From a virus: a stretch of DNA of 64,000 bases. The notes below the pieces were generated by a model. The model did not search any database, was not told the origin of the DNA, and saw only the letters and a list, made by a program, of their open reading frames with translations. The DNA is taken from the UHGV virus genome UHGV-0101699; one strand, given 5' to 3'. Below are positions 1 through 64,000 of this stretch, in pieces. A program made the translations under genes and the position numbers. The number at the start of each line of letters is the position of its first letter. The first letter of the stretch is position 1.

Positions 1-1045
1 ACACAAGGCATTCAGTTTGGTCAGGTCAAATCCACCGTCTGTGTCATGAACGATTTTGCAGTAAGCAGAAACAGACTCGCCAAGGCTGTCGATTTTGCTG
101 GTCTCTGAGGTGCTGGCAGTACCCTCCATCATTGAGCCCTTGCGGATGAAGTTGCATACAACACCTTTCGCTCCCATGGACTTCAGGACGTTCTGCAGCT
201 TGATGCCTTCCTCATCGTTTTCGACGACGGCCCGGAAGCGCACGTAATTGCCGCGTATCTGCTTGTCATCCACATCGTCTTCCAGGTTTACGAATTTCGG
301 CGCCGAGGTTTCGAAATGACTGAACGAGCCGTCAGGGTTCACAATCATGTATCCCGCCAGCGAACCTACGTCCCCCCAGTTTTGGTGCGTCAGCGCGCCG
401 ACACTGATAACTCCGGGGATCACCTCCTTGTGGTTGTGGTAATGGCCGGACAGTACCAGGCGAAAGCCTATGTCTTTCAGCTCCTGCGCATCGATGCCAA
501 CATCAGGCATTGTGGGGATAGCTTTGTTGATGGCGGTATGAATCACGACGTCGTGCAGATCCCCGTCAAGCCGCGCACGAAGTGCTTTCAGGTCGCTAAT
601 TAACTCGGCATGGTTGTTTCGCCAGCTCACCATATGGACTGTGACATCACCCAATTTGATGCTGTGTGGCTTACGGCCGCAGACGATCTGTACACCAATC
701 GACTTCAGCGCCGCTGCGGCGTTAGCGCTGTAGACAGAGTCGTTTGTTTCCAGGTCATGGTTGCCGGCCAGCATAGCAACGCTGAGCCCCAGATCTTTGA
801 CGATCCACTCATAGGCATCGGAGACGTAGTTGAGTACGGTAGGGGATACGGTTCCGCGGACGTGGAATGTGTCGCCGGCCACCAGCATGTGGCTGCAGCC
901 CGCTTTTTTCATAGCTATGGCCGCTTCTTTTGTGGCCTCCAGCTGAATGGCTAGCCGAGAATTGAGACCATCTGCATCGGTCGTCGAGAATGAATCCCAT
1001 TTGTGGTAATGGGGATCGGAGATCACCCCATATGGCAACGTCATG
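1..1045 (-). CDS. SbcD/Mre11-like metallophosphoesterase nuclease, 5' part only (continues beyond window start)
   Basis: Manual minus-strand translation from the ATG at 1045 gives MTLPYGVISDPHYHKW...MLVAGDTFH...MLAGNHDLE, the calcineurin-like phosphoesterase motifs (DxH, GDxxD, GNHD) of SbcD/Mre11. The frame has no stop before position 1. Confidence 0.7.
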
Positions 1046-1157
1046 TGTATTTTCCTTTGTGGTTATTTTGATATAGATTATAAGCATGTAAAACAGGCCA
1101 ACAACCAAGTAAACACGGCACATTAGAAAATCTACAGGCTGGATATTATGGCAAAAT

Positions 1158-1178
1158 AGATAAGTAAGTACATACCTA
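1158..1178 (-). promoter_or_regulatory. copy of dispersed box (AGATAAGTAAGTACATACC) upstream of sbcD-like gene
   Basis: Motif family GTAAGTACTTAC, followed on the coding strand by a TATTTT -10-like hexamer. Confidence 0.45.
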
Positions 1179-1231
1179 TTTTATAAGGTAGAGCTAGACA
1201 CTTAAGTAAGATCTAGACTCTGGGTGTGGTC

Positions 1232-1726
1232 TCAGCGTGGGTTGCGGAAAAGCAGTTGTGTGCCAGTGGGGCTGGTATCAACAAGATGAAAGCCACGGCG
1301 CTTAAGCATTTCAGCCATTTTTGTCGATTTGACGTAACACTTTGCCATCATTGGTAGTGGTGCGTTTGAGTCAATCATATCCGACAGGAACATCGAACCA
1401 TATCCTTTACCCTGCATAGATTTGGTGATACAGAAGGTACGGAGTTCAAGACGTTGATATCCAGCCGGATCAATCTCAGGAGTAAACCAGATCAGGCCAA
1501 TTTTTTTATCGTCTGAACGACGAAGCAGGATGAAGATGAAATGGCCTGACTCACCATTAGCGTCGCGAATCTTAATGGCTTCACGCATTTGTTTTTCAAA
1601 CTTCTTCCCACCGGCTTGCGTGATGATCTCATTTGTAAAGTGACCAAGACGTGCTCCTTCCTCGAATTCATGCATCAGAAAGGGCATATCAGCCAGAGTA
1701 ATCTCTCTTGAGTAAAAATCGTCCAT
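1232..1726 (-). CDS. GNAT-family N-acetyltransferase (putative)
   Basis: 164 aa. QGKGYGS matches the Q/RxxGxG/A acetyl-CoA motif. Size and beta-alpha pattern are typical of GNAT. Confidence 0.5.
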   Translation of the reverse strand: MDDFYSREITLADMPFLMHEFEEGARLGHFTNEIITQAGGKKFEKQMREAIKIRDANGESGHFIFILLRRSDDKKIGLIWFTPEIDPAGYQRLELRTFCITKSMQGKGYGSMFLSDMIDSNAPLPMMAKCYVKSTKMAEMLKRRGFHLVDTSPTGTQLLFRNPR

Positions 1727-1801
1727 ATATCACTCCCTTGGCTTCTCAGATGCATTCTAAGCTACGCTATTTTGTATTCGCGTAAAGACCCCTTTGTTCG
1801 C

Positions 1802-2446
1802 TTAGGGTTCGTCAGAGAGCTTCTGACGCGCATTTGCGATGCTAAAAACTTCTGCTTTTGGCCGAGGGTCGACTAAATCGAGTTCTGCTTCGCTGTGATA
1901 CTCGATATCAAAGTCCCGTTTGATGTGTCTGATGTAAATCGCTGTGAGCAGGCTGTCTTCTTTCAGGAAGTGGCCATAGGATCGGCGGATCACTTCACCT
2001 ACTTTTTCGATCTTCTCTCCGCCCATACAGAGGTGATTGAATCGACTGTGCTTTCTCAGCATTTCATCAACTGGCCCAGAGTAAACCTTATCCACGACAC
2101 CGAATCGAAGGATCTTCGCAGTATCAGCTTCAACCAGGCAGACAATCTTCCCCTCGGTCAATCTGTCACGCCAGGTAACGCCTGAACGCATAGTGTTGAA
2201 GTAGGGGGTATCCAGACCGATGATCGGTTTTCGAAATGCCAGCAGCGGTACGTATCTGGCACAGCTGTTCAGGTGGAAGTTAACGCCGGCGTCACGCAAC
2301 TTGAGTCGGGTCTCGTTGATGTTGCACTTCGAGGCTATGCCACACAGGCTGCAGAGAACCTTCTCGTTGCTCAGTGTGGAGTTTGATTCTATGGTGTAGG
2401 TTCCGTCTTCCAGACGGCGTACCCAACGTGTGCGTTTTAAGTCCAT
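1802..2446 (-). CDS. hypothetical protein
   Basis: 214-aa ORF with no overlap to neighbouring genes. No motif recognised. Confidence 0.5.
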   Translation of the reverse strand: MDLKRTRWVRRLEDGTYTIESNSTLSNEKVLCSLCGIASKCNINETRLKLRDAGVNFHLNSCARYVPLLAFRKPIIGLDTPYFNTMRSGVTWRDRLTEGKIVCLVEADTAKILRFGVVDKVYSGPVDEMLRKHSRFNHLCMGGEKIEKVGEVIRRSYGHFLKEDSLLTAIYIRHIKRDFDIEYHSEAELDLVDPRPKAEVFSIANARQKLSDEP

Positions 2447-2523
2447 GTTCTCGTTTTAGTGATTGTTGACCGGAACCACGATAGCTTACTAGGCACACCT
2501 GTAATCGCAAATGCCTGTTTTAC

Positions 2524-2604
2524 TTATCCACTTATCCACTGGTTAGATCCCAATAATAAGATCCCTATACAGATCCCTATATAGATCCAAAGAGATCCCC
2601 GATC
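2524..2604. promoter_or_regulatory. origin-like region: two tandem DnaA boxes (TTATCCACT x2, 2524..2540) followed by six GATC sites in AGATCCC-type heptamers (2546..2604)
   Basis: Direct reading. Clustered Dam sites plus DnaA boxes immediately upstream of iterons and the rep gene match P1 oriR-type architecture. Confidence 0.65.
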
Positions 2605-2644
2605 GCCGCAGGCCGCGCCACGCCTGGGCTAAGGACTGATCCGT

Positions 2645-2750
2645 GTATGCTGTCAGCGGTAAACGATATGCTGTCAGCGGTACGGTATATGCTGCCAACG
2701 GTTTTGTGTATGCTATCAGCGGTAATTGACGTATGCTGTCAGCGGTTAGA
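2645..2750. repeat. 5 iterons (TATGCTGTCAGCGGT consensus, ~22 bp period) upstream of rep gene (incC-like)
   Basis: Copies at ~2646, 2667, 2687 (variant GCCAACGG), 2709 (variant GCTATCAGC) and 2733. The two-helical-turn spacing is typical of iterons. Confidence 0.8.
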
Positions 2751-2766
2751 ACCAAAAGGTATCCAC

Positions 2767-3864
2767 ATGTCCACAAGAAAGAAAAAAGAGAGCGATATCA
2801 AAGAAATACCTGAAGATAACGAAATTCTTGAGGAAGAAGCTCTCACTTTGTACACAGGTGACTTAGTTCCTAACAGCAACAATACGGTGCAGCCAATCGC
2901 TTTAATGCGTCTTGGCCTCTTTGTGCCGACACTCAAAGGAACGAAAAATAGCTCTCGCAACAAGTCCAACATGATCGACGCATCCAGAGAGCTTGTCCAG
3001 CTGGAAGTCGCGCGGTCAGAGGGTTATTCAAACATTAAAATCACCGGTCCGCGACTGGATATGGATCATGATTTCAAAACCTGGGTTGGTGTTGTTCGCT
3101 CTCTGGCTGAATACGGCGAGCCAACCGGGCGCGTAGAGCTGAGCATAACGAAGTTCGCCAAGTTCTGCGGCTACCCGTCCTCGCAGATCCGCAAAACCCT
3201 GCGAGACCGCCTGACAAACAGCCTGCTCAAGATCATGCGCACGACGCTGTCGTTCCAGCGCACTCATGAAGAGAAGAACGTCGACGACACCAACAAGATA
3301 TCCCTGTTGATGGTTCACCTCATAAACAGCGTTGATTACAACGAGAAGAAAGACTCTATTGTCTTTTATGCTGAACCTAAGCTGTCTGAGCTCTATCGCT
3401 TTGACCACAAAGTTCTGCTGCAGTTAAAGGTCATCAACAAGCTCCCGCGCAAGGAGACGGCCCAGGCGCTGTATACTTTCATCGAAAGTCTTCCTCCTAA
3501 GCCGGCACCGGTATCTCTTGCCCGGCTGCGCGCCAGGCTCAATCTGAGCACGCGCAACGTCAGCTCGCAAAACCAGACTATCAGGAACGGATTGAAGTCA
3601 CTGCAAGAGCTGGGCTATCTCGAATATAGCGAGGTTAAGCGTGGCCGTTCTGTCTACATCCAGATCCACAGTCGTAACCCAAAACTGAAAGTAACATCGA
3701 GCAAACCCGAGAAGCCAGAGGCGCCTAAGCAGGCAGAAGAAGCGAAGGGTGAAATTGATGCGAAACAGAACCTCAAAAACAAAATTTCTGAGCTGTCGCA
3801 GAACCTGACGCCAGAGAATATCAAGCTGATCGAGATACTCACCAATAGCCTCAAGTTGCTTTGA
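2767..3864 (+). CDS. repA: replication initiator protein (RepA-like, iteron-binding)
   Basis: Start moved to the ATG at 2767 (MSTRKKKESD...); the listed ORF from 2647 runs through the iterons. The 365-aa gene is flanked on both sides by iterons. Gene context identifies it rather than a motif. Confidence 0.65.
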   Translation: MSTRKKKESDIKEIPEDNEILEEEALTLYTGDLVPNSNNTVQPIALMRLGLFVPTLKGTKNSSRNKSNMIDASRELVQLEVARSEGYSNIKITGPRLDMDHDFKTWVGVVRSLAEYGEPTGRVELSITKFAKFCGYPSSQIRKTLRDRLTNSLLKIMRTTLSFQRTHEEKNVDDTNKISLLMVHLINSVDYNEKKDSIVFYAEPKLSELYRFDHKVLLQLKVINKLPRKETAQALYTFIESLPPKPAPVSLARLRARLNLSTRNVSSQNQTIRNGLKSLQELGYLEYSEVKRGRSVYIQIHSRNPKLKVTSSKPEKPEAPKQAEEAKGEIDAKQNLKNKISELSQNLTPENIKLIEILTNSLKLL

Positions 3865-4135
3865 TACGCTGTCAGCGGTTCAACATATGCTGTCAGCGGT
3901 TCTTTTGTCTCAATGTATGCTGTCAGCGGTAAAACGTATGCTGTCAGCGGTACATTTCCACTATCTGCGGTCTTTATAAATCGACATGGCTAACGTCTAA
4001 GGGCAACTGCTGCCCTATGAATGTATGCTGTCAGCGGTGAAAGATATGCTGTCAGCGGTAAAACGTATGCTGTGAACGGCACAAGGTATGCTGCCAGCGG
4101 TAATTCACTGTCAACGTATGCTGTGAGCGGTAATA
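3864..4135. repeat. 9 iterons of the same 15-mer downstream of rep gene in two groups (4+5), incA-like copy-control array
   Basis: Copies at ~3864, 3885, 3915, 3936, then 4024, 4045, 4066, 4087, 4116. Variants include TACGCTGTCAGCGGT, TATGCTGTGAACGGC and TATGCTGCCAGCGGT. Confidence 0.8.
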
Positions 4136-4315
4136 CAGCGCTGGATTAGATATCCTGAAAACGGGCGACGCAGTCGTTGCTTTGCGTCAGGCCCGTGTAG
4201 ATAACAATATGGCTTCCCCAGTGGTCACTAACCGGCTAACCCGCATGAATGCTAGGTTAGTGGTTACTAACAAATGTTATTCCATCACGCTTAAAACGCG
4301 CTGCAGAAACATCGG

Positions 4316-4528
4316 TTAGTGGATCTGCTTGAGCAAACCCCAAAGCGTTTGTGCTTTCGATGTGAGTTTCCCGGTTTCAGGATCAAACATGCGCCATTCC
4401 CTACGCTGGTGGATGATGTAACCGTCTTCGCGTTCCAGACGCTCCAGCATGTCCGGTTTTCGGAAGCCTTTCGCTCTCCAGTAGCCGCTTGTTTTCTCAA
4501 TCTCAAGACCAGTCATTGTGAGAGCCAT
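4316..4528 (-). CDS. hypothetical protein (70 aa)
   Basis: Strong SD (GTAAGGAGG, 7 nt spacer) before the ATG at 4528. The start overlaps the stop of the upstream gene as TAATG, which indicates translational coupling. Confidence 0.6.
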   Translation of the reverse strand: MALTMTGLEIEKTSGYWRAKGFRKPDMLERLEREDGYIIHQRREWRMFDPETGKLTSKAQTLWGLLKQIH

Positions 4529-4863
4529 TAACCAACCTCCTTACATCCGTCAAAAAAGAAACTTTGGTCTTTGCTATGAACGCCGTAGACGTCGTGGGAT
4601 TTGTTGTAGATAAGCTTATCCTCGCCAACGCCAACCAGTTTACCGTTTCGTTTAGCCAGATATGGAGATGAGAGAACCTCATCGCCGCGGACGACATAGA
4701 ACTGCTCTCCGCTATCAACGACCAGCGCGCCGAAGTCAGCTTTAGTAGGTCTGCTGATTTGATCATTTTTCACCTGCGATACGGTCATATCGCATTGGTA
4801 AATTCGGGTATCCGCCAGCAGAGAGAAGGAGAGGGCGGCCAGCAGTAGCGTTATTTTTCTCAT
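4528..4863 (-). CDS. secreted/periplasmic protein with N-terminal signal peptide (111 aa)
   Basis: Internal start MRKITLLLAALSFSLLADTR has n-, h- and c-regions of a Sec signal. The listed 204-aa ORF is a read-through composite. Confidence 0.5.
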   Translation of the reverse strand: MRKITLLLAALSFSLLADTRIYQCDMTVSQVKNDQISRPTKADFGALVVDSGEQFYVVRGDEVLSSPYLAKRNGKLVGVGEDKLIYNKSHDVYGVHSKDQSFFFDGCKEVG

Positions 4864-4976
4864 ACCACTATCCCTGTGTAGACCTGTGCTGTAGAGGTGA
4901 CGACCAGCACCAGTGCGAGCATGTTCACAGTGGTTCCGTTGACAGGAGACAGAGCTTTCTTGAGTGTCCCGATCAT
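4860..4976 (-). CDS. small hydrophobic peptide (38 aa, MIGTLKKALSPVNGTTVNMLALVLVVTSTAQVYTGIVV), tentative
   Basis: Own reading. Its stop overlaps the next start as ATGA. It has one predicted TM helix. It is not in the ORF track because it is short. Confidence 0.3.
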   Translation of the reverse strand: MIGTLKKALSPVNGTTVNMLALVLVVTSTAQVYTGIVV

Positions 4977-5220
4977 CAGGCAGTCCAACATAAACAGTAT
5001 TGAAAAGATGAGTAACAGGATATCTATGTATATCTTCATAATAGGTAAATACTAACTTATATATTTTGAGCTGTAAATGGCTACGGAAGAGCGCCAAGGC
5101 CTGGAATTCCCTAAGGATGGCGAGTCCAGAGCCATTCACCATAAGCAGTGGCTAAGCATCACTTTCAGTACTGGCAGATATCCAAACTAATATTCTCATG
5201 TGCTTCTCCTTTGTGGTTTA

Positions 5221-5235
5221 TGTACTTACTTATTA
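5221..5235 (-). promoter_or_regulatory. copy of dispersed box (TGTACTTACTTATTA)
   Basis: Upstream of the 4316..4976 minus-strand gene cluster. Confidence 0.4.
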
Positions 5236-5398
5236 TTCTGATCGAGAGAAGGGGAGCAATCGTCCTGTTCAGGTGATGGCTCATCTATTAGAGCAATGAC
5301 CTCGCGCAGCTGAGCGGCCCATTCAGGCTCAGGTAAGCCTTGGGCGATTTCTGCGTCGATAACATCGAGCGCGGCATTGGCCGCATCCCAGAGCCTCT

Positions 5399-6133
5399 TC
5401 ACTTTGATTCTCCCTTCTCTAGCAAACTTTTAATGTCAATCTGTAGGTTGTCTGGCCCTTCGATCACGTCGGACATCCCAGCTCTCATTGCGGCGCCAGA
5501 TACGTATGCCTCAATTTCCGCCTTGCCTGACGATACGATTTTATCCATCGACTCCTGCATCAACCTGGTGGAGAAAGAAAGATTAGATGGCAAATTGGCC
5601 GTAGCTGCGCGCAAAGATGCATACACATCCTCCAGCTCACGCTTCCCTGCTCTGCCCTTCTTAACCAGCTCTCCTAAACGAGCAACTTCGTCCATAATCC
5701 GTTCAATTTCTTTAGATGCCGTTGCCTCAATTTGAGACTCGAACTTGTCACGAATGCTCTTCTGTTCTGCAATATCAGGGAGACGTTCTGCATCTCCTGA
5801 ACTGCGGTAAGAAATTGTGCAAGGCACCCCATCGCCAACGCCGAAGCTGCTGACCATTGCTGCCCACTGGGCCTGGCTGAGTCGAATTTCTACGATCGGT
5901 CTGCGCTTATAGGTGCTTCTTCTAGGGGTCGGATGCTCACGATCCATCGTCATTTCTGCTTCGTATACACCGATCTCAATGTATTCGTGGTGTTTCAGCT
6001 CCGAATCGAATAGACGAATGCCGGTTGTATGTACCCGGCTGGTTTTGACAAGACCGAATGCCGGGTGCGACTGGATGGTTTCGCCATGTTTGTTTGTGCT
6101 AGTTATCGGATTTTCAATTCTACGATTGCTCAT
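5399..6133 (-). CDS. hypothetical protein (244 aa)
   Basis: Long ORF packed between neighbours. No motif recognised. Confidence 0.5.
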   Translation of the reverse strand: MSNRRIENPITSTNKHGETIQSHPAFGLVKTSRVHTTGIRLFDSELKHHEYIEIGVYEAEMTMDREHPTPRRSTYKRRPIVEIRLSQAQWAAMVSSFGVGDGVPCTISYRSSGDAERLPDIAEQKSIRDKFESQIEATASKEIERIMDEVARLGELVKKGRAGKRELEDVYASLRAATANLPSNLSFSTRLMQESMDKIVSSGKAEIEAYVSGAAMRAGMSDVIEGPDNLQIDIKSLLEKGESK

Positions 6134-6134
6134 A

Positions 6135-6368
6135 TCATCCTCTGTATTCGATAAACGCTAGGGGAAGCTGTTCAACGCTGTAACCGTTTTGCAGCTCGTT
6201 GGTAAAGACACGCTCAACCACTCGTCTGTCTGGGTTGAACATGTAATTTCCGGGATACTTCGTTTTGAATACATTTCCGTCTTTCACCAGCCACCAGGCG
6301 TCCACGATGGCTACCCGGTAACTACGTGGCACTGTCACATTTGACGTTGGGATTGGGATTAATTCCAT
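6135..6368 (-). CDS. hypothetical protein (77 aa from ATG at 6368; track uses upstream TTG)
   Basis: The ATG at 6368 follows a stretch of the track ORF that is better read as non-coding and contains the AACCAAGTTGTT palindrome. Confidence 0.4.
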   Translation of the reverse strand: MELIPIPTSNVTVPRSYRVAIVDAWWLVKDGNVFKTKYPGNYMFNPDRRVVERVFTNELQNGYSVEQLPLAFIEYRG

Positions 6369-6415
6369 ATTAGTAACCAAGTTGTTTTCTTATTGGTGAT
6401 AATACCCATAAAAAA

Positions 6416-6436
6416 ACGGCGTCCAATGGACGCCGT
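6416..6436 (-). terminator. rho-independent terminator hairpin ACGGCGTCC-aat-GGACGCCGT, T-run on minus strand
   Basis: 9-bp GC-rich stem followed on the minus strand by TTTTTTT. Lies downstream of the 6451..7281 gene. Confidence 0.75.
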
Positions 6437-6450
6437 AACTTTGTTGAGGG

Positions 6451-7281
6451 CTATTTAATAGTAATGAAAGGAGTGTTTGCGCCCTGTGTCATGTATTGAG
6501 GCAACTGACCATTCCACTTATTGATAGCTTCAAGTTCCATGACATTAGGGTTCTGGCGTAGTGCTTCACCGCGTAATTTAATCGCATCAGCTTCTGCTTG
6601 AGCGCGTTTGCGGATAGCATCAGCTTCACCTTCCGCTTGTTCGCGTAGCATGTTTGCTTCAGCTTTACGTTGCTCGACTTCCTGCTGGCGCTGGAGAGTC
6701 TTCTGGTTCGCGGTAACTTTGGCATTGATGGATTCAATGACAGTGTCAGGGTAGTCAGGTTTCCCTACCCACGACAGACTCAAGACTTCTATGCCTACCG
6801 GTGTCATTTCTTTCTGAATATCTTTGAGTGCATTATCGAGTAGTGCAGCTTTTCCACCGTCAATGAAAGCATCCGTGGTCATGCGGCTAGCAAGTCTGTT
6901 TAAAGAGTCGGCAATCTTCTGGCGAAGATCAGTGTCGGTAATATCATCAACACCTTTCCGATAAGTTTGGAAAACCGTGGTTACCTTGTCGCGATTGACC
7001 AGGTACGCAACACCGATTTTGTGGCCAATTGCAGTACCGTCACTCATTTGAAAAGTGAAAGGTTCATCGTATGTTTTCATCTGCTTAAATGTGGGGAATA
7101 CGTAGAGTTCGGTATTGATGCCCGTCCACTGACGGCCCACGCCAACAACCTCCCCAATTCCCTTGTCTTCGCCTAGTTTGTTGACCTTAATGCCAACGTA
7201 ACCTGGCTCTACACGATCACAACCACTAAGGCCCATCGTACAAATCGCAGCCAGTACTATCGCCAATATACCTTTCTTCAT
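6451..7281 (-). CDS. SPFH/band-7 (HflC/HflK/prohibitin-like) lipoprotein
   Basis: Lipobox LSGC after a signal peptide. The SPFH core is followed by a charged coiled-coil (EQRKAEANMLREQAEGEADAIRKRAQAEADAIKLR), typical of the family. Confidence 0.7.
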   Translation of the reverse strand: MKKGILAIVLAAICTMGLSGCDRVEPGYVGIKVNKLGEDKGIGEVVGVGRQWTGINTELYVFPTFKQMKTYDEPFTFQMSDGTAIGHKIGVAYLVNRDKVTTVFQTYRKGVDDITDTDLRQKIADSLNRLASRMTTDAFIDGGKAALLDNALKDIQKEMTPVGIEVLSLSWVGKPDYPDTVIESINAKVTANQKTLQRQQEVEQRKAEANMLREQAEGEADAIRKRAQAEADAIKLRGEALRQNPNVMELEAINKWNGQLPQYMTQGANTPFITIK

Positions 7282-7484
7282 TACTTATTCTCCTGAGATT
7301 TTTTGAGTGAGTTGATATACCGGCGTCCTGCGATGAGACCTACAACTGGGAACCCAAAAGCCATAAAAAGGCCGATTAACAGAGCCACATCGCTTTTAGC
7401 CGAAACAAGCGAAGGGACCAGCAATCCGTAAACAAAAGCGACTGATAACACAGTCAAAACCGCCATCAGATAACCTTTAATCAT
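7282..7484 (-). CDS. small 2-TM membrane protein, probable NfeD-like partner of the SPFH protein
   Basis: 67 aa with two hydrophobic helices. Its stop abuts the SPFH gene start. SPFH genes are usually paired with an NfeD-type membrane protein. Confidence 0.5.
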
Positions 7485-7514
7485 GTGTGTCCTTACGTTG
7501 TTTTGTTTTCAAAT

Positions 7515-7533
7515 GATAAGTAAGTACTTATAT
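7515..7533 (-). promoter_or_regulatory. copy of dispersed box (GATAAGTAAGTACTTATAT)
   Basis: About 30 bp upstream of the 7484 start, just after the recA terminator. Confidence 0.5.
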
Positions 7534-7551
7534 ATTTTCAAGTATCAAAAT

Positions 7552-7570
7552 AGGCGTCCAATGGACGCCT
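7552..7570 (-). terminator. terminator hairpin AGGCGTCC-aat-GGACGCCT downstream of recA
   Basis: Same stem sequence as the 6416 hairpin. Followed by TATTTTGAT on the minus strand. Confidence 0.7.
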
Positions 7571-7575
7571 TTACG

Positions 7576-9921
7576 TTACTCGATGGTTTCTGTAGTGCCA
7601 GAAGACAGGTCTTTAGCTCGACGTTCGTCGATGGCCTGTAGCGCCGCAATGATCTCAGGAAGGGGCTTATCACGATACATGTCGACTATCTGCGATTTGG
7701 TGTACTTCTTGTCGCCAATCTCTACGCGGCCGCTGGCATTCTTTGGCAGGTATCCTTCTTCGAGCATGTGCTCAACCAGTGACTCGATAACGTCCAGACC
7801 GCGGGTCGGGTCGAAGTAGAATTTCCATGAGCATTTGCCGAATGGCGGTGCCACTTTGTTTTTGATGCACTCGGCGCCAACGTCCTGACCGATCTTATCT
7901 TTGCCATCCTTCATGACAGAAGCGCCAAGACGAATACGTACTGAGGCGTAGAACTTCGGAGAATCACCACCAGGGGAGGTGGTCGGATCGCCAAACATCA
8001 CGCCGATTTTTGTACGAACCTGGTTAAGGAAAATAATGCAGGCATTGTACTTGCGCGCCCATAGCGCCAGCGTTGGAAAGTTGGCGCTCGTGGCGCGAGC
8101 CAGGGCCGTATTATCGTTCATGTTTAGCTGATCTTTATCCTTCGCTGTACCTTCCGCCATTTTGTCGAACTTCTCGGCTTTGGAGTTTGGCACCATTGAC
8201 GCAAGGGAGTCGGCTACGATGCAAATAGGGGCGTCTGCGGGGATCAGCTCTTCGTCTCGCACCAGTTTCAGGATGGTGCCGATCAGCTCAACCGATTCTT
8301 CGAATGTGTCCGGCTGCTTATAGACCCACTGGCCGTCATCCTCATCCGCATTCAGCCCGTTTGCCACCGCCAGACCAACGTCAAAGCTGTTTTCGTGGTC
8401 GAGGAATACAGCCAGACCCTCCTGTTTCTGAGCGGAGACCATGGCGGCCGTCGCCAGGAATGTGTTGTGGCTGATAATCCCGTTAGACCAGAAAGAGTGT
8501 GTTTCCGGCATCGCTACGTCGAACGTTGGTGCTTCACCTTCCTCAATAGCCACGACTTCGTCGTAGAACAAGTTAGAGTCAATTACCGCTGCCAGTTGTG
8601 CAAACAGATGCTCGTTAAAACGATTCTTTCTGCCAATGAAGGAGACATAGATTTCTCGCAGTTTGTCTATTCCGACACGATCGCCGCGGCCAATAACGTG
8701 ATCTACCAGAACGTAGTCTTTACGAGAGGTCTTGGTGAGTGACTCGTAGAGTGATTTCACTAAGCCGCTGATGTGCGGAACGTAGCCTAAATAAGTGCGG
8801 TCAAAACTAATGTCCCGTTTGGTTGCCACTGCTAAACGAGCCGGAGACTCGAACCCAATCGTTGACAGGAAAAGGTCGTAGTTAGAGCCACTGAATGACA
8901 GCCGGTAATATATGTTTTTATAACCTGCGACGTGTTTTTCAGAGATAGTTGACGTAATCCCCAGATTCAGGAGCATGAGGCGAATTTGCTGTAGCAGCAG
9001 CCCACTCGCGCTCACAACCTCAATGCAGCGACCATCATTGACGTGGCATTCCAGCTCAAAGTAGCCGCGAAGGAATGCAATTTGAGCCTCGCTATTGGCG
9101 CGACGCACACTCAACGGAACCTGCTTGCCAGCAGCTTTCTCATACTCCAGACCATATTCTTTAAAAAGCAGCGAACGCACCTCTTTGCTAAACAGCACAT
9201 GGTCTTCCGAGCCGTTATGTTTTCTCGTAACTGGCATCTTGTCTGATACCAGCGAAATGAGGCGGTAGTACTCATCCTTGATGAATGGATCTGTGTTAGA
9301 AAAATGCACAGAATTTTCAGAGGCCACGTATCCGTCAGCAATTAAATAGCCCATCAGTTTTGCGATATTGGCATCCAAGTGCTGATCGCCGAATTGATGT
9401 GTGCCAACCATTGAAGGAATCGTGTCGCCTACACTGATTTTTTCAGCATACCGCCAGACGATATTGCCTAAGTCGTCAACCACACGAATTGGGTGACGGA
9501 ACGTAGCCTCGATGTAACCCCCTGATGCCAGCTTAATGCGCTTGAATTTGCGACGGTTGTTCCATGTCAGGTGTGAGGTCTTCTCTATCACGCCATTTTC
9601 ATTGATGAGTCCAACGTTATGCTCTACATCGCGAGTAGTGCATGTTGCTTTGTGCCCCTCAATCTCAAACAGTTCTTTCACTGTTACCATTCCACGCTCC
9701 GTCAGCAGCATGGTGTCTGCGGTAACACATTTCCCCGCACTTGGCGGCCCAAAGATCTCAACGATACGTCCGCTTGGGAAACCGCCGTCATAGCGCCCGG
9801 AGATGGCTTTATTCAGCGGAGGGAAGCCGGAATCAATCCAGTGTGAAACCTTTTGGATCTCGTCATTGCTGCCGATTTTCTTTTTTAATGCCATTGCCAG
9901 TGCTGATTTTCCTTTTGCCAT
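7576..9921 (-). CDS. recA: RecA-family recombinase interrupted by a 422-aa intein at the P-loop
   Basis: Exteins align along their full length with E. coli RecA (GRIVEIFGPPSAGK|TFLA; IFLNQVRTKIGVMFGDPTTSPGGDSPKFYASVRIRLG; KNKVAPPF). The intein lies between GK and T. Confidence 0.85.
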   Translation of the reverse strand: MAKGKSALAMALKKKIGSNDEIQKVSHWIDSGFPPLNKAISGRYDGGFPSGRIVEIFGPPSAGKCVTADTMLLTERGMVTVKELFEIEGHKATCTTRDVEHNVGLINENGVIEKTSHLTWNNRRKFKRIKLASGGYIEATFRHPIRVVDDLGNIVWRYAEKISVGDTIPSMVGTHQFGDQHLDANIAKLMGYLIADGYVASENSVHFSNTDPFIKDEYYRLISLVSDKMPVTRKHNGSEDHVLFSKEVRSLLFKEYGLEYEKAAGKQVPLSVRRANSEAQIAFLRGYFELECHVNDGRCIEVVSASGLLLQQIRLMLLNLGITSTISEKHVAGYKNIYYRLSFSGSNYDLFLSTIGFESPARLAVATKRDISFDRTYLGYVPHISGLVKSLYESLTKTSRKDYVLVDHVIGRGDRVGIDKLREIYVSFIGRKNRFNEHLFAQLAAVIDSNLFYDEVVAIEEGEAPTFDVAMPETHSFWSNGIISHNTFLATAAMVSAQKQEGLAVFLDHENSFDVGLAVANGLNADEDDGQWVYKQPDTFEESVELIGTILKLVRDEELIPADAPICIVADSLASMVPNSKAEKFDKMAEGTAKDKDQLNMNDNTALARATSANFPTLALWARKYNACIIFLNQVRTKIGVMFGDPTTSPGGDSPKFYASVRIRLGASVMKDGKDKIGQDVGAECIKNKVAPPFGKCSWKFYFDPTRGLDVIESLVEHMLEEGYLPKNASGRVEIGDKKYTKSQIVDMYRDKPLPEIIAALQAIDERRAKDLSSGTTETIE
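8464..9729 (-). mobile_element. LAGLIDADG-type intein (homing endonuclease domain) inserted in recA Walker A
   Basis: It begins with Cys (GK|CVTADTML) and ends with ...IISHN|T. Two LAGLIDADG motifs are present (KLMGYLIADGYV, IAFLRGYFELECHV). The codon boundaries were checked against the nucleotide sequence. Confidence 0.8.
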
Positions 9922-9923
9922 TC

Positions 9924-10190
9924 TTAGGCTCCTTTTGTCTCGTTGATGCGTTTGGAAGCGGCGGCTTCATCAAACTTTATTGCGTCGTGGTTGAGGTGTT
10001 TGGCCATGCGGGAGAGGATCTTGACGACCTGTTCGCTAATCAGCCCGTACTCTCGTTCTGTCACGCTCATGCCGGCCGCGCCGAGAATGCGCGGTAGTGC
10101 AACAACGGCATGTTCTCCATGGAAGAAGACAATCTCCTTAGCCAGCATCGTAGGCGTGGTCGTATTGCCGTTGATGAGTGATTTCAACAT
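9924..10190 (-). CDS. hypothetical protein (88 aa)
   Basis: Packed between recA and the exonuclease gene. Confidence 0.45.
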   Translation of the reverse strand: MLKSLINGNTTTPTMLAKEIVFFHGEHAVVALPRILGAAGMSVTEREYGLISEQVVKILSRMAKHLNHDAIKFDEAAASKRINETKGA

Positions 10191-11134
10191 CAGCAGTACC
10201 TCTCAAAAGGCAAAACGAACACATCCAGATCTTCCAGGAATGACCGGAAGTTCAGCTCATGGCAGAGCAGTTCGAAGGCTTTCAAATCACGTGCGCCTTT
10301 TATCTTTTCAATTTCGCTGGGTGGGAACTTGGTATCGATGAGGTTCATCAGCGTCATGTTGCGTTTGAAGGCTTCCAGCATCCGGCAGCCGGTCTTCTCG
10401 TTGAAGGCATTTTTGGCCAGTTTGTTGAATGCCGTTTTGTATCGGCCTTTATTGATGACGATCGAGCCGTCGTTAATGCCGCGCACCATAGCGGCGACGC
10501 TTCCCCATTCGTGCAGCAGCTCCTTGGCGCCACCGTCACCAATCCCGCCTACACCTTTGATGTTGTCGGAGGTATCCCCCTGCAGAGCTTTGGCTTCGAG
10601 GAAAGCACGAGGAGTAGGCAGACCGATCAGCTCTGGGAACTGCTCAAAGTTCACCTGCTTGTGTTTGGCGTCTTCACGAAGGCTCACCCAGCTGACTTTT
10701 TCTCGAACCAGCTGCAGCCAGTCGCCGTCGCCGGTGAGCAGGTAGATATGATCGACCGTTGGTTGTGGCGCAAGACGACCAACCAGCATCCCCGCCAGGT
10801 CATCGGCCTCGGCGTCTTTGGCGATCAGCTGGTTGACGCCAAGGGCGGCCATCATTTTCAGGATATAAGGCTTCTGGACTGCAAAGCCTTCTTTCATCTT
10901 CTTCATTTCCGGATCTTCATCGCGATTTGCTTTGTATTCCGGGTAATAGTCGCGACGCTTGTCGCTAAAGCCGTCCCACAGGATCATGGGGCGAGCGTGA
11001 AGAATGGACGCATAGCGACGAACGTTTTTGACGAAGCCAAACACCGCCTGAACTTCCATTTCGCCGTTATGTAATTTGTCAGATTGCTGGTGGTAATAGC
11101 CCAGGCTGTTACCGTCCACAAAGAGATAATTCAC
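10190..11134 (-). CDS. 5'-3' exonuclease / flap endonuclease (FEN, PolI 5' nuclease family)
   Basis: Start reassigned to the GTG at 11134, preceded by GGAAGGAG. The N-terminus MNYLFVDGNSLGYYHQ and the H3TH motif IKGVGGIGDGGAKELL are typical. The track start at 11185 would place the terminator hairpin inside the coding sequence. Confidence 0.85.
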   Translation of the reverse strand: MNYLFVDGNSLGYYHQQSDKLHNGEMEVQAVFGFVKNVRRYASILHARPMILWDGFSDKRRDYYPEYKANRDEDPEMKKMKEGFAVQKPYILKMMAALGVNQLIAKDAEADDLAGMLVGRLAPQPTVDHIYLLTGDGDWLQLVREKVSWVSLREDAKHKQVNFEQFPELIGLPTPRAFLEAKALQGDTSDNIKGVGGIGDGGAKELLHEWGSVAAMVRGINDGSIVINKGRYKTAFNKLAKNAFNEKTGCRMLEAFKRNMTLMNLIDTKFPPSEIEKIKGARDLKAFELLCHELNFRSFLEDLDVFVLPFERYC

Positions 11135-11157
11135 CGGAAAACTCCTTCCAAAAAGTA

Positions 11158-11175
11158 AGGCGTCCGTAGACGCCT
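11158..11175 (-). terminator. terminator hairpin AGGCGTC-cgta-GACGCCT
   Basis: Variant of the same stem family. Followed by TTACTTTTTGG on the minus strand. Lies downstream of the SSB gene. Confidence 0.65.
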
Positions 11176-11194
11176 TAACAGTCATGGCCTGTGA

Positions 11195-12253
11195 TTAAAG
11201 CGATTCTAATTCCGCCAGCAGATCGTCAAGACCCTCATCGTCATTAGAAGTGCTGGTCGCGGCTGCAGTGGTAGTGGCGGCAGCAGCTGATGCTTTAACT
11301 TCTTCCGGCTCTGGTACGAACTCAGCTTCTGCGGCACGTAAGATCTCTTCGTCTACCAGAGATGTTTTTGCTGGTTCCGGGGTAGAGGTCGTGGCTACAG
11401 CGGCTGCACCTTCCGTATGGCCAGTGATGGTGCCAAAACCAGGCAGAGTAGCTGCGCTGGCAGCAGCTGGTGAGGAAATAGCAGCGGTGGCGGCGGCAGG
11501 TGCAGCAATACCAATGAGACGCCCCATGGTGCGAACGGTGGACAGCAGACGAGTTTCATCAGCCTGATTGGCGTAAGCGATCAGGTCATGCTGGGTCGAC
11601 CACAGTTTTTCAGGGATATCGCCCTTGTAGACTTTACGTTTTGGGGATACGTCGTACTTGGTATCGCGACCGGAGCCGGTGCGTTTGATCAGGAACGCAT
11701 AGCCTTCTTCTTTGCTTAACGGGTTGCCGATATCATCTGCGATATCCTCAGACATCACTTTGCAGATATCGTCGAACACAGTGGACGGGAGCTCAATCAG
11801 CTGACATTTTTCTGCGTCGCCAAAGTCTTCACGAGCTGAAAGTACGCCATTGACCAGGTAGCGTGGAGTAGCGCGCATTTGACCGATACGCTCTTCCATT
11901 GCCTTGTTGCCTTTGTAGCGAGCGCGACCTTCCATCACCATCTCACACAGCTGGCACGCACGATTGTGGGTGTGCTGTTCGCAGATATAGGCAGTGGTAA
12001 CTTCTTTGCCCTCCTCATTCTGATGCTTAACGTAGTGCATACCGAAAGTCTGGAAGAACACACCGTTCTGATCCTCCTTGTTGGGGAAGATGCGCAGATA
12101 GTTATTACCGTCTTTCAGACGGGTTAGGTCGACGTTGTTGCCTCGTTTGGAAGCAATATCGCCGCGGGTCTTGTTAAGCAGATCAAGTAATGACTTAGAC
12201 ATGTATTTCTCCTTGTTGTGATTATGGCCATGGGCGCTTTTCGCTTGGGGCAT
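11195..12253 (-). CDS. ssDNA-binding protein, T4 gp32-like
   Basis: LRIFPNKEDQNGVFF matches T4 gp32 IRFLPSKNDEQAPFA. A His/Cys cluster (CEQHTH...CQLC) matches the gp32 zinc site. There is an Ala/Thr-rich linker and an acidic C-tail DDEGLDDLLAELESL. Confidence 0.65.
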   Translation of the reverse strand: MPQAKSAHGHNHNKEKYMSKSLLDLLNKTRGDIASKRGNNVDLTRLKDGNNYLRIFPNKEDQNGVFFQTFGMHYVKHQNEEGKEVTTAYICEQHTHNRACQLCEMVMEGRARYKGNKAMEERIGQMRATPRYLVNGVLSAREDFGDAEKCQLIELPSTVFDDICKVMSEDIADDIGNPLSKEEGYAFLIKRTGSGRDTKYDVSPKRKVYKGDIPEKLWSTQHDLIAYANQADETRLLSTVRTMGRLIGIAAPAAATAAISSPAAASAATLPGFGTITGHTEGAAAVATTSTPEPAKTSLVDEEILRAAEAEFVPEPEEVKASAAAATTTAAATSTSNDDEGLDDLLAELESL

Positions 12254-12290
12254 TCGCTTGTTCGTGGCTCTTAAAAGCGTACATAATAAT

Positions 12291-12314
12291 AGATCAGTAC
12301 TTACTTACTATCTA
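12291..12314 (-). promoter_or_regulatory. copy of dispersed box (AGATCAGTACTTACTTACTATCTA) upstream of SSB gene
   Basis: On the coding strand the box is followed directly by TATTAT. Confidence 0.5.
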
Positions 12315-12321
12315 TCAAAAA

Positions 12322-12753
12322 TTATCGGGTGGGTGTGAAGCGTTCGGCACCCAGTCGTTCAATCTCTACGATGGCCATTTTCGAGGCCTGCACGATCATG
12401 TCTCTACGGTGAGAGAAGGCGGTGACAGCGTGCTTATAGATGTCAGCGATCAGACGTGCGTCATCCAGTTTTTGGCGCTTCGCAAGGTATTGTGGGCTTG
12501 TGCGAACCTTAGCTTCCAGTACTGATTCATTGAACTTTATTCCGTTCATACTCAAGTTCTTACGTTCAATGTCGTAAATTTTTGCCTCTATGGCATCGAG
12601 GGATAGTTTAGCATCTGCAACCTCTCGTTCCGCGCGCGCTAGTCTTGCGCCGTACTCCATCAACAGCCTCGGTTGCTGCCGCCAAACCTCTTCCAGATTG
12701 TCGCGATCGAACTCCAGATCGGTCATGATTTTTTCGTAAATTTCGGTGCTCAT
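12322..12753 (-). CDS. hypothetical protein (143 aa)
   Basis: ORF adjacent to the SSB gene. No motif recognised. Confidence 0.5.
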   Translation of the reverse strand: MSTEIYEKIMTDLEFDRDNLEEVWRQQPRLLMEYGARLARAEREVADAKLSLDAIEAKIYDIERKNLSMNGIKFNESVLEAKVRTSPQYLAKRQKLDDARLIADIYKHAVTAFSHRRDMIVQASKMAIVEIERLGAERFTPTR

Positions 12754-13102
12754 TTTGTTATGTATCCGCTTACTAATTTATATCAATAGTACCATGAAGA
12801 AATCAGCTGGTGGAGCATGTGTCGTGAAGATGAGAGGGGGTAGGTTGGGTAGAGACGTTTATGTGGCGACGCTGTGAAAAGGAAAATAAATGTTGCACAA
12901 ACAGAAAGGCCATGCGTTAATGATTGCGTCGGTTTGCAAGACAGACCTTATGAAAGCAGTTTTAGTAAAGCAGTCCGAAGTTCAGGTGTTATCCAAAGAT
13001 TACCCTTCTCCGTGAGTCTCCTCCTAAGTGCCCAAGTAAGTACCAATCTCTCAGACCAATTTCGCCGCGTTGTGTGGCTCTCAAATAATGAAGGTAATCT
13101 CT

Positions 13103-13318
13103 ATGTCTAACAAAATGACTGGTTTAGTAAAATGGTTTAACGCTGATAAAGGCTTCGGTTTTATTACCCCAGCAGACGGCAGCAAAGACGTGTTCGTACA
13201 TTTCTCTGCCATCCAGAGCAACAACTTCCGTACCCTGGAAGAAGGCCAAAAAGTTGAGTTCTCTATTGAGAACGGTGCTAAAGGCCCTGCTGCTTCAAAC
13301 GTAGTTACGTTGAGCTAA
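13103..13318 (+). CDS. cspA: cold-shock protein CspA family
   Basis: [64 protein letters not shown] is near-identical in pattern to E. coli CspA. A long untranslated leader precedes it. Confidence 0.9.
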
Positions 13319-13446
13319 TTTCATTTCGGTAATCTATCCGCTGCGATAACGATGACGGCCTGAGCCTGAGTAGTCAGTTTGGAAGGATTATTGGAAGGAG
13401 TTAAAGGTCGTTAGATCTGGACGGCTTCTCTACTAACTCCATGAGA

Positions 13447-13475
13447 AAACCCGCCATATGGCGGGGTTCTTTATG
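13447..13475 (+). terminator. rho-independent terminator (CCCGCCATATGGCGGG + T-run) after cspA
   Basis: Perfect palindromic GC stem followed by TTCTTTAT. Confidence 0.75.
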
Positions 13476-13896
13476 CTACTTTTCTACCGAAAATGTTTGA
13501 TAGAGTGACTCTGGTCTGCCTCTTAAGCCGGTATCTTCTGACGTCGCCTATCTTGCTCACCTCCATGAACTCCTTGGCCACCTTCAGGACAAGACGGGCA
13601 CGGAACGCTTTAAATGAAGCCAGCTCTTCTTCTGGTTTGTCAGATTCATAAATCTCCAGAAGATATTGGCACGCCTTTGGATCTTGCGTTTTTAAAGCCA
13701 GCGCACGCGCGCATTTCCGTAATCGACAAATAGGGTCGGCGCCATCCTGCTTTGCAAACGCCAATGCCAGATCGAGCGTGACAGGGCAGTCAATGATTTC
13801 CCAGAACTGGGATCGCAGAGTGGCTTCAATCGCCTTCTCCTGAAACTCCTGTGGTATTGCTGTGAGCTCTTGAGCAATTTTATCCGCTGCGCTCAT
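13471..13896 (-). CDS. hypothetical protein (start at second ATG, MSAADKIAQ...)
   Basis: The second ATG carries the conserved AAAGGAAAACAC-ATG context. Its start overlaps the dnaE C-part stop. Confidence 0.5.
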   Translation of the reverse strand: MSAADKIAQELTAIPQEFQEKAIEATLRSQFWEIIDCPVTLDLALAFAKQDGADPICRLRKCARALALKTQDPKACQYLLEIYESDKPEEELASFKAFRARLVLKVAKEFMEVSKIGDVRRYRLKRQTRVTLSNIFGRKVA

Positions 13897-13910
13897 GTGT
13901 TTTCCTTTAC

Positions 13911-15080
13911 TCATTTGTTAATAGTCTCCGCAACCTCTGCCAGAATGGCTTCCAGCTTTTCTCCTTCCTCTGGACGGAAGTACAAAATATTCGGGTTAAA
14001 TCCATAGAACACGGTCACGTCCAGGTCTGGCAGATATTCTTTGCGCCCAACAAGATCGGATGGCTTGCTCTTGTTATTAAACAGCGATGTCGCCCGGCTG
14101 CCGCACGTCAGCACGTAAGTTGGACGAACCAGATTTATCTCTTCCCGCATAAAGTCGATAAACTGGCCGATCTCATCTTTGGTGTAGTCTTTTTCCTTAT
14201 CCTTTACCTTTTTACACACGCCTGTGACATACAAATCACCCATACGCAGGTCACCAGAAACCAGCAACTTGGCTTTGAAGTCATCGTAGCCGTTCTCCAT
14301 GAAGTAGCCGGTACGTGCATCATTGCCATTGGCGTTGTCGAGTATGACCATAATTTTTGGCTTAATGCCGATGCTTGGTCGTATCAACTCATCGCCCAGA
14401 CCCATTTCTGCGGCCATGCGAGTCATCAGCACATTGACCTCTGCAGAGCGTTTTGGGTTCATTTCAAATGGGCGTGAAGCTTTCACCGCATCGATCACCA
14501 GATTGCCCATCAGCTCTGCCTGATCGCGCAGACGTTCCGGATCGGTCGCCGGCATACTGCCAGGTTCAATAGAGGCGAATGCACCAACCTTTTGTAGAGA
14601 CTCACGTACTCGGCTGTTACAGGCTCGCTTCTCGACCGCTTCCTCAAATTGCTCAAGTGACTCGAATTTGCCGCCAACTTTCTCACGCGCTCTCATGATG
14701 GCCTGGCAACCATTCTCAGAGCAGCCTTTCACAGCAGAGAATGGCGCATACAGAACCTGGCTGCCGTCTTCCAGCGTGCGGATCTCAATTCGGTTAGATG
14801 ACACGTTAACGTCTGGTGGCAATACGCGAATGCCATAGGTCAGCGCATCCTTAACCAGCCCCTGGTGCTTATCCTCGCCCAGAATGGTGAGAGCAGCAGC
14901 GAAGAACTCAGCAGGGTAATGTGTCTTTAACCACATAGACTGATAGCTGATCAGCGAGTAGGCAACGGAGTGTGATTTGTTGAAGGCATATCCACCGAAC
15001 TTCTCAAAGGCGTCCCATACTTCTTGGGCTTTCTCAGGGCTAAGACCTTCCTGCTCGGAAATAACTTTGGCAATTTTCAT
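13911..15080 (-). CDS. dnaE: DNA polymerase III alpha (DnaE-type), C-terminal part (fingers tip, beta-binding, OB, C-terminus)
   Basis: GYAFNKSHSVAYSLISYQSMWLKTHYPAEFFAA is the hallmark DnaE segment. Alignment with E. coli DnaE places the split between KNG and INAE. Confidence 0.8.
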   Translation of the reverse strand: MKIAKVISEQEGLSPEKAQEVWDAFEKFGGYAFNKSHSVAYSLISYQSMWLKTHYPAEFFAAALTILGEDKHQGLVKDALTYGIRVLPPDVNVSSNRIEIRTLEDGSQVLYAPFSAVKGCSENGCQAIMRAREKVGGKFESLEQFEEAVEKRACNSRVRESLQKVGAFASIEPGSMPATDPERLRDQAELMGNLVIDAVKASRPFEMNPKRSAEVNVLMTRMAAEMGLGDELIRPSIGIKPKIMVILDNANGNDARTGYFMENGYDDFKAKLLVSGDLRMGDLYVTGVCKKVKDKEKDYTKDEIGQFIDFMREEINLVRPTYVLTCGSRATSLFNNKSKPSDLVGRKEYLPDLDVTVFYGFNPNILYFRPEEGEKLEAILAEVAETINK

Positions 15081-15796
15081 GTGTTTTTCCCGTCATTAGC
15101 TTCAAACGCTAGCTTTTTTAAGATATTTGCGATTTGAGTGTTAGAGATGCCGAATTTTTCTCGCAACTTTTCATAGGTTGCGCCAGCCTTGCGCAAGGCG
15201 ACCACCTCAGCTCTTGCTTCAGCATCCAGTTTTTTGGATGCTCTTGAGACAACGATCGGCCCACCAACTCGTGCCCATTTCTTCCCGGTGACGATATGGT
15301 GAATGTAAAGCTCAGTTAAACCATATTCGGCCGCGAGGTCTTTGTTCAGAGCGCCTTCTGACTTTTTAATGCGAATAGCAATGACGACTTCGTTGGTTAG
15401 CTTGGCGTTGTAGCGCCTCTCACCAAACTCAACGGTATCGTGTGCAATGGCGTCAGCCATGTTGTCGACTTGAGTGCCATACGCGAGATTGGAGGGCGCA
15501 TTGTTTGATGGTCTTCCGTCAAGATGACGAATAAGTAAGCCTTCTGGTCGTTCTCCGTGGAATGCAGTTGCTACCAGATAATGGACTGTGCGGTCGCATT
15601 TGACGCCGTTGACGCTTAGTTTCACGCCCAGATGTCCAAAATCATTGATTACGCGAGGTTTGAGGATTTGCCCCTTCTTCACCCATTCGCCCCCATTGGG
15701 GGCTGTTCGTATAACATCTAAAGAGCGAATGCGACCTAAACTGGATGCTTCGTAATAACCTTCAAACTCAGGAATGGATTTCCAAATTTCTTCCAC
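15077..15796 (-). mobile_element. free-standing HNH homing endonuclease gene inserted within dnaE (NUMOD4 + HNH_3 type)
   Basis: EEIWKSIPEFEGYYEASSLGRIRS (NUMOD4-like) and HYLVATAFHGERPEGLLIRHLDGRPSNN (HNH). It sits exactly between the two dnaE parts with ATGA/TGA overlaps. The probable start is a GTG with a GGAG SD. Confidence 0.8.
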
Positions 15797-15798
15797 CG

Positions 15799-18162
15799 TC
15801 AAACTCCAAAATCAACAATATCAGCGTTATCACCAATCGCTTCGTCATAGGTTCTGCGTTTGCCGTCAGAGCACATCAGCTTGGCCTTTTTGTGGACTTC
15901 TACTGTGCTTCCGTTTTCAAGTGACAGTGTCACCCAACCTGCTTGCGCTCGTTCTACAAAATCGCTGCCGATCGCTTTCATCTTATCCATGTTCTTTTTA
16001 CCGATAGCGGAACGCAGAGCGTCAGCCTCAGCCATAGAGAATCCAGCGAGTACGCGAGAGCTTTTCATGATCTGCTCTTGATAGAGTAAAACGCCGTTGG
16101 TTTCTTTAGTTGCTTCCTCAAGACGCGGATGAATTGAATGTGGAGCCATAAAACCTTTTGCCACGGAGACATAGTCGTCCAACATGCCTGACTGAATTGG
16201 ACCTGGTCTGAAAAGCGCAGTTGTGGCCACAATGGTTTTGAAGCTCATTGGCTCGATACCACCACCCAGATCTTTGAGTAGCTTCCTCATGGGGCCGGAC
16301 TCAAGCTGGAACACACCTTGCGTATACCCCGCGGCGAATCCATCAAGTACTTTGCGATCATCCAGTGGGATGGCATCGAGGTTGACGTCCTTACCGGTGC
16401 TCTCTTTGATGTAACGTTTTGCGCTATCCAGCAGATCGAGAGTGGCCAGGCCCAGAACGTCCAGTTTGATCAGCCCCATGGCCTCGCAGTATCGTTTATC
16501 GAATGCGATGCAACGCGCGTCTCCACGTCGCTCTACAGGGGTACGTTCCGTCAGAGGTACGCCAGCAACAATCATCCCTGCAGCATGGCGGCCGAAGCCA
16601 CGCATCAGGTTTTGCAACTTGCTCGCCGCCTTAAATGCGTCCGGATGTTTGGTGGCGTACTTGTCCAGGCTGGCCAGCTGCTCGCGCAGCTCCGACAGAG
16701 ATAAACTGTCATCCTCCAGGGTCTTTAGCTCCTTGGAAACAGCCATATCCGCCGCATCAACTCCATAAATACGCGCTGTGTCGCGCAGTGCGGAAGCGGC
16801 GCCCAGATAAGTGAAGTTCGGAATGCCTGCAACATACTCTTCGCCATATCGGGCATTCAGATACTCGATCACCTCATGGCGCCGCGCCTGGCTAAAGTCC
16901 AAATCCGCATCCGGCAAGTCGAGACGTTCAGGGTTAATGAAACGTTCGAACAGAAGACCATGACGGATTGGGTCAACGTTAGTAATGCCGATGCACCATG
17001 CCACCAGAGAGCCGGCGGATGAACCACGACCTGGCCCGACAGGAATACCAGTCTCGCGACTATGATTCATCAGATCGCGAACCATCAGGAAATAACCGCA
17101 GAATCCCAGGCGAGTGAGCGTTTCCATTTCATACTTGAGGCGATCGACGTAAATGCGGTGCTCGGAAGCTGGTGGCGTGTAGCCAAATTCTTTGTTGCTG
17201 AGACGTTTTCGAAGCCCTGCGACAGCCAGTTTCATCAACGTTGCAGGCTCATCGTCTGCCATTTTTGGCAGCGCCGGCGCCATCTCGTGCCAGCGCCATT
17301 CGCACGCCTTAACAATGGAGTCCTGCGTTGTAGAAGCCATGGCGGCAGACACAGATACGCCCATCCGGACAGAAAACTCTTTCAGAGCCTGCAGCAGATG
17401 ACGGCGACCATTTATTGCATTGTCGCGCTGGTGGGGGATACGCAGCCGGTGTGGCTGATCGACTTTGATATTGTTCATCACCATGTGGGCGATGTCTTTG
17501 ATGTCAGCGTCATCAACCCCTTCGTAATAAGCTGGGTAAAACGCAACGGGCTCGATTTTCAGTGCGCTTGCCACTTTCATGGCTCGCACGTTGATCTGGT
17601 CATAGAATGGCGTAGGGTGTGGATATACGACGCTGTAGAAATTATCGCGTCCACCGGCAGTAATCAGCGCACTAATAATTTTAGCGAAGTCCGGGCGCTG
17701 GAATACGCTGCCGATATCCGAAGTCAGTAACAGTATATTGCCTTTAGCGTATGTAGCCGCCAACTGGTCGAGCGCCAGGCGTGGCACGAAGTAAAACTGC
17801 TCGCGGGTATTGGCTAAAGTCATTAGTTCGCAAATGTCGCGATAACCTTGCTCGTTTTTAATCAGTGCGGTGAAGCAGTAGTTACGTCCACGCTCCAATG
17901 ATTCCATACATCCATTAGACTCTTTAGCCAGTTTAGCCCGGTACTCGTATGTTGGATCGTCGACAACATTCAGCTTAACACCACAGATCACCGCCATCTC
18001 ATCGCCAGCTGCTCGTTGCAGGGGGATAACGCTGGCGATATTCATCGTGTCAGCAGAGATAACCGCGGTATAGCCAGCCTCCTTTGCCACCTTTACTGCG
18101 TGCTCTGCTTTCAGTGCTGATTCTCCCAGGGAAAAATCAGTCCTGACCATCAGTGCTTTCAT
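15799..18162 (-). CDS. dnaE: DNA polymerase III alpha (DnaE-type), N-terminal part (PHP, palm, thumb, fingers)
   Basis: PHP-domain N-terminus. The last ~45 aa (WVTLSLENG...DFGV) have no DnaE counterpart, so they are read-through after the split point. Confidence 0.8.
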   Translation of the reverse strand: MKALMVRTDFSLGESALKAEHAVKVAKEAGYTAVISADTMNIASVIPLQRAAGDEMAVICGVKLNVVDDPTYEYRAKLAKESNGCMESLERGRNYCFTALIKNEQGYRDICELMTLANTREQFYFVPRLALDQLAATYAKGNILLLTSDIGSVFQRPDFAKIISALITAGGRDNFYSVVYPHPTPFYDQINVRAMKVASALKIEPVAFYPAYYEGVDDADIKDIAHMVMNNIKVDQPHRLRIPHQRDNAINGRRHLLQALKEFSVRMGVSVSAAMASTTQDSIVKACEWRWHEMAPALPKMADDEPATLMKLAVAGLRKRLSNKEFGYTPPASEHRIYVDRLKYEMETLTRLGFCGYFLMVRDLMNHSRETGIPVGPGRGSSAGSLVAWCIGITNVDPIRHGLLFERFINPERLDLPDADLDFSQARRHEVIEYLNARYGEEYVAGIPNFTYLGAASALRDTARIYGVDAADMAVSKELKTLEDDSLSLSELREQLASLDKYATKHPDAFKAASKLQNLMRGFGRHAAGMIVAGVPLTERTPVERRGDARCIAFDKRYCEAMGLIKLDVLGLATLDLLDSAKRYIKESTGKDVNLDAIPLDDRKVLDGFAAGYTQGVFQLESGPMRKLLKDLGGGIEPMSFKTIVATTALFRPGPIQSGMLDDYVSVAKGFMAPHSIHPRLEEATKETNGVLLYQEQIMKSSRVLAGFSMAEADALRSAIGKKNMDKMKAIGSDFVERAQAGWVTLSLENGSTVEVHKKAKLMCSDGKRRTYDEAIGDNADIVDFGV

Positions 18163-18340
18163 GTGTTTTTACCTTCTGTTTTTTCTTAATTTTGTCGTTG
18201 GGGAAGCCGACGAACTTCCCGTATATCGAAATCGCAACTCCTTTGGCTGCCTGGTGGCAGTCAGGCCTGTGAGCGCATGACAAACAGGCCGCGCCAGTTT
18301 CAGAAGCTGCGATAAGAGATCCAAAACAACCTTTACGCAC
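18137..18340 (-). CDS. small Cys-rich protein (67 aa), tentative
   Basis: Possible Zn ribbon (CLSCAHRPDC). Overlaps the dnaE start by 26 nt. Confidence 0.3.
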   Translation of the reverse strand: MRKGCFGSLIAASETGAACLSCAHRPDCHQAAKGVAISIYGKFVGFPNDKIKKKQKVKTHESTDGQD

Positions 18341-18342
18341 GA

Positions 18343-19575
18343 TTAACCGAAGATTTTCTGAACCACTTCACGCGCCGCTTGCGCAGAGGTGGAGGGGAGT
18401 TTATTGATGAATGACTTCTCGATGCCGGCTGCGAAATCACCTCGCATCATTCCGATTTTTGCGGACAGAAGCAGCTCACGCGGGCCGATTGGTTGGCTGA
18501 TCAGGTGTTGCTCATACCCGTCTCGTACCAGATTGGCGAACTTAACCATTTTTTCGGCGTATTCACGGATGATTCCCGCTTCAACCAGCATGTTCACCTC
18601 AGCACCAGGCTTCATGTACTTGACGTGAGATACGATGCCAAAGCGAGAGAAGTTAGCCGCGTTCTGGATGTTCGTTCCTTGATAAAGCCCCGTTTCATCC
18701 CCTGAACCATTAGTGTTGCCTGTACCGATGAAGGCGAAGCGCTTATGCGGCGCCACGCGACGCCAGTCAGGTGTCGCTTCTTTGATTACGAGTGGTTCGC
18801 CTTCCAGAACTGGCTGGTAGATCCCCAGAATCTGCGGGAATGCAAAATCGTATTCGTCTGCCAGATAGACCCAACCGTTCTTCATCGCCAGCGACAGAAG
18901 CCCAGGTTCAAAGTAGGTTGTGCCTTCTCGCGCCAGAATCTGGCCCGTAATATGGGCTTCCTCAGTTGATGCCGTATGCTGTGAGCGGATAACCGGGCGA
19001 TTCAGGAGCGCGCAAAGCTGGGTTGGCAGAGAGGTTTTCCCCGTACCAGCATGACCCCACAGATAACCAGGAATGCCGATCTCCAGCATCATGAAGATGT
19101 CTTTAATCAGATCGAAGTCGCCGTATACATAGCCGGCTTTCACTTCTGGCACGAACTCCGGATATGGCGTGTTGATGTTGACCGTCACCTGAAGGGGTTT
19201 GCCTCGGGGCGTGCCAAGTTCCTTGATAGTCAGGCCAAGCAGCTCGTGCGCGGCGACAAGCTCAGTTTTGTATTCGACTGTCCCTGCATAGCCAGGGTGG
19301 GAACTGATATCCGCGATTTTGCCGTCTGCGCCAGCCTTCTCAGAGCGTTTATTCTTTAACGCTTCAATGGCCTTTGGAGACAGCGTTGGTTCCCCGGGGA
19401 ATGCTGTGGTGTACATTTTCACTACGTCATCCACACCAAGCCCTTTGGCTTCTTCCGGAATTCCTTCGCACCGACCCATCGAAATGTGGGATTTGAGGTG
19501 ATGGAAGGATTTTCCGCACCATTTGCAGGTGACGGCATCAGAGTGGGCGTTTTGTGGTAGCGCAGTCGCGGTCAT
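18343..19575 (-). CDS. AAA+ ATPase, MoxR/CobS-like
   Basis: Walker A GHAGTGKTSL. N-terminal CxxC...C zinc motif. Paired with a downstream vWA protein in the CobS/CobT arrangement. Confidence 0.7.
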   Translation of the reverse strand: MTATALPQNAHSDAVTCKWCGKSFHHLKSHISMGRCEGIPEEAKGLGVDDVVKMYTTAFPGEPTLSPKAIEALKNKRSEKAGADGKIADISSHPGYAGTVEYKTELVAAHELLGLTIKELGTPRGKPLQVTVNINTPYPEFVPEVKAGYVYGDFDLIKDIFMMLEIGIPGYLWGHAGTGKTSLPTQLCALLNRPVIRSQHTASTEEAHITGQILAREGTTYFEPGLLSLAMKNGWVYLADEYDFAFPQILGIYQPVLEGEPLVIKEATPDWRRVAPHKRFAFIGTGNTNGSGDETGLYQGTNIQNAANFSRFGIVSHVKYMKPGAEVNMLVEAGIIREYAEKMVKFANLVRDGYEQHLISQPIGPRELLLSAKIGMMRGDFAAGIEKSFINKLPSTSAQAAREVVQKIFG

Positions 19576-19637
19576 GTGTTTTTCCTTACTTGTTGTCGTT
19601 TCTGGGCTCTATTCTATACAAATGTATCAGGCTTTAT

Positions 19638-19655
19638 AGTAACTAGTTACTTATT
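19638..19655 (-). promoter_or_regulatory. variant box (AGTAACTAGTTACTTATT) upstream of AAA+ ATPase gene
   Basis: Palindromic variant GTAACTAGTTAC. Confidence 0.4.
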
Positions 19656-19671
19656 TTATAGGGCGCAAGGT

Positions 19672-21952
19672 TTACTCTAAAATGATACGAGATAACTCGC
19701 TGACAACTGACGTACCCAACTCTTCGACCTTATTCACTAGCGCATAGTTTTTGTAATACCGGCGCGGCGCGTCCGTAAGAATGCCAATGGCCAACAGGTT
19801 GATGTCACTTGTGTTTTCGATGTCATTCGTTACAGAGCGCAGATGGTTACTAAAGCCATCCCCCGCAGCGCATGGGGCGCCGTCGCTCTGCACAATCATG
19901 ATCTTCTTGTCTTCCATACGCCCTGCAAACAGAGAAGCCAGCTGTGCGATGCTCTCGCCATCCACGTTGTTTAGCAGGGGGAAAGTCTCCGCCACACAGC
20001 CCATACGAGCACGTATCTCTGGGGAGTTCGCTTTTTCATGCCAGTTTTTAATAATCGGCAGCATAAGCGCTTCAAAGCGGCTAAACCCACGTTTCGACAT
20101 AGTTGCTACATCCGGATTGCCATACGTAGTGAAGCCGGTAATGACGTTCGGAACGTGGATACGATCTAGGGCGTCAGCCAGTGTGTATGCGGATGCCAGC
20201 GCGAGCTCGATTTTTCGGCCGCCCATTGAACCTGACAAATCGATGACCTGTTGAACGCACGCGTTCACGGCCTTGTGGTCTTCTTTTCTCCGGAATACCC
20301 GATCGTCATTCATCGACAGTCGGTAAAGACTCGCCCCATGTACGCGTCCACGACGCTGGCCAGGGATGAACTGAACACGGTTACGACTGGCGATCGCGCG
20401 CTCCAGGTCTTTGGCCAAGGTAGATGACACCGAGGAAGACAGATGTCTCTCCACCTTCATCACAAACAGTTTTCTGCCCTCTGGAACAATGCGGTAGCGA
20501 TCTACGGGAGAATACATAGGGATTGCGCCAAAAGCTTTTCTGGCGCGCTTAATATGCTCTTCTGCCTCGTCAATTGGCCCCAGAAAGTCGTAGGAGCGAT
20601 TGTATGGCCGGTAATCAGATAGTGACGCGCTGGCCAGCTCCGACTTGATCGCCGACGCCAGCGCATCTTCGGTTGAAGAACCTATCTCTTCATCGACGTT
20701 TTCTAATGCCTTGAGAGCATCATCAAGAGACATATCGTCAGCGTGTGGGGCAAAGCCGGCATCGCTTTCATCCGAGGTGTCCCGACCCCCTTCATCCTTC
20801 TCCTTGCCACCGTCTTTATCTGCCTTGCCTTCACCGTCTTCGACAGCTTCGCTGTCATCAGAGGAGCTGCCATGCCTGTCCTCTGAGCCATCATCCGTGG
20901 ACGGACTGTAATCCCCTTCATCATCTACTTCTTCCCCTACATCCGAGCCCAGAGATGTAACAGGATCATCAGCTGTCGTTTCTTCGCTGTCAGGCAAGTC
21001 GTCAACATTTTCATGGCCTAAATCGCCATCTTCAGGTTTACTTTCTGTATCATTTATTACTTCATCACTGTTAGGTATGTGCTTACTTATCGATTTGTCT
21101 GATTTTTCATCATCTTCATCGTCAGAGCTAAACCCATCAGGAGTGCTTTCGAGCCCCTCTTCGTCACAAACCTCAGTATCGTCTCCAGCAGCCGGCTCAT
21201 CCGAACTGTCTTCTTCTGGTTCGGTCTTTTTGGTTACAGAGGATTCAAGCTCAGGTAACGGGCCTTCTGGCATCTCAGTCATTTCACGCAGGATCTTCGC
21301 CATTGCTGCAGCAACCTTGACGCAATCCTCAGTGCTATCCATACGACGAACAGCTTCATCGACGCCAAACTCTTTCAGTACGGCAATAGGTTTATCGATG
21401 AGGTGCCAGTGCTCCTCCATGAAATCAACAAAAGTTGGTTGGCCATCCCACGCCCGTAGAACCGGACAGAGGAAGAACTTTAGAAACAACTCGCGTTGAT
21501 CCCCGCGGCACATCGCTACCGCCTTTTTAATGTGGGGATTAAAATATTTATCAATCATTAGGTTACGTGTGGACAATAGGTTCCGCCGGCTGCCGGTGAA
21601 CACTTCACTCATGCGACGTTCGATGTAGACGTCTTCCAGGGCGTTCCAGAGTCCGAATGCCTTTGTGTTGCGCATTTTCTTGACGACTTTTTCGTCTGTG
21701 AAAAGGAGATGGCCAACCTCGTGATCAAGGAATCCACGTATGGCATTCATAAGCGCAGGGCTTGCGTCATCTGGTATGGATGGGATGTTAACCATGACTG
21801 GCTCACCCTTTTTATTGTAGCGAACGTATGCTGTGTCTCCGCATTCAGCTACAGGAATATTCTTGCCCGAAAGAAGACCAACGACGCGTTTTACGGAATC
21901 GCGGAAGTCCTGTACCTCTTTGAGTACAGTTTTGCTGGGTTTGGTTGCCATG
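19672..21952 (-). CDS. von Willebrand factor A domain protein, CobT-like, with ~190-aa Asp/Glu/Ser-rich low-complexity region
   Basis: Start reassigned to MATKPSK at 21952, which has the conserved TAAGGAAAAACAC-ATG context. C-terminal vWA MIDAS motif VIDLSGSMGG. Confidence 0.7.
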
Positions 21953-22068
21953 TGTTTTTCCTTATCGAGTAAACAAATTGTTTTCAGATATAAGAAAATA
22001 ACACTGCGCGAACAGGGGAGGAAGCAATTCGCGCAGGGGATCAATGAGTTATAGGCGGGTTATAAATT

Positions 22069-22281
22069 TTAGTTGATTCGAACCGCGAAAGAGAGGTCGC
22101 CAGTATTGATCAGCGTGAAAGAGCCATTTTCCAGGGAAAACCGGAAAACAGTAGCGTCGCGCGCTCTAACGTTTACCTGGTGATTTGGTAACTCAGATAG
22201 TACTTCTGCAGCCTCCAGGTGTGTCAGCGCGAAAACATTGCCTACATTCAGAGCAAGTAAATTAGATGACAATTTTTCCAT
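22069..22281 (-). CDS. hypothetical protein (~70 aa)
   Basis: The track start is a TTG. An internal ATG with an AGGA SD is more plausible. Confidence 0.35.
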   Translation of the reverse strand: MEKLSSNLLALNVGNVFALTHLEAAEVLSELPNHQVNVRARDATVFRFSLENGSFTLINTGDLSFAVRIN

Positions 22282-22507
22282 TAATAGCATCCTAATCAAC
22301 AGGTTTCATTTGGAGGTGATGGTACTACCTATTGATATAAAAGTTAATAAAAATGTATCGTAATGTCTTAAACAAAAATAATCAAAAAAATCAACAGAAG
22401 TACCGGATTTTACTAATTTATACCTTATTTCGTGTGATTTATGTGCGATAATTGCCTACAAATAGCCGGATGTAAGACTTTACAATAATAACCGTTGCTG
22501 TAATATC

Positions 22508-22528
22508 GGTAAGTACTTACCATACAAT
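22508..22528 (+). promoter_or_regulatory. perfect palindrome GGTAAGTACTTACC abutting -10 TACAAT, putative operator/promoter of the regulator gene
   Basis: Best copy of the dispersed box. It lies 27 bp upstream of the ATG at 22555, with SD AGGA. Confidence 0.6.
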
Positions 22529-22554
22529 AAGATCACACGAGGATAGTAACTACA

Positions 22555-22935
22555 ATGACAATGGCCGATGAGAAGACCGCTCGTTACGTCGCCTACATCG
22601 ATTCTTTAATCACTGTTTCGCCGAAAAGTCAGTCGGCGATCTCCCGTGAGATTGGTTACAAGAATCCCAACATTTTGTCCCTGATAAAAAAGGGAAGAAT
22701 TCCGCTGCCGGTAGAGAAAGTGCTACCACTGGCAGAAGCACTGAATGCAGACCCAGTACGTCTCATGATGATGGTTCTTGAAGACCGTCAGCCTGAGCTG
22801 GCAGATTTTTTACGAGACCAGGGCATAGCGCCGCTGACTCCGGAAGAACGTGAGGTTCTCGCAGCTTTCCGCAACCGCTTTCCGGCTCAAACTGATGGTG
22901 TTGAGCAGGTTGTGGAAGCAATTAAAAAGCTATGA
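22555..22935 (+). CDS. HTH (XRE/Cro-CI-like) transcriptional regulator, putative
   Basis: The SQSAISREIGYKNPNILSLIKKGR helix-turn-helix pattern is the only + strand gene in this block. It converges on the recombinase gene. Confidence 0.5.
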   Translation: MTMADEKTARYVAYIDSLITVSPKSQSAISREIGYKNPNILSLIKKGRIPLPVEKVLPLAEALNADPVRLMMMVLEDRQPELADFLRDQGIAPLTPEEREVLAAFRNRFPAQTDGVEQVVEAIKKL

Positions 22936-24030
22936 GAAGTTTACTCTGATCAGCTCGGTGGATAGGCGATCTCCCTTCATTTTGTGGTCAATTTCTTCTA
23001 AATCTGGTTGCTCAACAATCGACGAGATGTACGATGAGAAGCTCTCAAGGGCTTCTCGCATCTGATCCATGTAGTCATATCGGTCGTATACACGGTCGAT
23101 ACCTTCCAGACTATGATTCATGATCTTACGTGATACTTCCTGAGAAATATTAAGGGCTGGAAAGTAGCTGCGTGCCGTTCTACGCAGATCACGTGGGGTA
23201 AACGACTCCACTTCCCCAAGCTCTGGTCGCTCTAGAATCCGCCTCAACGCCTGGGCTATTGCAACCTTTGACATTGGCGTATCAGCTTTCTTTTTGTTCG
23301 ACGGGACGAGCCACTGGCTGCCGGCGCCATAAGCAATCAATTCTTCTACGCACTTCCGCATCAGTGAGCTCATCGGAAGGGTGTGCGACCGGGCCGATTT
23401 GTTGCGAGACCCTTGATTCCATACATTTAGCTTAAGGTCGAACTCGCTTACTCTGGCCCGCAGCACTTCATCTGGACGTCTGGCAGCTACGAGGCAAAGC
23501 CTTGCCGCCCATTTCGTGCCTGGACATACGTCGAAATAGTCCCAGACATTCCAGAATACCCAAACCTCTGCGTCCGTCAGGCATCGTTCCCGCGGGGCCG
23601 TCTTCGCGCCGCCGGCAACTTTGTTCAGCGACATATCATTCAGGGGCGATGTTTCGATAATTCCCTGGAAGGCACACCATCCCAGGAACTGCTTCATGAT
23701 GGAAAAAACACGGCGACCCATCACGATCTTCCCTTCAAGGATCAGCGGGTTGACCAGCTGATTCACCATTATTCTATTCAGGTTACTTACTTTTTCCTGA
23801 GCGATATGCGGGAGAACATGTATCAAAACACAATGGACAGCTATCTCGGGCCGGCGGCGAGTTATCAATAATGATAAGCGAGTGAATAACATGAATGCGT
23901 CGGCGAAAGTCAGATCGGCTCCCTGCATCGAGACCGATCTGGCATCCATCTGCGATGCCCGATCCAGATAGGTGATCGCTTCCTGTGACGTGTTTTCCGC
24001 TGCGCGTGCTCTGTCAAACGTGTTTTTCAT
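22930..24030 (-). CDS. tyrosine recombinase / integrase family protein
   Basis: C-terminal catalytic signature HTLPMSSLMRKC...FTPRDLRRTARSY...HSLEGIDRVYDRYDY (R, H-x-x-R, Y). Confidence 0.85.
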   Translation of the reverse strand: MKNTFDRARAAENTSQEAITYLDRASQMDARSVSMQGADLTFADAFMLFTRLSLLITRRRPEIAVHCVLIHVLPHIAQEKVSNLNRIMVNQLVNPLILEGKIVMGRRVFSIMKQFLGWCAFQGIIETSPLNDMSLNKVAGGAKTAPRERCLTDAEVWVFWNVWDYFDVCPGTKWAARLCLVAARRPDEVLRARVSEFDLKLNVWNQGSRNKSARSHTLPMSSLMRKCVEELIAYGAGSQWLVPSNKKKADTPMSKVAIAQALRRILERPELGEVESFTPRDLRRTARSYFPALNISQEVSRKIMNHSLEGIDRVYDRYDYMDQMREALESFSSYISSIVEQPDLEEIDHKMKGDRLSTELIRVNFS

Positions 24031-24052
24031 AATCTGGCCACTGTATGACGCT

Positions 24053-24083
24053 TTTTATACTGTGTTTATATACAGTATATTAG
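24053..24083. promoter_or_regulatory. candidate recombination core site: inverted arms TATACTGT / ACAGTATA around an 8-bp spacer
   Basis: Direct reading (CTTTTTATACTGT-GTTTATAT-ACAGTATATTAGG), immediately upstream of the recombinase start. The lox/dif-like geometry is my interpretation. Confidence 0.35.
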
Positions 24084-24379
24084 GCATTGTTTTTATTGAG
24101 ATCAACCTAAAATACCCTCTTTTGTCTAATGATTCCATACCTACCAAGTATGGAATCATAGAAAGGCCTTTTTTTGAAAATTAGTCATCAGGGCCGTGCA
24201 TTTCCCGCTTGTTTGTTTGCGACATCACCCTTGTCTTTGCGTTATGTCCCATCGTTGTCCGGTGCCAGTTTAGTCATGTTTGCGTCTATGGCTGTCTCGA
24301 TGCCGCCTGGTCTCGAAGGGGGGACTTCGTCAATTCATGATATGATAGCTTTAATGGTATAGCTATGAAGGAATCATAG

Positions 24380-24739
24380 ATGATGACCTTAAAATATTAT
24401 TTACGGCACTGCTTATGGGGATGGTGTGGTTATGGCTATCTGATCTATTTTATAGTGCGCGATATGAATGACGGACTAATTTTTCCTGCCTATGTTCCTT
24501 ATATGCCATTTGTGGTTACATATCTTGTTTTAAGCGCCGTCCTGTACCCATTCTCATATTATACTTCGGAGAAACTAGCCCTTAAGATAATGACCAAACC
24601 CTTTTGGGATCGTCACATTGGCGTGAATAGCGGTGTGTATGGCATGTTCATTATTTTGTGGTTATTTTGCCTGCCGCTTTCGGTACCGTTATTTCTCGTA
24701 TATTTATGCATACGCGCAAAGACTAGATTAAGTGCCTAA
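24380..24739 (+). CDS. small polytopic membrane protein (119 aa, 3-4 TM)
   Basis: Hydrophobicity pattern. Convergent with the toxin-like gene. Confidence 0.45.
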   Translation: MMTLKYYLRHCLWGWCGYGYLIYFIVRDMNDGLIFPAYVPYMPFVVTYLVLSAVLYPFSYYTSEKLALKIMTKPFWDRHIGVNSGVYGMFIILWLFCLPLSVPLFLVYLCIRAKTRLSA

Positions 24740-24803
24740 AAAATATGAAAATTATCGCAATATAACCACGCTACGAATGAGAAAGGCATGGAGCTGCAGG
24801 TAA

Positions 24804-25214
24804 CTACGGGTTTGTTAATTTCTGGAAGGCTGCCGCGTATTTGGCGATGTCGCTCATTTTGGCTGGATCACTGGCTGTTTTGTGTGCCTCTTTCGGGAAG
24901 ATGGCCAGCAGACTATACACGTCCTGAAACTTGGCGTGCTGGGTATAAACGAGGGCGCGGTCGCTTGTACAGTTGAACCTGTTTCGGTGACTATTTCGTT
25001 CTTGCTTGGTGAATAAGAGATGAACGTGGTAAACACGAGAGGAAACTACAGAACCAGGTTCGGTATAGGGGCCATCTTTGCCAAAAACGGCCGGATAAAA
25101 GCCGTTTTTAAAACTCACAAAGTCAGCAAGTAAGGAGGTCTTCAGATCAGGCATTACTCTGAAGACCGGCTCCAAAAATTGGGCGTAACTATCACTGTTC
25201 CATGTGACTTTCAT
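24804..25214 (-). CDS. YafO-like toxin (type II TA mRNA-interferase family), putative
   Basis: Aligns with E. coli YafO as I recall it: ADFVSFKNG/ADFISYKRDG, VYHVHL/VAHIHL, LVYTQHAKFQDVYSLLAIFPKEAHK/LVYCQGAFDEQAWLLIAILKPEPHK, and the AAF tail. Confidence 0.55.
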   Translation of the reverse strand: MKVTWNSDSYAQFLEPVFRVMPDLKTSLLADFVSFKNGFYPAVFGKDGPYTEPGSVVSSRVYHVHLLFTKQERNSHRNRFNCTSDRALVYTQHAKFQDVYSLLAIFPKEAHKTASDPAKMSDIAKYAAAFQKLTNP

Positions 25215-25223
25215 CGATCAGCC

Positions 25224-25841
25224 TTAATGGAAGGAGAAGTTTGCGAAGACGTCCTCATCAATGAGACCTGTCTGCGATTCGATAACCTCAACTTCGTTAA
25301 AGCACTGATTTAAAATCATCAGGAGGTCAGAAACCGCCAGACGGTACTCAGTGATAGCATCACTCAAACGTTTCAGGTACGGATGTGGCAGTTCGGCGTC
25401 ACGGATGAACTTGTTAACGAAGCCTTCTAAACCGCGTATGGACAGGTCAACGTTCTTCAAGTCCTCGTAACGGCTTTCACCGAAAGTATCGCGGATCTGT
25501 TCCGCACTGTAACCTGAAATGTTATGGGTCAACTGGACGTGTTTCGCCGTCAGCTCTGCGAGCCTTTGTTCAATATCCGCAAGTTGAGCTGCGGTGTCAC
25601 TCTCAGCAACCGGAATACCTTCCGTTTGCGGCAGTCTGAACTCATGGGAATCTGCAAAACCGGGCCTCGTCGACCTTGTGATGCCGCCGAAACGAGGACG
25701 CATCTTAAATTTTGTGTGTACACGCTTCGGGAATGCTTTCGGAGTGCTATTTGCATTCGAAAAGCGTGAAGCGTTAGAAGTCACGGTAGCAAGAGCATTG
25801 CTAATGACATTCATATCTTCCAAGCAATTTTCTAAATGCAT
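25224..25841 (-). CDS. hypothetical protein (205 aa) immediately upstream of, and co-oriented with, the YafO-like gene
   Basis: 10-bp gap to the toxin gene. It does not resemble the 97-aa YafN antitoxin. Confidence 0.45.
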   Translation of the reverse strand: MHLENCLEDMNVISNALATVTSNASRFSNANSTPKAFPKRVHTKFKMRPRFGGITRSTRPGFADSHEFRLPQTEGIPVAESDTAAQLADIEQRLAELTAKHVQLTHNISGYSAEQIRDTFGESRYEDLKNVDLSIRGLEGFVNKFIRDAELPHPYLKRLSDAITEYRLAVSDLLMILNQCFNEVEVIESQTGLIDEDVFANFSFH

Positions 25842-25935
25842 AAAACCTCTTTACAGCTAAATGGCTCGTACCTAAGTGTACGCTCTGTTATCAAAAGCGA
25901 CAAATCAAAACGGCCCCAAACGGAGCCGTATTGTA

Positions 25936-26181
25936 TTACAGAGTGCTTGCGAAAGCAGCAAATTCTGTGTAACCGCCGATTGGAACATCGTCCAAAAACA
26001 CCTGGGGAATGGTTTCTACCGGCTTCCCAACCATGCCACTCAGCTTTTGCTTATCGATCCCGGCAGCGACAATATCGATGTACTGATATTCGCCATATCC
26101 ATGCCCCTGCAGCTGCTTCGCCAGCTCAACTGCCCGCTTACAGAAGGAGCAATTATCTCGGCCATAAATCACACACTTCAT
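25936..26181 (-). CDS. glutaredoxin / T4 NrdC-like thioredoxin
   Basis: CSFC active site in a VIYGRDNCSFCKRA context. IPQVFLDDVPIGGYTEFAAF matches T4 nrdC MPQVFAPDGSHIGGFDQLREYF. Confidence 0.7.
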   Translation of the reverse strand: MKCVIYGRDNCSFCKRAVELAKQLQGHGYGEYQYIDIVAAGIDKQKLSGMVGKPVETIPQVFLDDVPIGGYTEFAAFASTL

Positions 26182-26564
26182 TGTTTTGCCTCGTTAAATC
26201 TTTGTTTTAAGAGATATCCTTCAAGTGGCCAGATTTTAGCGACTGCGTTCTGGCGCGCAATCTTACGACCGATCTCCGGATCAAAGTTTTCCGGGCTTGC
26301 ACAAGCTGATTCACCGGTAACGATGAATCCGTTCTCCAACACCAGTACACAAAACGTCAGTAATTTAAGCGACTCAAGATCAGCGTCGCCAGCAACTGGC
26401 ACCTCTTTGCCGGCATAGGTCCCACTTGCCAGGGCGCCAGATCTGCCATCAAAGGCCGTAAAATAATGTTCGGCGCGGATAACGCTTTGGATACGTTCTG
26501 GGGTTACTCGCGCGGCCGTTTTTCCCTTGGCCACGATTTCTTTTTCGATTTCCATGTCAGTCAT
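26178..26564 (-). CDS. hypothetical protein (128 aa)
   Basis: Overlaps the glutaredoxin start by 4 nt. Confidence 0.5.
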   Translation of the reverse strand: MTDMEIEKEIVAKGKTAARVTPERIQSVIRAEHYFTAFDGRSGALASGTYAGKEVPVAGDADLESLKLLTFCVLVLENGFIVTGESACASPENFDPEIGRKIARQNAVAKIWPLEGYLLKQRFNEAKQ

Positions 26565-26573
26565 TTTGTTTCC

Positions 26574-27350
26574 TTACAGATAAGCTTGAAGCGCCACTTT
26601 GCATAGCTCAGAGCGCACGCAATCTTCGGCCGTGAACTCAATGAGCCCTACTTGGCGAGATGGCTGGAACCGCTGCAGGGCGTCCTCAAGACCAGATTTA
26701 ACATTACCCGGCAGGTCGCATTGCGTTACATCACCATTCACGATGACTGTTACGTTCTCACCCATCCGAGTTAGGAACATCTTCATTTGTGACGCCGTCA
26801 CGTTCTGGGCCTCATCGAGGATGACCACAGCATTTTCGAACGTGCGACCGCGCATATATGCGAAAGGTGCGATCTCGACTTTGGCCACTTCTGGTTTGAG
26901 GCAGTATTCGAGAAATGAAGCGCCCAGGCGCTTCTGGAGCACATCGTAGACGGGACGAAAGAACGGAGCGAACTTCTCGGCCATATCGCCAGGCAGGAAG
27001 CCCAAATCCTCCTCTGCCTGCAGTACGGGGCGCGTAACGATAATTCGCTCTACTTCCTTATCGAGTAATCGCTGTGCCGCGACTGCCGTCGCCAGGAAGG
27101 TTTTACCGCAGCCGGCTTCGCCAGTGGCGAACGTCAGTGCTTTGCTATCAAGGGAGATAAGATAGTGGGCCTGGGCCTCATTGCGTGCCTCTATGGGGGA
27201 AGTGTCACGCTTCGGTTTTGGGGGCAGAGCAGGGGCGGCGGTGGCCAGCTCGTCTACGATAATAGTGTCGATCTCGTATCCGAGAATACGCGATTTTGAC
27301 TTAAGCGCCTGGCGAGCTGCACGTCGCGCCTGTTTACGTTTGTTTCCCAT
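26574..27350 (-). CDS. phoH: PhoH-like ATPase
   Basis: Walker A GEAGCGKTFLA. Start reassigned to MGNKRKQ, preceded by AAAGGA. Confidence 0.8.
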   Translation of the reverse strand: MGNKRKQARRAARQALKSKSRILGYEIDTIIVDELATAAPALPPKPKRDTSPIEARNEAQAHYLISLDSKALTFATGEAGCGKTFLATAVAAQRLLDKEVERIIVTRPVLQAEEDLGFLPGDMAEKFAPFFRPVYDVLQKRLGASFLEYCLKPEVAKVEIAPFAYMRGRTFENAVVILDEAQNVTASQMKMFLTRMGENVTVIVNGDVTQCDLPGNVKSGLEDALQRFQPSRQVGLIEFTAEDCVRSELCKVALQAYL

Positions 27351-27404
27351 ATTGAGTCCTTTCAAGTGAGTAACCAGACGAACTATACCTAAAAGAGAAC
27401 GCAA

Positions 27405-27427
27405 AAGTAAGTAAGTAGTTACATAAC
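27405..27427 (-). promoter_or_regulatory. copy of dispersed box (AAGTAAGTAAGTAGTTACATAAC) upstream of phoH
   Basis: Lies between the phoH start and the tRNA-Ser gene. Confidence 0.45.
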
Positions 27428-27622
27428 AACAAGAGCGCTTATGCAAGAAAAGGGGCCGAAGCCCCTTTGGATTTTGCGCTGAAAAAGTGTTGCTAAGATG
27501 CTAGAAGCTATGGTTAAAGAACGTCTGCCGTAATGTCTATCACAGCGTTGAGCGGTCTGGCCATGGTGACAGGCGGAGTCTTTTCGATAAGAAAAACAAA
27601 ACCAAACCGCTCAACGCTGTGT

Positions 27623-27710
27623 TGGCGGAGGATAATGGAATCGAACCATCATCGCTTTCGCAATGGGACGGTTTTCAAGACCGCTTGGGCGCCATGCCCT
27701 CTATCCTCCG
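27623..27710 (-). tRNA. tRNA-Ser (anticodon UGA), long variable arm, CCA encoded
   Basis: Folded by hand: 7-bp acceptor CGGAGGA/TCCTCCG, T-arm GGTTCGATTCC, anticodon loop CUUGAAA. Confidence 0.75.
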
Positions 27711-27856
27711 TTCGTTGTGACGCCAGATGCTTATCTTCTGGTTGCTTCAACGAGCTGCAATTCATCACAACGGTAAGGGCATTCAGGGAATCAGATCCGT
27801 CGCGAACAGCCAAAGAGCGCGCCTTCCTTGCTGTCGTCCAAATACCCTTACCGTTG

Positions 27857-27931
27857 TGGCGATGGTGGGTGGATTCGAACCACCGACCAGTTGATTAACA
27901 GTCAACCGCTCTACCACTGAGCTACACCATC
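27857..27931 (-). tRNA. tRNA-Asn (anticodon GUU), CCA encoded
   Basis: GATGGTGTAGCTCAGTGGTAGAGC...CTGTTAATC...GGTTCGAATCCACCCACCATCGCCA. Its acceptor stem differs from that of the host asn tRNA, so it is the phage's own tRNA. Confidence 0.8.
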
Positions 27932-28668
27932 TAAGGTTGACACCGTCAGCCTCTGTCGATTCACGGACTTGTGGGGCTGTATCGCCGATTCACCGGTGTC
28001 GTTCGCAGCAGTCCTACCGCTTTCTGCCACTTGTGCTTTACGTATTCACCAAACGCTTACAAGCCAAGATCTTCAAATACTCTCCGAGGGTTGAGGAGGG
28101 CTTTCTTTCAGATCTAATTGGATGTATGGAATCATTTAATCGTTGTGGCCACGGGGCAGTGACAACAATGGCTATAACCAGAAGGATAATGAATCCGTGA
28201 CCACAACGTTGAGACCACTGGACGGATTAATGTACTTGGCCCTACATGTCTGCCGGTTCTGCCTCTGTGATGCAAAAACCAGTGGTCTCAACGTTGCGTG
28301 CTGGCTCACCTAACCAGCCGGGTTACGTCGCCATTTTTAACCCAAAACTAAACGACATAAGTAACAGAAATGACGTAACAGGATAGACGGTCGGGCCTTT
28401 GGGAGCCGGGATGTGTTGGACATAAAACCCAACCGCCCATTCTGTTACCTCATCGGTAAGGGCACTGGTTAACCAGATGCCCTACCTGCGTTTTGCAATC
28501 ACACTCGCTTAGTGTGTCCCATTTCGGTGACGAGGCTGGAAACTGACCTCGCTGGTGTTTAGCTTTTTAGGCTACTGCCAGGTACTGATTGTCGTTTGCA
28601 GTTATCTTTAAACGTTCAAACAGTCGCGTTTCAACGAAAACAAGCCAATCATAGTTGTATCAATTTAA

Positions 28669-28684
28669 TAAGTAAATACTTACC
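28669..28684 (-). promoter_or_regulatory. copy of dispersed box (TAAGTAAATACTTACC) upstream of the ORF-free structured region and tRNA genes
   Basis: It is the only candidate promoter element reading into 27.9..28.65 kb on the minus strand. Confidence 0.4.
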
Positions 28685-28860
28685 TATTATTTCATACGTC
28701 AGTTTGATCATTTTTTGATCAGTACTGGCTTCTCATCCTGCGTCCGTTGGATTGTGGCCGTTAAACGTTTGACTCTGATCAATCGCACTTTCTTAGATCT
28801 GTAGCAGTCACCTGTTCTACGTTGTTAATACATTTTGTCGTCTATGAACGTATAAGTGAT

Positions 28861-29277
28861 TCACACAATTTTACTTATCCATCCTTCGATAACATCATAG
28901 GCCACATAGCTTTTCGCGATAACAGTTGTCGCTATTACAAAGAACCATTTATGCTTTCCCACAAATCTTTTCACCTTTTCATATTTACTCAGTGATCCCT
29001 CGTAATACTCAATCAGAGTAATCCACTGCTGAATTTGCTCTTTATAATGATTACAAAGATTTTTATTTATTTGGGCTTGCTGCAACGACCGACTCCTAGA
29101 CAACCAACCACCAGTAACTGGTGGCTTAATTTCAGGCAGTTCAGTATCAAATTTAGTACGTTGTTGGTTAAGCCGATCAACAACAACACGAAGTTCATCT
29201 GCGGTGAGATCATTACGAGCATAAATATCTTTCAGTTGAGCTAGTGTCATATGAAGCACTCTTTTGGTTGATGACAT
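28861..29277 (-). CDS. hypothetical protein with C-terminal TM helix (138 aa), AT-rich gene
   Basis: WFFVIATTVIAKSYVAY is a C-terminal hydrophobic helix. GC is low compared with the flanks. Confidence 0.45.
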   Translation of the reverse strand: MSSTKRVLHMTLAQLKDIYARNDLTADELRVVVDRLNQQRTKFDTELPEIKPPVTGGWLSRSRSLQQAQINKNLCNHYKEQIQQWITLIEYYEGSLSKYEKVKRFVGKHKWFFVIATTVIAKSYVAYDVIEGWISKIV

Positions 29278-29428
29278 TAATTATACCATCTTCAGATATG
29301 CTCTGTAGGAGTCGCCCCGTGGAGCTACAGAAATGTAAGTTACGGGCAAACTTCTTAATCAAGTCATGACAGATGATGAAGCCAAGGGCGACGCCTCCAA
29401 AAAAAGACAATACGATGTATGGAATCAT
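29213..29428 (-). CDS. small membrane protein (71 aa), AT-rich
   Basis: N-terminal TM helix IVLSFFGGVALGFIIC. Overlaps the next gene by ~65 nt, so one of the two starts is uncertain. Confidence 0.35.
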   Translation of the reverse strand: MIPYIVLSFFGGVALGFIICHDLIKKFARNLHFCSSTGRLLQSISEDGIINVINQKSASYDTSSTERYLCS

Positions 29429-29640
29429 GAGTATTCTCCTGCTTCAATCAGTTGCTCAAGCAGCTCTCGCCCCTTATTCGTTAACTGGTAGTTCTCTGCC
29501 TTTCCTTCCGGTTCGACATTGGCCACCAGGTTCATCTGTTCGAGCTTGGCTCGTGTCTTGGGTTTCCAGTTAGCGTAGAAACATGACCATTGGCTGATTT
29601 CACGCAGGGTTTCCTTCTCTCGCTTACTCAGGACGATCAT
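29425..29640 (-). CDS. small winged-helix (PadR/MarR-like) DNA-binding protein, putative
   Basis: YQLTNKGRELLEQL is a recognition-helix/wing pattern. Confidence 0.4.
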   Translation of the reverse strand: MIVLSKREKETLREISQWSCFYANWKPKTRAKLEQMNLVANVEPEGKAENYQLTNKGRELLEQLIEAGEYS

Positions 29641-29742
29641 CGCCAGTCTCCTTTAGCGTGTCAGTAATGTCGATGATGCGGTATACGCGGCCACGTCTTT
29701 CCATCAGCCCGCGCTTCACGTAATCGTTGATGCAGCTGAGCA

Positions 29743-31065
29743 TCATTCTTTATCTCCGACACGTTCTTCGGTATCGCGAAGGCATTTGGGCCACTTAAGC
29801 CGCGGATGACGCAGACTGCCATCTGGCGTGTACTCGTGAAAATTCACCTTAACAATACGGCCCATGTACTTGTCCTGGTTATGCCAGATCTCATCGAGGT
29901 AGCGATGTTTGATTCCAGAAGCGCGAACCTCGGTTCCATCTTCGAGGCGAATAACGATTTTGCCGAGCGTATGAGCAAAGCCGGCATCCGGATCTCCGGG
30001 TAGAAAGCCGATAATCTCCCCATCAGCTTCGTTTTCATCTTTTAGTTTCCACCAGCTGCGGGTGCGCTTGAACTCGTATACAGAATCCGGGTCTTTGCCC
30101 ATCTCTCCTTCTTCGTTATCGTCCAGACGCTTCATAAACCGCTCTACAAAGTCTTCATGGCTATAGATGATGTAGAAGGGGTGCATATGAATGTCAGTCG
30201 CGTAATCCTGGCCGCGTGTATTTCTGAACCAGGCCACCAACAGTGAAAGGCGCTGTTTCAGCTTCATACCGTTCTTCTGGTATTCGACTGTTTTAGCCTG
30301 TACGCGCCACTCTGGTAGGAAGAAATCGAAGATATGATAGGTTGCGCCAACCGCCTTCACGTTCTTCTTGCGTAGCGCTGAGACTGAATTGTTAAAAGAA
30401 CCTGCAGTACCTTCACCATCGAAAAAGATGTGTTTGTAGCCGGAGAGTTTGCCCAGCTCCAGCATGGCAGGTTTCAGGTGATCGAGAGATGTAATCGGGT
30501 TTCCGGTACGCGACAGAAAGTTAACCTCTTCCTCGTCCACGATCACTTCACAAATAACCCGAAGACCATCCAGTTTGAGGCTGCCTATCATTGGCCATCT
30601 GGCTTTGGGATTCGCCTTAAATGGGTACTTGTCGCCTTTTTCTTTATAGGCGGTGGACAGCTGCACCTCAAACTTTGGGATCGGGTTGGCGAATACCTTA
30701 TTGCATAGACTTATGCCGACGCCGGCTTTCGGGTCTTTCAGCAGGAACCGGCGAAATACGTCCTGACCGTCTGCACACATCGAAGCAACCAAAGACTCGA
30801 CCGCAGTAATGGCTGCGTTCCCCGTAAGCTCCCGGGCAGCCAGTTTCTCCAGCAGCTCTATCGCTTTCTGATCACTGGGTACGGACTTGCTAAGTGGATC
30901 GGCCACTTTGTATTTCTTCACCCCGAAACGAACAAATGGGTTCAGCATGAGTGACACCATTCTTTGTTCGAAGTCATCCATACTGGCCAACGCCTCTTTC
31001 TTGGCGTTCGTTCCCATTGTTTTAATGGCGTCCAGCTTATGTTTAAGCGCGATCAGCTTCTCCAT
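29743..31065 (-). CDS. ATP-dependent DNA ligase
   Basis: Adenylation motif I KLDGLR (KxDGxR). 440 aa, the size of T4-type ligases. Confidence 0.85.
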   Translation of the reverse strand: MEKLIALKHKLDAIKTMGTNAKKEALASMDDFEQRMVSLMLNPFVRFGVKKYKVADPLSKSVPSDQKAIELLEKLAARELTGNAAITAVESLVASMCADGQDVFRRFLLKDPKAGVGISLCNKVFANPIPKFEVQLSTAYKEKGDKYPFKANPKARWPMIGSLKLDGLRVICEVIVDEEEVNFLSRTGNPITSLDHLKPAMLELGKLSGYKHIFFDGEGTAGSFNNSVSALRKKNVKAVGATYHIFDFFLPEWRVQAKTVEYQKNGMKLKQRLSLLVAWFRNTRGQDYATDIHMHPFYIIYSHEDFVERFMKRLDDNEEGEMGKDPDSVYEFKRTRSWWKLKDENEADGEIIGFLPGDPDAGFAHTLGKIVIRLEDGTEVRASGIKHRYLDEIWHNQDKYMGRIVKVNFHEYTPDGSLRHPRLKWPKCLRDTEERVGDKE

Positions 31066-31532
31066 TAGTCGGTCTTCTCCTTTAAGGTTTCTTTGATAAG
31101 TTCTGAATAAATCTCGCTGGCATCCGGCAGTCTGCCAGTTTCAGCAACGGTCGAAGATTGGCGCTTCCCTTTAATTCCACTGTAGATAGATGCACTGCCT
31201 CTCTTCGGCTGCAGAGTTCTTGCTGTTCGGTTTCTTTCCTCCACCTCTTCAATGAGCGCCGGCATATCGACGAAATACAGCGACTCACCTTGCCGGATTT
31301 CCTCCACCATCATTTTCAGCGCCTGGCATTTTCCGGCCGAAATGGCGTTCGCACAGGAGGTGAACGATGACGCCGGCAGTCGCTTCTCTTTGAAGGCAAG
31401 GATCGTGTGCTGACAGACGGTGTAGCTGCAGTACGAGGCATGTCCGTTAAGCTTCACTTCCGGGCAACGCAGCGAGTAGCCGTTGAGTCCAGAGATCGAA
31501 GGGATTTTTGATAAGTCAGTTTTGGTAGCCAT
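31065..31532 (-). CDS. hypothetical Cys-rich protein (155 aa)
   Basis: Multiple Cys/His (CPEVKLNGHASYCSYTVCQH), so possibly zinc-binding. Confidence 0.45.
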   Translation of the reverse strand: MATKTDLSKIPSISGLNGYSLRCPEVKLNGHASYCSYTVCQHTILAFKEKRLPASSFTSCANAISAGKCQALKMMVEEIRQGESLYFVDMPALIEEVEERNRTARTLQPKRGSASIYSGIKGKRQSSTVAETGRLPDASEIYSELIKETLKEKTD

Positions 31533-31549
31533 TTCTCTAAACGATAATC

Positions 31550-31566
31550 TTGTACTTACTAATCAG
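31550..31566 (-). promoter_or_regulatory. copy of dispersed box (TTGTACTTACTAATCAG), 18 bp from the start codon of 31065..31532
   Basis: Followed by GATTAT, which would leave a very short leader. Confidence 0.4.
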
Positions 31567-31607
31567 TTTAAATAACTCTGTACGGGGACACAGTACATAG
31601 TCACGGC

Positions 31608-32396
31608 TTACCAGGTGGCCCAGCCGGTCATCTTGTCACTTGCGGCTTCGTATCGATAAGGGGTTAGCAGGTCGTTTGCAGCATGAACGGCGTGGGATTT
31701 TGCTTCCTGAATCAGCATAGGCATTTCATTGGCCAAACGACTGATCTTACTTGCGTATTGCGCTAAAACCCCATCACAGACGCGGCCAGCCTCAACGATC
31801 ACGTTGATTAAATCCAGATCACTACGACACAAGTCGCAGATACGCCCATAGTCCAGCTCACGAACACGCGCTATAGCCTTGTTATAATCTCCAGACATAA
31901 TCATTTCCAACAAGCCTGGTGGTGCCACCAGATCTACATGGCGCTTTTCAACATCGGGAGAGGTCATGACGCTGACGAAAGCCTCTCCTACTGTTTCGCA
32001 TTTGCTTTCTATGGCTCTTAGAGTCCCGTCCACGCTATTCTCAAGCATTTCCCTGCTTTCCATCTGGTAGCAGTTTGAGAAGATGATTTTGTCGTCATAC
32101 CAGGCGCCAAAACGCGCGACTGGCCCAATGCCAGCCTCAAGCGACGGGACGATGAACGCAACCAGAGCTACACGCTTTTGAACAGTACCAGGCATTTCAG
32201 GCGTCTTTGCGTACCACACCACCACTGACGTATGTGTCGCCCCTTCTTTGAGAGGAATGCAGGATAGCGCATTCGATATATGCTCTGATGCCGTGTTGAA
32301 TGAGGCATCGATGATGCTCTCCAGTTCGCTCACGCCAAGCTCTACGCCTGACTTCTTGATCATCTCTAAAACTGCCTGTTCGATATCTTCTTTCAT
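31608..32396 (-). CDS. hypothetical protein (262 aa)
   Basis: Long ORF with its own upstream box. Confidence 0.5.
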   Translation of the reverse strand: MKEDIEQAVLEMIKKSGVELGVSELESIIDASFNTASEHISNALSCIPLKEGATHTSVVVWYAKTPEMPGTVQKRVALVAFIVPSLEAGIGPVARFGAWYDDKIIFSNCYQMESREMLENSVDGTLRAIESKCETVGEAFVSVMTSPDVEKRHVDLVAPPGLLEMIMSGDYNKAIARVRELDYGRICDLCRSDLDLINVIVEAGRVCDGVLAQYASKISRLANEMPMLIQEAKSHAVHAANDLLTPYRYEAASDKMTGWATW

Positions 32397-32439
32397 GTGA
32401 TGTCCTCCACAACCAGAAATAAAATTATTACATGAAAAT

Positions 32440-32460
32440 ATGTAAGTAGCTACTTATCAA
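32440..32460. promoter_or_regulatory. palindromic variant (ATGTAAGTAGCTACTTATCAA) in divergent region
   Basis: TAAGTAGCTACTTA is a perfect palindrome. Confidence 0.45.
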
Positions 32461-32684
32461 AAGACAGCGAAGAGGGACATAATGGCACCAACCCAACACA
32501 GCAGTGCATAGGCCACAAGAGCGTTTAGCTCGGAGCGAAGCTATCTATCAAGACTTAACCTTACTAATGCTGTTCGTACTCTGCTAACATCTTAAAGCGC
32601 ACAGCAATGTGTCAGGGTATTGACCACCCTGATTGATAACAAACGCCATAAAATCAGAATGCGTTTTGCATAGAAGAGGAAGGT

Positions 32685-33851
32685 ATGACTTTGTGGACTG
32701 ACTCATATCAAAGTTCAATTGACTCAATCAGTAATTTTATCGACAATAATTTCACACATTATAATGAAATTCCCGAAAATTTATCTCGCCTAGATGATTC
32801 AGTGTTAGCGGATTGTATAATTGTAGTTGCATGGCGATACTTTAAAAACTTATACATTCATCGCCGAGACTCGCTTAACAAATACACTTCATATAATCAG
32901 AAATTTTTACACCAAGGCAACACCCCTAGCTTACAAGAACTAAAAGATGATAAATTTTACTTCCTAAATAAAATTCTAAGAATATTATTTGAGTACAACT
33001 TTTGGGCTTCTGATGATTTTGGCCCGCCCATGTTCTTAAGCCCTGAAATTCTAGAAAAACTGGACAAGCTAAAACCACCATCAGATTTCCAGGTTAATTT
33101 CATTTGGATCGAGCGATCTATGCCTGCGGCTTTGACAAAAGATTTATTGCTATCCGATAAATTTTCATACTTAACCAAAATTGCAGTTGACGTAGAAAAC
33201 TTCGAAAGCACCATATCTCAAAACATTGAAAATGGGCTTAAAGATGTCGAAAATAAAACGAATGAATTAAGAGAGCAAATCAATGAACTTATACAATCTT
33301 CCAACTCGTCAATACAATCCTTAGACGAATATGATTCCAAACTAAAAGAATATAAAAGTGATTATAATTTTGTTCTGTTGAGCAAAGCATTCTCAAGCTT
33401 ACGAGAAAAAAAAAGAAGAGAATTCATGTTTAATAATTTTATCGTCTTGGTTTTTTCGCTATTTCTAACTTGTATCCCCCTGATTGCCTTAGCGAATCAC
33501 ATAAAAGGCTGGTATATTGTCGAATTAAACTTGAATTCGCTTGCTTATTACTTGCCGCTACTTTCACTAGAGTTGTTAATGTTCTATTTCATGCGCCTTT
33601 ATTATATTGAAGGGAAGGCTATTAAAGCTCAATTGCTTCAGATAGATCAACGCCTTAGTCTGTGTGAGTTTATACATGATTATGTTGAGACCAAAAAGAA
33701 CTCTGGTGCTGAAAAGGAATCCTGGTCGCTTTTTGAGAAGTTGATTTTCAGCCCAATACAGGTTACCTCTGAAAATATACCGTCTTTACTGGATGGTGCA
33801 TCATCTATTGCCGAGTTAGCAGGAAAAGTATTGTCCAAAGATTCTAAATAG
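32685..33851 (+). CDS. AT-rich cargo gene: 388-aa protein with N-terminal soluble domain, coiled coil and two TM helices
   Basis: Opposite strand to its neighbours. GC is markedly lower. Own SD GAGGAAGG and own terminator. TM helices FIVLVFSLFLTCIPLIALA and LAYYLPLLSLELLMFYFM. Confidence 0.6.
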   Translation: MTLWTDSYQSSIDSISNFIDNNFTHYNEIPENLSRLDDSVLADCIIVVAWRYFKNLYIHRRDSLNKYTSYNQKFLHQGNTPSLQELKDDKFYFLNKILRILFEYNFWASDDFGPPMFLSPEILEKLDKLKPPSDFQVNFIWIERSMPAALTKDLLLSDKFSYLTKIAVDVENFESTISQNIENGLKDVENKTNELREQINELIQSSNSSIQSLDEYDSKLKEYKSDYNFVLLSKAFSSLREKKRREFMFNNFIVLVFSLFLTCIPLIALANHIKGWYIVELNLNSLAYYLPLLSLELLMFYFMRLYYIEGKAIKAQLLQIDQRLSLCEFIHDYVETKKNSGAEKESWSLFEKLIFSPIQVTSENIPSLLDGASSIAELAGKVLSKDSK

Positions 33852-33855
33852 CCAT

Positions 33856-33882
33856 GTTGGCTGCCCAAAGAGGGCAGCCAAC
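33856..33882. terminator. bidirectional hairpin GTTGGCTGCCC-aaaga-GGGCAGCCAAC
   Basis: 11-bp perfect stem between convergent genes. Confidence 0.6.
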
Positions 33883-33890
33883 AATACACT

Positions 33891-35015
33891 TCACGAATTA
33901 AACACTTTTATACCGAGAACCTTGCTCTGGAGCTCCAGCTGCTTAGAGTAGGGTTTTGCACGATAGTAGGCTTTGAGAATTTGTTCCTGGGTGGCCTCCC
34001 CGGGATCTAGCCCTTCTTCTCCAAGACAGGCTATTTTCACATTTAACCCTATACTGGCTAATCGTCTGGCGGCCGCCATTGTGTTTCGGATCGCTTGCTT
34101 CTCGCTATCCCACATCATGATGACGTTTCGCAGACCATCAGCCTTTAACGACAGAAACGCGCCCAGTTGGTCTTCTGCGTCTACAGTCGTGTTTCCGGAC
34201 AGATGCATCCCGAACGTGCCAATGGGCTCTACGTAGTCCCGGAGCGTCTCTTCGTCGAATATGGCGCGCTTAACCCCCATGACATCGAAAGCCCCTTCAC
34301 AGACGACGACGGTCTGTTTACCAACTGCGTTATGACCGTTATAGAGAAACCTCCCGGATGCCGGCAGCTGCATAGGGAAGAGATATCGGCGTTCTGCTGC
34401 GCCGGTGACGTCACGCCCCTGGAATGTCTTCATCACCCCATTCAGATCGTAAATCGGTATCAGGATGCGCATATCGAATGCCTGCCCTTTTACCTGATCG
34501 GTATATGGGTCGACATAAGCATGTTTTCCCTCGACGCAGTAACGCAGGTCAAAATATTTGGCCAGCTCCGGGGTAATGTTCCGCTCAACAAGATAGTCCG
34601 GCAGCCGACCGTCAATTGGCAGTTCATAATGCCGCGGTAAAGCCACCGGGCCTTCAAGTTCCACAGCACTGGCCAGCACAACCTCTTCTTTTTTTGGCGC
34701 CCAACCTTGAGACAAGAGTGCGTTATGTACGTACTCCTCAAAGGCACGACGAGACTTACCGCTGTAGTGTTTGAGGAAAACCAGCTTGTTAAATTGAATT
34801 TCTTCTGGGTGATCGCCGGCGAAGCATTTCCCGACGTTGTTGGTCAGGTTGAAATAGACCTTCCAGTTTGTGCTTCCGCATACCGGACATTCTTTGATAT
34901 TCACTTCGCGGCCGCGGGCGCTTACACCGCCGCGACGATAGATGATGCCTTCCATATCCAGCCATTGTTCGAAATCCAGCTCGGACAGTAACTCTTTGAG
35001 GTCACTCATTGTCAT
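33891..35015 (-). CDS. DNA primase (DnaG-like: zinc finger + TOPRIM)
   Basis: CPVCGSTNWKVYF...C zinc ribbon and TOPRIM VVCEGAFDV. A 21-codon upstream ORF (35018..35080) carries the conserved SD and overlaps the primase start as ATGA. Confidence 0.75.
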   Translation of the reverse strand: MTMSDLKELLSELDFEQWLDMEGIIYRRGGVSARGREVNIKECPVCGSTNWKVYFNLTNNVGKCFAGDHPEEIQFNKLVFLKHYSGKSRRAFEEYVHNALLSQGWAPKKEEVVLASAVELEGPVALPRHYELPIDGRLPDYLVERNITPELAKYFDLRYCVEGKHAYVDPYTDQVKGQAFDMRILIPIYDLNGVMKTFQGRDVTGAAERRYLFPMQLPASGRFLYNGHNAVGKQTVVVCEGAFDVMGVKRAIFDEETLRDYVEPIGTFGMHLSGNTTVDAEDQLGAFLSLKADGLRNVIMMWDSEKQAIRNTMAAARRLASIGLNVKIACLGEEGLDPGEATQEQILKAYYRAKPYSKQLELQSKVLGIKVFNS

Positions 35016-35161
35016 TCACCGCAGTTTTTAAAAGGCAATATCTTGATAAGCCTCGGTTTTTGAATACCATAGAGGCTCATGTGTTTTTCCTTTTGTGATT
35101 AAACAAAAGGTAATTTGGAAGGGCGTGGGGCTGTTATCCGTCTTTGCCCAACGCCTATTTT

Positions 35162-36502
35162 TTAAAGAACTTCCATGATCCGCTCGATGAAGCGCATCTG
35201 TTCGAGGTTCTGCTTAACGCGAATACTCACCCCGCCCTTCTGGTTACGAGAACCAGCAAAATAGAGTCGTGCTTCACCTTTGGCTTCTTCCTCCTCAGTC
35301 TTGTTGATAGTGATGACTAAGTCGGCAATACGGACTTTTTCGATATTGTCCGCGGCGTGCATCATAGTGGCCACTTCGGATGAGCCACCTTCACGGTTGG
35401 TCTGGGATGCCGTGATTCCTGCAACGTTGTGCTTATCGTAGAGAGCACGCAGATCGGTGTAGATAGAACGGATGTTCGCCCGGTCGTCACGGAGGTCGTA
35501 ACTGGCACGCATCAAGTCCGCATAGTCGACCACCACCATATCCGGGATCATGCCATTCGCTTTCATGCTATTGAGCATACGATCCAAATCTGCAGGCGAC
35601 ATGCTTCCTGACGGGCGCTCAACCACCCAGAGATTCCCCACCCCTTTCGTCGCGCCAATCTCCGCGAGTTTCCGGTGAACGTCGTCACGCTGCTCTACCA
35701 GCTTTGACATCTCCGTTTCAGACAGCCGCGCATCGAAGCGATCGGAGAGAATCGAGGTATGCACTTCGAGAGAAAGATACAAAACGTTGTAGCCGGCCAG
35801 CGTTGCGTTAATGGAAAACTCCCCCATCGCTGTCGATTTACCTGATTTCGCAAAACCCATGAAGAGCACCATCTCACGTTTCGCCCACCCTTTTTGATAG
35901 AGCATACGATCCAGCAGCGGAAGACCGGTGGTGATGCTGTTCGGCACGTAATCATCAGAGGCTTCATATTCACGGGCCTTGTAACGTTCCGCTGCAGAGG
36001 CGAAATAGTCATAAATGCCCGTCGCTTCGTTAGAACCGATCTGCTGCACTTTGGCCATGATGGCCATCGCTCCCTGGAAGTCGCCCTTCTCCTTCATCTC
36101 GGCCGCTTTAATCAACGCATCGTCGAACGCTACACTTTTAGCGAACGTCGCGACCTGGTCGACCATGTAAGCCGTATCAGAGAGTTTTTCCGAGAGCACT
36201 CGCTTAAACGCCGCCACAACGTCCGGGAACATCTCTTCTCTGATCGTCTTATCGCGTTTAGCACGCTTCAACATATCGAGGATGGCCGCCGATGAAGGCG
36301 CGCTCTTATACATTCTGAAATAGCCAGATACCATGTTCACCAGTATGGCGTTCGCCGCATTGGAGAATTGGTTGGGGGCAACCAGATCGCCGGCACGAGT
36401 CAGAAACTCATGATCGCGGCAAAAATACGCCGCCAGACGATTCTGGAAGTCGTCGTCGAACTCTTCAGACAACCCTCGTCCCGTGTGGCAAAGTTCGGTC
36501 AT
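35162..36502 (-). CDS. replicative DNA helicase (DnaB family)
   Basis: Walker A GFAKSGKST, ASQTNREG and RecA-like C-terminal domain motifs. The N-terminal helical domain is present. Confidence 0.8.
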   Translation of the reverse strand: MTELCHTGRGLSEEFDDDFQNRLAAYFCRDHEFLTRAGDLVAPNQFSNAANAILVNMVSGYFRMYKSAPSSAAILDMLKRAKRDKTIREEMFPDVVAAFKRVLSEKLSDTAYMVDQVATFAKSVAFDDALIKAAEMKEKGDFQGAMAIMAKVQQIGSNEATGIYDYFASAAERYKAREYEASDDYVPNSITTGLPLLDRMLYQKGWAKREMVLFMGFAKSGKSTAMGEFSINATLAGYNVLYLSLEVHTSILSDRFDARLSETEMSKLVEQRDDVHRKLAEIGATKGVGNLWVVERPSGSMSPADLDRMLNSMKANGMIPDMVVVDYADLMRASYDLRDDRANIRSIYTDLRALYDKHNVAGITASQTNREGGSSEVATMMHAADNIEKVRIADLVITINKTEEEEAKGEARLYFAGSRNQKGGVSIRVKQNLEQMRFIERIMEVL

Positions 36503-36566
36503 GTGTTTGTTATCCTTTGGTGCTTAAACAAGTTGTTTTCTAATCGTAAAAATATGGAGAAGGCAA

Positions 36567-37292
36567 TCAACACAGTCGCCGTGCTTCTTCCAGTTCTTCC
36601 GGGTAATGGGCATAGATAACGCGCTCAGGCACCAGCTCCATCAACCAGACAGCAGAGAAGATGGTGCGGATACGCTTATCACGGGTGATGTGCTTCAAAC
36701 GCTCCAGAACCCATTCAAAGTAACGTTCCTGAATTGGGTCATGCTGCATGTCTCCTAAGTGCTTAAAACTCACTACAGAGTCATCCAGACGCGTTCCCGC
36801 ACGATTGGCGAGTTTGCTTTCGAAGATCTCAATCAGTTCTGGCTGCCAAAGATGCTGAGGGCGAGGTAATTTGTCCCAGAGCCGGCGCGCAGCTGCAGAG
36901 AGAACAGTTGATATAAAATAGTCATAAGAGCAGCAATACCGATCTGCAAACTGGCGAGCTTTCCAGAGAGATGTTTTGTTCACCGCCGAAAGCTCTTGGT
37001 AAGGCAGGCGTTTCAGACCAGTGCTGAATGGCGCCGTCTCGAAATGCTCGCGGCCATGAGACAGCATGATCTGTGAGTATGCGCGCTTATAGGCTTCGGT
37101 GAACAGACAGGTTGCCATCAGCGGGTGCATGTCGCGATAGTCAAACCACTTTGTATCAAAGAGCTCAGCCTCTCCCTGGCATCGTGAAAGACCGATGTTT
37201 TCCGCAACCCACTTGTCCATAGCGACCGTGTCCCACTCTGTCATGAAGTCGTACTGGCCGTTGTTTATGGTATCAAAAAAGATCTGGCTCAT
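36567..37292 (-). CDS. hypothetical protein (241 aa)
   Basis: ORF between the helicase gene and the divergent intergenic region. Confidence 0.5.
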   Translation of the reverse strand: MSQIFFDTINNGQYDFMTEWDTVAMDKWVAENIGLSRCQGEAELFDTKWFDYRDMHPLMATCLFTEAYKRAYSQIMLSHGREHFETAPFSTGLKRLPYQELSAVNKTSLWKARQFADRYCCSYDYFISTVLSAAARRLWDKLPRPQHLWQPELIEIFESKLANRAGTRLDDSVVSFKHLGDMQHDPIQERYFEWVLERLKHITRDKRIRTIFSAVWLMELVPERVIYAHYPEELEEARRLC

Positions 37293-37302
37293 GCCCCCAC
37301 CG

Positions 37303-37324
37303 ATAGGTAACTACTTACTTAACA
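37303..37324. promoter_or_regulatory. copy of dispersed box (GATAGGTAACTACTTACTTAAC) in divergent region
   Basis: Upstream of the 36567..37292 gene. Divergent from the 37571 gene. Confidence 0.45.
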
Positions 37325-37570
37325 TTTGGCTGATCATATCGACTAGTTACTGTTTTTGGAAGTGGAAACGGAAGGGAATGTGTCTGGGAATTTGGTATAA
37401 AAAGCCTGTCTCCATATAAATAATATGTAGCTTAGTATTTATATACAAAAGCAGGCTACAAAACAGATGCCCAGAATCACATAATTTGATTTAATTCCCA
37501 GATGCTATGTTACTGACAGAACTGACTGATTAACCAAGGCTGACCATGTTAAAATCAGCGCTTTATCCTC

Positions 37571-38644
37571 GTGAGTATTATCAATATGCGCATGAACAAA
37601 CTTCCCGGATATGGTCTTCCCGAGCTGGCTTTCTGGCCTCAGCCTAAATACGAACGAAATAATTGGTCTATGTTCTGTCTGAAACTTCGTGATGATGGAA
37701 CTCTGGCTTGGTATAGGCGATATGTTGATCGAGGTATGCCAAACCTCGCCTTTGATGACGTCTACGATAGCTATCTTGATGCAAGAAAAGCGGCGGAAGA
37801 ACTAAATAAAAACATAGCTTTCAATATAGATGATCTATCTTTAACTCAGCAGCAAAGAGAATCACTACGCTTAAAAATTGATAAGGCGCTCATCTCAAAA
37901 TCGCGACTGATGGATGAGGAGCATATGATGCTAAATGAGGCCATTAGAAGACACACGAACGATCGACGTTTGTCATCAGATGAGCTAATTATCAAACCTG
38001 AAGGGTTAATCGTACGTCCCTATCTGCTAGACATACTACACGAGATGCCTTACTTGCATTGGATTTTCCTACCCACCTTCCAGACATGTTTCAGACTAAC
38101 AGAACCTAACACCTGGGAGCAAGTGCATAGCCCCAGAGCAAAATCATCCAAAATTTGCTACCAGGAACGTATCGCCAGAGGGTTTGGTTTATCAGGCACT
38201 GCACATTGGGGCAAAACAAAAGCGACTATTCGCTCAATGCTTCTGCCACGTGCCAACCAGCTACTACAACTCGCCAGCGTAAAAAGAATGCTGGATGAGG
38301 CTCTCCGGAATGGACGAAAAGTAATCGTCGTTGGCAGCTTTGTTTTCTGGTTCGAAGACATAAATCAGATAGGTTGGAGTGTTAAAGAAGCAAATGACAG
38401 CGAAATTACCTCAAGAGGCAATACGCTCTGGAAAGAAGGTACTATCATTTCAAAAAATCACGGTCGAATAGTCGTTCTACCGTATACAAAGGAAAACGGT
38501 GAGCATGTAAAAGGCTACACCAAGAACGCCCCCAACGACGGCAAAGCGATTCCGAGGCATAAGGATGAGTATGTTGAGCTGCCATTTGAAATTCTGGATG
38601 GTGACTTGATGTTCAGCCTGTTCGGTGAACTTAACTACGAATAA
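37571..38644 (+). CDS. hypothetical protein (357 aa), + strand cargo gene
   Basis: Opposite strand with its own long AT-rich leader and a terminator. No motif recognised. Confidence 0.5.
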   Translation: MSIINMRMNKLPGYGLPELAFWPQPKYERNNWSMFCLKLRDDGTLAWYRRYVDRGMPNLAFDDVYDSYLDARKAAEELNKNIAFNIDDLSLTQQQRESLRLKIDKALISKSRLMDEEHMMLNEAIRRHTNDRRLSSDELIIKPEGLIVRPYLLDILHEMPYLHWIFLPTFQTCFRLTEPNTWEQVHSPRAKSSKICYQERIARGFGLSGTAHWGKTKATIRSMLLPRANQLLQLASVKRMLDEALRNGRKVIVVGSFVFWFEDINQIGWSVKEANDSEITSRGNTLWKEGTIISKNHGRIVVLPYTKENGEHVKGYTKNAPNDGKAIPRHKDEYVELPFEILDGDLMFSLFGELNYE

Positions 38645-38661
38645 CTGTCATAGAACGTTGT

Positions 38662-38698
38662 ATTTCTAAGGCTGGCCTGCATAGACAGCCTTAGAAAT
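38662..38698. terminator. bidirectional hairpin TTTCTAAGGCTG-(11)-CAGCCTTAGAAA
   Basis: 12-bp perfect inverted repeat between convergent genes. Confidence 0.6.
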
Positions 38699-38703
38699 TT
38701 ATA

Positions 38704-39066
38704 TCAGCCTTTCTTCATCAACTCGCGCTTTATTTCGTCAGTACGCATCGTCACATCAGCAGCGGTGATCGCCTCGTTCATCTTTACGATGTCCTCTATT
38801 TCCTGCGGGGACTTCTCTGCCAGATGGAAAATGGCTGCACGTATCACATCAGAACGGGTGAACTTCTCGAAGCGAGGGATGAACTTCATCATCTCCAGTA
38901 ATTCGAAATACTCGTCTTCAAGAGACATCGTGCGGCTTTTGATTTTCTCTTTGCCACGTGTTGGACGGCCTTGTGGACGGACAGGCTGGCGCATCGGGGT
39001 GCTGCTTTTAGGTGCAGCAGCTTCCGCAGCCGGACGTTTTGCCAGATCACCCATTTTCATGGACAT
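38704..39066 (-). CDS. ribbon-helix-helix protein, ParG/CopG-like centromere-binding partner (putative)
   Basis: Disordered basic N-terminus, then an RHH pattern (RTMSLEDEYFELLEMM...RSDVIRAAIFHL). Sits directly downstream of parA with an ATGA overlap. Confidence 0.45.
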   Translation of the reverse strand: MSMKMGDLAKRPAAEAAAPKSSTPMRQPVRPQGRPTRGKEKIKSRTMSLEDEYFELLEMMKFIPRFEKFTRSDVIRAAIFHLAEKSPQEIEDIVKMNEAITAADVTMRTDEIKRELMKKG

Positions 39067-39731
39067 TATTCACCCTCCAAGGTCATTACGTATTCTACTA
39101 ATGCTTCAATCTCGGCCTCAGCCTTTTTGTCGCGCTCGGCTCCAGTCATCTCAAATATGGAACGACCCGCCTCTTCGGCATCGTCATAGACGTTGCGGTT
39201 GTAAAGATTCACCGGTACCGCCTCAATGCCAAAGGTTTCGACAATTTCTTTTGCAGCGATAATGCGCGCAGCCTGGGAAGGCAGAGACGGGCACTGGTTC
39301 ATTACAGCACGGATTTTGATTTGGTCATTCACGCTGCTAACGCTGTCGACGATGGGGTCGATGTCACGTAAGGATTTCAGATCGCGGCGTTTCGGGCGAA
39401 GCGGGATAAGGATCACGTTGGCCATCAGCATAGCCTGGCGCTGAATTTCGGAGTCGAAACCACCAGCGTCAACGACGACGTAATCGAAACGGCCGCGAAG
39501 CGAAGTGATGTGTTTGATGATGTCATCCTGGACATAGGCGAACGGGATCAGCTCCAGTTCTTCATTGTGCCGGCGGTCTTCACACCACCCTGTCGTGGTG
39601 CGCTGGATGTCGATATCAGTGATCTGGACTTTCTTTTTCTTTTTGATTTTCAGACAGGCTGCAATTTGCTGAGCAACAGTCGATTTGCCTGGGCCACCCT
39701 TGGTGCCGCCCACCACAATGATCTGAGTCAT
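39066..39731 (-). CDS. parA: ParA-family partition ATPase (small type Ib-like)
   Basis: Deviant Walker A TKGGPGKST (KGGxGKS/T) and DYVVVDAGG. 221 aa with no N-terminal HTH extension. Confidence 0.7.
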   Translation of the reverse strand: MTQIIVVGGTKGGPGKSTVAQQIAACLKIKKKKKVQITDIDIQRTTTGWCEDRRHNEELELIPFAYVQDDIIKHITSLRGRFDYVVVDAGGFDSEIQRQAMLMANVILIPLRPKRRDLKSLRDIDPIVDSVSSVNDQIKIRAVMNQCPSLPSQAARIIAAKEIVETFGIEAVPVNLYNRNVYDDAEEAGRSIFEMTGAERDKKAEAEIEALVEYVMTLEGE

Positions 39732-39915
39732 TCGTGATATCCCTACGTGTGATTTATCGTCGTATGAAACAACTTGTTTTCTTATATGCGATATAGCCTA
39801 AATGCCTACGGCTTCGGTGTAAAGGTGAAATGGTAGGTTATGTAGATACAGATAAATAAAAAATGGAGAGATTGAAAAGCTGTGGCGAGGAGGCGGCACA
39901 AAGCCGCCTGTCGAT

Positions 39916-40665
39916 TTACTGTTCGAACCAGCCGACTGGTGTTCTTGAAGAGCGCGAGATGATTAGAACAATGAACTTTTGTACATTGATCTGCACTTTA
40001 TTGGGCAACCATGAGCTCAGTTCGGGGTCGAGCAGTAGGCCACGGTTCCATGGTAAAAAACCAGTGTTCTTACCCATACCATATTCACCCAGCACGTCCT
40101 CGAACTTTTCTGTTTTGGCGTTGTAAATACGGACATCGCCGGTACGCATCAGAGGGCCAGCCCAGATCTTGGCGCCGGGAATGGTTTGGTTGTCATCGCA
40201 AACCAAATGCTCGTACCAATGAAGAAGGAAAAGATAGGTACTGTGGCACAGTCCTCGCTGACGAAGCGCTCTGACAGTTTCAACTCCAGCTACCTGATAA
40301 CTTTCAACTTCAGTGTCATTTTCAACAAAGCTATATTCACGCAGAGCTATTCTGCCTGCGATCGAATTTTTGCTATCGTCCAAAAGCCCTGAGCGGAGCA
40401 ACTCTTTGATGATTTCTTCTTCAGTAGCACCTTCATCGGCTCGATCTAGGATAAACTCGCTCAGCTGACTCTGGTCATACGCACCTACTCGCTCCATAGA
40501 GACATAAAGGCAAATGTCGTCTTCTGGGTCGATGATTTGGATTTCGGAGATTTTATAGAGAGAGGCTTCGTTGATAAGAAAGCCGAAACGAGCAACGCGA
40601 GTCTCCCCAGGGTGAGGAAACTCGCTTAGGTCTTTTGAGTATGCGCTATCTAGTGTAGGAGCCAT
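39916..40665 (-). CDS. hypothetical protein (249 aa)
   Basis: ORF with no motif recognised. Confidence 0.5.
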   Translation of the reverse strand: MAPTLDSAYSKDLSEFPHPGETRVARFGFLINEASLYKISEIQIIDPEDDICLYVSMERVGAYDQSQLSEFILDRADEGATEEEIIKELLRSGLLDDSKNSIAGRIALREYSFVENDTEVESYQVAGVETVRALRQRGLCHSTYLFLLHWYEHLVCDDNQTIPGAKIWAGPLMRTGDVRIYNAKTEKFEDVLGEYGMGKNTGFLPWNRGLLLDPELSSWLPNKVQINVQKFIVLIISRSSRTPVGWFEQ

Positions 40666-41042
40666 TTGGTAGCAGATCTATCAGCCTTTACATGACTGTC
40701 AATGCTACCATGTCCTAATACAAAGCGGCGAATAGAATGTTCGATGACCTCAGAAAATTCTTTTAAATCGCGCAACAGTTCCGGGTACTGCTTATCAGGT
40801 TTTACGACAAAACGAACACGGCCGTTCAGGAAGATAGCTTCCGCTAACGGTTTTACGCTGGCACGCGCCATCTCAACGTCGTCCTTAAAGGTAACGATGA
40901 AGCGTGTGTCTTTGAGCTCAACCGCGTCATTGTTGAGTTTACGGACTTCAATCTTGTGCTTAGCAAGCACGTGAGTCTCAATAACACTCGTACAATCACG
41001 GATTGTCTGTATAGAACGAGAAGCGTTCAGTGCGTTGTGCAT
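40650..41042 (-). CDS. hypothetical protein (130 aa)
   Basis: ORF overlapping the next gene's start by 16 nt. Confidence 0.5.
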   Translation of the reverse strand: MHNALNASRSIQTIRDCTSVIETHVLAKHKIEVRKLNNDAVELKDTRFIVTFKDDVEMARASVKPLAEAIFLNGRVRFVVKPDKQYPELLRDLKEFSEVIEHSIRRFVLGHGSIDSHVKADRSATKWLLH

Positions 41043-41258
41043 GTTTCCACCTTAGCCGTTAACAACCTAATGTCAGTGCGGCGACCCCCTGTGGGGTTTA
41101 GAGGCTACGAGTATGCGTAGCTTGAATGTGACTACACGTTATGACTGTAGTCATATCAAATCTACATCATTAAGCAGGATCATTCAACATGAGGTTGAAT
41201 GAAGCACAGTTAGATGCCGTGAATATCAAGCTCTGACGACAGATGTGAAGAAAAGAGG

Positions 41259-41335
41259 ATACGCCATAGTTTAGGTAGTGTAACGCAGCGTATCCTCTGA
41301 GGCGGGGCATAAAATGCTACCGCCCCCAATCACAA
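41259..41335 (-). terminator. tandem hairpins (GGGGCGG..CCGCCCC; GAGGATACGC..GCGTATCCTC + TTTTCTTC) downstream of lysis genes
   Basis: Read on the minus strand, two stems are followed by a T-run. Confidence 0.5.
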
Positions 41336-41538
41336 ATTCTTTCACCCAGCGTGTTGTGGATCAGGATTTCCCTCTCAGTTTCTTCTGTCAGGGCGTCGTC
41401 CTTGCTGATGTAGATAGGGTTTGCCCCATCGCAGAATTGTACGCCCACGGTCTGGGGTTTAATCACGCATCCACTTATCGCGAAGCTCGCGATGAACGGC
41501 AGAAGCATCCTTAGTCCTGACTTCATTAATCGTCTCAT
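41317..41538 (-). CDS. o-spanin (outer-membrane lipoprotein, Rz1-like)
   Basis: Signal peptide plus lipobox ISGC in a 73-aa protein with two further Cys. It overlaps the 3' end of the i-spanin gene. Confidence 0.6.
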   Translation of the reverse strand: MRRLMKSGLRMLLPFIASFAISGCVIKPQTVGVQFCDGANPIYISKDDALTEETEREILIHNTLGERICDWGR

Positions 41539-41710
41539 TTTTCACATCCACTGTGCCTTGAAGCCGTTTGTTGTTTTCTCTCTGCGCCTTTTCTTCTATG
41601 GCCCGCCGGGCAGCGCGTCCACCCCAGGTGTACGCCCCAACGAGCACAAAGAAGACGGCAGCCAAAGTCATGATGGTCGATTTGACCTTTGAAAGCAGGC
41701 TGCCGTTCAT
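41459..41710 (-). CDS. i-spanin (Rz-like: N-terminal TM, periplasmic coiled coil)
   Basis: TM helix IMTLAAVFFVLVGAY, then a charged helical region. Overlapped arrangement with the o-spanin gene. Confidence 0.55.
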   Translation of the reverse strand: MNGSLLSKVKSTIMTLAAVFFVLVGAYTWGGRAARRAIEEKAQRENNKRLQGTVDVKNETINEVRTKDASAVHRELRDKWMRD

Positions 41711-41712
41711 GG

Positions 41713-42432
41713 TTACACCACTCCTGCCTGATGCTTACGAACTTGCGACCAGGCAATAAAGCCGGCGACAACAATGGTCGCAATACCGAAGATAATGCGA
41801 ACGGTATCCCCGCTGGTGATATGTCCCTGGGCCTTATCCATCGCAACGGAGATCTGCGGCATTACGTCCGCCAGCTGCGCAATACCGATACCTGCAGTCA
41901 CCGTTGCGCCGGCTGTTTCTTTCGTGACGGGTACGGCTTTCACTGAAGTTACCGGTTTAACGACGCCGGCGCGACGCATACCTTCGTCAATAACTTCGGC
42001 CGAATACCAGCTATTGAGTGTTTTCAACGGGCCACGACCGTTCTCATGACGAATAATCGCCTCCACCAGCGGCCGCATAGTATTGTAATCATGCAGATCG
42101 ATGATCATGTCCGGCGTCACGCCTACGGCTTTAGATACCTCATTGATATAGGCGGCCGTGTTGTTTTCATGTGGCGGCGCCCAACGCTCGATGACTTCGC
42201 GGATCGTATCGATGCTGGAACCGTCTTTTGCGCGGCGCTTATCATGGTAGGTGATGAGCGTTACTGTCAGTGCTCGAATCCCCCATACGGGGTCTTTAAA
42301 AGTGCAGAACCGCGGTTCCGCCGGGTTGTTTACTAACCCTTGCCACGGCGACCCCTTATCCAGGTTACCAGGGTTATTGTTACGAATGCCTCTTGGAGTA
42401 CTCATCCTTGTTCTCCTGTTATTGCAGTCCAT
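41713..42432 (-). CDS. putative peptidoglycan hydrolase (endolysin) with C-terminal TM anchor
   Basis: Sits between the holin candidate and the spanins. It has a GIRNNNPGNL motif that I associate with phage muramidase-like proteins. C-terminal TM helix IIFGIATIVVAGFIAW. Confidence 0.4.
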   Translation of the reverse strand: MDCNNRRTRMSTPRGIRNNNPGNLDKGSPWQGLVNNPAEPRFCTFKDPVWGIRALTVTLITYHDKRRAKDGSSIDTIREVIERWAPPHENNTAAYINEVSKAVGVTPDMIIDLHDYNTMRPLVEAIIRHENGRGPLKTLNSWYSAEVIDEGMRRAGVVKPVTSVKAVPVTKETAGATVTAGIGIAQLADVMPQISVAMDKAQGHITSGDTVRIIFGIATIVVAGFIAWSQVRKHQAGVV

Positions 42433-42754
42433 TTTTCACGCCATAAGCGGCCAAACCCAAAAGCAGCACGGTGATCAGGAACGAGGTAATCTTGGAAATA
42501 ATGCCTCCAAAGAACCCGCTTGAAATCGTGTCGAGCCGATTAAGAAGTTTGTCCAGGTTGGAATGCTGAATGCTATGTTGCGCCGGAGTCATATCACCAA
42601 AGTAGGTTCGCAGCTGATCGTTGACTTCCTGGCCAATATCATCGCGAAGCTCCTTACTTAATTTTCCTACGACTTCGCGCGCAACAATTGCGGCAATGCG
42701 CTCCACCTGCTCTGGCGTCACGCCTGCCATCTCGTTTGACATGTCTTCCTCCAT
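42419..42754 (-). CDS. holin candidate / lysis-associated membrane protein (single C-terminal TM)
   Basis: First gene of the cassette, overlapping the endolysin start. Its topology is atypical for a holin. Confidence 0.3.
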   Translation of the reverse strand: MEEDMSNEMAGVTPEQVERIAAIVAREVVGKLSKELRDDIGQEVNDQLRTYFGDMTPAQHSIQHSNLDKLLNRLDTISSGFFGGIISKITSFLITVLLLGLAAYGVKNGLQ

Positions 42755-42804
42755 GAATAAGTCAAATCGGATGGCAGATTTATATCATAAATTAGAAACT
42801 TATT

Positions 42805-42824
42805 GTAGGTAAGTACTTACATAC
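42805..42824 (-). promoter_or_regulatory. copy of dispersed box (GTAGGTAAGTACTTACATAC) upstream of lysis cassette
   Basis: On the coding strand GTAAGTACTTACC is followed by TACAAT, the same arrangement as at 22508. Confidence 0.55.
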
Positions 42825-42832
42825 AAAATGGA

Positions 42833-44278
42833 TTAATTTAATTGCTCACTACTCATGGCCACGCCTGTATCGAAGGTATTCTGGTTTGTATTTATGGCGT
42901 CGCCCCCTTCTGATGAGTTAATTTTATTCTCCAGCGCTTCAACTCGTTTAATCAGGACCTTCACCGCCGCCAGCGTGTCCATCATTATCACGTTGTTGTC
43001 GAGCTGAAGGCGTTCACTGTTAACCTGCTTATTACCATCCAGGTACGAAATATTAACGTGTTTCACGTATTGCTCGTCTACTTCCTCGGCCTGCTGCGCG
43101 ATGATCCCCCGGCGGACGCGGTTCTGTTCGTCGTCGTTATAGACGAACGTCACCAGCTCCAGCGCCTTTATGCGGTCTACTGACTGCTGCCCATCAGTAG
43201 GCGTGATATCGTGCTTCAGGCGAGCGTCAGACGTCCCCAGAAACTGCACGCTACCGCGCTGGCTTCCGTAGATATTGCCGTCGGCCAGGAATTGCCAATA
43301 CTGTATTGGTTGCGAAAATCCACCAACAGAAAGAATTAGTCGGTGGTTTGTCCCTACCTGCTCTTCGAACCACATAGCCGCCTGTCCACCATCAACGTTG
43401 CCATCACTACCGCGCGTACTAAATCTTGACGTAAAACGTGGCGCTTGTAACACGGTGCCATTTGCTATGTTTCCAGGGTCAGTGTTTAATCTGGCAATGA
43501 AGGCTTGCCCGTACAGATCGCCGTACTGCGTAGCAATGCCATAAACCCCGAGACCGCCACGGACTCGCAGCCCCGGATAAACCGCTAAAGCCCCGTCTTC
43601 GGTGATAATTCGATGCGTATAATCTGCAGAGCTACCTTTGTGGTGAAAATCAATGTACGGCGTTGTGTCGCTGCTGATTTCCAGGTTTCCGGCGTCGATG
43701 GCAGTGAACTGTGTATTGCTATTCTTCCTGAGAATTTGCCCTGCAGCCGTTATAGTGGCACTGAAAGTAACCCCCTTACTGAATATCTGCGTCTGTGTGA
43801 ACGTGTTTGCTGCGCTCGTCTTCGCTGAATCTTTCAGTGAGTTCCTGAGTTCCGCGAGGTCAGATGCTTTCGCCATCCCAGATACAGCAGGAACAGTCAC
43901 AGACGTACCTGTTATAGGGTCTGTCATCGTAATGTCGCCGCTTCCGGTCAGGGCTGTAGACCATCCTTGGACAACGTTACGCCAAAGAGTAAATGCACTG
44001 GCTAGTTGGTTCGCAAAAGACGATGTGCTGGCAGTTTCTGACGTGATAATTCCATATTTCGCACCAGAAAAAGCAGTTGTTATGTTTCTCGTCAGGGTCA
44101 GTTGAGTGTCATTATTTACTGATTTGATGGCATACAGATCAGCACTTCCATTGCGATAAATGACTAAAATTGAACCCTCTTGAATACCAAGTGCGGGCTC
44201 CGACCACTTTGTTGAAATACCAGTAACCTTTGCCTGGTTTGCTGCACCCGTTACGGTGCCAACTTCATACATTGCCAT
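42833..44278 (-). CDS. side tail fiber protein with C-terminal intramolecular chaperone (peptidase S74) domain
   Basis: SDARLKHDITPTDGQQSVDRIKALELVTFVYNDDEQNRVRRGIIAQQAEEV is the autoproteolytic chaperone signature found in T5 pb1 and K1F endosialidase tails. Confidence 0.7.
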   Translation of the reverse strand: MAMYEVGTVTGAANQAKVTGISTKWSEPALGIQEGSILVIYRNGSADLYAIKSVNNDTQLTLTRNITTAFSGAKYGIITSETASTSSFANQLASAFTLWRNVVQGWSTALTGSGDITMTDPITGTSVTVPAVSGMAKASDLAELRNSLKDSAKTSAANTFTQTQIFSKGVTFSATITAAGQILRKNSNTQFTAIDAGNLEISSDTTPYIDFHHKGSSADYTHRIITEDGALAVYPGLRVRGGLGVYGIATQYGDLYGQAFIARLNTDPGNIANGTVLQAPRFTSRFSTRGSDGNVDGGQAAMWFEEQVGTNHRLILSVGGFSQPIQYWQFLADGNIYGSQRGSVQFLGTSDARLKHDITPTDGQQSVDRIKALELVTFVYNDDEQNRVRRGIIAQQAEEVDEQYVKHVNISYLDGNKQVNSERLQLDNNVIMMDTLAAVKVLIKRVEALENKINSSEGGDAINTNQNTFDTGVAMSSEQLN

Positions 44279-44330
44279 AATTACATTCCTTGTAATTTTA
44301 ATGAGCGGCTCTCAAAGAGCCGCCTGAAAC

Positions 44331-47300
44331 TTAAGCCAGAGAGATGGAGCCAGTAGTTCTGTACATCGAGACAACCCCTGTAAACCGGAACTGACCGCTA
44401 TCGCCACGATTCGGCCACTGAATGGTAATCTGGTGACGTTGACCGAAGTTTGACGCCGGGATACGGATTGAGAAGATTGATGTTTCAAAGTCCTTGCCAT
44501 CGTTTCCAGAGTCAAAAGTCCAAACGGTCGTTTCATCAACGCGAATTGTTACGTTCTGACGCCATACCTGAACAATCGCAACGGAACCATTGAACACCAT
44601 ACGCCGTTCAAAGGGCATACCGTCAATCGTTGCAATCAGGTAGCGCGTGCCGGATGAGGTATTCCCGGAAGCTGGCCAGTTTTTAACAACACGGTCGGTC
44701 ATTGTCACAACGTCACCAACAATTTTATTGGCCTGAACAGTGCCAAGCACAGTGCAGTTCTCGTTAATAGTCACGTTATTAAGCACACCAGTATTTGCGT
44801 GAACTTCACCACGAATAACTACGTTGTTGAACTGTGAACTACCGTCTTTTCCAATTCTCCAGCCACTTGAACCGTTAACGAAATTGTCAGATCGGATTTC
44901 ACCGCCAATTTTTGCATTGGTGATGGAGCCATCCTTAATCACAGCGGCATTCATGTAGGCAACGCCATTTTCCACAACAAATGGTGTGGTCGTGTTTCCG
45001 TTAGAGGTATTGATTAAGCCGAAGCGATCAGCCTGAACCAGAAACTGGCTCTGCAAATTTTTGCCATCGATACCTAAAGCGATACCAGCAGCATACTTTT
45101 TACCGTTGCTGTTGGTTTCCATTTTGACCATCCAGGTACTGTTAACGTTGCCGTTTTCGACAACCGTTTTCTTCAGCTCCTGCAGCTCGGCTGACTGGCC
45201 TCCTACCTGAGCTGTCAAATTCGTCTGCTGCTGAGACAGTGCGCTTATCGTTGTGGCCTGGGTCTGCTGAGTTGACTTAATTGCCGCCAGAGAGGTGGTG
45301 GCGTTATTCAACTCCGTCTGGTTTTTGATGTTTGCCGATGCCTGCGCGTCAATTTGCGACTGCAAGCTGGTATTCAGCGACGACTGCGTTTTCTCGTTGT
45401 TGGTGATGGTCTGCGCCATCTGATCAACCTTCGAAGACGCATCATTCACCTGGGACGTCAAAGAGGACAGCTGAGACGCCTGGGATGTCACCTGCCCTTC
45501 TACATAGGTAACACGTGAGGTAAGGCTGGTGAGCGCGGATGCGTTCGCATTAGCCGAATCCTGTGCCTCTTTTGCGTCCGTGATATCGGTGACAACAACG
45601 TCATCGATATATAGATCATACCCCGGTGTACCAGTGCCAGTTGTGCCGCGGGTAGATACCCAAAATGCGCCGCGAGTGTGGCCAGCGGCTACACGGAGCG
45701 TACCGGTGAATTTCTTCCATGCGCCTCTTGCACCCAATGCGGCTTCATTGATAGTGATTGCCGTCGGCCAGTTATTGTTGTTGGCAGCGTTTTGGGTCTG
45801 CAAACCAACGAGCGTTGACCACCCAGAGGATGGCGACTGATCTGCCGGCATCATCGCCCAGAGTTCAATGCGGAATACCGCATTTTCACGCAGAGCAATC
45901 CACTTACCGATGGTTTTATCGCTGTTTCCGCCCTCACCGGCGCTGCGGGAAACACGCAACGACTTCGTTCCGCTTCGTTTCTGAGAGCTGACGACGACCG
46001 CACGCGAGCCGCTGATCTGCTGGTTTTCGGAGTACGTCTCCAGAGAACCATCAAACCACGGGTTGCTCCCCATCGCCTGAACAGTGCTCAAAGAGTTTTT
46101 GAGCGAAGTTGTCTGGCTGCTCTGGGTTTCAATTTCTTTCTCGTTCTGCGTGACGCGGTTCGTTAATGCCGTTAACGCAGCTGCATCCGCTTTCTTCGAA
46201 ACATTTGTGTTTGTGGTCGCAAGGTCATTCTTAAGTTGCGTAACCTGGCTGCCCTGGCTGGTGATGTCATTCTCTGTCTTGGTCACACGACTATCGAGTT
46301 TAGTGATCGCGCTCGAGTTCGCCTGAGTTTCAACAGAGTCGGTCACATCGACGACATAAAAATCATCAAAGTACATCGCGCCTGCGGACAAGAAAGCAGT
46401 GAACTGAACGTCAGCAACGACATCCTTTGTCGCCTTCCAGGTCCAGGACACTTCCTGCCAGTTCGAAGTGAACGGGCCATAAGCCTTACTTGCGATTAGA
46501 CCGTTACCTTCTGCCACACGGAATTTTGTGTTGTCAGTCGACTGAATGGTGGTATTAGGGTCCTGCTTTGCCCAGATGCCAATTTTGTACGACCGATCCT
46601 TTTTGAAGGAGATCTTCTGGCCCACGCCTGCAGAACCACCCGCCGCCAGTTTGGCGGCTTTGGTGCCAAGATGTGGAACCTGCAGCGTTACCACCGTGGC
46701 AATCCCGCTCCAGCCTGTATAGCCCTCCGTACCACGCTCAAAAGACGGGTTTACGATCAGGTTCCCGGGGATCTGGCTTGCTGCATCCACGCTGGCGTTA
46801 CTGGACGCAAGGCTGTTTTCCAGTGCCGTTGTCGAGGAGCTCAGGGAGTCAATATTATCCCCCTGGGTCTTCACTGTGTTCTGGAGCGTGGTAATTGCCG
46901 ACGCGTTCGCATCAGCCTTCATCATCACACCGCCGGCGGCGCCCAGTCCCATCATTACCCCGTTCACAAACTCGACTGAGGTCGAGATGTGGGCGGTGCC
47001 GTCGCCACCGGTTGGCGCACGCAGTTCCAGACCATCGCCAGGCTTCATGCCTTTGCGGCCAAGGAGAATGTAGGCACCACGATACGGTAGAGAGTTGACG
47101 ACTTCGGATGTGCCACCAAGAGATTCCAGGGCAGACAATACTTTACCTCGGTTGCCAGTTGGCTCATCGAATGTCAGGACACAAACGTAAGTCCCACTGG
47201 CCAGTGCCTCGATATCAGCCGACATCGTGGCACCATTATTCGCGCTGCCAAAGACATCGTATGTTTTGGATGTCGCAATCACCGTTGATCCGTCGCTGTG

Positions 47301-50300
47301 TTTTGCAAAAGTGACCAGCGCCCAGCTGCGACCAGGGGTAAACAGGTTTTTGCCGCTTTCATCAAAAACCCCAGGAGTTACGCTGTTGCCATTCCCCCGT
47401 GCAGTGACAGTAAACACAGTGCGACGGTTCATCGAGGCCTGCAGGCTGGTAATGCTACTGTTCGCCGCGGTTAAATCGCCCCCCTGAGATGTCACCGTGT
47501 TCCGGAGATCCTGCAATGCAGAAGCATCAGCTTTCTTGGCAATATTGTTCTGAGCTGTCGACAGCCCGTTCTCCAACGATGTGGTGCGATTTCCGATAGA
47601 GCTAATGGAAGTGCCTTGCTGATTCACTTTCGTTGTCAGCGAATCCACAGCCGACGCACTGGCGCTATCAGACGGAGACTCGTTCCAGTCGGAAACAACG
47701 TTACCTACCTCAAACTTCGGACTGTTGATGTACACCGTCTGGTCTTTGGAGGTATTGCTCTCGATACGGCACAGAATCAGGCGCTTGGTGCCCGTGGTAG
47801 GTGTCTGTTTCCACTTAACCCAATAGCGGGCCCATGAAGTGGTCAGCGTGAACTGCGCACGACCATCAGTGTTGTTACCTTTCGCACCCTGGCTGGTCTC
47901 GATAGACGTTGTGGTGTTCGGATTGTAGAAGAACGCCGTCATCGTCTGGCCAGTAACGCCGCCTTTCGCATAGAAGCTGTAAACGTACTCACCTGCATCG
48001 ACCGGCGACTCAAGCGTGATTTCCCGCAGATCCTTGTAACCGGAGCCGGCTTTTACAGTTGCGCCAATTACCGCATTACCACGATACGTATCGCTGACAA
48101 CGTTCGACCAGCCGGTCATATCGCCGGAGTTCTTGATCAGGTTTGTACCGCCGACAGAAATTGCATCAACCTTGTTGTTCAGATTCGTGACAGAAGAACT
48201 CGTTGAGTTAATGTCTTTTTCGGTCTGGGTAACACGGTTGGTCAGTGCCGTCAGAGCATTTGCGTCCGCTTTTTGAGCAACGTTTGCATTTGTTGTTCTC
48301 AAATTGTTCTCAAGATTGGTAGTGCGTGTACCAATACTTAAGATGTTCTCCCCCTGCTGATTTACCGTAGAGGTCAGCGAATCAACCGCTTTCGCCGTGG
48401 CGTCGAGGGAATCCTGGACTTTGGAGGAGTCGGTTACGTTCCGCAGATGCCAGTCAGTCACATACCAGACGGTGCCGAATGGGCTGGACTGGTTAATTTG
48501 CAGGAATGGACGGAAGAAGCCGCGATCGACAATCCCCTGAGTAATTTTGAATCGCCAGGTTACTCGCTGCCATGTGGCCGACGCCTTGCGGTTGCCGCCG
48601 GATGACAGAGGCGCGCCCACGCTGCCGCTTGGCCTTGTTGCGGTTCCGAGATACAGGTTGAAATCAGCGGAGCCGGTACCACACGCGACGAGAGCAGACA
48701 TTTCATAGACATCCCCCAATGTCGCCGGAATAGCAGCAAAATTTGGGTGATGGTCGCGAGCCGCAATGCGTGCGACATAAGCGTATGGGCAATTGGCTGG
48801 CACGCCCTCAGACGAGCTGGAAACCACAGTGAAGCCCATCTGACTAAACTCTGGGTCAAATGTCGGGTTGCTAATCAAATCGCCACTTGTCGCATTCCCT
48901 GCGCGTACAGATGAATTAAGCGCAGTGATACTGCTATTCGCAGAGGATAAGCCCGACTCTGTTTGATCGACGCGCCCGGACAACACGCTTAAAGCGCTCT
49001 GATCCGCTTTTTTACTGACGTTGTTATTGGTCGTTGCCAGGTCATTTGTCAGTTTGGTGATGCTGTTACCCTGACTGGTGATCTGGTCACCCTGTTGGGA
49101 GACGGTCGAGTCCAGTGTCGAAATCGCATTGGCGTTAGCATCTGCTGTACTTTGCGCATTGTAGGCATCAGTTACTTCGGTAATGACCAGGTCATCAATG
49201 AGGAATGAGTTTCCCGCCTTAACGCTGCTAACGTTAGGAATAGAAATCCTCACCATTGCCTGCTTAATACCGCTCTTCGTTGATTTCAGGTAACCAGAAA
49301 CCTTCGTCCATTGAGTTGAAGAGAGATCCTTTGCCGCTTTGGTAACTGCCGGCCACTGCCAGGAGTTGTCCTGATACTGGAGCGACAAACCGATAGAGAT
49401 CTGTGCATTCTCGGCCATAGCGGTACTCTTGGCATCCCGCTTAACCCAGCATTCCATATAGAAGACTGCGTTATCGCGTACCTGGAAACCGCTGAAAATG
49501 TGATTATCGCTGTTATCAGTTGCGTTAGCGTTGTAATCATTCGGACGCGTCACACGGATGCACTTATTACCGCCATGCGAGTCATCAGTGGTCACGATAA
49601 CGCGATTATTTGATAGATTGTGGCCAACCGCGTAGCTTTCAAAAGTGCCATCAGGAAGCAGATTAGCGCCGCGTTTGGATTGCTGGTTCAGAGAGCTGCT
49701 GAGCGACGTAATGTTGCTGTTCGCCGCCGTCAGACCGGACTCCGTCTTCTCTACCCGACCTGTCAGCGTAGTGACTGCCGACTGATCGGCCTTTTTCGCG
49801 ATGTTTGCGTCAGCGGCTTCGAGGTCATTGGTCAACTTAGTGATGCTGTTGCCCTGGCTGGTGATTTTGTCACCCTGCTGTGTCACCGTGCTCGACAACG
49901 TAGACAGCGCATCGCTATTAGCCTTGATCTTCACCTCATCCGTGATATCAAAGACCTTAAATGTATCAACCCAGATTTCGGCATTAGCCGGGTGCGCGTA
50001 AAGCTTAAAGTTCTGGCCATCAGCGTTAGAGGCAGTAAGTCCAGTCTCCCAGGTAATGGTCTGCCACTCACTGGTTAGTGTGACGTTTTTATCTTCATAA
50101 TTGCTGTCGGTCTGGCCGATTTTATTCTGGCGCCGGATCAACATGTTCATCGCCCCGGACACGCCCTTGGCTTTAACCACAACACGATATTTGCGCTGAC
50201 CATTAAGCGGCAGCGGCTTGTTGTTGTTGGAGAAGATGCCTGGGCTGGTAGTGGTCGTCCGGTTCAGCTTAACCCCAGCCTTACCATCACCGAAGTTGCC

Positions 50301-53300
50301 GAAAGTGACGCCTGCCGGATACTGGGTATCCCACGCAGTTGCACCCTGCAGGAAATCGTAGTTCGGGATCAGGTTGTCACCGGCGTTTCTGGCAGCGGTC
50401 AGGGTGTTATTCAGGTTCGTGATGCTGTTACCCTGGCTGGAAATCGTATCCCCCTGCTTGGAGACCGTATTTTGCAGCGTAGACAGCGCCTGTGCATCTG
50501 CCTTATTCGCCAGATTAGCGTTGGTCTGTTCGAGGCTATTTCGCAGGTCAGTAACGCTCTGTGAGGTGCTCGTGACGCGATCACCTACGGTGCTGACGTT
50601 TGAGGTGACGGCGCTAATGGCATTCGAAAGCGCGTTCATCCCAAGAGCAGAATTCAGCTGGGCTACCTTCTCGGACAGTTTAAAACCGAGGTTAATGTAA
50701 GCCTGACCAGTCCATTGGTTCACCAGGAACTCAACCGTGCTCCAGCCAGCTTTCAGATCAAAGCTAACCGTATTCCAGCTCGCATTACCAAAGGCAACCC
50801 TAACACCGTTCACGTACACGGCGCCCGTATCATCAAAAACACGAGAACCTGGTGCCATAGTGATGGTGGTATCAGCATTGACTTTCACGAAGGCTTTGTA
50901 ATGCGCGATCACGTAACTGCCGGCGCTCGCAAAGTCCAGTTTTGCCGCGTCAGGAACCTCATCGATCGAGATTGGCGCCTTACCGTTGATATCGCTAAAG
51001 GTCGGCTCAGTGGTATTGTTCGCCAGTTGTACGTTGTATACGCTACGCACCCACATGTTCTGGCGGCCGTTAACCATCTGGTTTGACAGCGAAGTGATGC
51101 TGTTGGAGTTCGACGTAATGTCTTTTCCCTGCTGGGTCACGGTGCTGTTGAGGGTTGATAACGCATTGGACGTCGCATCAATCGCTTTCTCATTGCTCAC
51201 GTCAACGCAGAAGACGTCATCGAGATACATATAGCCGGAAGCGACACTTGCGCGCAGAGACACAACCACGCTGGCGGTTTTGGCTGGCGTATACTCGCCG
51301 CTAATAAGTGCCCAGTTAGTCGACAGCCCGGCGCCGGTGATCGGGATATCCTTTAACGGCGTCAGATCTGCGTTTCGAAGGCTAATCTTGTTGTTGCCGG
51401 CATTATTGATCGCGAAGTCAGCGGATTTGCGAACCCATGCGCCGATACGATAAGTCTTGCCAGCCTGCAGCTCGACCGTTTGATTGCAGCCTGAGTCACC
51501 GCCAGAGGCCAGTTTACCCGCCTGGATGATGTATTTCCCCGATTTGGGGTTTTGGGCCTCCAGCAGAGTCCAACCAACATACTCCCAACCTTCGAAACCA
51601 CGTTCAAAAGAGTTGTTTTTGAGCATGTTGCCGATGATCGCTTTCGAGGCATCCGCATCAGCATTGGCGTTATCCAGCGAGTTTGACAGGCTGGTGATGC
51701 TCTGGGACTGGCTGGAGATCTGATTTTCGGCAGCAGTTACGCGGTTTGTCAGATTAGTCACAGCTGAGGCGTCGGCTTTGTTCTTGATGCTGTTCTGCAT
51801 CGAAGTGATCTGCTGCCCTTGGCTGGTAATGGTGCCCTCAACAGACGATACCCGAGAGGTCAGAGCATTGGTGGCACTGGCGTTCGCCTCAATCGCCAGG
51901 GCATCAGTGACGTCAACAAAACCAACATCATCGAAGTACTGGGAACCGGTTTTGAGAGAAGACATGATCGATACGTCAACTTTACCGGTCAGCGTCGCCT
52001 TCCAGGTATCAGAGACCTCTTTCCATGTTTCATCTTTGGGCAGATTCTCCGGACGGATCGGAATCTCTTTGAGCAACGTGGCTGCGCCAATACGCAGTTT
52101 GTTGTTGCCAGGGCTGCTGATTACCGCATCCGTGGTGCAGCGCACAAAAGAGGACAGCTTGTATGTCCGCCCTTCGACGACGCTTACAGATTGCGTGATT
52201 TGCACCGTGCCAGCGGCGCAAACAAGAATTTTACTACCAGAATGGGGCGCACTCGCCTTGATAATACTGGATACGCTGTTCCCTGCAGACCACCCTGCCA
52301 GGTCACGCTCAAAGGAGGCGTTAACCAGCAAATTGCTCGGATTGCTTTTGGCAGTATCGGTATCGCTCTGGATATCGCTCAGCGAGTTATTCAGGGTGGT
52401 GATGCTTTCACTCTGGCTGCTAAGGGTTTTATCCTGCTGGGTTACGGTCGACTGCAGACCCGTGATCGCCTTGCTATTCGCAGACACACCAGACTCAACA
52501 CTTCCTACGCGATTGTCCAGCGTAGACAATGCCGCACCTTGTGATTTAAGGGTGTTGCCCTGCTCTTCAACCTTCTGGGAAATTGTCTGTACTGCACTGG
52601 CATCGGCCTTCTGGCCAAGGCTTGTTTGCAACCCGGTAATCTTGCTTGCCTGGGAAGCTTGTTCAGTGGACAGCGTATGCAGCTCTTCTGCAACAGAGGC
52701 TTTGTTTCTGTTGAATTCAGTCTGCAGGGATTCACGCGCACTCGCTTCCGCAGCATCGGCAGTGATACGAGCATTTTTCTCCTGATAGATCAGACCGGAG
52801 CGAATGTCGTCCAGATTTCCGCTTTCAGATGAACCGCGGATTTGTGCAGCCAATGTGCTGCGCGCCTGCGCTTCGGCGGTATCTGCATTCGCACGAGCCT
52901 GCTGCTCTTCCTGTAACGCGGCCATGCCTGCGCCCGGCGTCGGTCGACCAACGGCGATCCAGTCGAATAACAGGTAATTGTCCGCATCCTGACCCGAAGT
53001 GAAATCGAAGCGGAAACGACGAATCGTTGTCGAATCCCGCCACTCAATGTCGTGCAGGGTCAGAATCGCAATACCCTTGTCGTCGTATTCCGGCTCATTG
53101 ATAACCACGGAGCGACCAGCATTCCAGCCAGTTTCATCAGCGCCGATCCAGAACATTCTGGCGTTCCAGGTTGGGTTGCCAACCTTTTTAACGCGCATCT
53201 TAATGAAACGATAAGCATGGGCATCGATCGTCAATCCGTTAGGGGAACGACAGGTTGAGGTCGGATTGTTCGCTTTCAGCCAGCCATCGCTGGTGACGCT

Positions 53301-56300
53301 CATTGGCGTGTAGCCATTATCATCTTCCGTCCAGCCTTCGGCGTCCTGGTCGAAATACCAGATTTTCAGAGAGTCAAACTGTTCCCCTGTGCCAGCGGCA
53401 ATCTGCGAGATCTGTCGCGCGAGGTTTTCGTCACCGGAGGTCACAACCTCAGACAAGCTATCGATAGAGGTTTTCAGCTCATTCTTCGCGCTCAGCAGTT
53501 GGTCGGCCGCTTGCTTGGCTGCATCATTAACATCTGCAATACGGTCATTCGTCTCTTTCTGAATGGCCGCAGTCAAATCTTTGCTGGTCTGGGACAGCGA
53601 CGTTGTCAGTGATGACTGCGCTTTCTTAATCTCCTGCGACAGAGCAGCGTCGCCGTCTTTAATCGACTGTTTTGCAGCTTCAATTTGGCTGTTTACATTG
53701 GAGATGTTGGTATTGATCGTCTGGTTGACCGTATCGATATTGTCGACAATTGTCTGATTGACGGTATCAATGTCCTCTTTCAGCGACTGATTGACAGAGT
53801 CAACCTGCGCCTTAATTTCGGAGGAGGTTTGCGCAAGGTCGTTTTCAACTTGCTGAATAGACTCGTTGACTGAGTTCTGAACCTCGCCAATGGCGTTGTC
53901 TACCGCCTCCTGAGTGGCTTTGCTGTCGATTTCGTCGAGCAGCTCTTTGCCGAGTTCAGAAGATGTGATCTTGTCTTTCAGGAAAGACAATACGTCGCGA
54001 GTGGTGGCCTCTGTACCGAGGTTCGAGTTCGGCTGGCCTACCATCCCACGTTTGTTTACCGCACGAATCCAGTAATACCAGGTCTCGTTGTCACCCAGCC
54101 CAGCGTGAGTGAAAGTCGTTGTGGCGGCCTGAGCAATGAGTGTCGCGGTGTCCAGCTTATTTGTTTTGGACGCATACACGTTGATCTGCGCGAGGTCGAC
54201 TGAATCAGGGTTAACCCAATTCAATACCACGTTACGATAATCCCCCACCGCGGTCAGTGATGTGGGCGCCCCTGGCGGCGTCATCGTGCCTTTTACCTGA
54301 TAGACAGCAGTAATAATCTCGGATTTTTTGCCGCCGAAGGAAACGGAATACAGCTGGAAGTCATATCGCCCATTTTCGGCAACATTGACGATTTCATATT
54401 GTTCTTCCGTGGCGCGGGCAGATTGCCAGTTGGAGACGTTGCCCTCGTCGGAGCGGCGCCAGCTGACCCAGTATTCTGGTGATTTACCTTCCCAGGCAAG
54501 CATCAGCTTCACGGACAAGTTGCCCGGACTGGACAGATAGGTGCCTTCTGAGATGACCAGATTGCTCGGTTTGGAATATGTGGGATCAAGAACCGTCGTA
54601 TTTTCTGGAACGAGCGCGGCCCCGTTATCAATCGCCTGGTACTTAGATGCATTGTTCTGCACCACCGTGATATCAAACGACCCCGGGGTTTCACCTTGCG
54701 CGATAGCGACAACGCGCGCCCGCATTGGAACCAGGTCTGGTTCGGTGATCGTCCAGACGCCATTCGCTACTGGTTGATCGGCTGTGGCCAACGCCGTCTT
54801 GAAGGTAACTTTAGTGATGTTGTCGCCGGTCTCGTTGATGTCTCGCTCAACGATTTTGCCTTCCTGATTGATGATGCGGATGAAGCTACCGCTCTTTTTC
54901 AGAGAGACAGGTGCATCGAGGGTGATGCTGTTTTTGGTGAAAGAGACAATGCGACCGGAATTGCGTTTGCCGGCACGATATTTGTTCTGAATCAGAACGG
55001 TTTCGCCCGGCATCAGGAACGAGGCGTCCAGGCCCGCGGTAAAGGTGATCATGTCTGACTCCATACGCGCGGTATAGAGCAGCCACAAACCTACACGATG
55101 AGCCTGACCACGGCTGGTGCATCCGAACGCAACGGCCTCGGTCTTGCGCTCCCCGTATCGGGCCATCGCTTCCTGATCTTCAACATACTCAACGTTCTGC
55201 TTATAGCCGTCTTGTTTGTTGTTATAAGTGATCAGCGCTACGGACGGCCGGTCTTTTCGAGCAGAGCCTTTATAGGTAAACAGGCCATCTTTTACGTTTG
55301 CGTTGGTAAACAGCATGACAGGGTCAGACGGGCTGTCCTGCATGATATTCACCATGCCACCAGCCCAGAAAACCATGCCACGGAAAGCGCCGGCAATATC
55401 CTGAATCAGACGATAAGCGTCCTGACGACTGGTGATCTGGGTGTTGATTGCAAAGCGTTTTTCTTTGCCGCCAAAGCCATCATCAACCTCTTCGTCGCAG
55501 TAGCGACCGATCTGATAAAGCTGGCCAAGGTCAATCATTGACTCCGAAACAAATTTGCCGAGGCCATAACGAGCATTGGTCAGCAGATCGAACAGAATCC
55601 AGGCAGGGTTGGAAGACGACAGAAGCTTAAATGTTCCATCCCAAACGCCGTTATAAGTGTTCGTATTTTCATCATAATTCGAAGGCACACGGATTTTGAG
55701 GCCACGGATAAGATACGAACGTGACGGCATAGAGCTACCAAACTGCTCAGAGTTAACCTTAAGGCCAACCAGAACGGAGTTCGGGTAGTTCATTGGGGTA
55801 TCAACGATCTCACCGATAGAGTCGACCCAGGTATCGTTAAAGAGATACTGATCGTTGCTGTCGGCGGAGAGACGAAGCACGCGCACTTTATAGGCACGCC
55901 CAGGCTTTGGAAGCTGGATTTCGTAACTGCGGTAGTAGACACCAGTCTTTTTCGCAGTCAGCGTCACGTCAGAGCTGCTCTCACCTGTAGCAATCACGTC
56001 ATAGAAAGAGCCATTGCCATTGGCCAGCTGGAACTTAAACTGGACAGAAGTACCGTTTGTGTCCCCTGTTTTCTTGTCAATGCTACGCAGCGACGGGAAC
56101 TTCATGATCACTCGGACACGATCAGCGTCGTCGTTATCGATGGCGACCGTAACCGCGTTTGTGGTTTTCAGCTGTGTGTTAACGGCCTTTGGCGTTTCGA
56201 CAAAATCGAAACCAGGCATCGGGCTTTGGTCTTGCGAACCATCCCGGAAATCCCAGGTTACACCGGAATAGTTGAATGATCCGTCTTCGTTCTCCAGCGC

Positions 56301-56507
56301 CACGCCATCGATGAAGATAGATTTAGCGCCGTTAATCAACCCGCCAACAACACCTTCCCCGAGCAGATCGAGGATAGACGCCATGGCCCGCGAATTAACG
56401 GTATCATCCGCTTCAACTGGTGTACGGCTTGAGCCTGAGCTCTTTTTGCCGCCCGCTCCCGCAATCAGGAGGGGCAATCTCTTTTTCTTGAACTGATCCA
56501 TGTTCAA
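44331..56507 (-). CDS. J: central tail fiber / host-specificity protein J homolog, 4058 aa, with ~11 inserted cassette modules
   Basis: The N-terminal ~1100 aa and C-terminal ~330 aa align with lambda J (NSVLVGLKVNSEQFGSSMPSRSYLIRGLKIRVPSNY...GVWDGTFK; QFLVQADRFGLINTSNGN...NVTINENCTVLGTVQANKIVGDV). Between them are repeated units headed by A(L/I)STLxSTVTQQGDxITSQGNSITxLxNDL-type linkers. Confidence 0.9.
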   Translation of the reverse strand: MNMDQFKKKRLPLLIAGAGGKKSSGSSRTPVEADDTVNSRAMASILDLLGEGVVGGLINGAKSIFIDGVALENEDGSFNYSGVTWDFRDGSQDQSPMPGFDFVETPKAVNTQLKTTNAVTVAIDNDDADRVRVIMKFPSLRSIDKKTGDTNGTSVQFKFQLANGNGSFYDVIATGESSSDVTLTAKKTGVYYRSYEIQLPKPGRAYKVRVLRLSADSNDQYLFNDTWVDSIGEIVDTPMNYPNSVLVGLKVNSEQFGSSMPSRSYLIRGLKIRVPSNYDENTNTYNGVWDGTFKLLSSSNPAWILFDLLTNARYGLGKFVSESMIDLGQLYQIGRYCDEEVDDGFGGKEKRFAINTQITSRQDAYRLIQDIAGAFRGMVFWAGGMVNIMQDSPSDPVMLFTNANVKDGLFTYKGSARKDRPSVALITYNNKQDGYKQNVEYVEDQEAMARYGERKTEAVAFGCTSRGQAHRVGLWLLYTARMESDMITFTAGLDASFLMPGETVLIQNKYRAGKRNSGRIVSFTKNSITLDAPVSLKKSGSFIRIINQEGKIVERDINETGDNITKVTFKTALATADQPVANGVWTITEPDLVPMRARVVAIAQGETPGSFDITVVQNNASKYQAIDNGAALVPENTTVLDPTYSKPSNLVISEGTYLSSPGNLSVKLMLAWEGKSPEYWVSWRRSDEGNVSNWQSARATEEQYEIVNVAENGRYDFQLYSVSFGGKKSEIITAVYQVKGTMTPPGAPTSLTAVGDYRNVVLNWVNPDSVDLAQINVYASKTNKLDTATLIAQAATTTFTHAGLGDNETWYYWIRAVNKRGMVGQPNSNLGTEATTRDVLSFLKDKITSSELGKELLDEIDSKATQEAVDNAIGEVQNSVNESIQQVENDLAQTSSEIKAQVDSVNQSLKEDIDTVNQTIVDNIDTVNQTINTNISNVNSQIEAAKQSIKDGDAALSQEIKKAQSSLTTSLSQTSKDLTAAIQKETNDRIADVNDAAKQAADQLLSAKNELKTSIDSLSEVVTSGDENLARQISQIAAGTGEQFDSLKIWYFDQDAEGWTEDDNGYTPMSVTSDGWLKANNPTSTCRSPNGLTIDAHAYRFIKMRVKKVGNPTWNARMFWIGADETGWNAGRSVVINEPEYDDKGIAILTLHDIEWRDSTTIRRFRFDFTSGQDADNYLLFDWIAVGRPTPGAGMAALQEEQQARANADTAEAQARSTLAAQIRGSSESGNLDDIRSGLIYQEKNARITADAAEASARESLQTEFNRNKASVAEELHTLSTEQASQASKITGLQTSLGQKADASAVQTISQKVEEQGNTLKSQGAALSTLDNRVGSVESGVSANSKAITGLQSTVTQQDKTLSSQSESITTLNNSLSDIQSDTDTAKSNPSNLLVNASFERDLAGWSAGNSVSSIIKASAPHSGSKILVCAAGTVQITQSVSVVEGRTYKLSSFVRCTTDAVISSPGNNKLRIGAATLLKEIPIRPENLPKDETWKEVSDTWKATLTGKVDVSIMSSLKTGSQYFDDVGFVDVTDALAIEANASATNALTSRVSSVEGTITSQGQQITSMQNSIKNKADASAVTNLTNRVTAAENQISSQSQSITSLSNSLDNANADADASKAIIGNMLKNNSFERGFEGWEYVGWTLLEAQNPKSGKYIIQAGKLASGGDSGCNQTVELQAGKTYRIGAWVRKSADFAINNAGNNKISLRNADLTPLKDIPITGAGLSTNWALISGEYTPAKTASVVVSLRASVASGYMYLDDVFCVDVSNEKAIDATSNALSTLNSTVTQQGKDITSNSNSITSLSNQMVNGRQNMWVRSVYNVQLANNTTEPTFSDINGKAPISIDEVPDAAKLDFASAGSYVIAHYKAFVKVNADTTITMAPGSRVFDDTGAVYVNGVRVAFGNASWNTVSFDLKAGWSTVEFLVNQWTGQAYINLGFKLSEKVAQLNSALGMNALSNAISAVTSNVSTVGDRVTSTSQSVTDLRNSLEQTNANLANKADAQALSTLQNTVSKQGDTISSQGNSITNLNNTLTAARNAGDNLIPNYDFLQGATAWDTQYPAGVTFGNFGDGKAGVKLNRTTTTSPGIFSNNNKPLPLNGQRKYRVVVKAKGVSGAMNMLIRRQNKIGQTDSNYEDKNVTLTSEWQTITWETGLTASNADGQNFKLYAHPANAEIWVDTFKVFDITDEVKIKANSDALSTLSSTVTQQGDKITSQGNSITKLTNDLEAADANIAKKADQSAVTTLTGRVEKTESGLTAANSNITSLSSSLNQQSKRGANLLPDGTFESYAVGHNLSNNRVIVTTDDSHGGNKCIRVTRPNDYNANATDNSDNHIFSGFQVRDNAVFYMECWVKRDAKSTAMAENAQISIGLSLQYQDNSWQWPAVTKAAKDLSSTQWTKVSGYLKSTKSGIKQAMVRISIPNVSSVKAGNSFLIDDLVITEVTDAYNAQSTADANANAISTLDSTVSQQGDQITSQGNSITKLTNDLATTNNNVSKKADQSALSVLSGRVDQTESGLSSANSSITALNSSVRAGNATSGDLISNPTFDPEFSQMGFTVVSSSSEGVPANCPYAYVARIAARDHHPNFAAIPATLGDVYEMSALVACGTGSADFNLYLGTATRPSGSVGAPLSSGGNRKASATWQRVTWRFKITQGIVDRGFFRPFLQINQSSPFGTVWYVTDWHLRNVTDSSKVQDSLDATAKAVDSLTSTVNQQGENILSIGTRTTNLENNLRTTNANVAQKADANALTALTNRVTQTEKDINSTSSSVTNLNNKVDAISVGGTNLIKNSGDMTGWSNVVSDTYRGNAVIGATVKAGSGYKDLREITLESPVDAGEYVYSFYAKGGVTGQTMTAFFYNPNTTTSIETSQGAKGNNTDGRAQFTLTTSWARYWVKWKQTPTTGTKRLILCRIESNTSKDQTVYINSPKFEVGNVVSDWNESPSDSASASAVDSLTTKVNQQGTSISSIGNRTTSLENGLSTAQNNIAKKADASALQDLRNTVTSQGGDLTAANSSITSLQASMNRRTVFTVTARGNGNSVTPGVFDESGKNLFTPGRSWALVTFAKHSDGSTVIATSKTYDVFGSANNGATMSADIEALASGTYVCVLTFDEPTGNRGKVLSALESLGGTSEVVNSLPYRGAYILLGRKGMKPGDGLELRAPTGGDGTAHISTSVEFVNGVMMGLGAAGGVMMKADANASAITTLQNTVKTQGDNIDSLSSSTTALENSLASSNASVDAASQIPGNLIVNPSFERGTEGYTGWSGIATVVTLQVPHLGTKAAKLAAGGSAGVGQKISFKKDRSYKIGIWAKQDPNTTIQSTDNTKFRVAEGNGLIASKAYGPFTSNWQEVSWTWKATKDVVADVQFTAFLSAGAMYFDDFYVVDVTDSVETQANSSAITKLDSRVTKTENDITSQGSQVTQLKNDLATTNTNVSKKADAAALTALTNRVTQNEKEIETQSSQTTSLKNSLSTVQAMGSNPWFDGSLETYSENQQISGSRAVVVSSQKRSGTKSLRVSRSAGEGGNSDKTIGKWIALRENAVFRIELWAMMPADQSPSSGWSTLVGLQTQNAANNNNWPTAITINEAALGARGAWKKFTGTLRVAAGHTRGAFWVSTRGTTGTGTPGYDLYIDDVVVTDITDAKEAQDSANANASALTSLTSRVTYVEGQVTSQASQLSSLTSQVNDASSKVDQMAQTITNNEKTQSSLNTSLQSQIDAQASANIKNQTELNNATTSLAAIKSTQQTQATTISALSQQQTNLTAQVGGQSAELQELKKTVVENGNVNSTWMVKMETNSNGKKYAAGIALGIDGKNLQSQFLVQADRFGLINTSNGNTTTPFVVENGVAYMNAAVIKDGSITNAKIGGEIRSDNFVNGSSGWRIGKDGSSQFNNVVIRGEVHANTGVLNNVTINENCTVLGTVQANKIVGDVVTMTDRVVKNWPASGNTSSGTRYLIATIDGMPFERRMVFNGSVAIVQVWRQNVTIRVDETTVWTFDSGNDGKDFETSIFSIRIPASNFGQRHQITIQWPNRGDSGQFRFTGVVSMYRTTGSISLA

Positions 56508-56517
56508 AAAACTTCCC

Positions 56518-57129
56518 TTACAGTTGGTCTATGGTGATTGAAGAACTCACAATCTGTGAGCCAACTAAAATTTCCTCGCCGTAATTAAGCTGAACCGGGT
56601 TTCCCTGGTTGCTGGTGTTTTGAGGCCCATCGAAATAAAACGAATCCGTGTTATCAGCCTGTCTGACAGACGCATTTGATGCCTGCGGCGAAATCAGCAT
56701 GGACACACCGCCCATCATCAATGACATCCCTCCCATCATCAGCGCAGATGACGCACCCGCGGTAAGACCAAAGCCAATCGCACCGACAGCGATCATCGCG
56801 GCGCCTACGAAAGTCTGGAACCACCCAAACGCCTTACCACCGCTGCCACGTGGTACGGGAGTAATGCGGATTTTTGCGATATTTTCCGACTCGCCCATCA
56901 TCTGGTATTCGGTGTCGTCCATTGACCACTTGTGGCCCTGCTTATTTGTGACCTGGATGTGGTACTTATCGAAGTGGTTACGGTTACGCTTAATCCAGGC
57001 TTTAAAGCCCGGGCGATTCGCCTCAATCAAATCGATGGCTTGTTTGGTGTTGCGCACCTTCAATTTCCAATGGCGGCCAAAGTTCTTTGCCATCGCACCG
57101 CCGAGCTGAACATGAACTAATTCAGACAC
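56518..57129 (-). CDS. I: tail assembly protein I homolog
   Basis: Position between K and J. Gly/Ala-rich hydrophobic C-terminal half as in lambda gpI. Confidence 0.65.
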   Translation of the reverse strand: MSELVHVQLGGAMAKNFGRHWKLKVRNTKQAIDLIEANRPGFKAWIKRNRNHFDKYHIQVTNKQGHKWSMDDTEYQMMGESENIAKIRITPVPRGSGGKAFGWFQTFVGAAMIAVGAIGFGLTAGASSALMMGGMSLMMGGVSMLISPQASNASVRQADNTDSFYFDGPQNTSNQGNPVQLNYGEEILVGSQIVSSSITIDQL

Positions 57130-57914
57130 GTCTCGTCTCCCTTGAGTAAATCCCTGTGACGCAGGTGATGCGTCGTGTGCTTCTGATACATCCCACCGTA
57201 ATAAGCCCGACAGCTGAGACGGTCGATCTGGTGATGCATGATCATGCCGTCGCCGATGTATACCGCGCAGTGATCTGGCATTTTCCCGTACTGGATGAAG
57301 AAGATGTCGCCGCGCTGGGGTTCCGTCCCCGGCGCCATGCGGACAAGTCCTTCATTTCGGTAGTTCTGGTCGAGGATGTCGTTGTCCCCCGTGTACCAGG
57401 AAGGAATATGCAGGTGGGCGTTTGCATTCAGCTCAACGTCAAATTCACGCTTTAGGTAATCGCGGCACAGCATCCAGCAATCAAACACACCGAATACGTA
57501 TGGGCGCCCGAGGTAGGGCATCTCAAAACCACACGGATAAATGACGTTCATTTCGCTAAAGTGGAATGGCATATCGCTTTCCACATTTTTGCGAATTGCC
57601 AGAATCATCCACGGTAGTTCCGTCGCCTCGCACCCGGAGCGATCCGGGTCTGACGCCTCTGCGCTGCGCTCAACGTGAGAGTGCCAAATAGCGATCACTT
57701 CCCCAGCATCTTCGGCCGCAATAATGTCGCTGGCACGCATGACAAAATCCTCACGTGGCGTTTCAGAGACATTCATCGCTTCCATAAAGCGATATTTCTC
57801 ACCCTGTGTGCGCACCAGAAAGCCACACGCTTCATTCGGGTAACGTTGGATAGCGCAGCGGTAGATATCCTGCATGACTTCTGAGCCCAGCTCAGGTAAC
57901 GTCTGGTTACTCAT
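57117..57914 (-). CDS. K: tail tip assembly protein K homolog (JAB/MPN + NlpC/P60 domains)
   Basis: JAMM motif AIWHSHVERSAEASDPD. NlpC/P60 Cys-His-His (DCWMLCRDYL...H..H). Start reassigned to MSNQTL, which overlaps the gpL stop as ATGAGTAA. The listed N-terminal extension is non-coding. Confidence 0.75.
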   Translation of the reverse strand: MSNQTLPELGSEVMQDIYRCAIQRYPNEACGFLVRTQGEKYRFMEAMNVSETPREDFVMRASDIIAAEDAGEVIAIWHSHVERSAEASDPDRSGCEATELPWMILAIRKNVESDMPFHFSEMNVIYPCGFEMPYLGRPYVFGVFDCWMLCRDYLKREFDVELNANAHLHIPSWYTGDNDILDQNYRNEGLVRMAPGTEPQRGDIFFIQYGKMPDHCAVYIGDGMIMHHQIDRLSCRAYYGGMYQKHTTHHLRHRDLLKGDETCLN

Positions 57915-58608
57915 ATCGTGTCGCCCCAATAAATCCGCCAAAATGAATAACGCCATTCGCGAAGTAGTTGCGACGAGCATTACAGGCGTCGTAACGCTTG
58001 GTGCAGTAGTCGGCGCCGGCCAAAGAGGTTTGCTGGTTGTTTTTGTCGAAATATGGGCCGGTGTAGCCACACTCTGTTCCGCGATATTTCCACGGGCAGC
58101 TGTTTTTGATGATCTGACGATACGGCAGTTGAACACCCATCAGATCTAAGACGCTGGACAGCTCGAATTCGACATACTGGTGTGTCTCCAGGGTCTTCTG
58201 TTCGACGAACCACATTTCATCAGCAAAATGCTGACTTGGGTCTGCGGTCGGGTTTCCATCCGGAAAGTTCACCGCGTCCAGAAAACGTGCCAGCGTCATC
58301 TTGCGAATGATTTTGCAGCCAATCAGATCGTCATTGGCCTGCAGCTCGGCAGAAATTACACCGTCGTAGTTGGAAACCTGAATCTTTGGACGAGGAAGTG
58401 TTCCCTGACCGCTTTTATCAAAGCCAGACGCTTTAATTGGCCACGGCTCATAGGAAACTCCCTGCCAGACAATTGGCTGGCTAAGCCCGTTGGTGCCGGC
58501 ATGGAAATACAACTTGCCGCCGGAGGTTGTCACCGACATATCCAGCTCGAACAACTCAATGAGCGCAGAAGGCGATAAACTCTGAATATCAGCTCTAATA
58601 CCCATCAC
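57907..58608 (-). CDS. L: minor tail protein L homolog
   Basis: RFLDAVNF and the four-Cys cluster (C..C......C...C) match lambda gpL. Confidence 0.85.
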   Translation of the reverse strand: MMGIRADIQSLSPSALIELFELDMSVTTSGGKLYFHAGTNGLSQPIVWQGVSYEPWPIKASGFDKSGQGTLPRPKIQVSNYDGVISAELQANDDLIGCKIIRKMTLARFLDAVNFPDGNPTADPSQHFADEMWFVEQKTLETHQYVEFELSSVLDLMGVQLPYRQIIKNSCPWKYRGTECGYTGPYFDKNNQQTSLAGADYCTKRYDACNARRNYFANGVIHFGGFIGATRYE

Positions 58609-58659
58609 TTCATCCTTGAAAAACTCAACGTCACATCCTGTGACGTTGATATATAATAA

Positions 58660-58680
58660 TAGATAAGTACTTACTTATCT
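58660..58680 (-). promoter_or_regulatory. copy of dispersed box (AGATAAGTACTTACTTATCTA) between gpM and gpL genes
   Basis: Extended palindrome AGATAAGTA/TACTTATCT. Followed on the coding strand by TATTAT, then a GTCACA..TGTGAC hairpin before the ATG. Confidence 0.5.
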
Positions 58681-58691
58681 ATAGTCGCAAA

Positions 58692-59027
58692 TTAAGACTC
58701 AAAAACCTGTCTAAATGTTGCCGTAAGCACTTGATAACCTGGGTAACGTTTTACCGTATGGCTATCACAAACCACGATAATTGCTTTGCCTCTTGGGTTA
58801 GTCCAAACGAATGACTCCACCCCTGCGCGGGCAGTCAAAAAATCATCAACGTCGTTTACCACGTCATGGCTGCGGGTGAACGTGAGAGACCACTCTTCTT
58901 TAATCCGATTGAGCCCCTGCGACTGGCGCTGCTCGTAATCATCGCCGTAGTTCAGCACGGTCACGTTAGGCTTTACCGTTTTCTCAGACTCATAATCTGG
59001 ATACCAATTAAATACTTTCCTCGACAT
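58692..59027 (-). CDS. M: minor tail protein M homolog (111 aa)
   Basis: Start reassigned to MSRKVF, preceded by GGAAGTG. NVTVLNYGDDYEQRQ...FVWTNP aligns with lambda gpM VRFGDGYSQRA...FLWTPP. Confidence 0.7.
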   Translation of the reverse strand: MSRKVFNWYPDYESEKTVKPNVTVLNYGDDYEQRQSQGLNRIKEEWSLTFTRSHDVVNDVDDFLTARAGVESFVWTNPRGKAIIVVCDSHTVKRYPGYQVLTATFRQVFES

Positions 59028-59070
59028 ATCACTTCCTTGTGATGGCCGCCCGCTAAGGCGGCCGGCTTTA

Positions 59071-62000
59071 TTACCCTCTGGTGGTATGCGGATTAAGTGA
59101 ACCACCAGAACGTTTCTCTTCGGCAATCGTCTCAAGCACAATCGACTTAATTTGCCGCGCTGCACCGTTCCAGAGATTGCTCTCACTTCCACTGCTGCTC
59201 TCGCTGGTTCGTCCATCCTTGGTCACATTGATTTGAATTGAGACAGGGGACACCGCGTTACCCGTACTCTTTCCAGCCGACTCTGCAGAAAGTGTGACTG
59301 GAATGGTTCGACCATCTGGTAACGGGACGTAAGCCTCGTTCATTGAGCCCTCGCCAAACATCGCCAACTGTGGTGAGGTGGCAATTCCGCCTTTCTGATA
59401 AGCTCTCAGAGGCACAACCCCTTCCCTGCCAAAGATGCCGCCATTGGCGTGTTTCTTCACATTTGGCTTTGAGCCTGATGGCGTCGAAGACCCAGCCCAA
59501 GCGGACACTGCGGTACTGGCCAGTGACAGACCGAAATTCAGCCAACGGCTGGACGAACTCGACGACGAAGCACCTACCATGGCGAATGTAGCTGCCAGCG
59601 CCCCAGCCGCGGTAGACAGATTCCCCATACTGAGGATGCTGCTGTTAACCGCTTTGGTTTGATCTTTCGTAGCGTCAGTACCGGTGAACAATGACTTAGT
59701 CCAGTCCCAGACGCCATTCACCGCCTGGCTTAAACCGCTGGCCGCATTCTGAGACGCTTGCCCCATAGAATTTATGCCGGAGGCTGTCTCCTTAGTGGCC
59801 TCGCCGACAGATTTATCCCCATTGGCCACCGCCCCACCAGAATTACCGAGCTGAACCCCTTGATTAGCGATCGCAGACGCTACGCCATTCATGAGATTTC
59901 CACTTTGTGCATTGCCGGCGTTTGTCGTTCCCATTCCCAACATATTCATGAGAGGCAGAGTGATCTGGGTCTTCACGACCATGTTGGTGATGTCTTTAAG
60001 GATCGATGTGGCCAGACTGGAGAAGCTCATCTTCCCGTTAACAACAAAGTCAGTAAGCGTGTCGGTTAAGCCGCTAAACAGATCTGTCCAGGTGCCCTCA
60101 ATCTGCTCAGCCAGGTTCTCATACTCCAGAGCCAACTGCTGGGTCGCTGTACCTGTTTGCTTAATCAGCGCATTGTTGCCAGCGGCCACCAGCTGATTAA
60201 GCTGCTTGTTGTAAAGCGAGATGATTTTCGGGTCAGTCGCTTTATCACGCAGCTCAATCAGCGCCTTAAGATTGCGGTTGTAGGTATCCGAAAACTCGGC
60301 AGCCTTCTCCTCATGGCTTTGCATCAAGCCTGCGCTGATAATCGAATCCGATTCCGGCGCCCAAGCGCTGATCATTTGCTCGACGTTGCGGCGATTAAAC
60401 ATTTCACGGTATTCGGGGGTAGCGTTCCTCAAATCCGCGAGACGTTTTTTGGCCTGGTCAACCATCTCCTGCGAGATAAACTCGTTAGGCGTGGCGTTTG
60501 CAAGATCGGTTAGTGACTTAGTGACATCACGCAGCGACTGATCAAACGACACAGTAGCCTTTGAACTTTCGCCCATTTGCCCCATGAGCTGATCAGCTTT
60601 ATCCAGAGCCTTCTGGTAGCCGGCAGCCAGCTTCTGTTGCGCACTTTCCTCCCTCTTCGCGGCGCGTTCCGAGGCATTCGCGGTACGCTTCCCTGCCCTC
60701 TCGGCGGCAGCGGCATCCTGTTCACGAGCTTTGGTTAGTGCGGCTATGGCGGCTGCACGCTCCTTCTCACTCATCTTTTCCAGAGACGATGCAGTGGAGG
60801 CTTTCTGCAGGTTAAGCTGAGTTTTAAGCTGCTTCGGCCCAATGATAGGTTTTCCTTCAAAATCCATCATTGGTGTGCCATCAGGCAGCGTGCGCTGGTA
60901 AACCGCAGAGTCCATCTGGTTGCGCATGTACTGCGCGAGCGCTTTATCAGCAGCTTTATCTCCAGACAAACCTCCAATCCGTTTGCCATCAACGGAAAGA
61001 AGCTCTTTGCCAGTTTCTGCTGCATTGTTTCGTTCAAACTCGGCCTGTTTTAGCTCCTGAGCAATTGTCTCAAGATTCTCCTGATAACCACGAATACTGC
61101 CTTGCAGTTTACGCGCCTGCTCTGAGTTGCCCTCTTTCTTCGCTTTTTCTAGGGAATCATTAAGATTCGCTATTTGCATTTCTACAGCGTTCTTACGTGA
61201 GGACAAGGCATCAACAAGTTGCTGTGCAGGTTCCAGATAAGATTTATTTACAATCTCACTTATTGGTTTAAGTGCTTTAATTTTCTCATCATCAGACAAC
61301 GAATTATCCGACAGAATTTTTTGTCTTTTTTCCAGTGCCTCTTGACGAGCTTTCGCAAAAGTTGCTGCAAAATCTTTATTTTCATCTCTGATTTTCTCGA
61401 GTTGGGATTCAGTCGCTTCTTTTGCTAAACGTTTAGCTACAGAAATGTCTCCACGACCAATAGCCACACTAGTTTTATCGCGTTCAGTGCGCAGATCATT
61501 CAGTTCAGCCTCAATCTTCTTACGTTCAGTCTGATTAATCTTGATAGTGGTTCCGGCCATCCCTGGTCCGTAGACCATTTTTTCACCAGAATTTAGCTCC
61601 TGCTCCTTCTGAGCTATTTGGCGATCAAGACGTTCCTTGTAATCCGCCATCTGTGCCCGCTTGGCGGCTGTCATCGCCTCGGGGATTTTGCGGATCTCAT
61701 CAACGACTTTTGACGTTTCGCTGCGGAGCATAGTCATGTAAGTGATCAGCCCCGCCACTGCTGTCATTGCGGCAGTAAACACAAAGCCAATCGGGTTTGC
61801 TGCGATAAACGCAGTCAGCCCAGCGAATGCCCCTTTCAGCCCCGTAATCGCGCCACGAATGGCAAAAATGAGCGATGGGATTGGTGCCAGTCCCATGCGT
61901 GCAGCACGATTGAAACGAGTGACCGCCGTCGCTCCCAGCGTGAATGGTGTCTGGATTACAGTGGACATTTTCATGAAGGTGGAAAGCATCTGGCCGCCGG

Positions 62001-63630
62001 CGCCGACAACACCTAAAATGCCCGCTCTGAGCATTTTAAATGCCACCATTCCGGCGACAATTTTGCCCAGCGTAATAACCAACTCCTGATTCTTAGCCAA
62101 CCATTGCGCCAGCTCGCGCAGGCCATCAATCGCGGTGGTAAGCCCCTCTCCCAGTGAATTAGCGAACGAAATGCCTTCAGCGCTGTTCATTACGGCCGCC
62201 AGCTCTTTCATCCCCTTGGTCAGAGAATCAAGATATCCAGCCTGCCCCACTCGATCGGCAAACAGAGTGAAAGAGGTTTGCAGCTGCGCCAACGCACCGG
62301 TGTAGGTTTGCATCATATCTTTGGCGGCATTTTCGTTTTCCGCACGCAAACCAACAAACATCAATGAAAGAGCATGTTTCGCTTCAACGGTCCCACTGGA
62401 GACGGCTTTGGTTAGCTCACCCATCGTGATACCGGCCGCATCTGCCATGGCCTTCATCGCATTTGGAACCGCTTCACCCAATTGCTGGCGGAGCTCTTCC
62501 ATCGACACAACGCCTTTACCAGACATCTGTTGGACAGCCACCGCCGCTCGTTTAAGCAACTCACTATCGCCACCAAAACGTGCGACTGAGTCCACCAGGG
62601 CCTTTAACGAGCCATCAGTGGGATCGAGCCCAGCAGAGCGGAACTTCACAAATGAGTCGGTTAAAGACTGCATCGCAAATGGGGCGTTTTTCGCCATGTT
62701 CACGATATACTGCATGTCTTGAGCAGCGGCTTCTCCAGGATTGACTTTATCCTTGTTCAAGCCACGCAACATGACACGCATACGCTGCATTTCGGCCGCA
62801 GCCTCTACGATCGGCTTCTGCCAACCAAACAGGATGTCAGTGACCGTTCTGGCCGCATCCCCAATTTCTCCCAGAAGGAAAATATTGCCGCGTAATCCTG
62901 AGAAGACGCCATTTTCACGACCACCACCGCGATGGGGCGCAGCGGTAAATCGATCAGCGCCACCTCCGCTGCCTCCCCCGCCCGTTGTGGTTGTTCTGAC
63001 CCTGACCGGACGGCTGATCAGCTGCTGGCTTCGAATAACGCCATCCATCTGATCTTTGACTTTTTTTAACCCCTCGGCCGCCTGGCTTGTCGTTGTCCCC
63101 CAATTGCTCAGACGCTTGCTGGTCGCATTTAGTCTGGTGTTCATCCCACCAAGAGAAGTAGTGGCACCCTTGATCTCAGTGTTGAATTTACCGGCATGGT
63201 CTCCTGCGTATTTAACCCAATCAGAAAACTCATTGAGTTCCGACTGAACCTTCCGCAATGAGGCCAGGAACTTGTGCGTAGACGATGTGGCCGAATCAAC
63301 GCGATCTGTGAATGTCCGCAAATCAGTGCTGATAGCGGACAGTTCACGTTGTGCCTTTCGAGAGGTGTTGGAAACGAGCTCAAAACCGGCAGCTACGTCC
63401 TGCAGTTTGTCTGCCGTAGAATTGAGTCGTGTTTCAAGAGCGCCAAGAATGCTGGAGACCGAACCCAGAGAGCGCTCGAGGTTTTTAATTTTTTGAGCCG
63501 GTTTGGTAGCCCGCTCGCCAAATTTGGTAAGTAATTTACCCGCCCGGTCGATTGACGCCGTAAACTGTTTGTCTTCCAGCGACAGGATAAACTCTACGTT
63601 TTGTGACATTCCCTTGTCATCCTCTGCCAA
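59071..63630 (-). CDS. tail tape measure protein (1519 aa)
   Basis: Position upstream of M-L-K-I-J. Long helical N-terminal half with a Gly-rich segment and a hydrophobic core region typical of TMPs. Confidence 0.85.
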   Translation of the reverse strand: MAEDDKGMSQNVEFILSLEDKQFTASIDRAGKLLTKFGERATKPAQKIKNLERSLGSVSSILGALETRLNSTADKLQDVAAGFELVSNTSRKAQRELSAISTDLRTFTDRVDSATSSTHKFLASLRKVQSELNEFSDWVKYAGDHAGKFNTEIKGATTSLGGMNTRLNATSKRLSNWGTTTSQAAEGLKKVKDQMDGVIRSQQLISRPVRVRTTTTGGGGSGGGADRFTAAPHRGGGRENGVFSGLRGNIFLLGEIGDAARTVTDILFGWQKPIVEAAAEMQRMRVMLRGLNKDKVNPGEAAAQDMQYIVNMAKNAPFAMQSLTDSFVKFRSAGLDPTDGSLKALVDSVARFGGDSELLKRAAVAVQQMSGKGVVSMEELRQQLGEAVPNAMKAMADAAGITMGELTKAVSSGTVEAKHALSLMFVGLRAENENAAKDMMQTYTGALAQLQTSFTLFADRVGQAGYLDSLTKGMKELAAVMNSAEGISFANSLGEGLTTAIDGLRELAQWLAKNQELVITLGKIVAGMVAFKMLRAGILGVVGAGGQMLSTFMKMSTVIQTPFTLGATAVTRFNRAARMGLAPIPSLIFAIRGAITGLKGAFAGLTAFIAANPIGFVFTAAMTAVAGLITYMTMLRSETSKVVDEIRKIPEAMTAAKRAQMADYKERLDRQIAQKEQELNSGEKMVYGPGMAGTTIKINQTERKKIEAELNDLRTERDKTSVAIGRGDISVAKRLAKEATESQLEKIRDENKDFAATFAKARQEALEKRQKILSDNSLSDDEKIKALKPISEIVNKSYLEPAQQLVDALSSRKNAVEMQIANLNDSLEKAKKEGNSEQARKLQGSIRGYQENLETIAQELKQAEFERNNAAETGKELLSVDGKRIGGLSGDKAADKALAQYMRNQMDSAVYQRTLPDGTPMMDFEGKPIIGPKQLKTQLNLQKASTASSLEKMSEKERAAAIAALTKAREQDAAAAERAGKRTANASERAAKREESAQQKLAAGYQKALDKADQLMGQMGESSKATVSFDQSLRDVTKSLTDLANATPNEFISQEMVDQAKKRLADLRNATPEYREMFNRRNVEQMISAWAPESDSIISAGLMQSHEEKAAEFSDTYNRNLKALIELRDKATDPKIISLYNKQLNQLVAAGNNALIKQTGTATQQLALEYENLAEQIEGTWTDLFSGLTDTLTDFVVNGKMSFSSLATSILKDITNMVVKTQITLPLMNMLGMGTTNAGNAQSGNLMNGVASAIANQGVQLGNSGGAVANGDKSVGEATKETASGINSMGQASQNAASGLSQAVNGVWDWTKSLFTGTDATKDQTKAVNSSILSMGNLSTAAGALAATFAMVGASSSSSSSRWLNFGLSLASTAVSAWAGSSTPSGSKPNVKKHANGGIFGREGVVPLRAYQKGGIATSPQLAMFGEGSMNEAYVPLPDGRTIPVTLSAESAGKSTGNAVSPVSIQINVTKDGRTSESSSGSESNLWNGAARQIKSIVLETIAEEKRSGGSLNPHTTRG

Positions 63631-64000
63631 AAATTTGCATCAGCTGCTCTTTGGCGTCGGGGTCTGCCTTATCCATATGCGGACGGTAGACTTTATCAGT
63701 AACGACTGGCCTTCCAATCCTGAGTTGCAACCCCTCCATGAACGCCTTAACGCCATCGCCATCCGCTTGGGCGACGCGGGCGACCTGCAGATTGCGGACA
63801 TCCTCTTCCGCTCGCAGACGATCGATATTGCGGCTGAGCATCCAGAACATGGTCAACGGGACACTCAGTAGCTCTATTGGCGATACGGCGTAGTGAGCAA
63901 CTACACGACTGAAATAGAATCCGAGATCTATCGAAACGGTCTTTACCCCGGATTCATCGCGGGATATTACTTTGCCCCTTCGCCAGCCGCTTTTTCGTTC
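63617..64000 (-). CDS. tail assembly chaperone (G/GT-like), 3' part; ORF continues beyond the window end
   Basis: The frame is open from 64000 down to the stop at 63617, so the 79-aa track ORF is only the tail of it. It overlaps the TMP start. Confidence 0.4.
   Translation of the reverse strand, partial: ERKSGWRRGKVISRDESGVKTVSIDLGFYFSRVVAHYAVSPIELLSVPLTMFWMLSRNIDRLRAEEDVRNLQVARVAQADGDGVKAFMEGLQLRIGRPVVTDKVYRPHMDKADPDAKEQLMQIFGRG

Follow-up and report, generated by a model that had tools for sequence, protein, structure and literature searches.

Palindromic boxes and the genes behind them

The window, the whole 64,000-nucleotide stretch that was analysed, belongs to a pKpn-type Klebsiella phage-plasmid of the SSU5 supergroup. 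A palindromic box adjoining a −10-like hexamer stands ahead of about 13 of its transcription units. The full element is a 20-bp palindrome, TARG-TAAG-TA-CTTA-CYTA, around the 12-bp core GTAAGTACTTAC, with conserved outer bases (GTAAG/CTTAC) and variable central ones. The window contains 15 matches to GTAAGTACTTAC with at most two mismatches, against 1.04 ± 1.12 (maximum 6) in dinucleotide-preserving shuffles of the window, and TAAGTAMTTAC occurs exactly 6 times where 0.03 are expected. A 20-bp matrix trained on the sites of one other genome only, Salmonella phage SSU5, scores 20 window positions at 12 or higher, against 0.57 in shuffles. These merge into 13 intergenic loci, the number of copies in the original prediction, with cores starting at 1164, 5045, 5218, 7520, 12293, 19639, 22509, 27411, 28672, 32442, 37307, 42809 and 58663; one further copy is intragenic (21075).

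Apart from the box at 22509, which lies between divergent genes, the copies are assigned to the minus strand. The first, GTATGTACTTAC (1164..1175, read on the minus strand; arms ATAG/TTAT; matrix score 28.8), is 119 nt upstream of the start (1044) of an SbcD-like exonuclease gene and is orthologous to box 347 of pJN2-26. Box GTTAGTATTTAC (5045..5056; score 23.5; orthologue pJN2-26 104809), followed by C-TATTAT, falls within annotated ORF 4528-5142 or at its 5' part and precedes a Cra-like gene. The weak box GTAAGTACATAA (5218..5229; score 10.1; orthologue pJN2-26 104675) has ACCACA at the hexamer position and thus no −10 after it, with a Shine-Dalgarno sequence (AGGAG) and an ATG 18 nt downstream. 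Box ATAAGTACTTAC (7520..7531) sits exactly in the 17-bp spacer of a complete sigma-70-type promoter, TTGAAA-N17-TATCAT, an arrangement also present in SSU5 (55699) and Cyrano (57450); it is preceded by a GC-rich terminator-like hairpin and T-run 3' of a RecA-like gene, and lies 35 nt upstream of genes for a 67-aa membrane protein and an SPFH-like protein. A gp32-like SSB gene (start 12202) begins 90 nt downstream of GTAAGTACTGAT (12293..12304; score 24.4; orthologues pJN2-26 99985, SSU5 52179), which is followed by C-TATTAT, and a CobS-like AAA ATPase gene (start 19575) begins 63 nt downstream of GTAACTAGTTAC (19639..19650; orthologues pJN2-26 93372, SSU5 45128), a symmetric double variant followed by TATAAA. 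The intragenic copy GTAAGCACATAC (21075..21086; score 24.0) is within a CobT-like gene (19672-21951), and relatives carry a box at the corresponding position (pJN2-26 91936, SSU5 43665).

Box GTAACTACTTAC (27411..27422; score 20.6), then T-TACTTT, is 60 nt upstream of a PhoH-like gene (start 27350). For GTAAGTATTTAC (28672..28683; score 29.7; orthologues pJN2-26 83370, SSU5 41773, Cyrano 38252), followed by T-TATTAA, the next lytic-strand genes encode tRNA-Asn (27857-27931) and tRNA-Ser (27623-27709), about 740 nt downstream. The weaker box GTAGCTACTTAC (32442..32453; score 19.1), followed by A-TATTTT, lies 45 nt upstream of a 262-aa gene (start 32396); its Cyrano orthologue, box 34734, precedes CYRAN_34, which is expressed in all conditions. 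Box GTAAGTAGTTAC (37307..37318; score 23.9) and its C-TATCGG lie 14 nt upstream of the ATG (37292) of a 241-aa gene that precedes a DnaB-like helicase gene, and the transcript would be leaderless if this hexamer acts as a −10. A perfect GTAAGTACTTAC (42809..42820; score 27.1), followed by C-TACAAT (42802-42807), is found 12 nt past the stop codon of the tail-fibre gene and 66 nt upstream of the holin gene (start 42742), with orthologues in pJN2-26 (69446), SSU5 (27478, GTAAGCGCTTAC) and Cyrano (26661). Likewise, GTAAGTACTTAT (58663..58674; score 30.0) and C-TATTAT (58656-58661) lie 17 nt past the stop codon of tail protein M and 57 nt upstream of the tail protein L gene (start 58605; orthologues pJN2-26 53625, SSU5 15593, Cyrano 15533).

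These positions bear out a dispersed, dyad-symmetric box on gene-proximal promoters of the replication, lysis and tail modules. Some details of the original prediction need amending: every copy was to lie 18-115 bp upstream of a gene, and 11 copies do lie at 14-119 nt, but those at 28672 (740 nt) and 5045 (in an ORF) do not. A good −10 follows most copies rather than all, the exceptions being 5218, 37307 (TATCGG) and 27411 (TACTTT), and the proposed absence of a −35 is true of most copies but not of 7520, with its TTGAAA 17 bp from TATCAT.

Conservation and register with the −10 hexamer

About 25 transcription-unit starts per genome carry the box, 13 of them in the window, and pJN2-26, SSU5 and Cyrano have box sites at orthologous places, preceding lytic-strand operons from all modules. 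In the annotated relatives, where the non-coding share is roughly 12%, 23 of 26 copies in pJN2-26 (p = 1.4e-18) and 19 of 22 in SSU5 (p = 1.8e-15) are intergenic. Together with the 8 window copies that match GTAAGTACTTAC with at most one mismatch, against 0 in 50 kb of P1, these counts show that the box is no compositional artefact. In our reading of the pJN2-26 annotation, none of about 10 convergent gene gaps holds a box; divergent gaps do. Sequence comparison shows the box to be conserved across the whole SSU5-like phage-plasmid family.

The box stands in fixed register with the −10: if the adjacent hexamer is the −10, the core spans about −25 to −14 and abuts or overlaps it. Of 91 sites, 31 have a gene-proximal hexamer that agrees with the −10 at 5 of 6 positions, compared with 15 for the distal hexamer (p = 0.01). 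The outer arm of the longer palindrome (ATAR-core-YTAT) is also the start of the hexamer, so the −10-like hexamers present at most copies are partly palindrome arm, and the information content of the two flanks is nearly equal (upstream 1.4 and 0.96 bits, downstream 1.04 and 1.13 bits). About 80% of box promoters have no recognisable −35: 21% of sites match it at 4 or more of 6 positions, where 13% would do so by chance. Some boxes, such as that at the terminase/portal junction and window site 5218, have no promoter features at all.

In distant Acinetobacter relatives (the AB group), both half-sites have changed together, giving GTCAGTACTGAC at 28 sites in the same kinds of position as the TAAG boxes. 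The upstream arm is TCA in 26 of 28 of these, whereas only about 14 of 28 have TGA downstream (Fisher p = 0.0008), the remainder carrying TATACT, TTACAA or similar at offset 0. The symmetric change, with a gene-proximal arm that is often TATACT, points to a box read by a dimeric protein in the −10 register, as the original prediction of a dimeric phage regulator would have it. The same register could suit an activator-dependent promoter class like that of the P1 late genes, in which the box replaces the −35 and a lytic-phase phage activator recruits host RNA polymerase: a −35 is missing from most sites, together with which a −10-like hexamer stands at fixed register, and the Acinetobacter sites keep TATACT at the expense of the palindrome arm. 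We regard such a class as the main rival reading, though a rather unlikely one.

The XRE-family gene and expression in Cyrano lysogens

The remaining box, a perfect GTAAGTACTTAC (22509..22520), separates an XRE-like gene on the plus strand from a divergent 70-aa gene and CobT-like operon on the minus strand, with C-GATATT (22502-22507) on the lytic-strand side and CA-TACAAT (22523-22528) on the XRE side. The XRE-like gene (22555..22935, plus strand) encodes a 126-aa HTH protein and candidate box-binding repressor that matches phrog_8 (E = 1.5e-8), has no Pfam family match and whose homologues are named 'XRE family' by NCBI. It is convergent with an integrase gene (22930-24030, minus strand), occurs in about 830 SSU5-like plasmids, and has CYRAN_45, a lysogen-expressed 'putative repressor' gene of Cyrano, as its orthologue. 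The plaque-isolated phage SSU5 lacks the integrase, XRE and 70-aa gene block and still grows, which shows that the XRE protein is not a required activator.

The predicted promoter of this gene is an extended −10, TGcTGTAAT (22496..22504, plus strand), and Klebsiella, E. coli and Acinetobacter relatives all keep TGnTGTAAT immediately ahead of the box. This would put the XRE start site in the first bases of box 22509, so that a bound protein would block the XRE promoter. A box over the predicted start is found in Klebsiella, E. coli, Yersinia, Kluyvera and Acinetobacter relatives; the divergent arrangement is kept in Cyrano, Yersinia, Kluyvera and Buttiauxella, and in Acinetobacter with a GTCAG-type box. 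No other conserved palindrome or multi-copy operator was found in the XRE regulatory region. Three TAAG-box clades begin the recognition helix with N where the TCAG-box clade has R, which favours the XRE protein as binder. Against it, this N-to-R change is one evolutionary event, K takes the place of N in a Photorhabdus relative whose boxes are also of the TAAG type, and distant alphaproteobacterial XRE homologues yielded no interpretable boxes. The proposed link between box and XRE gene has gained support from the family-wide spread of this XRE-like gene, its lysogen-expressed orthologue and the box over its predicted start, with the XRE protein as candidate binder and repression as the proposed sign of regulation.

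In the published Cyrano RNA-seq (bulk, mostly uninduced cells, gene level, n = 19-23, several conditions tested), the higher the box score, the lower the expression of the following gene (rho = −0.56, p = 0.005 in MB1; rho = −0.49, p = 0.018 in MB6). In condition B6, the mean step at gene junctions is −0.88 with a box versus +0.39 without (one-sided p about 0.002, obtained by subtracting from one the p reported for the opposite direction), and the drop persists even where only about 12 nt separate stop codon and box. This suggests that, in lysogeny, box junctions act as barriers; both the negative correlation and the barrier effect could also stem from, for example, mRNA processing or operon ends. 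In the partly induced MB6, several box junctions show strong upward steps (+2.5, +3.6 and +3.65 log2), the +3.6 step being at the junction that matches window box 7520.

Expression falling across boxes in uninduced cells is also what might be seen if the box were an RNA-level element, its hairpin in polycistronic transcripts causing weak intrinsic termination or processing, or being bound by an FljA-like RNA-binding repressor. Some sites have A-rich upstream and T-rich downstream flanks, pairing is kept by co-variation while the central four bases vary in one clade in a loop-like manner, and enteric relatives encode an FljA-family protein (PF03614). We nevertheless consider this highly improbable: the hairpins are AU-rich and weak (−4.9 to −10.9 kcal/mol, with 1 of 5 tested lacking the palindromic fold), one sequence is common to all sites of a genome with no free co-variation, and boxes are missing from the convergent gaps where terminators are expected. 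An RNA element would also leave the gene-directed −10 asymmetry unexplained, and no FljA-like counterpart is among the proteins shared with the box-carrying Acinetobacter plasmid.

Those shared proteins, 46 between SSU5 and the Acinetobacter plasmid, include other DNA-binding candidates: two proteins with confirmed ParB-N domains (KorB- or Noc-like), a winged-helix small terminase and a small CYRAN_123-like protein. The box might serve one of these in silencing, DNA organisation or packaging rather than in promoter control as such. The ParB-like gene is immediately preceded by a box in pJN2-26, SSU5 and the Acinetobacter plasmid, promoter-less boxes (e.g. at the terminase/portal junction) occur in both clades, and KorB, ParB and Noc sites are typically multi-copy palindromes of 13-16 bp. 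However, ParB-like genes are at background in Cyrano lysogens, where box junctions act as barriers and the XRE orthologue reaches log2 6.6-10. The fixed −10 register and strand-directed asymmetry are not expected of centromere- or Noc-type sites, and no centromere-like clustering of boxes was seen, which makes such a role improbable.

Operators, activators and known systems

The box is most likely a common cis-element of the lytic regulon of SSU5-supergroup phage-plasmids. Going by sequence and published expression, we give about an even chance to its being the dispersed operator of the XRE repressor, the putative binder, overlapping the lytic promoters. In the plasmid (lysogenic) state, a dimeric phage protein, most likely the conserved XRE-family protein, would cover −10 and spacer at all lytic promoters and impede transcription running from one operon into the next; as it would also cover the transcription start belonging to its own extended −10 promoter, it would regulate itself negatively, and its inactivation would release all box promoters at once. 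This reading draws on the lower expression behind better boxes, on the box within the 17-bp spacer of a complete promoter at 7520 and its orthologues, and on a family-wide, lysogen-expressed XRE gene whose start holds the only conserved palindrome. Against it, a single operator type shared by early-like and late genes would allow no temporal cascade. Further counter-points are that −35-less promoters are a hallmark of activator dependence, as in P1 late promoters, that so strict a register between box and −10 is expected more of an activator in contact with RNA polymerase, and that simple derepression might not suffice to fire promoters without a −35.

Were the box instead the site of an activator, the XRE protein would govern only entry into the cascade, and the activator could switch the repressor gene off through the box on that gene's promoter. 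The step-ups in MB6 fit this, as does the sharing of AAGT/ACTT half-sites with the late promoters of P1, a phage-plasmid of the same hosts. Searches for the P1 activator Lpa (PF25716) by phmmer and family profile in the window, pJN2-26, SSU5, Cyrano and the Acinetobacter plasmid found no homologue (all matches E > 0.2), and the small genes tested, all in families of unknown function, gave no candidate. Better boxes have lower, not higher, expression, some boxes are placed so that a start there would be of no use to the following gene (no −10, or an ATG only 14-20 nt away), and the XRE regulatory region contains no further conserved multi-copy operator.

Of the systems with which the box had been compared, the scattered P1 C1 operators are apt, whereas the T4 MotA box, which is asymmetric and centred near −30, is not. 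The closest architectural analogue, overlooked earlier, is the Lpa-dependent P1 late promoter, in which an AAGTnACTT box lies just upstream of the −10; in the annotated P1 record these promoters read AAGTnACTT, 4 nt and TAnnnT, without a −35. The P1 class serves late genes, whereas the box serves DNA-metabolism genes too, which counts against a P1-like activator.

The palindromic element of SSU5-supergroup phage-plasmids

The palindromic box scattered over the window is a real, family-wide and previously undescribed cis-element which defines a lytic regulon. The family concerned, the SSU5 supergroup of phage-plasmids, takes in Klebsiella pKpn, Salmonella pHCM2-like plasmids and Yersinia pestis pMT1, and its members are very common in clinical Enterobacteriaceae. 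Megablast aligned the window at 97-98% identity to the Klebsiella phage-plasmids vB_Kpn_1825-KPC53, pJN2-26 and p4727, and at ~80% identity to Salmonella phage SSU5 and the E. coli phage-plasmid Cyrano, which makes it a pKpn-type member of the supergroup as defined by Pfeifer et al. 2021 (PMC7969092). The complete annotated genomes of pJN2-26, SSU5 and Cyrano served as references, and 104.8 kb of an Acinetobacter baumannii relative as a distant one.

With up to 2 mismatches, GTAAGTACTTAC has 15 matches in the window against 1.04 expected from dinucleotide-preserving shuffles, and a 20-bp matrix built from SSU5 sites only scores 12 or more at 20 window positions against 0.57 in shuffles. These 20 positions reduce to 13 intergenic loci, in agreement with the 13 copies of the original prediction, and one strong intragenic copy at 21075. 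Copies are concentrated in non-coding DNA: 23 of 26 are intergenic in pJN2-26, which has 12% non-coding DNA (binomial p = 1.4e-18), and 19 of 22 in SSU5 (binomial p = 1.8e-15). At one mismatch or fewer, there are 8 copies in the window and 0 in 50 kb of P1, so that the element withstands the check for a compositional artefact that had been proposed for it. Among 2.9 million IMG/VR contigs, the 18-mer TAGGTAAGTACTTACCTA occurs in only 31 stretches, nearly all of them on contigs of 40-110 kb that are probably SSU5-like; for an exact 14-mer scan of IMG/VR the pattern was too unspecific to be useful.

Once every site is oriented towards the gene it precedes, the alignment shows a longer dyad, aaaATAR-GTAAGTACTTAC-YTATnAT, whose two flanks carry nearly equal information content. 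The -10-like hexamer that had been noted after each copy is therefore in part the outer arm of the palindrome. The box is made of four 4-nt units, TARG and TAAG before a central TA and CTTA and CYTA after it, with conservation highest at the outer bases and a variable centre (GTAC, GCGC, GTGC, GTAT). The divergent Klebsiella plasmid CP027615 retains the arms ATAAGTAA and TTACTTAT, with the central four bases free to vary. Conserved arms around a variable centre are the pattern that a dimeric DNA-binding protein with two half-sites would leave.

A second repeat family, TAATAACACCAACAAGAAAACAAGTTGTTTA, is present in ~6 copies at pJN2-26 24793-29107, outside the window, and includes the palindrome AAACAAGTTGTTT. 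A small lytic-strand gene of unknown function follows every copy, which ends at the gene's start codon; AAACAAGTTG is enriched in plasmid CP027615 too. These repeats may form a class of their own, of promoter, operator or leader type, that serves an 'early' gene block.

Gene context and register with the -10 hexamer

The minus strand of the window carries almost all lytic genes. Boxes in the window stand ahead of exonuclease, SSB, CobS/CobT-like, PhoH, tRNA, helicase, lysis and tail genes, and elsewhere in the genome they precede ribonucleotide reductase, thymidylate synthase, methylase, portal, capsid and tail genes. The earlier view that the controlled genes span the replication, lysis and tail modules is borne out, as boxes front lytic-strand operons of every module.

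Divergent gene gaps do contain boxes, and by our own reading of the pJN2-26 annotation 0 of ~10 convergent gaps has one. The RNA hairpins predicted for the boxes are weak, with AU-rich stems of -4.9 to -10.9 kcal/mol and inconsistent T-runs. Given such folds and the absence from convergent gaps, the boxes are therefore not terminators, and their conservation is sequence-specific, which also speaks against an RNA hairpin. An FljA-like RNA-level binder was rejected as well: the protein is conserved in enteric relatives and has no counterpart among proteins shared with the Acinetobacter plasmid; similarity to an Hfq-annotated Acinetobacter protein is not significant.

Across four genomes, 64 of 91 sites have a gene-proximal hexamer with 4 or more of the 6 -10 positions matched, and hexamers matching 5 of 6 positions number 31 on the proximal side versus 15 on the distal side of the 91 sites (p = 0.01). 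Hexamers with 4 or more of the 6 -35 positions matched are found at 21% of sites versus 13% of random positions. The claim that no copy has a recognisable -35 hexamer thus holds for most sites and fails for a minority, which comprises a portal-gene internal site and the window box at 7520 with its orthologues, where TTGAAA stands 17 bp from TATCAT and the box fills the spacer. A properly spaced -35 at 19-20 bp, as in MerR-type promoters, was not found at the boxes, and we know of no consensus for MerR-type spacer operators or for host factors (CRP, Fur, LexA, LacI family, NarL and others) that fits them.

The strong box at 21075-21086 (matrix score 24) lies ~870 nt inside the CobT-like gene, has a corresponding box in pJN2-26 and SSU5, and may serve the downstream CobS-like gene as an internal promoter or operator. 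Another copy separates the large terminase gene from the portal gene, exactly between the stop codon of the former and the RBS of the latter (pJN2-26 40584, SSU5 2035, Acinetobacter record 22171). This terminase/portal box has no usable -10 in the enteric and Acinetobacter clades alike, and the box therefore has some role besides transcript starts. In pJN2-26 (15677-16250) and Cyrano (78481-79061), a gene-poor gap of ~500 nt comes after a box; the Cyrano gap is annotated as the 44-aa CYRAN_81, whose expression is 10-12 times background in lysogens, and the gap may encode a small RNA.

Two genes of the window carry insertions or apparent insertions. The DNA polymerase III alpha gene (13911-18162, minus strand) is interrupted by ~730 nt and contiguous in pJN2-26 (3519 nt): one minus-strand ORF (15799-18162) has the PHP, core and finger domains, another (13911-15080) the HHH_6 domain, and an HNH/NUMOD4 homing-endonuclease ORF lies in the insert (15077-15802), which could make this a split gene or an intron-like insertion. 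The RecA-like recombinase (7576-9921, minus strand) has 781 aa versus 357 aa in pJN2-26 and carries an intein that includes a LAGLIDADG endonuclease domain (Pfam Intein_splicing, LAGLIDADG_3); the Cyrano RecA gene is similarly long, at 2340 nt.

Distant relatives provide the strongest evidence on the nature of the box. The Acinetobacter AB-group phage-plasmid is syntenic with weak similarity, and its most over-represented 10-mers are parts of GTCAGTACTGAC, which is the box dyad with both half-sites altered from TAAG to TCAG. It has 28 copies (at most 2 mismatches) in the same kinds of position as the enteric boxes, among them the junction of terminase and portal genes and the stretch that precedes the XRE gene. 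The upstream arm reads TCA in 26 of the 28 copies and the gene-proximal arm TGA in ~14 (Fisher p = 0.0008), the remaining proximal arms having TATACT, TATCTT, TTACAA or TACAAT instead, at offset 0. A TGAT arm is unable to double as a -10, so the Acinetobacter element is visibly asymmetric. This arm asymmetry, together with the proximal excess of -10 matches, argues that the box is a protein-binding dyad in fixed register with a real -10. The symmetric half-site change and the two-half-site conservation pattern also favour the dimeric regulator that the dyad symmetry had suggested.

A candidate XRE-family repressor

The candidate box-binding protein, encoded at 22555-22935, matches phrog_8 and has no Pfam match and no peptidase S24 domain; its homologues are named XRE family regulators by NCBI. 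The Cyrano orthologue, CYRAN_45, is listed as a putative master repressor and is ~10-fold above background in LF82 lysogens (PMC9928086). In PLSDB, the XRE gene is paired with an integrase gene in ~830 plasmids of 100-115 kb, whose hosts include Klebsiella, E. coli, Enterobacter, Salmonella, Yersinia pestis, Citrobacter and Acinetobacter. Also in Cyrano, and outside the window, CYRAN_98 (89311-89700) is a 129-aa 'LexA-like peptidase S24' protein without an obvious HTH; its expression is among the highest in Cyrano under every condition (log2 7-12), and it may bear on the reported SOS inducibility of Cyrano.

The XRE control region contains a conserved extended -10, TGnTGTAAT, with a box 4-9 nt downstream, an arrangement present in six clades (Klebsiella, E. 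coli, Yersinia, Kluyvera, Buttiauxella and Acinetobacter). A box had been placed on the promoter of the HTH-regulator gene, and its position directly downstream of this element supports that placement, the start site being a predicted one; judging from this spacing, a bound protein would cover the start. Enteric XRE loci confirm the box arrangement, and distant alphaproteobacterial XRE loci have no recurrent palindromes. The XRE regulatory region holds no other conserved multi-copy palindrome. An inverted repeat, TTACA-N14-TGTAA (window 22479-22503), spans the -35/-10 of the XRE promoter and is conserved in Cyrano. We rejected it as a second XRE operator since it has a single copy per genome; either a private site of regulation or plain promoter elements would fit. 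The predicted recognition helix begins with N in three clades with TAAG boxes, with R in the clade with TCAG boxes and with K in a Photorhabdus remnant. The N/R change alongside the TAAG/TCAG boxes is suggestive, and is a single event.

No XRE homologue was found in phage SSU5. Over the region compared, SSU5 is 91-93% identical to plasmids with integrase and XRE, while some of its segments reach 99% identity to other plasmids, and it has a ~3-kb deletion of the integrase gene, the XRE gene and a divergent 70-aa gene. The name-giver of the group, without this block of its near relatives at ~41.8-42.8 kb, looks like a deletion derivative, and the loss may explain its isolation as a plaque-forming phage. 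XRE is therefore dispensable for lytic growth, so that if it binds the box, it would do so as a repressor. The objection that XRE cannot be the box factor since SSU5 lacks it was dropped, as SSU5 derives by deletion from plasmids with both integrase and XRE. Relaxed selection on the SSU5 boxes was also discarded: Cyrano keeps XRE, yet its boxes are equally degenerate.

Expression was taken from the per-gene Cyrano table of PMC9928086, which is coarse, bulk and gene-level. Same-strand junctions with a box (n = 22) show no step-up in uninduced cultures: in condition B6, the mean junction step is -0.88 log2 with a box versus +0.39 for 76 junctions without one (one-sided p ~0.002, obtained by subtracting from one the p reported for a step-up). 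The step-down holds even where only ~12 nt separate stop codon and box. Some box junctions rise strongly in the macrophage 6-h sample, which is partly induced, by +2.5, +3.6 and +3.65 log2. The better the box, the lower the expression downstream of it (rho -0.56, p = 0.005 in MB1; rho -0.49, p = 0.018 in MB6), which fits an operator. These data only tilt the balance towards repression through the boxes.

The correlation also bears on the main rival, a promoter class resembling P1 late promoters and dependent on a putative activator. Such a class would account for the general absence of a -35 and for the strict register between box and -10, but lower expression downstream of better boxes is the opposite sign to that expected of an activator site, and we regard the class as rather unlikely. 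Among the small early-region proteins no activator was found, all of them belonging to PHROG families of unknown function. The best supported mechanism is that the box is a dispersed operator of the XRE-family repressor, a reading in which we place about as much belief as doubt: bound to the boxes, the repressor would overlap the -10 and spacer of lytic promoters, and it would also cover the start of its own promoter. The family has the XRE-like gene, lysogens express it and lytic growth can do without it; the arguments for its putative pairing with the box are position, one co-variation event and the expression correlations.

The operator and activator-class readings could both be true at once. 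In one such circuit, which we think improbable, a single palindromic box would gate all lytic transcription units of a ~110-kb phage-plasmid in one tier, as XRE operator and as the -35-replacing promoter core for a second, Lpa-like factor. The units so gated would be those for DNA metabolism, replication, tRNAs, lysis, head and tail; the second factor would read the AAGT/ACTT half-sites, and specificity would have been re-tuned from TAAG to TCAG in Acinetobacter. If this is true, the promoter type of the P1 '-22 box' would have in the box a second example of independent origin.

A full-text motif search and the literature on SSU5 and phage-plasmid regulation returned no study of operators or promoters and no published account of lysis-lysogeny control in SSU5-supergroup phage-plasmids. 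The box gives a genome-wide map of lytic transcription units, a candidate repressor-operator pair and a simple marker of immunity or specificity groups (TAAG-type versus TCAG-type). If the repressor reading is true, one protein-DNA interaction governs the induction of a whole class of elements which carry resistance genes.

Comparison with known regulatory systems

The MotA box of T4, to which the element had been likened, is asymmetric, 9 bp long, centred near -30 and read by monomeric MotA with AsiA; that comparison does not hold for a dyad centred near -19.5. The KorB operators (OB) of RK2, about a dozen short palindromes over the plasmid with global control of operons, share with the box a dispersed short palindrome and a putative control of many operons. 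KorB, however, is a ParB-family protein whose sites are found either before the -35 or well away from promoters, whereas the box abuts the -10, a register atypical for KorB/ParB sites. ParB-N proteins, which are alternative candidates for binding the box, are encoded by relatives, outside the window, and in the Cyrano table ParB-like genes are at background in lysogens.

Lambdoid CI/Cro operators, such as those of the 434 repressor, resemble the box in several respects: a candidate dimeric XRE-type HTH protein, a palindrome whose centre is conserved less well, an operator in the gap that separates the repressor gene from a divergent lytic operon, and predicted negative autoregulation. Lambdoid phages have tandem operators at two loci, whereas here ~25 single sites are spread genome-wide and the candidate protein has no peptidase S24 domain.

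The late promoters of P1 depend in vivo on host SspA and on Lpa, and have a '-22 box' of AAGTnACTT followed by 4 nt and TAnnnT, without a -35. We compared six from the annotated P1 record with the window sites, which share the AAGT/ACTT inverted repeat just upstream of a TAnnnT -10, the absence, at most sites, of a -35 and the setting in an enterobacterial phage-plasmid. They depart from the '-22 box' geometry: the half-sites abut (AAGTACTT, no central base) inside a longer dyad of 12-20 bp, ACTT is 3 nt from the -10 rather than 4, and the dyad centre is ~1.5 bp nearer the -10. Nor are they restricted to late operons, as boxes also precede exonuclease, SSB, ribonucleotide reductase, thymidylate synthase, methylase, helicase and tRNA genes. 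A homologue of Lpa (PF25716, phrog_1704) was not found at E < 0.2 by tblastn, phmmer or a profile from 11 Lpa homologues, either among the complete ORF sets of the window, pJN2-26, SSU5 and Cyrano or in 40 kb of Acinetobacter plasmid sequence. Spacing, non-late genes and the absence of an Lpa homologue rule out membership of the P1 Lpa system.

The operators of the P1 prophage repressor C1 are asymmetric and are not known to control more than early functions and lpa. In the P1 annotation they are 17-bp sites at varying positions on complete -35/-10 promoters, whereas the box is a perfect dyad in fixed -10 register, mostly without a -35, also found before structural and lysis genes and assigned to a small XRE-type candidate repressor. 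The original prediction had likened the boxes to scattered C1 operators, and this likeness is upheld: as in P1, one short conserved site is scattered in many copies over a ~100-kb phage-plasmid and overlaps the promoters of many operons, here lytic ones, including the control region of a regulator itself, here the candidate repressor with its predicted start site. The putative role is also the same, a site bound by a prophage repressor which would keep the plasmid prophage silent.

Follow-up and report, generated by a model that had tools for sequence, protein, structure and literature searches.

Positions 2524–4131 of the 64-kb window (the whole stretch of viral DNA analyzed, 64,000 nt) very probably form the replicon that maintains an SSU5-like phage-plasmid of Klebsiella (pKpn group) in its plasmid state, a member of the P1 oriR/RepFIB iteron family typed as IncFIB(pKPHS1). 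Such a replicon would let the phage persist as a free plasmid. Homology of its RepA protein, a predicted WH1–WH2 fold and likeness to P1 oriR together support the reading of a plasmid prophage with an iteron replicon of the P1/RepFIB type. The analysis established how the sequence is laid out, that both the protein and the origin DNA have homologues, which fold the protein is predicted to adopt and that the region occurs on plasmids; all replicon functions are assigned by homology to P1 and RepFIB, and every biochemical step considered below is one that we infer.

Anatomy of the replicon

The region reads, from the outer edge of the origin to the end of the downstream iterons, as follows:

2524–2540, + strand: two tandem DnaA boxes (TTATCCACT, twice) at the outer edge of the origin, distal to repA
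2545–2604, + strand: AT-rich GATC cluster of five AGATCC[C/A] heptamers plus CGATCG, with six Dam (GATC) sites; candidate unwinding and sequestration region
2601–2645, + strand: GC-rich spacer (71% GC) containing GCAGGCCGCGCCACG, an element common to P1 oriR
2646–2746, + strand: five origin iterons (incC equivalent) starting at 2646, 2667, 2688, 2709 and 2732 (spacing 21, 21, 21 and 23 bp)
2759–2767, + strand: DnaA-box-like GTATCCACA, one mismatch from consensus, adjoining the repA start codon
2767–3864, + strand: repA, encoding a predicted 365-aa iteron-binding initiator (Pfam, PHROG, P1 RepA homology, AlphaFold model)
3865–3951, + strand: downstream array, block 1, four direct iterons starting at 3865, 3886, 3916 and 3937
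3952–4023, + strand: 72-bp gap between the two downstream blocks
4024–4131, + strand: downstream array, block 2, five direct iterons starting at 4024, 4045, 4066, 4087 and 4117

The 64 kb contain just two exact copies of TTATCCACT, at 2524–2532 and 2532–2540, with one T common to both. The adjacent GATC sites (2546, 2560, 2572, 2584, 2594 and 2601) amount to six in 59 bp at 40% GC, five of them lying within an AGATCC[C/A] heptamer, and constitute the densest such cluster in the window (Poisson P = 6e-7 for a fixed 59-bp stretch, ~0.04 after the 64-kb scan). An earlier note, made from the sequence, had called the tandem DnaA boxes, six GATC sites in ~60 bp and a 365-aa initiator gene, all of which were recovered here.

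With up to three mismatches allowed, the iteron TATGCTGTCAGCGGT matched 17 times in the window vs. 1.6 matches expected, a number reached by none of 100 shuffles; 14 of the 17 matches fall within the replicon, all on the + strand. The conserved core spans 15–16 bp and recurs with a period of 21 bp, occasionally 23 or 30 bp, so that the five plus nine copies counted in the earlier note stand, while its period of ~22 bp needs correcting. The first downstream iteron starts directly after the repA stop codon. Reading of the sequence revealed a weak, degenerate tenth downstream iteron inside the 72-bp gap (3957–3971, 10/15 matches), and folding of the gap gave no significant secondary structure (z-score –0.7), for which reason we propose none. 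A lone iteron-like 15-mer elsewhere (18975–18989, two mismatches) lies inside a coding gene and, with an estimated ~0.1 such matches expected by chance, was treated as a chance match.

The repA frame starts with an ATG preceded by an AAAGG ribosome-binding site that ends 7 nt upstream, and this start codon is backed by both the ribosome-binding site and the alignment of homologues. Four iterons hold in-frame ATGs, and it is these alone that let the open frame reach back to 2647 (405 aa); the 405-aa 'RepB family' model found in databases appears to be an error. The protein comprises a WH1–WH2 core (approximately residues 40–305) and a C-terminal helical tail (residues 327–364). It matched Pfam Rep3_N above the gathering score (E = 1.4e-8), PHROG 775 (E = 1.8e-131) and, by BLASTP, P1 RepA with 45% identity over 278 aa (E = 1e-84); a scan against NCBIfam returned no family. 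When its AlphaFold model, of moderate quality (mean pLDDT 70.5; 70–90 over most of the core), was searched with Foldseek, the matches included RctB domains 2–3 (E = 1e-7), RepE (3e-5), Pi (3e-2) and the WH1 domain of pPS10 RepA (4e-2). Together with the Rep3_N match, this modeled fold places RepA in the Rep_3/WH1–WH2 iteron initiator superfamily (RepE, Pi, pPS10 RepA, RctB core). As a sequence search against PDB chains gave chance-level matches only (E > 0.5), the kinship to RepE, Pi and RctB is visible solely at the level of the fold.

A consensus scan for a repA promoter identified none on the + strand, and the best candidates of a relaxed scan scored 7–8/12, mostly without the T that is conserved as the sixth base of the –10 hexamer. 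Since no convincing sigma-70 promoter could be placed within the iterons, autorepression by RepA is only assumed.

Kinship with P1, RepFIB and SSU5

The experimentally annotated oriR of phage P1 served as the reference for the origin. Across the core, which runs from the DnaA boxes over the GATC heptamers and takes in the GCAGGCCGCGCCACG spacer, P1 and the window share 80% DNA identity; the tandem DnaA boxes align with the annotated DnaA site and the GATC cluster with the annotated Dam sites 1–5. P1 likewise harbors five origin iterons (spacing 21, 21, 21 and 22 bp) and, beginning at the repA stop codon, nine downstream iterons, the 5 + 9 count agreeing with the P1 annotation. Together with the 45% identity of RepA, these similarities bear out the oriR/incC/repA/incA layout proposed in the earlier note. 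A DnaA-like box between incC and repA is also present in P1 (CTATCCACA) and in JK004 (TTATCCACA), and a homologue of P1 Cra (41% identical) is encoded near the replicon.

The two systems differ in several respects. The P1 iteron is ATGTGTGCTGGAGGG vs. TATGCTGTCAGCGGT here, and P1 RepA (286 aa) lacks the ~56-aa C-terminal tail. P1 incA consists of three direct plus six inverted iterons at 31–41-bp spacing, in contrast to nine direct copies at 21–30 bp in blocks of four and five; the '4+5 split', which the earlier note had traced to P1, is thus real in the window but no feature of P1. Given these differences in orientation and spacing, the geometry of iteron pairing may deviate from that of P1. 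The phage backbone of P1, moreover, is unrelated to the SSU5-like backbone here.

By RepA identity, the nearest experimentally studied relatives are RepFIB (~50%) and SSU5 (53%), not P1. RepFIB of IncF plasmids (P307, F, pO157; RepA identity by tblastn) shares the C-terminal tail, a DnaA box and ~5 GATC sites upstream, and iterons on both sides of rep, but differs in iteron sequence and resides on conjugative F-type plasmids instead of a phage. The F-type RepFIB RepA family counts at least 5000 plasmid records. Its downstream iterons alone have been found experimentally to exert incompatibility, which fits handcuffing (PMC11983097). Our ad-hoc consensus scan resolved the RepFIB arrays poorly, so that the comparison of iteron counts is confined to the other replicons. 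Salmonella phage SSU5 (and pHCM2), of the same phage-plasmid supergroup, has the order of the window (DnaA box, GATC sites, iterons, repA, iterons), yet differs in its iterons (AACCACTGTAGAGAG), an extra upstream iteron cluster, a mixed-orientation downstream array and an origin core just 56% identical (P1: 80%).

More generally, a common layout unites P1, JK004, SSU5, PhiR41_1, F-type RepFIB and a Pantoea plasmid with the window: one or more DnaA boxes, ~5 GATC sites at ~11-bp spacing, 5–6 iterons at 21 bp (read in all but RepFIB), repA and again iterons. For instance, a GATC cluster between DnaA boxes and iterons was also seen in JK004, PhiR41_1, RepFIB and the Pantoea plasmid, and a five-copy 21-bp origin array in P1, JK004, PhiR41_1 and the Pantoea plasmid, with SSU5 possessing six copies at equal spacing. 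Iteron sequence varies between the lineages, as expected if specificity co-evolves with RepA.

Two further readings touch on these comparisons. The all-direct 4+5 array and the ~56-aa helical tail of RepA were offered as a basis for a variant control geometry with a mode of handcuffing or RepA oligomerization other than that of P1; the unusual likeness of the origin core to P1 (80% identity vs. 56% to SSU5) was offered as a basis for recombinational exchange of the host-factor-facing origin module between unrelated phage-plasmid lineages. We regard this combined proposal as rather unlikely.

Plasmid state, partition and recombination loci

A 1.9-kb region covering the replicon was 95–99% identical in 312 plasmid records and six 'Klebsiella phage' records. 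These more than 300 near-identical Klebsiella plasmid records are mostly ~110 kb in size, and those inspected were circular. In pINF192.5 the region is 99.3% identical, and PLSDB describes this plasmid as ~110 kb, circular and non-mobilizable, with IncFIB as its sole replicon. The flanking 25 kb are 97–99% identical to Klebsiella plasmids, with the same neighboring genes. The RepA of pJN2-26 matches this one at 99.5% identity, and pKpn-group relatives reach 100%. Indeed, the IncFIB(pKPHS1) phage-plasmids of this group (pKPHS1, pJN2-26, ST13-OXA48phi12.3, vB_Kpn_1825-KPC53) carry essentially the same DNA, with nothing substantive differing; pJN2-26 has eight downstream iterons vs. nine here, and PhiR41_1, another close relative, has a 5+4 arrangement. 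The rep gene of pJN2-26 was reported to share 95% identity with the IncFIB(pKPHS1) target (PMC9241755), and our assignment proceeds via this published match and the PLSDB type of pINF192.5. Judged by its near-identical rep, the ~110-kb non-conjugative relatives and SSU5-like genes, the window fits the IncFIB(pKPHS1)/pKpn group of the SSU5 supergroup, in line with phage-plasmids of the SSU5 supercommunity being mostly IncFIB (PMC7969092).

The novelty implied by the earlier note is consequently lost, as the replicon is known from hundreds of sequenced plasmids, where it is catalogued as IncFIB(pKPHS1)/IncpKPHS1. In the published IncpKPHS1 description, the downstream iterons number just four and RepA has 'no known domain' (PMC6735626). 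With only four iterons in the accessible literature, the full anatomy amounts to a modest refinement of annotation. In contrast, the plasmid-prophage lifestyle suggested earlier is well supported by near-identical DNA in more than 300 plasmid records and by the classification of SSU5-like elements as extrachromosomal phage-plasmids (PMC7969092, PMC9600943). The window also has phage context, with tail and lysis-type genes and its own replisome. In one study, phage induction failed for a related Klebsiella element, p2 of Kp1604 (PMC8969562); some members may thus be plasmids with defective phage functions, which leaves the replicon itself unaffected.

Two loci remote from the replicon bear on its maintenance:

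22930–24030, – strand: tyrosine recombinase, 366 aa (Pfam Phage_integrase, E = 1.7e-9); candidate multimer resolvase or cyclization enzyme
24129–24159, no strand assigned: perfect 12-7-12 inverted repeat, ATGATTCCATAC-N7-GTATGGAATCAT, ~100 bp upstream of the recombinase gene; candidate recombination site
38704–39066, – strand: 120-aa ParA partner, a putative centromere-binding protein (PHROG 5111, unknown function)
39066–39731, – strand: parA, encoding a small 221-aa Walker-type partition ATPase (Pfam AAA_31, MipZ, CbiA, ParA; PHROG 164, ParA-like, E = 2e-49)

Large ParA proteins with an N-terminal DNA-binding domain are of type Ia; by its size, the 221-aa ParA would class as type Ib. P1 places a large ParA, ParB and parS directly downstream of incA (parA start ~270 bp past incA), an arrangement that is absent here, the small ParA lying 35 kb away. 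Of the parA/ribbon-helix-helix pair named in the earlier note, ParA was recovered by Pfam and PHROG; the partner had no Pfam match, its ribbon-helix-helix assignment being drawn from the sequence pattern alone. A search for centromere-like repeats around the par operon yielded a 13-11-13 inverted repeat downstream (38662–38698) and otherwise short, chance-level repeats, and we accordingly put forward no parS. As for the recombinase and 'lox-like' site of the earlier note, the integrase family and the perfect repeat held, whereas the enzyme does not resemble P1 Cre: BLASTP against Cre gave E = 0.53, upon which we rejected it as a Cre homologue. A Cre-family recombinase with a 13-8-13 lox site, as in P1, was not found here.

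Is the replicon what keeps the element as a plasmid? It might be a silent or vestigial FIB-type replicon, with the plasmid state kept by another replicon in the ~110-kb element or by phage replisome genes. F's own FIB replicon is poorly functional owing to weak Rep translation (PMC11983097); the window represents 64 kb of the ~110 kb, leaving room for a second replicon outside; no clear repA promoter was found; and the element encodes a DnaB-like helicase, a primase and Pol III alpha. This is nevertheless very unlikely, as repA is intact, with its ATG start and AAAGG ribosome-binding site, and the 14 iterons, DnaA boxes and GATC sites are conserved at 95–99% in more than 300 plasmids. Besides, for a complete plasmid that is nearly identical PLSDB reports no replicon other than IncFIB, and Wang et al. 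described each IncpKPHS1 plasmid as having just one repA and one iteron-regulated replicon (PMC6735626). We likewise ascribe a very slim chance to the element being primarily an integrating prophage that employs the recombinase as integrase and the iteron replicon for transient or lytic replication only. More than 300 relatives, mostly ~110 kb, were deposited as plasmids; SSU5-, P1- and N15-type elements were exclusively extrachromosomal in the complete genomes examined by Pfeifer et al. (PMC9600943); a partition ATPase operon is present; and the window's two tRNA genes are both complete rather than fragmentary. What speaks for integration is the presence of a Phage_integrase-family gene without similarity to the dimer-resolving Cre, and the attL/attR labels in the GenBank record of pJN2-26 (MZ779062). 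We rejected these labels as evidence because they coincide with two iterons flanking repA, and read them as an annotation artefact; they, too, appear to be database errors.

The role of the nine downstream iterons can also be questioned. Instead of exerting negative copy control, they might be another origin of replication, or a site at which RepA mediates partition in the manner of a centromere, given that the array is all-direct and in part phased at 21 bp like the origin array, and that the par operon is remote, with no centromere identified beside it. This we hold to be extremely improbable. No DnaA boxes or GATC cluster adjoin the array: the last GATC, at 3828, is within repA, and the only nearby DnaA-like match is at 4196 on the minus strand, with one mismatch. 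In the homologous P1 and RepFIB replicons the downstream array is the incompatibility and control element (P1 annotation; PMC11983097), and the copy number and arrangement of the array vary among close relatives, as is typical of a dosage-type control locus.

Proposed mode of replication and relevance for the family

In our working model of an active, plasmid-maintaining replicon, RepA monomers would bind the five 21-bp-phased iterons beside the origin, and host DnaA the tandem boxes at its far edge, both proteins jointly opening the AT-rich GATC-heptamer stretch between their sites. This stretch would require Dam methylation and, in its hemimethylated form, be sequestered, limiting re-initiation. 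By occupying the origin iterons, RepA probably represses its own promoter as well. The nine downstream iterons would act as the copy-number and incompatibility locus, binding RepA and handcuffing, in cis as well as in trans, with the iterons of the origin. As a low-copy element, the prophage would rely on the unlinked parA operon and the tyrosine recombinase for its segregation. The helicase, primase and Pol III alpha encoded by the phage itself would serve lytic replication.

This is a textbook-type iteron replicon in a recognized element and raises no new biological question. An accurate map of it (the true 365-aa RepA, 5 + 9 iterons, DnaA boxes and Dam sites) serves replicon typing, the repair of database annotation and the design of curing cassettes, the RepFIB downstream iteron block by itself being able to displace a plasmid (PMC11983097). 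This family of Klebsiella phage-plasmids is very common and includes carriers of ESBL or carbapenemase genes; its plasmid lifestyle, copy number and incompatibility would all be set by the replicon.

Origin, initiator gene and iteron arrays

Reading of 2300–4500 together with a repeat finder bore out the replicon anatomy described in an earlier note almost to the base, as follows:

2524–2532 and 2532–2540: tandem DnaA boxes TTATCCACT, with one T common to both
2546, 2560, 2572, 2584, 2594 and 2601: six GATC sites in 59 bp, directly 3′ of the DnaA boxes
After the GATC cluster: GC-rich spacer (45 bp, 71% GC)
Starts 2646, 2667, 2688, 2709 and 2732, +: five origin iterons, upstream of repA
2759–2767: DnaA box with one mismatch, GTATCCACA, between the last origin iteron and repA
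2767–3864: repA, 365 aa
Starts 3865, 3886, 3916 and 3937, +: first block of four downstream iterons
Starts 4024, 4045, 4066, 4087 and 4117, +: second block of five, past a 72-bp gap

An exact motif search found the nonamer TTATCCACT at these two places only in the 64-kb window. GATC density, scanned over the whole window, peaks at the origin cluster, where five of the six sites have the heptamer context AGATCC[C/A] and the DNA is AT-rich (40% GC vs. 49.6% for the window overall). The Poisson probability of six GATC sites in one given 59-bp stretch is 6e-7, or ~0.04 allowing for 64,000 positions. A smaller second cluster (4 sites in 65 bp, 23913–23980) falls within the tyrosine recombinase gene, at its 5′ end.

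The iteron 15-mer TATGCTGTCAGCGGT, allowing ≤3 mismatches, matched the window 17 times (1.6 expected; 0 of 100 shuffled sequences reached 17), with 14 matches at the replicon, every one on the + strand. According to the information profile, the iteron core is kept over 15–16 bp, with weakly conserved A-rich flanks. Folding of the gap between the downstream blocks revealed no significant structure, and the gap holds only a degenerate iteron (3957–3971). Elsewhere, a lone iteron-like 15-mer (TATGCTGTGAGCGGA, 2 mismatches, 18975–18989, +) inside an AAA_5 ATPase gene overlaps a DnaA-like TTATCCGCT (one mismatch, 18984–18992, −); as ~0.1 such 2-mismatch matches are expected by chance, the pair is probably a coincidence.

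The repA ATG at 2767 follows a ribosome-binding site (AAAGG) whose 3′ end lies 7 nt ahead of it, and the aligned methionine is the start in most RepA homologues, together indicating that the true RepA has 365 aa. The frame reaches back to 2647 only because four iterons hold in-frame ATGs. The public PGAP model ('RepB family plasmid replication initiator protein', 405 aa) starts at the ATG in the first origin iteron, thereby gaining 40 residues of iteron translation (MLSAVNDMLSAVRYMLPTV..., window 2647–2766), and recurs among database proteins (e.g. P0001, 640 member sequences). Promoter scans placed no convincing candidate for repA.

RepA matched Pfam Rep3_N, the WH1 domain of iteron initiators, above the gathering threshold (E = 1.4e-8), and PHROG 775 (E = 1.8e-131). 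It shares 45% identity with P1 RepA over 278 residues (BLASTP, E = 1e-84), covering nearly the whole 286-aa P1 protein, and by tblastn 53% with RepA of SSU5 and ~50% with RepFIB RepA of F-type plasmids, within a family found on at least 5000 plasmid records. An AlphaFold model with 32 homologues as input (mean pLDDT 70.5) reached 74–90 over most of the core (~residue 70 to 300), dipping to ~55 near 210–230, with disorder in the N-terminal 41 residues and the linker 308–328 and a helix pair at the C-terminus. Foldseek searches of the PDB with this model retrieved WH1–WH2 initiators, namely RctB domains 2–3 (1e-7), RepE (3e-5), Pi (3e-2) and the pPS10 RepA WH1 domain (4e-2).

Relation to the P1 and RepFIB replicons

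The P1 record, which annotates a DnaA site, five Dam sites, five incC (origin) iterons, PrepA, repA and nine incA (downstream) iterons, was aligned to the window. By this alignment, homology to P1 oriR, whose annotation rests on experiment, extends to the non-coding origin DNA: from the DnaA boxes to the spacer motif GCAGGCCGCGCCACG, a stretch that takes in the GATC heptamers, 80% of positions are identical, compared to only 56% for SSU5 over the same stretch. Across the iterons, identity to P1 falls to 44%, the P1 repeats (ATGTGTGCTGGAGGG) being unlike those of the window. A DnaA-like box equivalent to 2759–2767 is present in P1 and in Cronobacter phage JK004. The rankings of the origin core (2505–2645; 80% P1 vs. 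56% SSU5) and of RepA (45% P1 vs. 53% SSU5) are thus opposed, which hints at modular exchange, or at differing constraint on origin core and initiator.

A layout scan of six relatives (P1, JK004, SSU5, E. coli phage PhiR41_1, an F-type RepFIB locus and a Pantoea plasmid) revealed a family-wide order of DnaA box(es), ~5 GATC sites at ~11-bp spacing, origin iterons at 21 bp, repA and further iterons beginning at or just past the repA stop codon. Origin iterons number five in four relatives and six in SSU5; those of RepFIB were not resolved by the scan used. Iteron sequence varies from lineage to lineage, and the downstream array is variable even in close relatives:

Window: 4 + 5, direct
pJN2-26: 4 + 4
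PhiR41_1: 5 + 4, other spacings
P1: 3 direct + 6 inverted
JK004: 3 + 5
SSU5 and Pantoea plasmid: mixed orientation

The earlier note had equated the window's arrays with the P1 layout. The counts of five and nine do coincide, but its attribution of the 4 + 5 split to P1 was wrong because the P1 array is divided and oriented differently. Its core interpretation is supported despite such incorrect details: by sequence and layout, the replicon belongs to the P1/RepFIB iteron-replicon family.

On the basis of homology with P1, whose replication control is well established, and with RepFIB (PMC11983097), we propose that RepA monomers would occupy the five phased origin iterons and DnaA the tandem boxes, with opening of the intervening AT-rich GATC-heptamer stretch, whose Dam methylation state would gate initiation. 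RepA sitting on the origin iterons would also repress repA, while the nine downstream iterons would bind RepA and pair with the origin iterons in cis and in trans, and so determine copy number and incompatibility. For RepFIB, a resident FIB plasmid was displaced by the downstream iteron block on its own but not by the upstream one (PMC11983097).

Partition, recombination and other features

Further features of the window include:

13911–15080, −: C-terminal DNA polymerase III alpha ORF (HHH_6)
15077–15802: HNH/NUMOD4 homing-endonuclease ORF
15799–18162, −: DNA polymerase III alpha ORF (PHP, alpha and finger domains)
22930–24030, −: tyrosine recombinase (Phage_integrase, E = 1.7e-9)
24129–24159: perfect 12-7-12 inverted repeat, ~100 bp upstream of the recombinase gene
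38704–39066: ParA partner, 120 aa
39066–39731, −: parA, 221 aa

The earlier note's parA/ribbon-helix-helix pair held for ParA, an ATPase by Pfam and PHROG that its small size would class as type Ib; the partner had no Pfam match, and a ribbon-helix-helix fold is plausible for it from sequence. In P1, parA abuts incA, whereas here 35 kb separate it from the replicon. Just 3′ of the operon, a perfect 13-11-13 inverted repeat (ATTTCTAAGGCTG ... CAGCCTTAGAAAT, 38662–38698) is a candidate terminator or centromere-like site.

The claimed recombinase is likewise present, with the inverted repeat upstream of its gene, but a comparison of the enzyme with Cre detected no similarity (E = 0.53). Between the recombinase start (24030, −) and the repeat lies a perfect LexA box (TACTGTGTTTATATACAGTA, 24058–24077), the sole match in the window (0.04 expected), which suggests that the recombinase operon, or induction, is under SOS control; P1 has a LexA site beside cre/coi. 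Adjoining the replicon, a 70-aa ORF (4316–4528, −) shares 41% identity (E = 9e-13) with Cra, the 'cre-associated' protein of P1, here ~18 kb away from the recombinase gene. Both tRNA genes, tRNA-Ser(tga) and tRNA-Asn(gtt), are complete (27623–27931, −).

A RecA-like recombinase gene (7576–9921, −) is split by an intein with a LAGLIDADG homing-endonuclease domain (Pfam RecA in two stretches, LAGLIDADG_3, Intein_splicing). DNA polymerase III alpha occupies two ORFs (13911–18162, −) with the homing-endonuclease ORF between them, an arrangement that may reflect a split gene or invasion by a mobile element.

Identity of the element

The 1.9-kb replicon region recurs at full length and 95–99% identity in 312 plasmid records, almost all from Klebsiella and mostly 107–113 kb and non-mobilizable, and is equally similar in six 'Klebsiella phage' records, including ST13-OXA48phi12.3, vB_Kpn_1825-KPC53 and pJN2-26. 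The top match, pINF192.5, is a circular 110-kb plasmid typed IncFIB only in PLSDB, and such plasmids match 92% of the window's first 25 kb at 97–99% identity. The window also carries phage genes, encoding a Peptidase_S74 tail-spike chaperone, an NlpC/P60-JAB tail-tip protein, giant ORFs of 4058 and 1519 aa, and its own replisome (DnaB-like helicase, primase, Pol III alpha, gp32-like SSB, 5′–3′ exonuclease and ligase).

Pfeifer et al. defined an SSU5 supercommunity including a Klebsiella 'pKpn' group, and found typable phage-plasmids to be mostly IncFIB, chiefly SSU5-related (PMC7969092); the same group found such elements only extrachromosomally and most tested ones inducible (PMC9600943). The rep gene of pJN2-26, whose RepA is 99.5% identical to that of the window, has 95% identity to the PlasmidFinder IncFIB(pKPHS1) target (PMC9241755). 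Wang et al. described 'IncpKPHS1' plasmids with a single iteron-regulated replicon and SSU5-like regions, reporting no known domain in RepA and, downstream of its gene, only four iterons (PMC6735626). The replicon is thus the catalogued IncFIB(pKPHS1) replicon of Klebsiella SSU5-like phage-plasmids. The plasmid-prophage conclusion of the earlier note was right, with this database and literature evidence as its strongest support, outweighing the par, recombinase and tRNA features.

An integrating prophage is contradicted by the hundreds of plasmid records and the extrachromosomal finding (PMC9600943). The pJN2-26 record (MZ779062.1) does label attR and attL (20 bp each, 2753–2772 and 4023–4042), but these fall on two RepA iterons flanking repA, and we take them for an artefact of prophage-finding software, not genuine att sites. 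A silent FIB replicon, with maintenance by another replicon, is unlikely given that repA is intact and conserved, as are all the sites, that IncFIB is the sole replicon typed on a complete relative and that a single repA was reported (PMC6735626). Nor is the downstream array likely to be a second origin, as neither DnaA boxes nor a GATC cluster adjoin it.

The element and its replicon, an IncFIB(pKPHS1) phage-plasmid origin, are therefore already known, the full P1-like origin anatomy being more detailed than in the print descriptions found. The remaining value lies in the corrected annotation and, with low probability, in mechanistic consequences of the all-direct control array or of the C-terminal tail of RepA.

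Follow-up and report, generated by a model that had tools for sequence, protein, structure and literature searches.

The RecA 'c2' intein occupies the P-loop of a RecA/UvsX-like recombinase in an SSU5/pHCM2-family phage-plasmid of Klebsiella

The inteins of RecA-family recombinases were catalogued by Topilina et al. 2015 (Nucleic Acids Res 43:6631, PMC4513877), who recognized five insertion points in RadA/RecA, named a to e. Inteins at insertion point c, the P-loop site, are known from archaeal RadA (c1, the RadA of P. horikoshii among them) as well as from bacterial RecA (c2); the c1 and c2 inteins were judged to be unrelated and independently acquired. Table 1 of that work lists, under c2, eight E. 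coli strains (MS 145-7 being one of them), two Enterobacter and one Salmonella with the intein at residues 65-486, and Thermobifida fusca with a 422-aa intein at residues 96-517. The E. coli precursor was approached by modelling only, the steric clashes in a RadA-like orientation being mentioned as 'data not shown', and neither a phage nor a plasmid is mentioned anywhere in the paper. A total of 56 RecA inteins from bacteria, Proteobacteria included, is given by Novikova et al. 2016. The RadA intein of P. horikoshii (c1) is likewise located at the P-loop end of a RecA-superfamily recombinase and is followed by Thr+1 (PMC4513877); unlike the intein described below, it is a 172-aa mini-intein devoid of an endonuclease and it comes from a hyperthermophilic archaeon.

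The 64,000-nt stretch of viral DNA analysed here (the window; UHGV-0101699) derives from an SSU5/pHCM2-family phage-plasmid of Klebsiella. Over the region studied the identity to Klebsiella phage vB_KpnS_p4727 is 99.7%, and matches were found in 691 plasmid records of Klebsiella, Escherichia, Enterobacter, Yersinia, Salmonella and Citrobacter. On the minus strand, an ORF of 781 codons plus a stop (7576..9921) encodes the N-extein, intein and C-extein of a RecA-family recombinase, with the insert in frame between Lys64 and the Thr of the Walker A motif (GPPSAGK|C...HN|TFLA). This is the same element as the published c2 intein (PMC4513877), with which it shares the insertion point (Lys|Thr), the residues 65-486, the length of 422 aa and the host genera; what distinguishes the window copy is its location in a Klebsiella phage-plasmid and an extein that is a phage RecA/UvsX-like paralogue. 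The sequence-only reading had set the site apart from those of the classical mycobacterial RecA inteins, implying that it was new. The first part is correct: the mycobacterial inteins, also residing in a RecA-family ATPase, interrupt the chromosomal recA at site a in M. tuberculosis (252-691) and at site b in M. leprae (206-570) (PMC4513877), both in the region of the monomer-monomer interface, whereas the present intein is found in the P-loop. The implied novelty does not hold, as the site is the catalogued c (c2, 65-486). That an intein with these residue coordinates occupies this site has been known since 2015, and the element is common in enterobacterial plasmids; being already published and carried by hundreds of sequenced plasmids, it has little value as a discovery. 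A literature search found no paper that treats the intein in the context of SSU5, pHCM2 or phage-plasmids, and this context is a modest addition to the published c2 intein. It implies that what was published as the 'E. coli RecA intein' is part of the recombinase of SSU5-family phage-plasmids and not of the chromosomal recA, hence its biological role has to be reframed.

The N-extein (aa 1-64; 9730..9921, minus strand) ends in the Walker A sequence GPPSAGK, which starts at aa 58 of the precursor. The intein (8464..9729, minus strand) extends over 422 aa from Cys1 to Asn422 (Cys65-Asn486 of the precursor) and combines a Hint domain for splicing with a LAGLIDADG homing endonuclease nested in it, as recognized by Pfam, NCBIfam, AlphaFold2 and Foldseek; it is missing from the empty alleles (see below). 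The following Thr+1 codon (ACA; 8461..8463, minus strand) specifies Thr487, which is at once the C-extein nucleophile and the Thr of Walker A, and with it begins the C-extein (aa 487-781; 7579..8463, minus strand), in which the RecA ATPase core is completed and the C-terminal domain follows. Pfam analysis of the whole precursor detected RecA (3.8e-37, in two stretches), LAGLIDADG_3 (4.5e-18) and Intein_splicing (1.7e-11). The codon of Cys1 (9727..9729, minus strand) opens block A (CVTADTMLL), whose nucleophile it provides, and TIGR01445 (intein_Nterm) matches residues 65-147 of the protein with 34.4 bits, above the cut-off of 24.5. Block B contains the TxxH motif T76-F-R-H79 (9493..9504, minus strand) in a column that is kept among the relatives of the intein. 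Blocks F and G (TFDVAMPETHSFWSNGIISHN; 8464..8526, minus strand) finish with the terminal His-Asn pair, the C-terminus of the intein being ...THSFWSNGIISHN|T, and are matched by PF14890 with 44.6 bits (cut-off 35.8). The coordinates 8464..9729 put forward by the sequence-only reading are thus exact to the base, and the Cys1, terminal His-Asn and Thr+1 that it had read at the splice junctions, as well as the two LAGLIDADG motifs that it had counted, are all present in the precursor, the motifs being LMGYLIADGY and FLRGYFELECH.

Excision of the insert yields a 359-aa recombinase of the RecA family. This product aligns with E. coli RecA without a break across the junction, where GRIVEIFGPPSAGKTFLATAAMVSAQ is formed from GRIVEIFGPPSAGK-TFLATAAMVSAQ, which agrees with the earlier view that the extein halves restore a contiguous RecA. 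The motifs of the extein are indeed conserved, but its description as closely matching E. coli RecA was overstated: the identity to the E. coli RecA core is 37%, and the score against TIGR02012, the equivalog model of bacterial RecA, is 134.7 bits with a cut-off of 325.3. The extein scores 128.6 against the Pfam RecA family (cut-off 27) and its best named PHROG is PHROG 97, 'UvsX-like recombinase'. Given the TIGR02012 score far under the cut-off, the 37% identity and the match to PHROG 97, the host protein is, by sequence comparison, a RecA-family phage recombinase (RecA/UvsX-like) and not an orthologue of the cellular, chromosomal RecA.

In RefSeq the whole precursor frequently goes under the sole name of 'LAGLIDADG family homing endonuclease', and this would suit an insert that is no intein at all, that is, an RNA-level intron with a homing endonuclease ORF or a non-splicing insertion of the Hint/BIL type that inactivates the gene. 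We give practically no credence to this reading, against which stand the in-frame insertion of 1266 nt (3 x 422) with no stop, the presence of Cys1, TxxH, the terminal HN and Thr+1 together with the matches to the intein splicing HMMs, and the strong purifying selection on the extein. An RNA intron was rejected because a search of Rfam with 7300..10300 returned no family at E <= 0.1. With all motifs in place, a Hint fold predicted and two predicted LAGLIDADG helices ending in Asp and Glu, the insert is assigned as a class-1 intein. The label in RefSeq has a consequence of its own, as it hides the recombinase in surveys of the gene content of phage-plasmids.

The recombinase gene is part of a recombination and replication module on the minus strand, in which a gp32-like ssDNA-binding protein (11195..12253), a 5'-3' exonuclease (10190..11185) and a small ORF (9924..10190) lie upstream of it. 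The stop codon of this small upstream gene (9924..9926, minus strand) is 2 nt before the ATG of the recombinase, and an AAGGAG sequence (9929..9934, minus strand), 7 nt upstream of the ATG, may function as its ribosome-binding site. Just past the stop codon of the recombinase there is a terminator-like hairpin of 8 pairs, 6 of them G-C, followed by ATTTTGAT (7552..7570, minus strand), which is a match to the consensus only; within 7200..12600, the counts of promoter-like and terminator-like sequences did not exceed those of shuffled sequences.

The AlphaFold2 model of the intein has a pLDDT of 85.1 and a pTM of 0.87. Comparison of the model to the PDB by Foldseek ranked endonuclease-containing inteins first, led by TliVMA (PDB code: 7qss; E 5.6e-25, TM 0.74) and followed by PI-PfuI (1dq3), PI-PkoII (2cw7) and PI-SceI (1vde), with E-values ranging from 5.6e-25 to 5e-11 and a probability of 1.00 to several of them. 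These inteins have the same architecture of a Hint domain with a nested LAGLIDADG endonuclease; they differ from the window's intein in host protein and target site and share with it 10-22% sequence identity, the similarity being detectable in the endonuclease domain. The endonuclease part of the model also matches I-DmoI. The first LAGLIDADG motif, LMGYLIADGY (intein residues 125-134; 9328..9357, minus strand), contains Asp132 at the end of the helix 120-132, and the second, FLRGYFELECH (intein residues 219-229; 9043..9075, minus strand), contains Glu227 at the end of the helix 213-227 and aligned with the catalytic Asp in the 'GDG' of PI-PkoII. An acidic residue thus terminates both helices in the AlphaFold2 model, a point that the sequence-only reading had singled out as indicative of an intact endonuclease. 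The second catalytic acid is a Glu in an atypical 'FELEC' motif, as opposed to the canonical GDG; on its two motifs and on the model, the endonuclease looks intact.

In PLSDB, the intein was found in 248 plasmid records, with an identity of >=99% in 162 of these, and the junction is uninterrupted in 544 records; the intein is thus present in roughly 30% of the plasmids of the family. By genus, the intein was found in Escherichia (123), Klebsiella (71), Enterobacter (41), Citrobacter (6) and Salmonella (1), and the copies of at least 99% identity are spread over Escherichia, Klebsiella, Enterobacter, Citrobacter and Cronobacter. No Yersinia record is among the PLSDB matches to the intein, though 63 Yersinia plasmids match the surrounding region. 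Three of 10 related phage records (vB_KpnS_p4727, Cyrano and PhiR41_1) contain it. Among 5,426 complete E. coli genomes, 120 carry the intein at a total of 121 places, all on plasmids, and no copy was found in their chromosomes. In the complete genome of E. coli MS 145-7, the intein resides on a 198-kb plasmid and is 97.0% identical at the DNA level to the window copy. A scan of a genome collection with the single protein as query found only 2 loci.

Intein-less alleles, which the sequence-only reading had suggested looking for in related phage-plasmids, do exist. After removal of the 1266 nt, the gene runs colinear with its intein-less counterpart in Klebsiella phage ST13-OXA48phi12.3. A direct comparison, made after excising 8464..9729, counts 33 mismatches over 1077 nt; three of these are silent and lie at most 7 nt from the junction, the others being scattered or located in the variable C-terminal tail. 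The spliced recombinase is colinear also with the intein-less alleles of SSU5, pHCM2 and pMT1. Seven intein-less alleles were read, those of SSU5, S. Typhi pHCM2, a Y. pestis pMT1-type plasmid, two E. coli plasmids, an Enterobacter plasmid and a Klebsiella phage. The empty site has the sequence GGGCCGCCAAGTGCTGGTAAA|ACCTTCCTGGCGACGGCC, with the variant GCCGGTAAA|ACCTTTTTG in pHCM2/pMT1, and the spliced-junction variant of the site is GCGGGGAAA|ACATTCCTG. In a hand-chosen set of 13 alleles (6 intein-bearing and 7 empty), a silent flank signature, GCGGGGAAA|intein|ACATTCCT, accompanies the intein in 6/6 cases; the Thr codon is ACA in all six intein-bearing and in none of the seven empty alleles, and GCGGGGAAA occurs in one of the seven empty ones. 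In the Klebsiella lineage the donor-type bases reach at most 9 nt upstream and at most 8 nt downstream of the intein, and beyond them the local Klebsiella sequence is found.

The DNA of the intein is identical at all 1266 positions in the window and in the E. coli plasmid pNT1F34-108k, while the dS of their exteins is 1.26; the copy of a C. freundii plasmid is identical at 1265 of 1266 positions, with an extein dS of 0.56. A 100-nt identity profile rises from ~80-88% outside to 100% at both boundaries of the intein, and the junction sequences place the switch of identity within about 10 nt of each junction. This pattern suggests a recent horizontal transfer of the intein between diverged phage-plasmids of different genera, and it would provide a natural system for the study of homing, conveniently placed in a model host. 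Ordinary homologous recombination, without homing initiated by the endonuclease, could in principle also have placed identical intein DNA between diverged flanks. The short donor-type flanks are those expected of a short co-conversion tract following a double-strand break at the homing site, and on these sequence comparisons the intein is probably active in homing. Measured against older intein variants (97% and 92% DNA identity), the endonuclease region has a dN/dS of 0.13-0.18, from which we take the endonuclease domain to be under purifying selection. The dN/dS of the extein is 0.01-0.04 among the intein-bearing alleles, consistent with a recombinase that is still functional, for which splicing is necessary.

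The non-canonical second motif (FELEC) would also fit an intein that has kept its splicing and lost its endonuclease, and that is maintained by vertical descent with occasional ordinary recombination. Decay of this kind is seen in distant relatives. The relatives of the intein at 28-45% identity are all in RecA-family proteins, at GK|C...HN|T, and in some of them the endonuclease has decayed: the first LAGLIDADG motif is missing from P0011 and P0015, and P0017 and P0018 come close to mini-inteins. Loss of a LAGLIDADG motif or of most of the endonuclease represents the usual stages of intein decay. For the window's intein we consider a dead endonuclease very improbable, as it is contradicted by the absence of any difference in 1266 nt at an extein dS of 1.26 with the step of identity at both junctions, by the linkage of a short silent flank signature to the intein, by the dN/dS of the endonuclease, by the acidic residues that end both LAGLIDADG helices, and by the occurrence of the intein at >=99% identity in 162 plasmids of five genera.

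We propose, with high confidence, that the insert is a class-1 intein with a nested two-motif LAGLIDADG homing endonuclease in the P-loop of the RecA/UvsX-like recombinase of an SSU5/pHCM2-family phage-plasmid of Klebsiella, that it is the published RecA 'c2' intein, and that it probably splices and homes. The analysis shows its anatomy with all motifs, a fold by prediction, the existence of empty alleles and a population-genetic signature of recent horizontal transfer; splicing and cleavage as activities we infer. A 781-aa precursor would be translated with a split ATP-binding loop and, because the loop is split, could not be an active ATPase. Splicing would follow the standard route: an N-S acyl shift at Cys1, attack by Thr+1 leading to a branched intermediate, cyclization of Asn422 assisted by the penultimate His, and an O-N shift that would rejoin GPPSAGK-TFLA, the expected products being the 359-aa recombinase and the free intein. 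For homing, the free intein or the precursor would cut the P-loop coding sequence of an intein-less allele when two related elements are present in one cell, and repair off the intein-bearing allele would copy the intein along with no more than about 9 nt of adjoining sequence.

An intein that splits the ATP site, so that the precursor must be inactive, may also act as a switch, and its splicing, if conditional on e.g. ssDNA, redox state or temperature, would then gate the recombinase of the phage-plasmid. Such control has a precedent in the RadA intein of P. horikoshii, inserted at the same point, whose splicing is under the control of its exteins (PMC4513877) and is reported to be stimulated by ssDNA (PMC5238726). 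Conditional splicing has been demonstrated for that intein; the c1 and c2 inteins were found to be unrelated (PMC4513877). Retention of the intein in roughly 30% of the plasmids of the family would be in line with a switch; however, close relatives do without it, Klebsiella alleles 98.5% identical in the flanks being empty, and the transfer signature suits a selfish element. We regard a switch of this type as unlikely, and in view of the many closely related intein-less elements, conditional splicing as a means of recombinase control is not favoured. Unlikely as well is the broader proposition that the intein is now sweeping the SSU5/pHCM2-family phage-plasmids across enterobacterial genera and that its splicing is conditional (e.g. 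on ssDNA or stress, as at the same site in archaeal RadA), making it more than a selfish passenger. If this were true, recombinase activity would be gated post-translationally in a phage-plasmid, and both intein homing and conditional splicing could be studied in E. coli in a system that is natural and genetically tractable.

The exact precursor of the window is present in NCBI and in UniRef, where its 90%-identity cluster has 1,496 members. Its database name is 'LAGLIDADG family homing endonuclease (plasmid) [Klebsiella pneumoniae]'; NCBI sometimes uses "intein-containing recombinase RecA", and NF007072, 'intein-containing recombinase RecA', is among the partial NCBIfam matches of the protein to several intein-containing equivalogs. 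PHROG 9666 (779 positions), annotated as 'unknown function', corresponds to the intein-bearing precursor. One of the site-c relatives, with 45% identity, is found in the RecA of an Anaerolineae MAG, which harbours a second, mini-intein before SPETT.

Among the distant relatives of the intein, P0011, P0015, P0017 and P0018, all of which lie at the same RecA P-loop site, the endonuclease has been lost stepwise: in protein alignment A1, P0011 and P0015 have a deletion of the first LAGLIDADG motif, and P0017 and P0018 are near-mini inteins. A chromosomal-type RecA (GPESSGK...) of 995 aa, encoded at L015 1222..4209 in an Anaerolineae MAG (DAOTTO010000406.1), carries two inteins, the first being located at the P-loop site and 45% identical to the window intein, and the second being a mini-intein inserted between KIGVMFG and SPETTSGG.

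The E. albertii plasmid p3RM15115 (CP043243.1) harbors an intein-bearing recombinase allele, at about 2306..4150 of L005, for which no CDS is annotated. Its intein is 1266 nt long, with an intact reading frame and 92% identity, and the ORF ends at codon 614, inside the C-extein. The allele is probably a pseudogenised recombinase in which the intein is still present.

In RefSeq/PGAP the 779-781-aa precursor (7576..9921 in the window) is mostly named, for the entire protein, “LAGLIDADG family homing endonuclease”, and the recombinase is absent from the product name of these records; the name “intein-containing recombinase RecA” is given to the same precursor only sometimes.

The dnaE gene (DNA polymerase III alpha) of the phage-plasmid is broken up into two ORFs (13911..18162, minus strand), one with the PHP, polymerase and finger domains (15799..18162, minus strand) and the other with HHH_6 (13911..15080, minus strand). 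Between them lies a homing-endonuclease gene of 241 aa with NUMOD4 and HNH_3 (15077..15802, minus strand), which overlaps each flanking dnaE ORF by 4 nt. At least 80% of the window dnaE region is covered in one place in 294 of the 783 related plasmid records; in many of the remaining records the match is about 733 nt shorter and a single dnaE is annotated there.

A TTG codon starts a very long ORF (44331..56507, minus strand; 4,058 aa), which is followed by a 481-aa ORF (42833..44278) with a Peptidase_S74 chaperone-of-endosialidase domain; both are presumably tail or tail-fibre genes.
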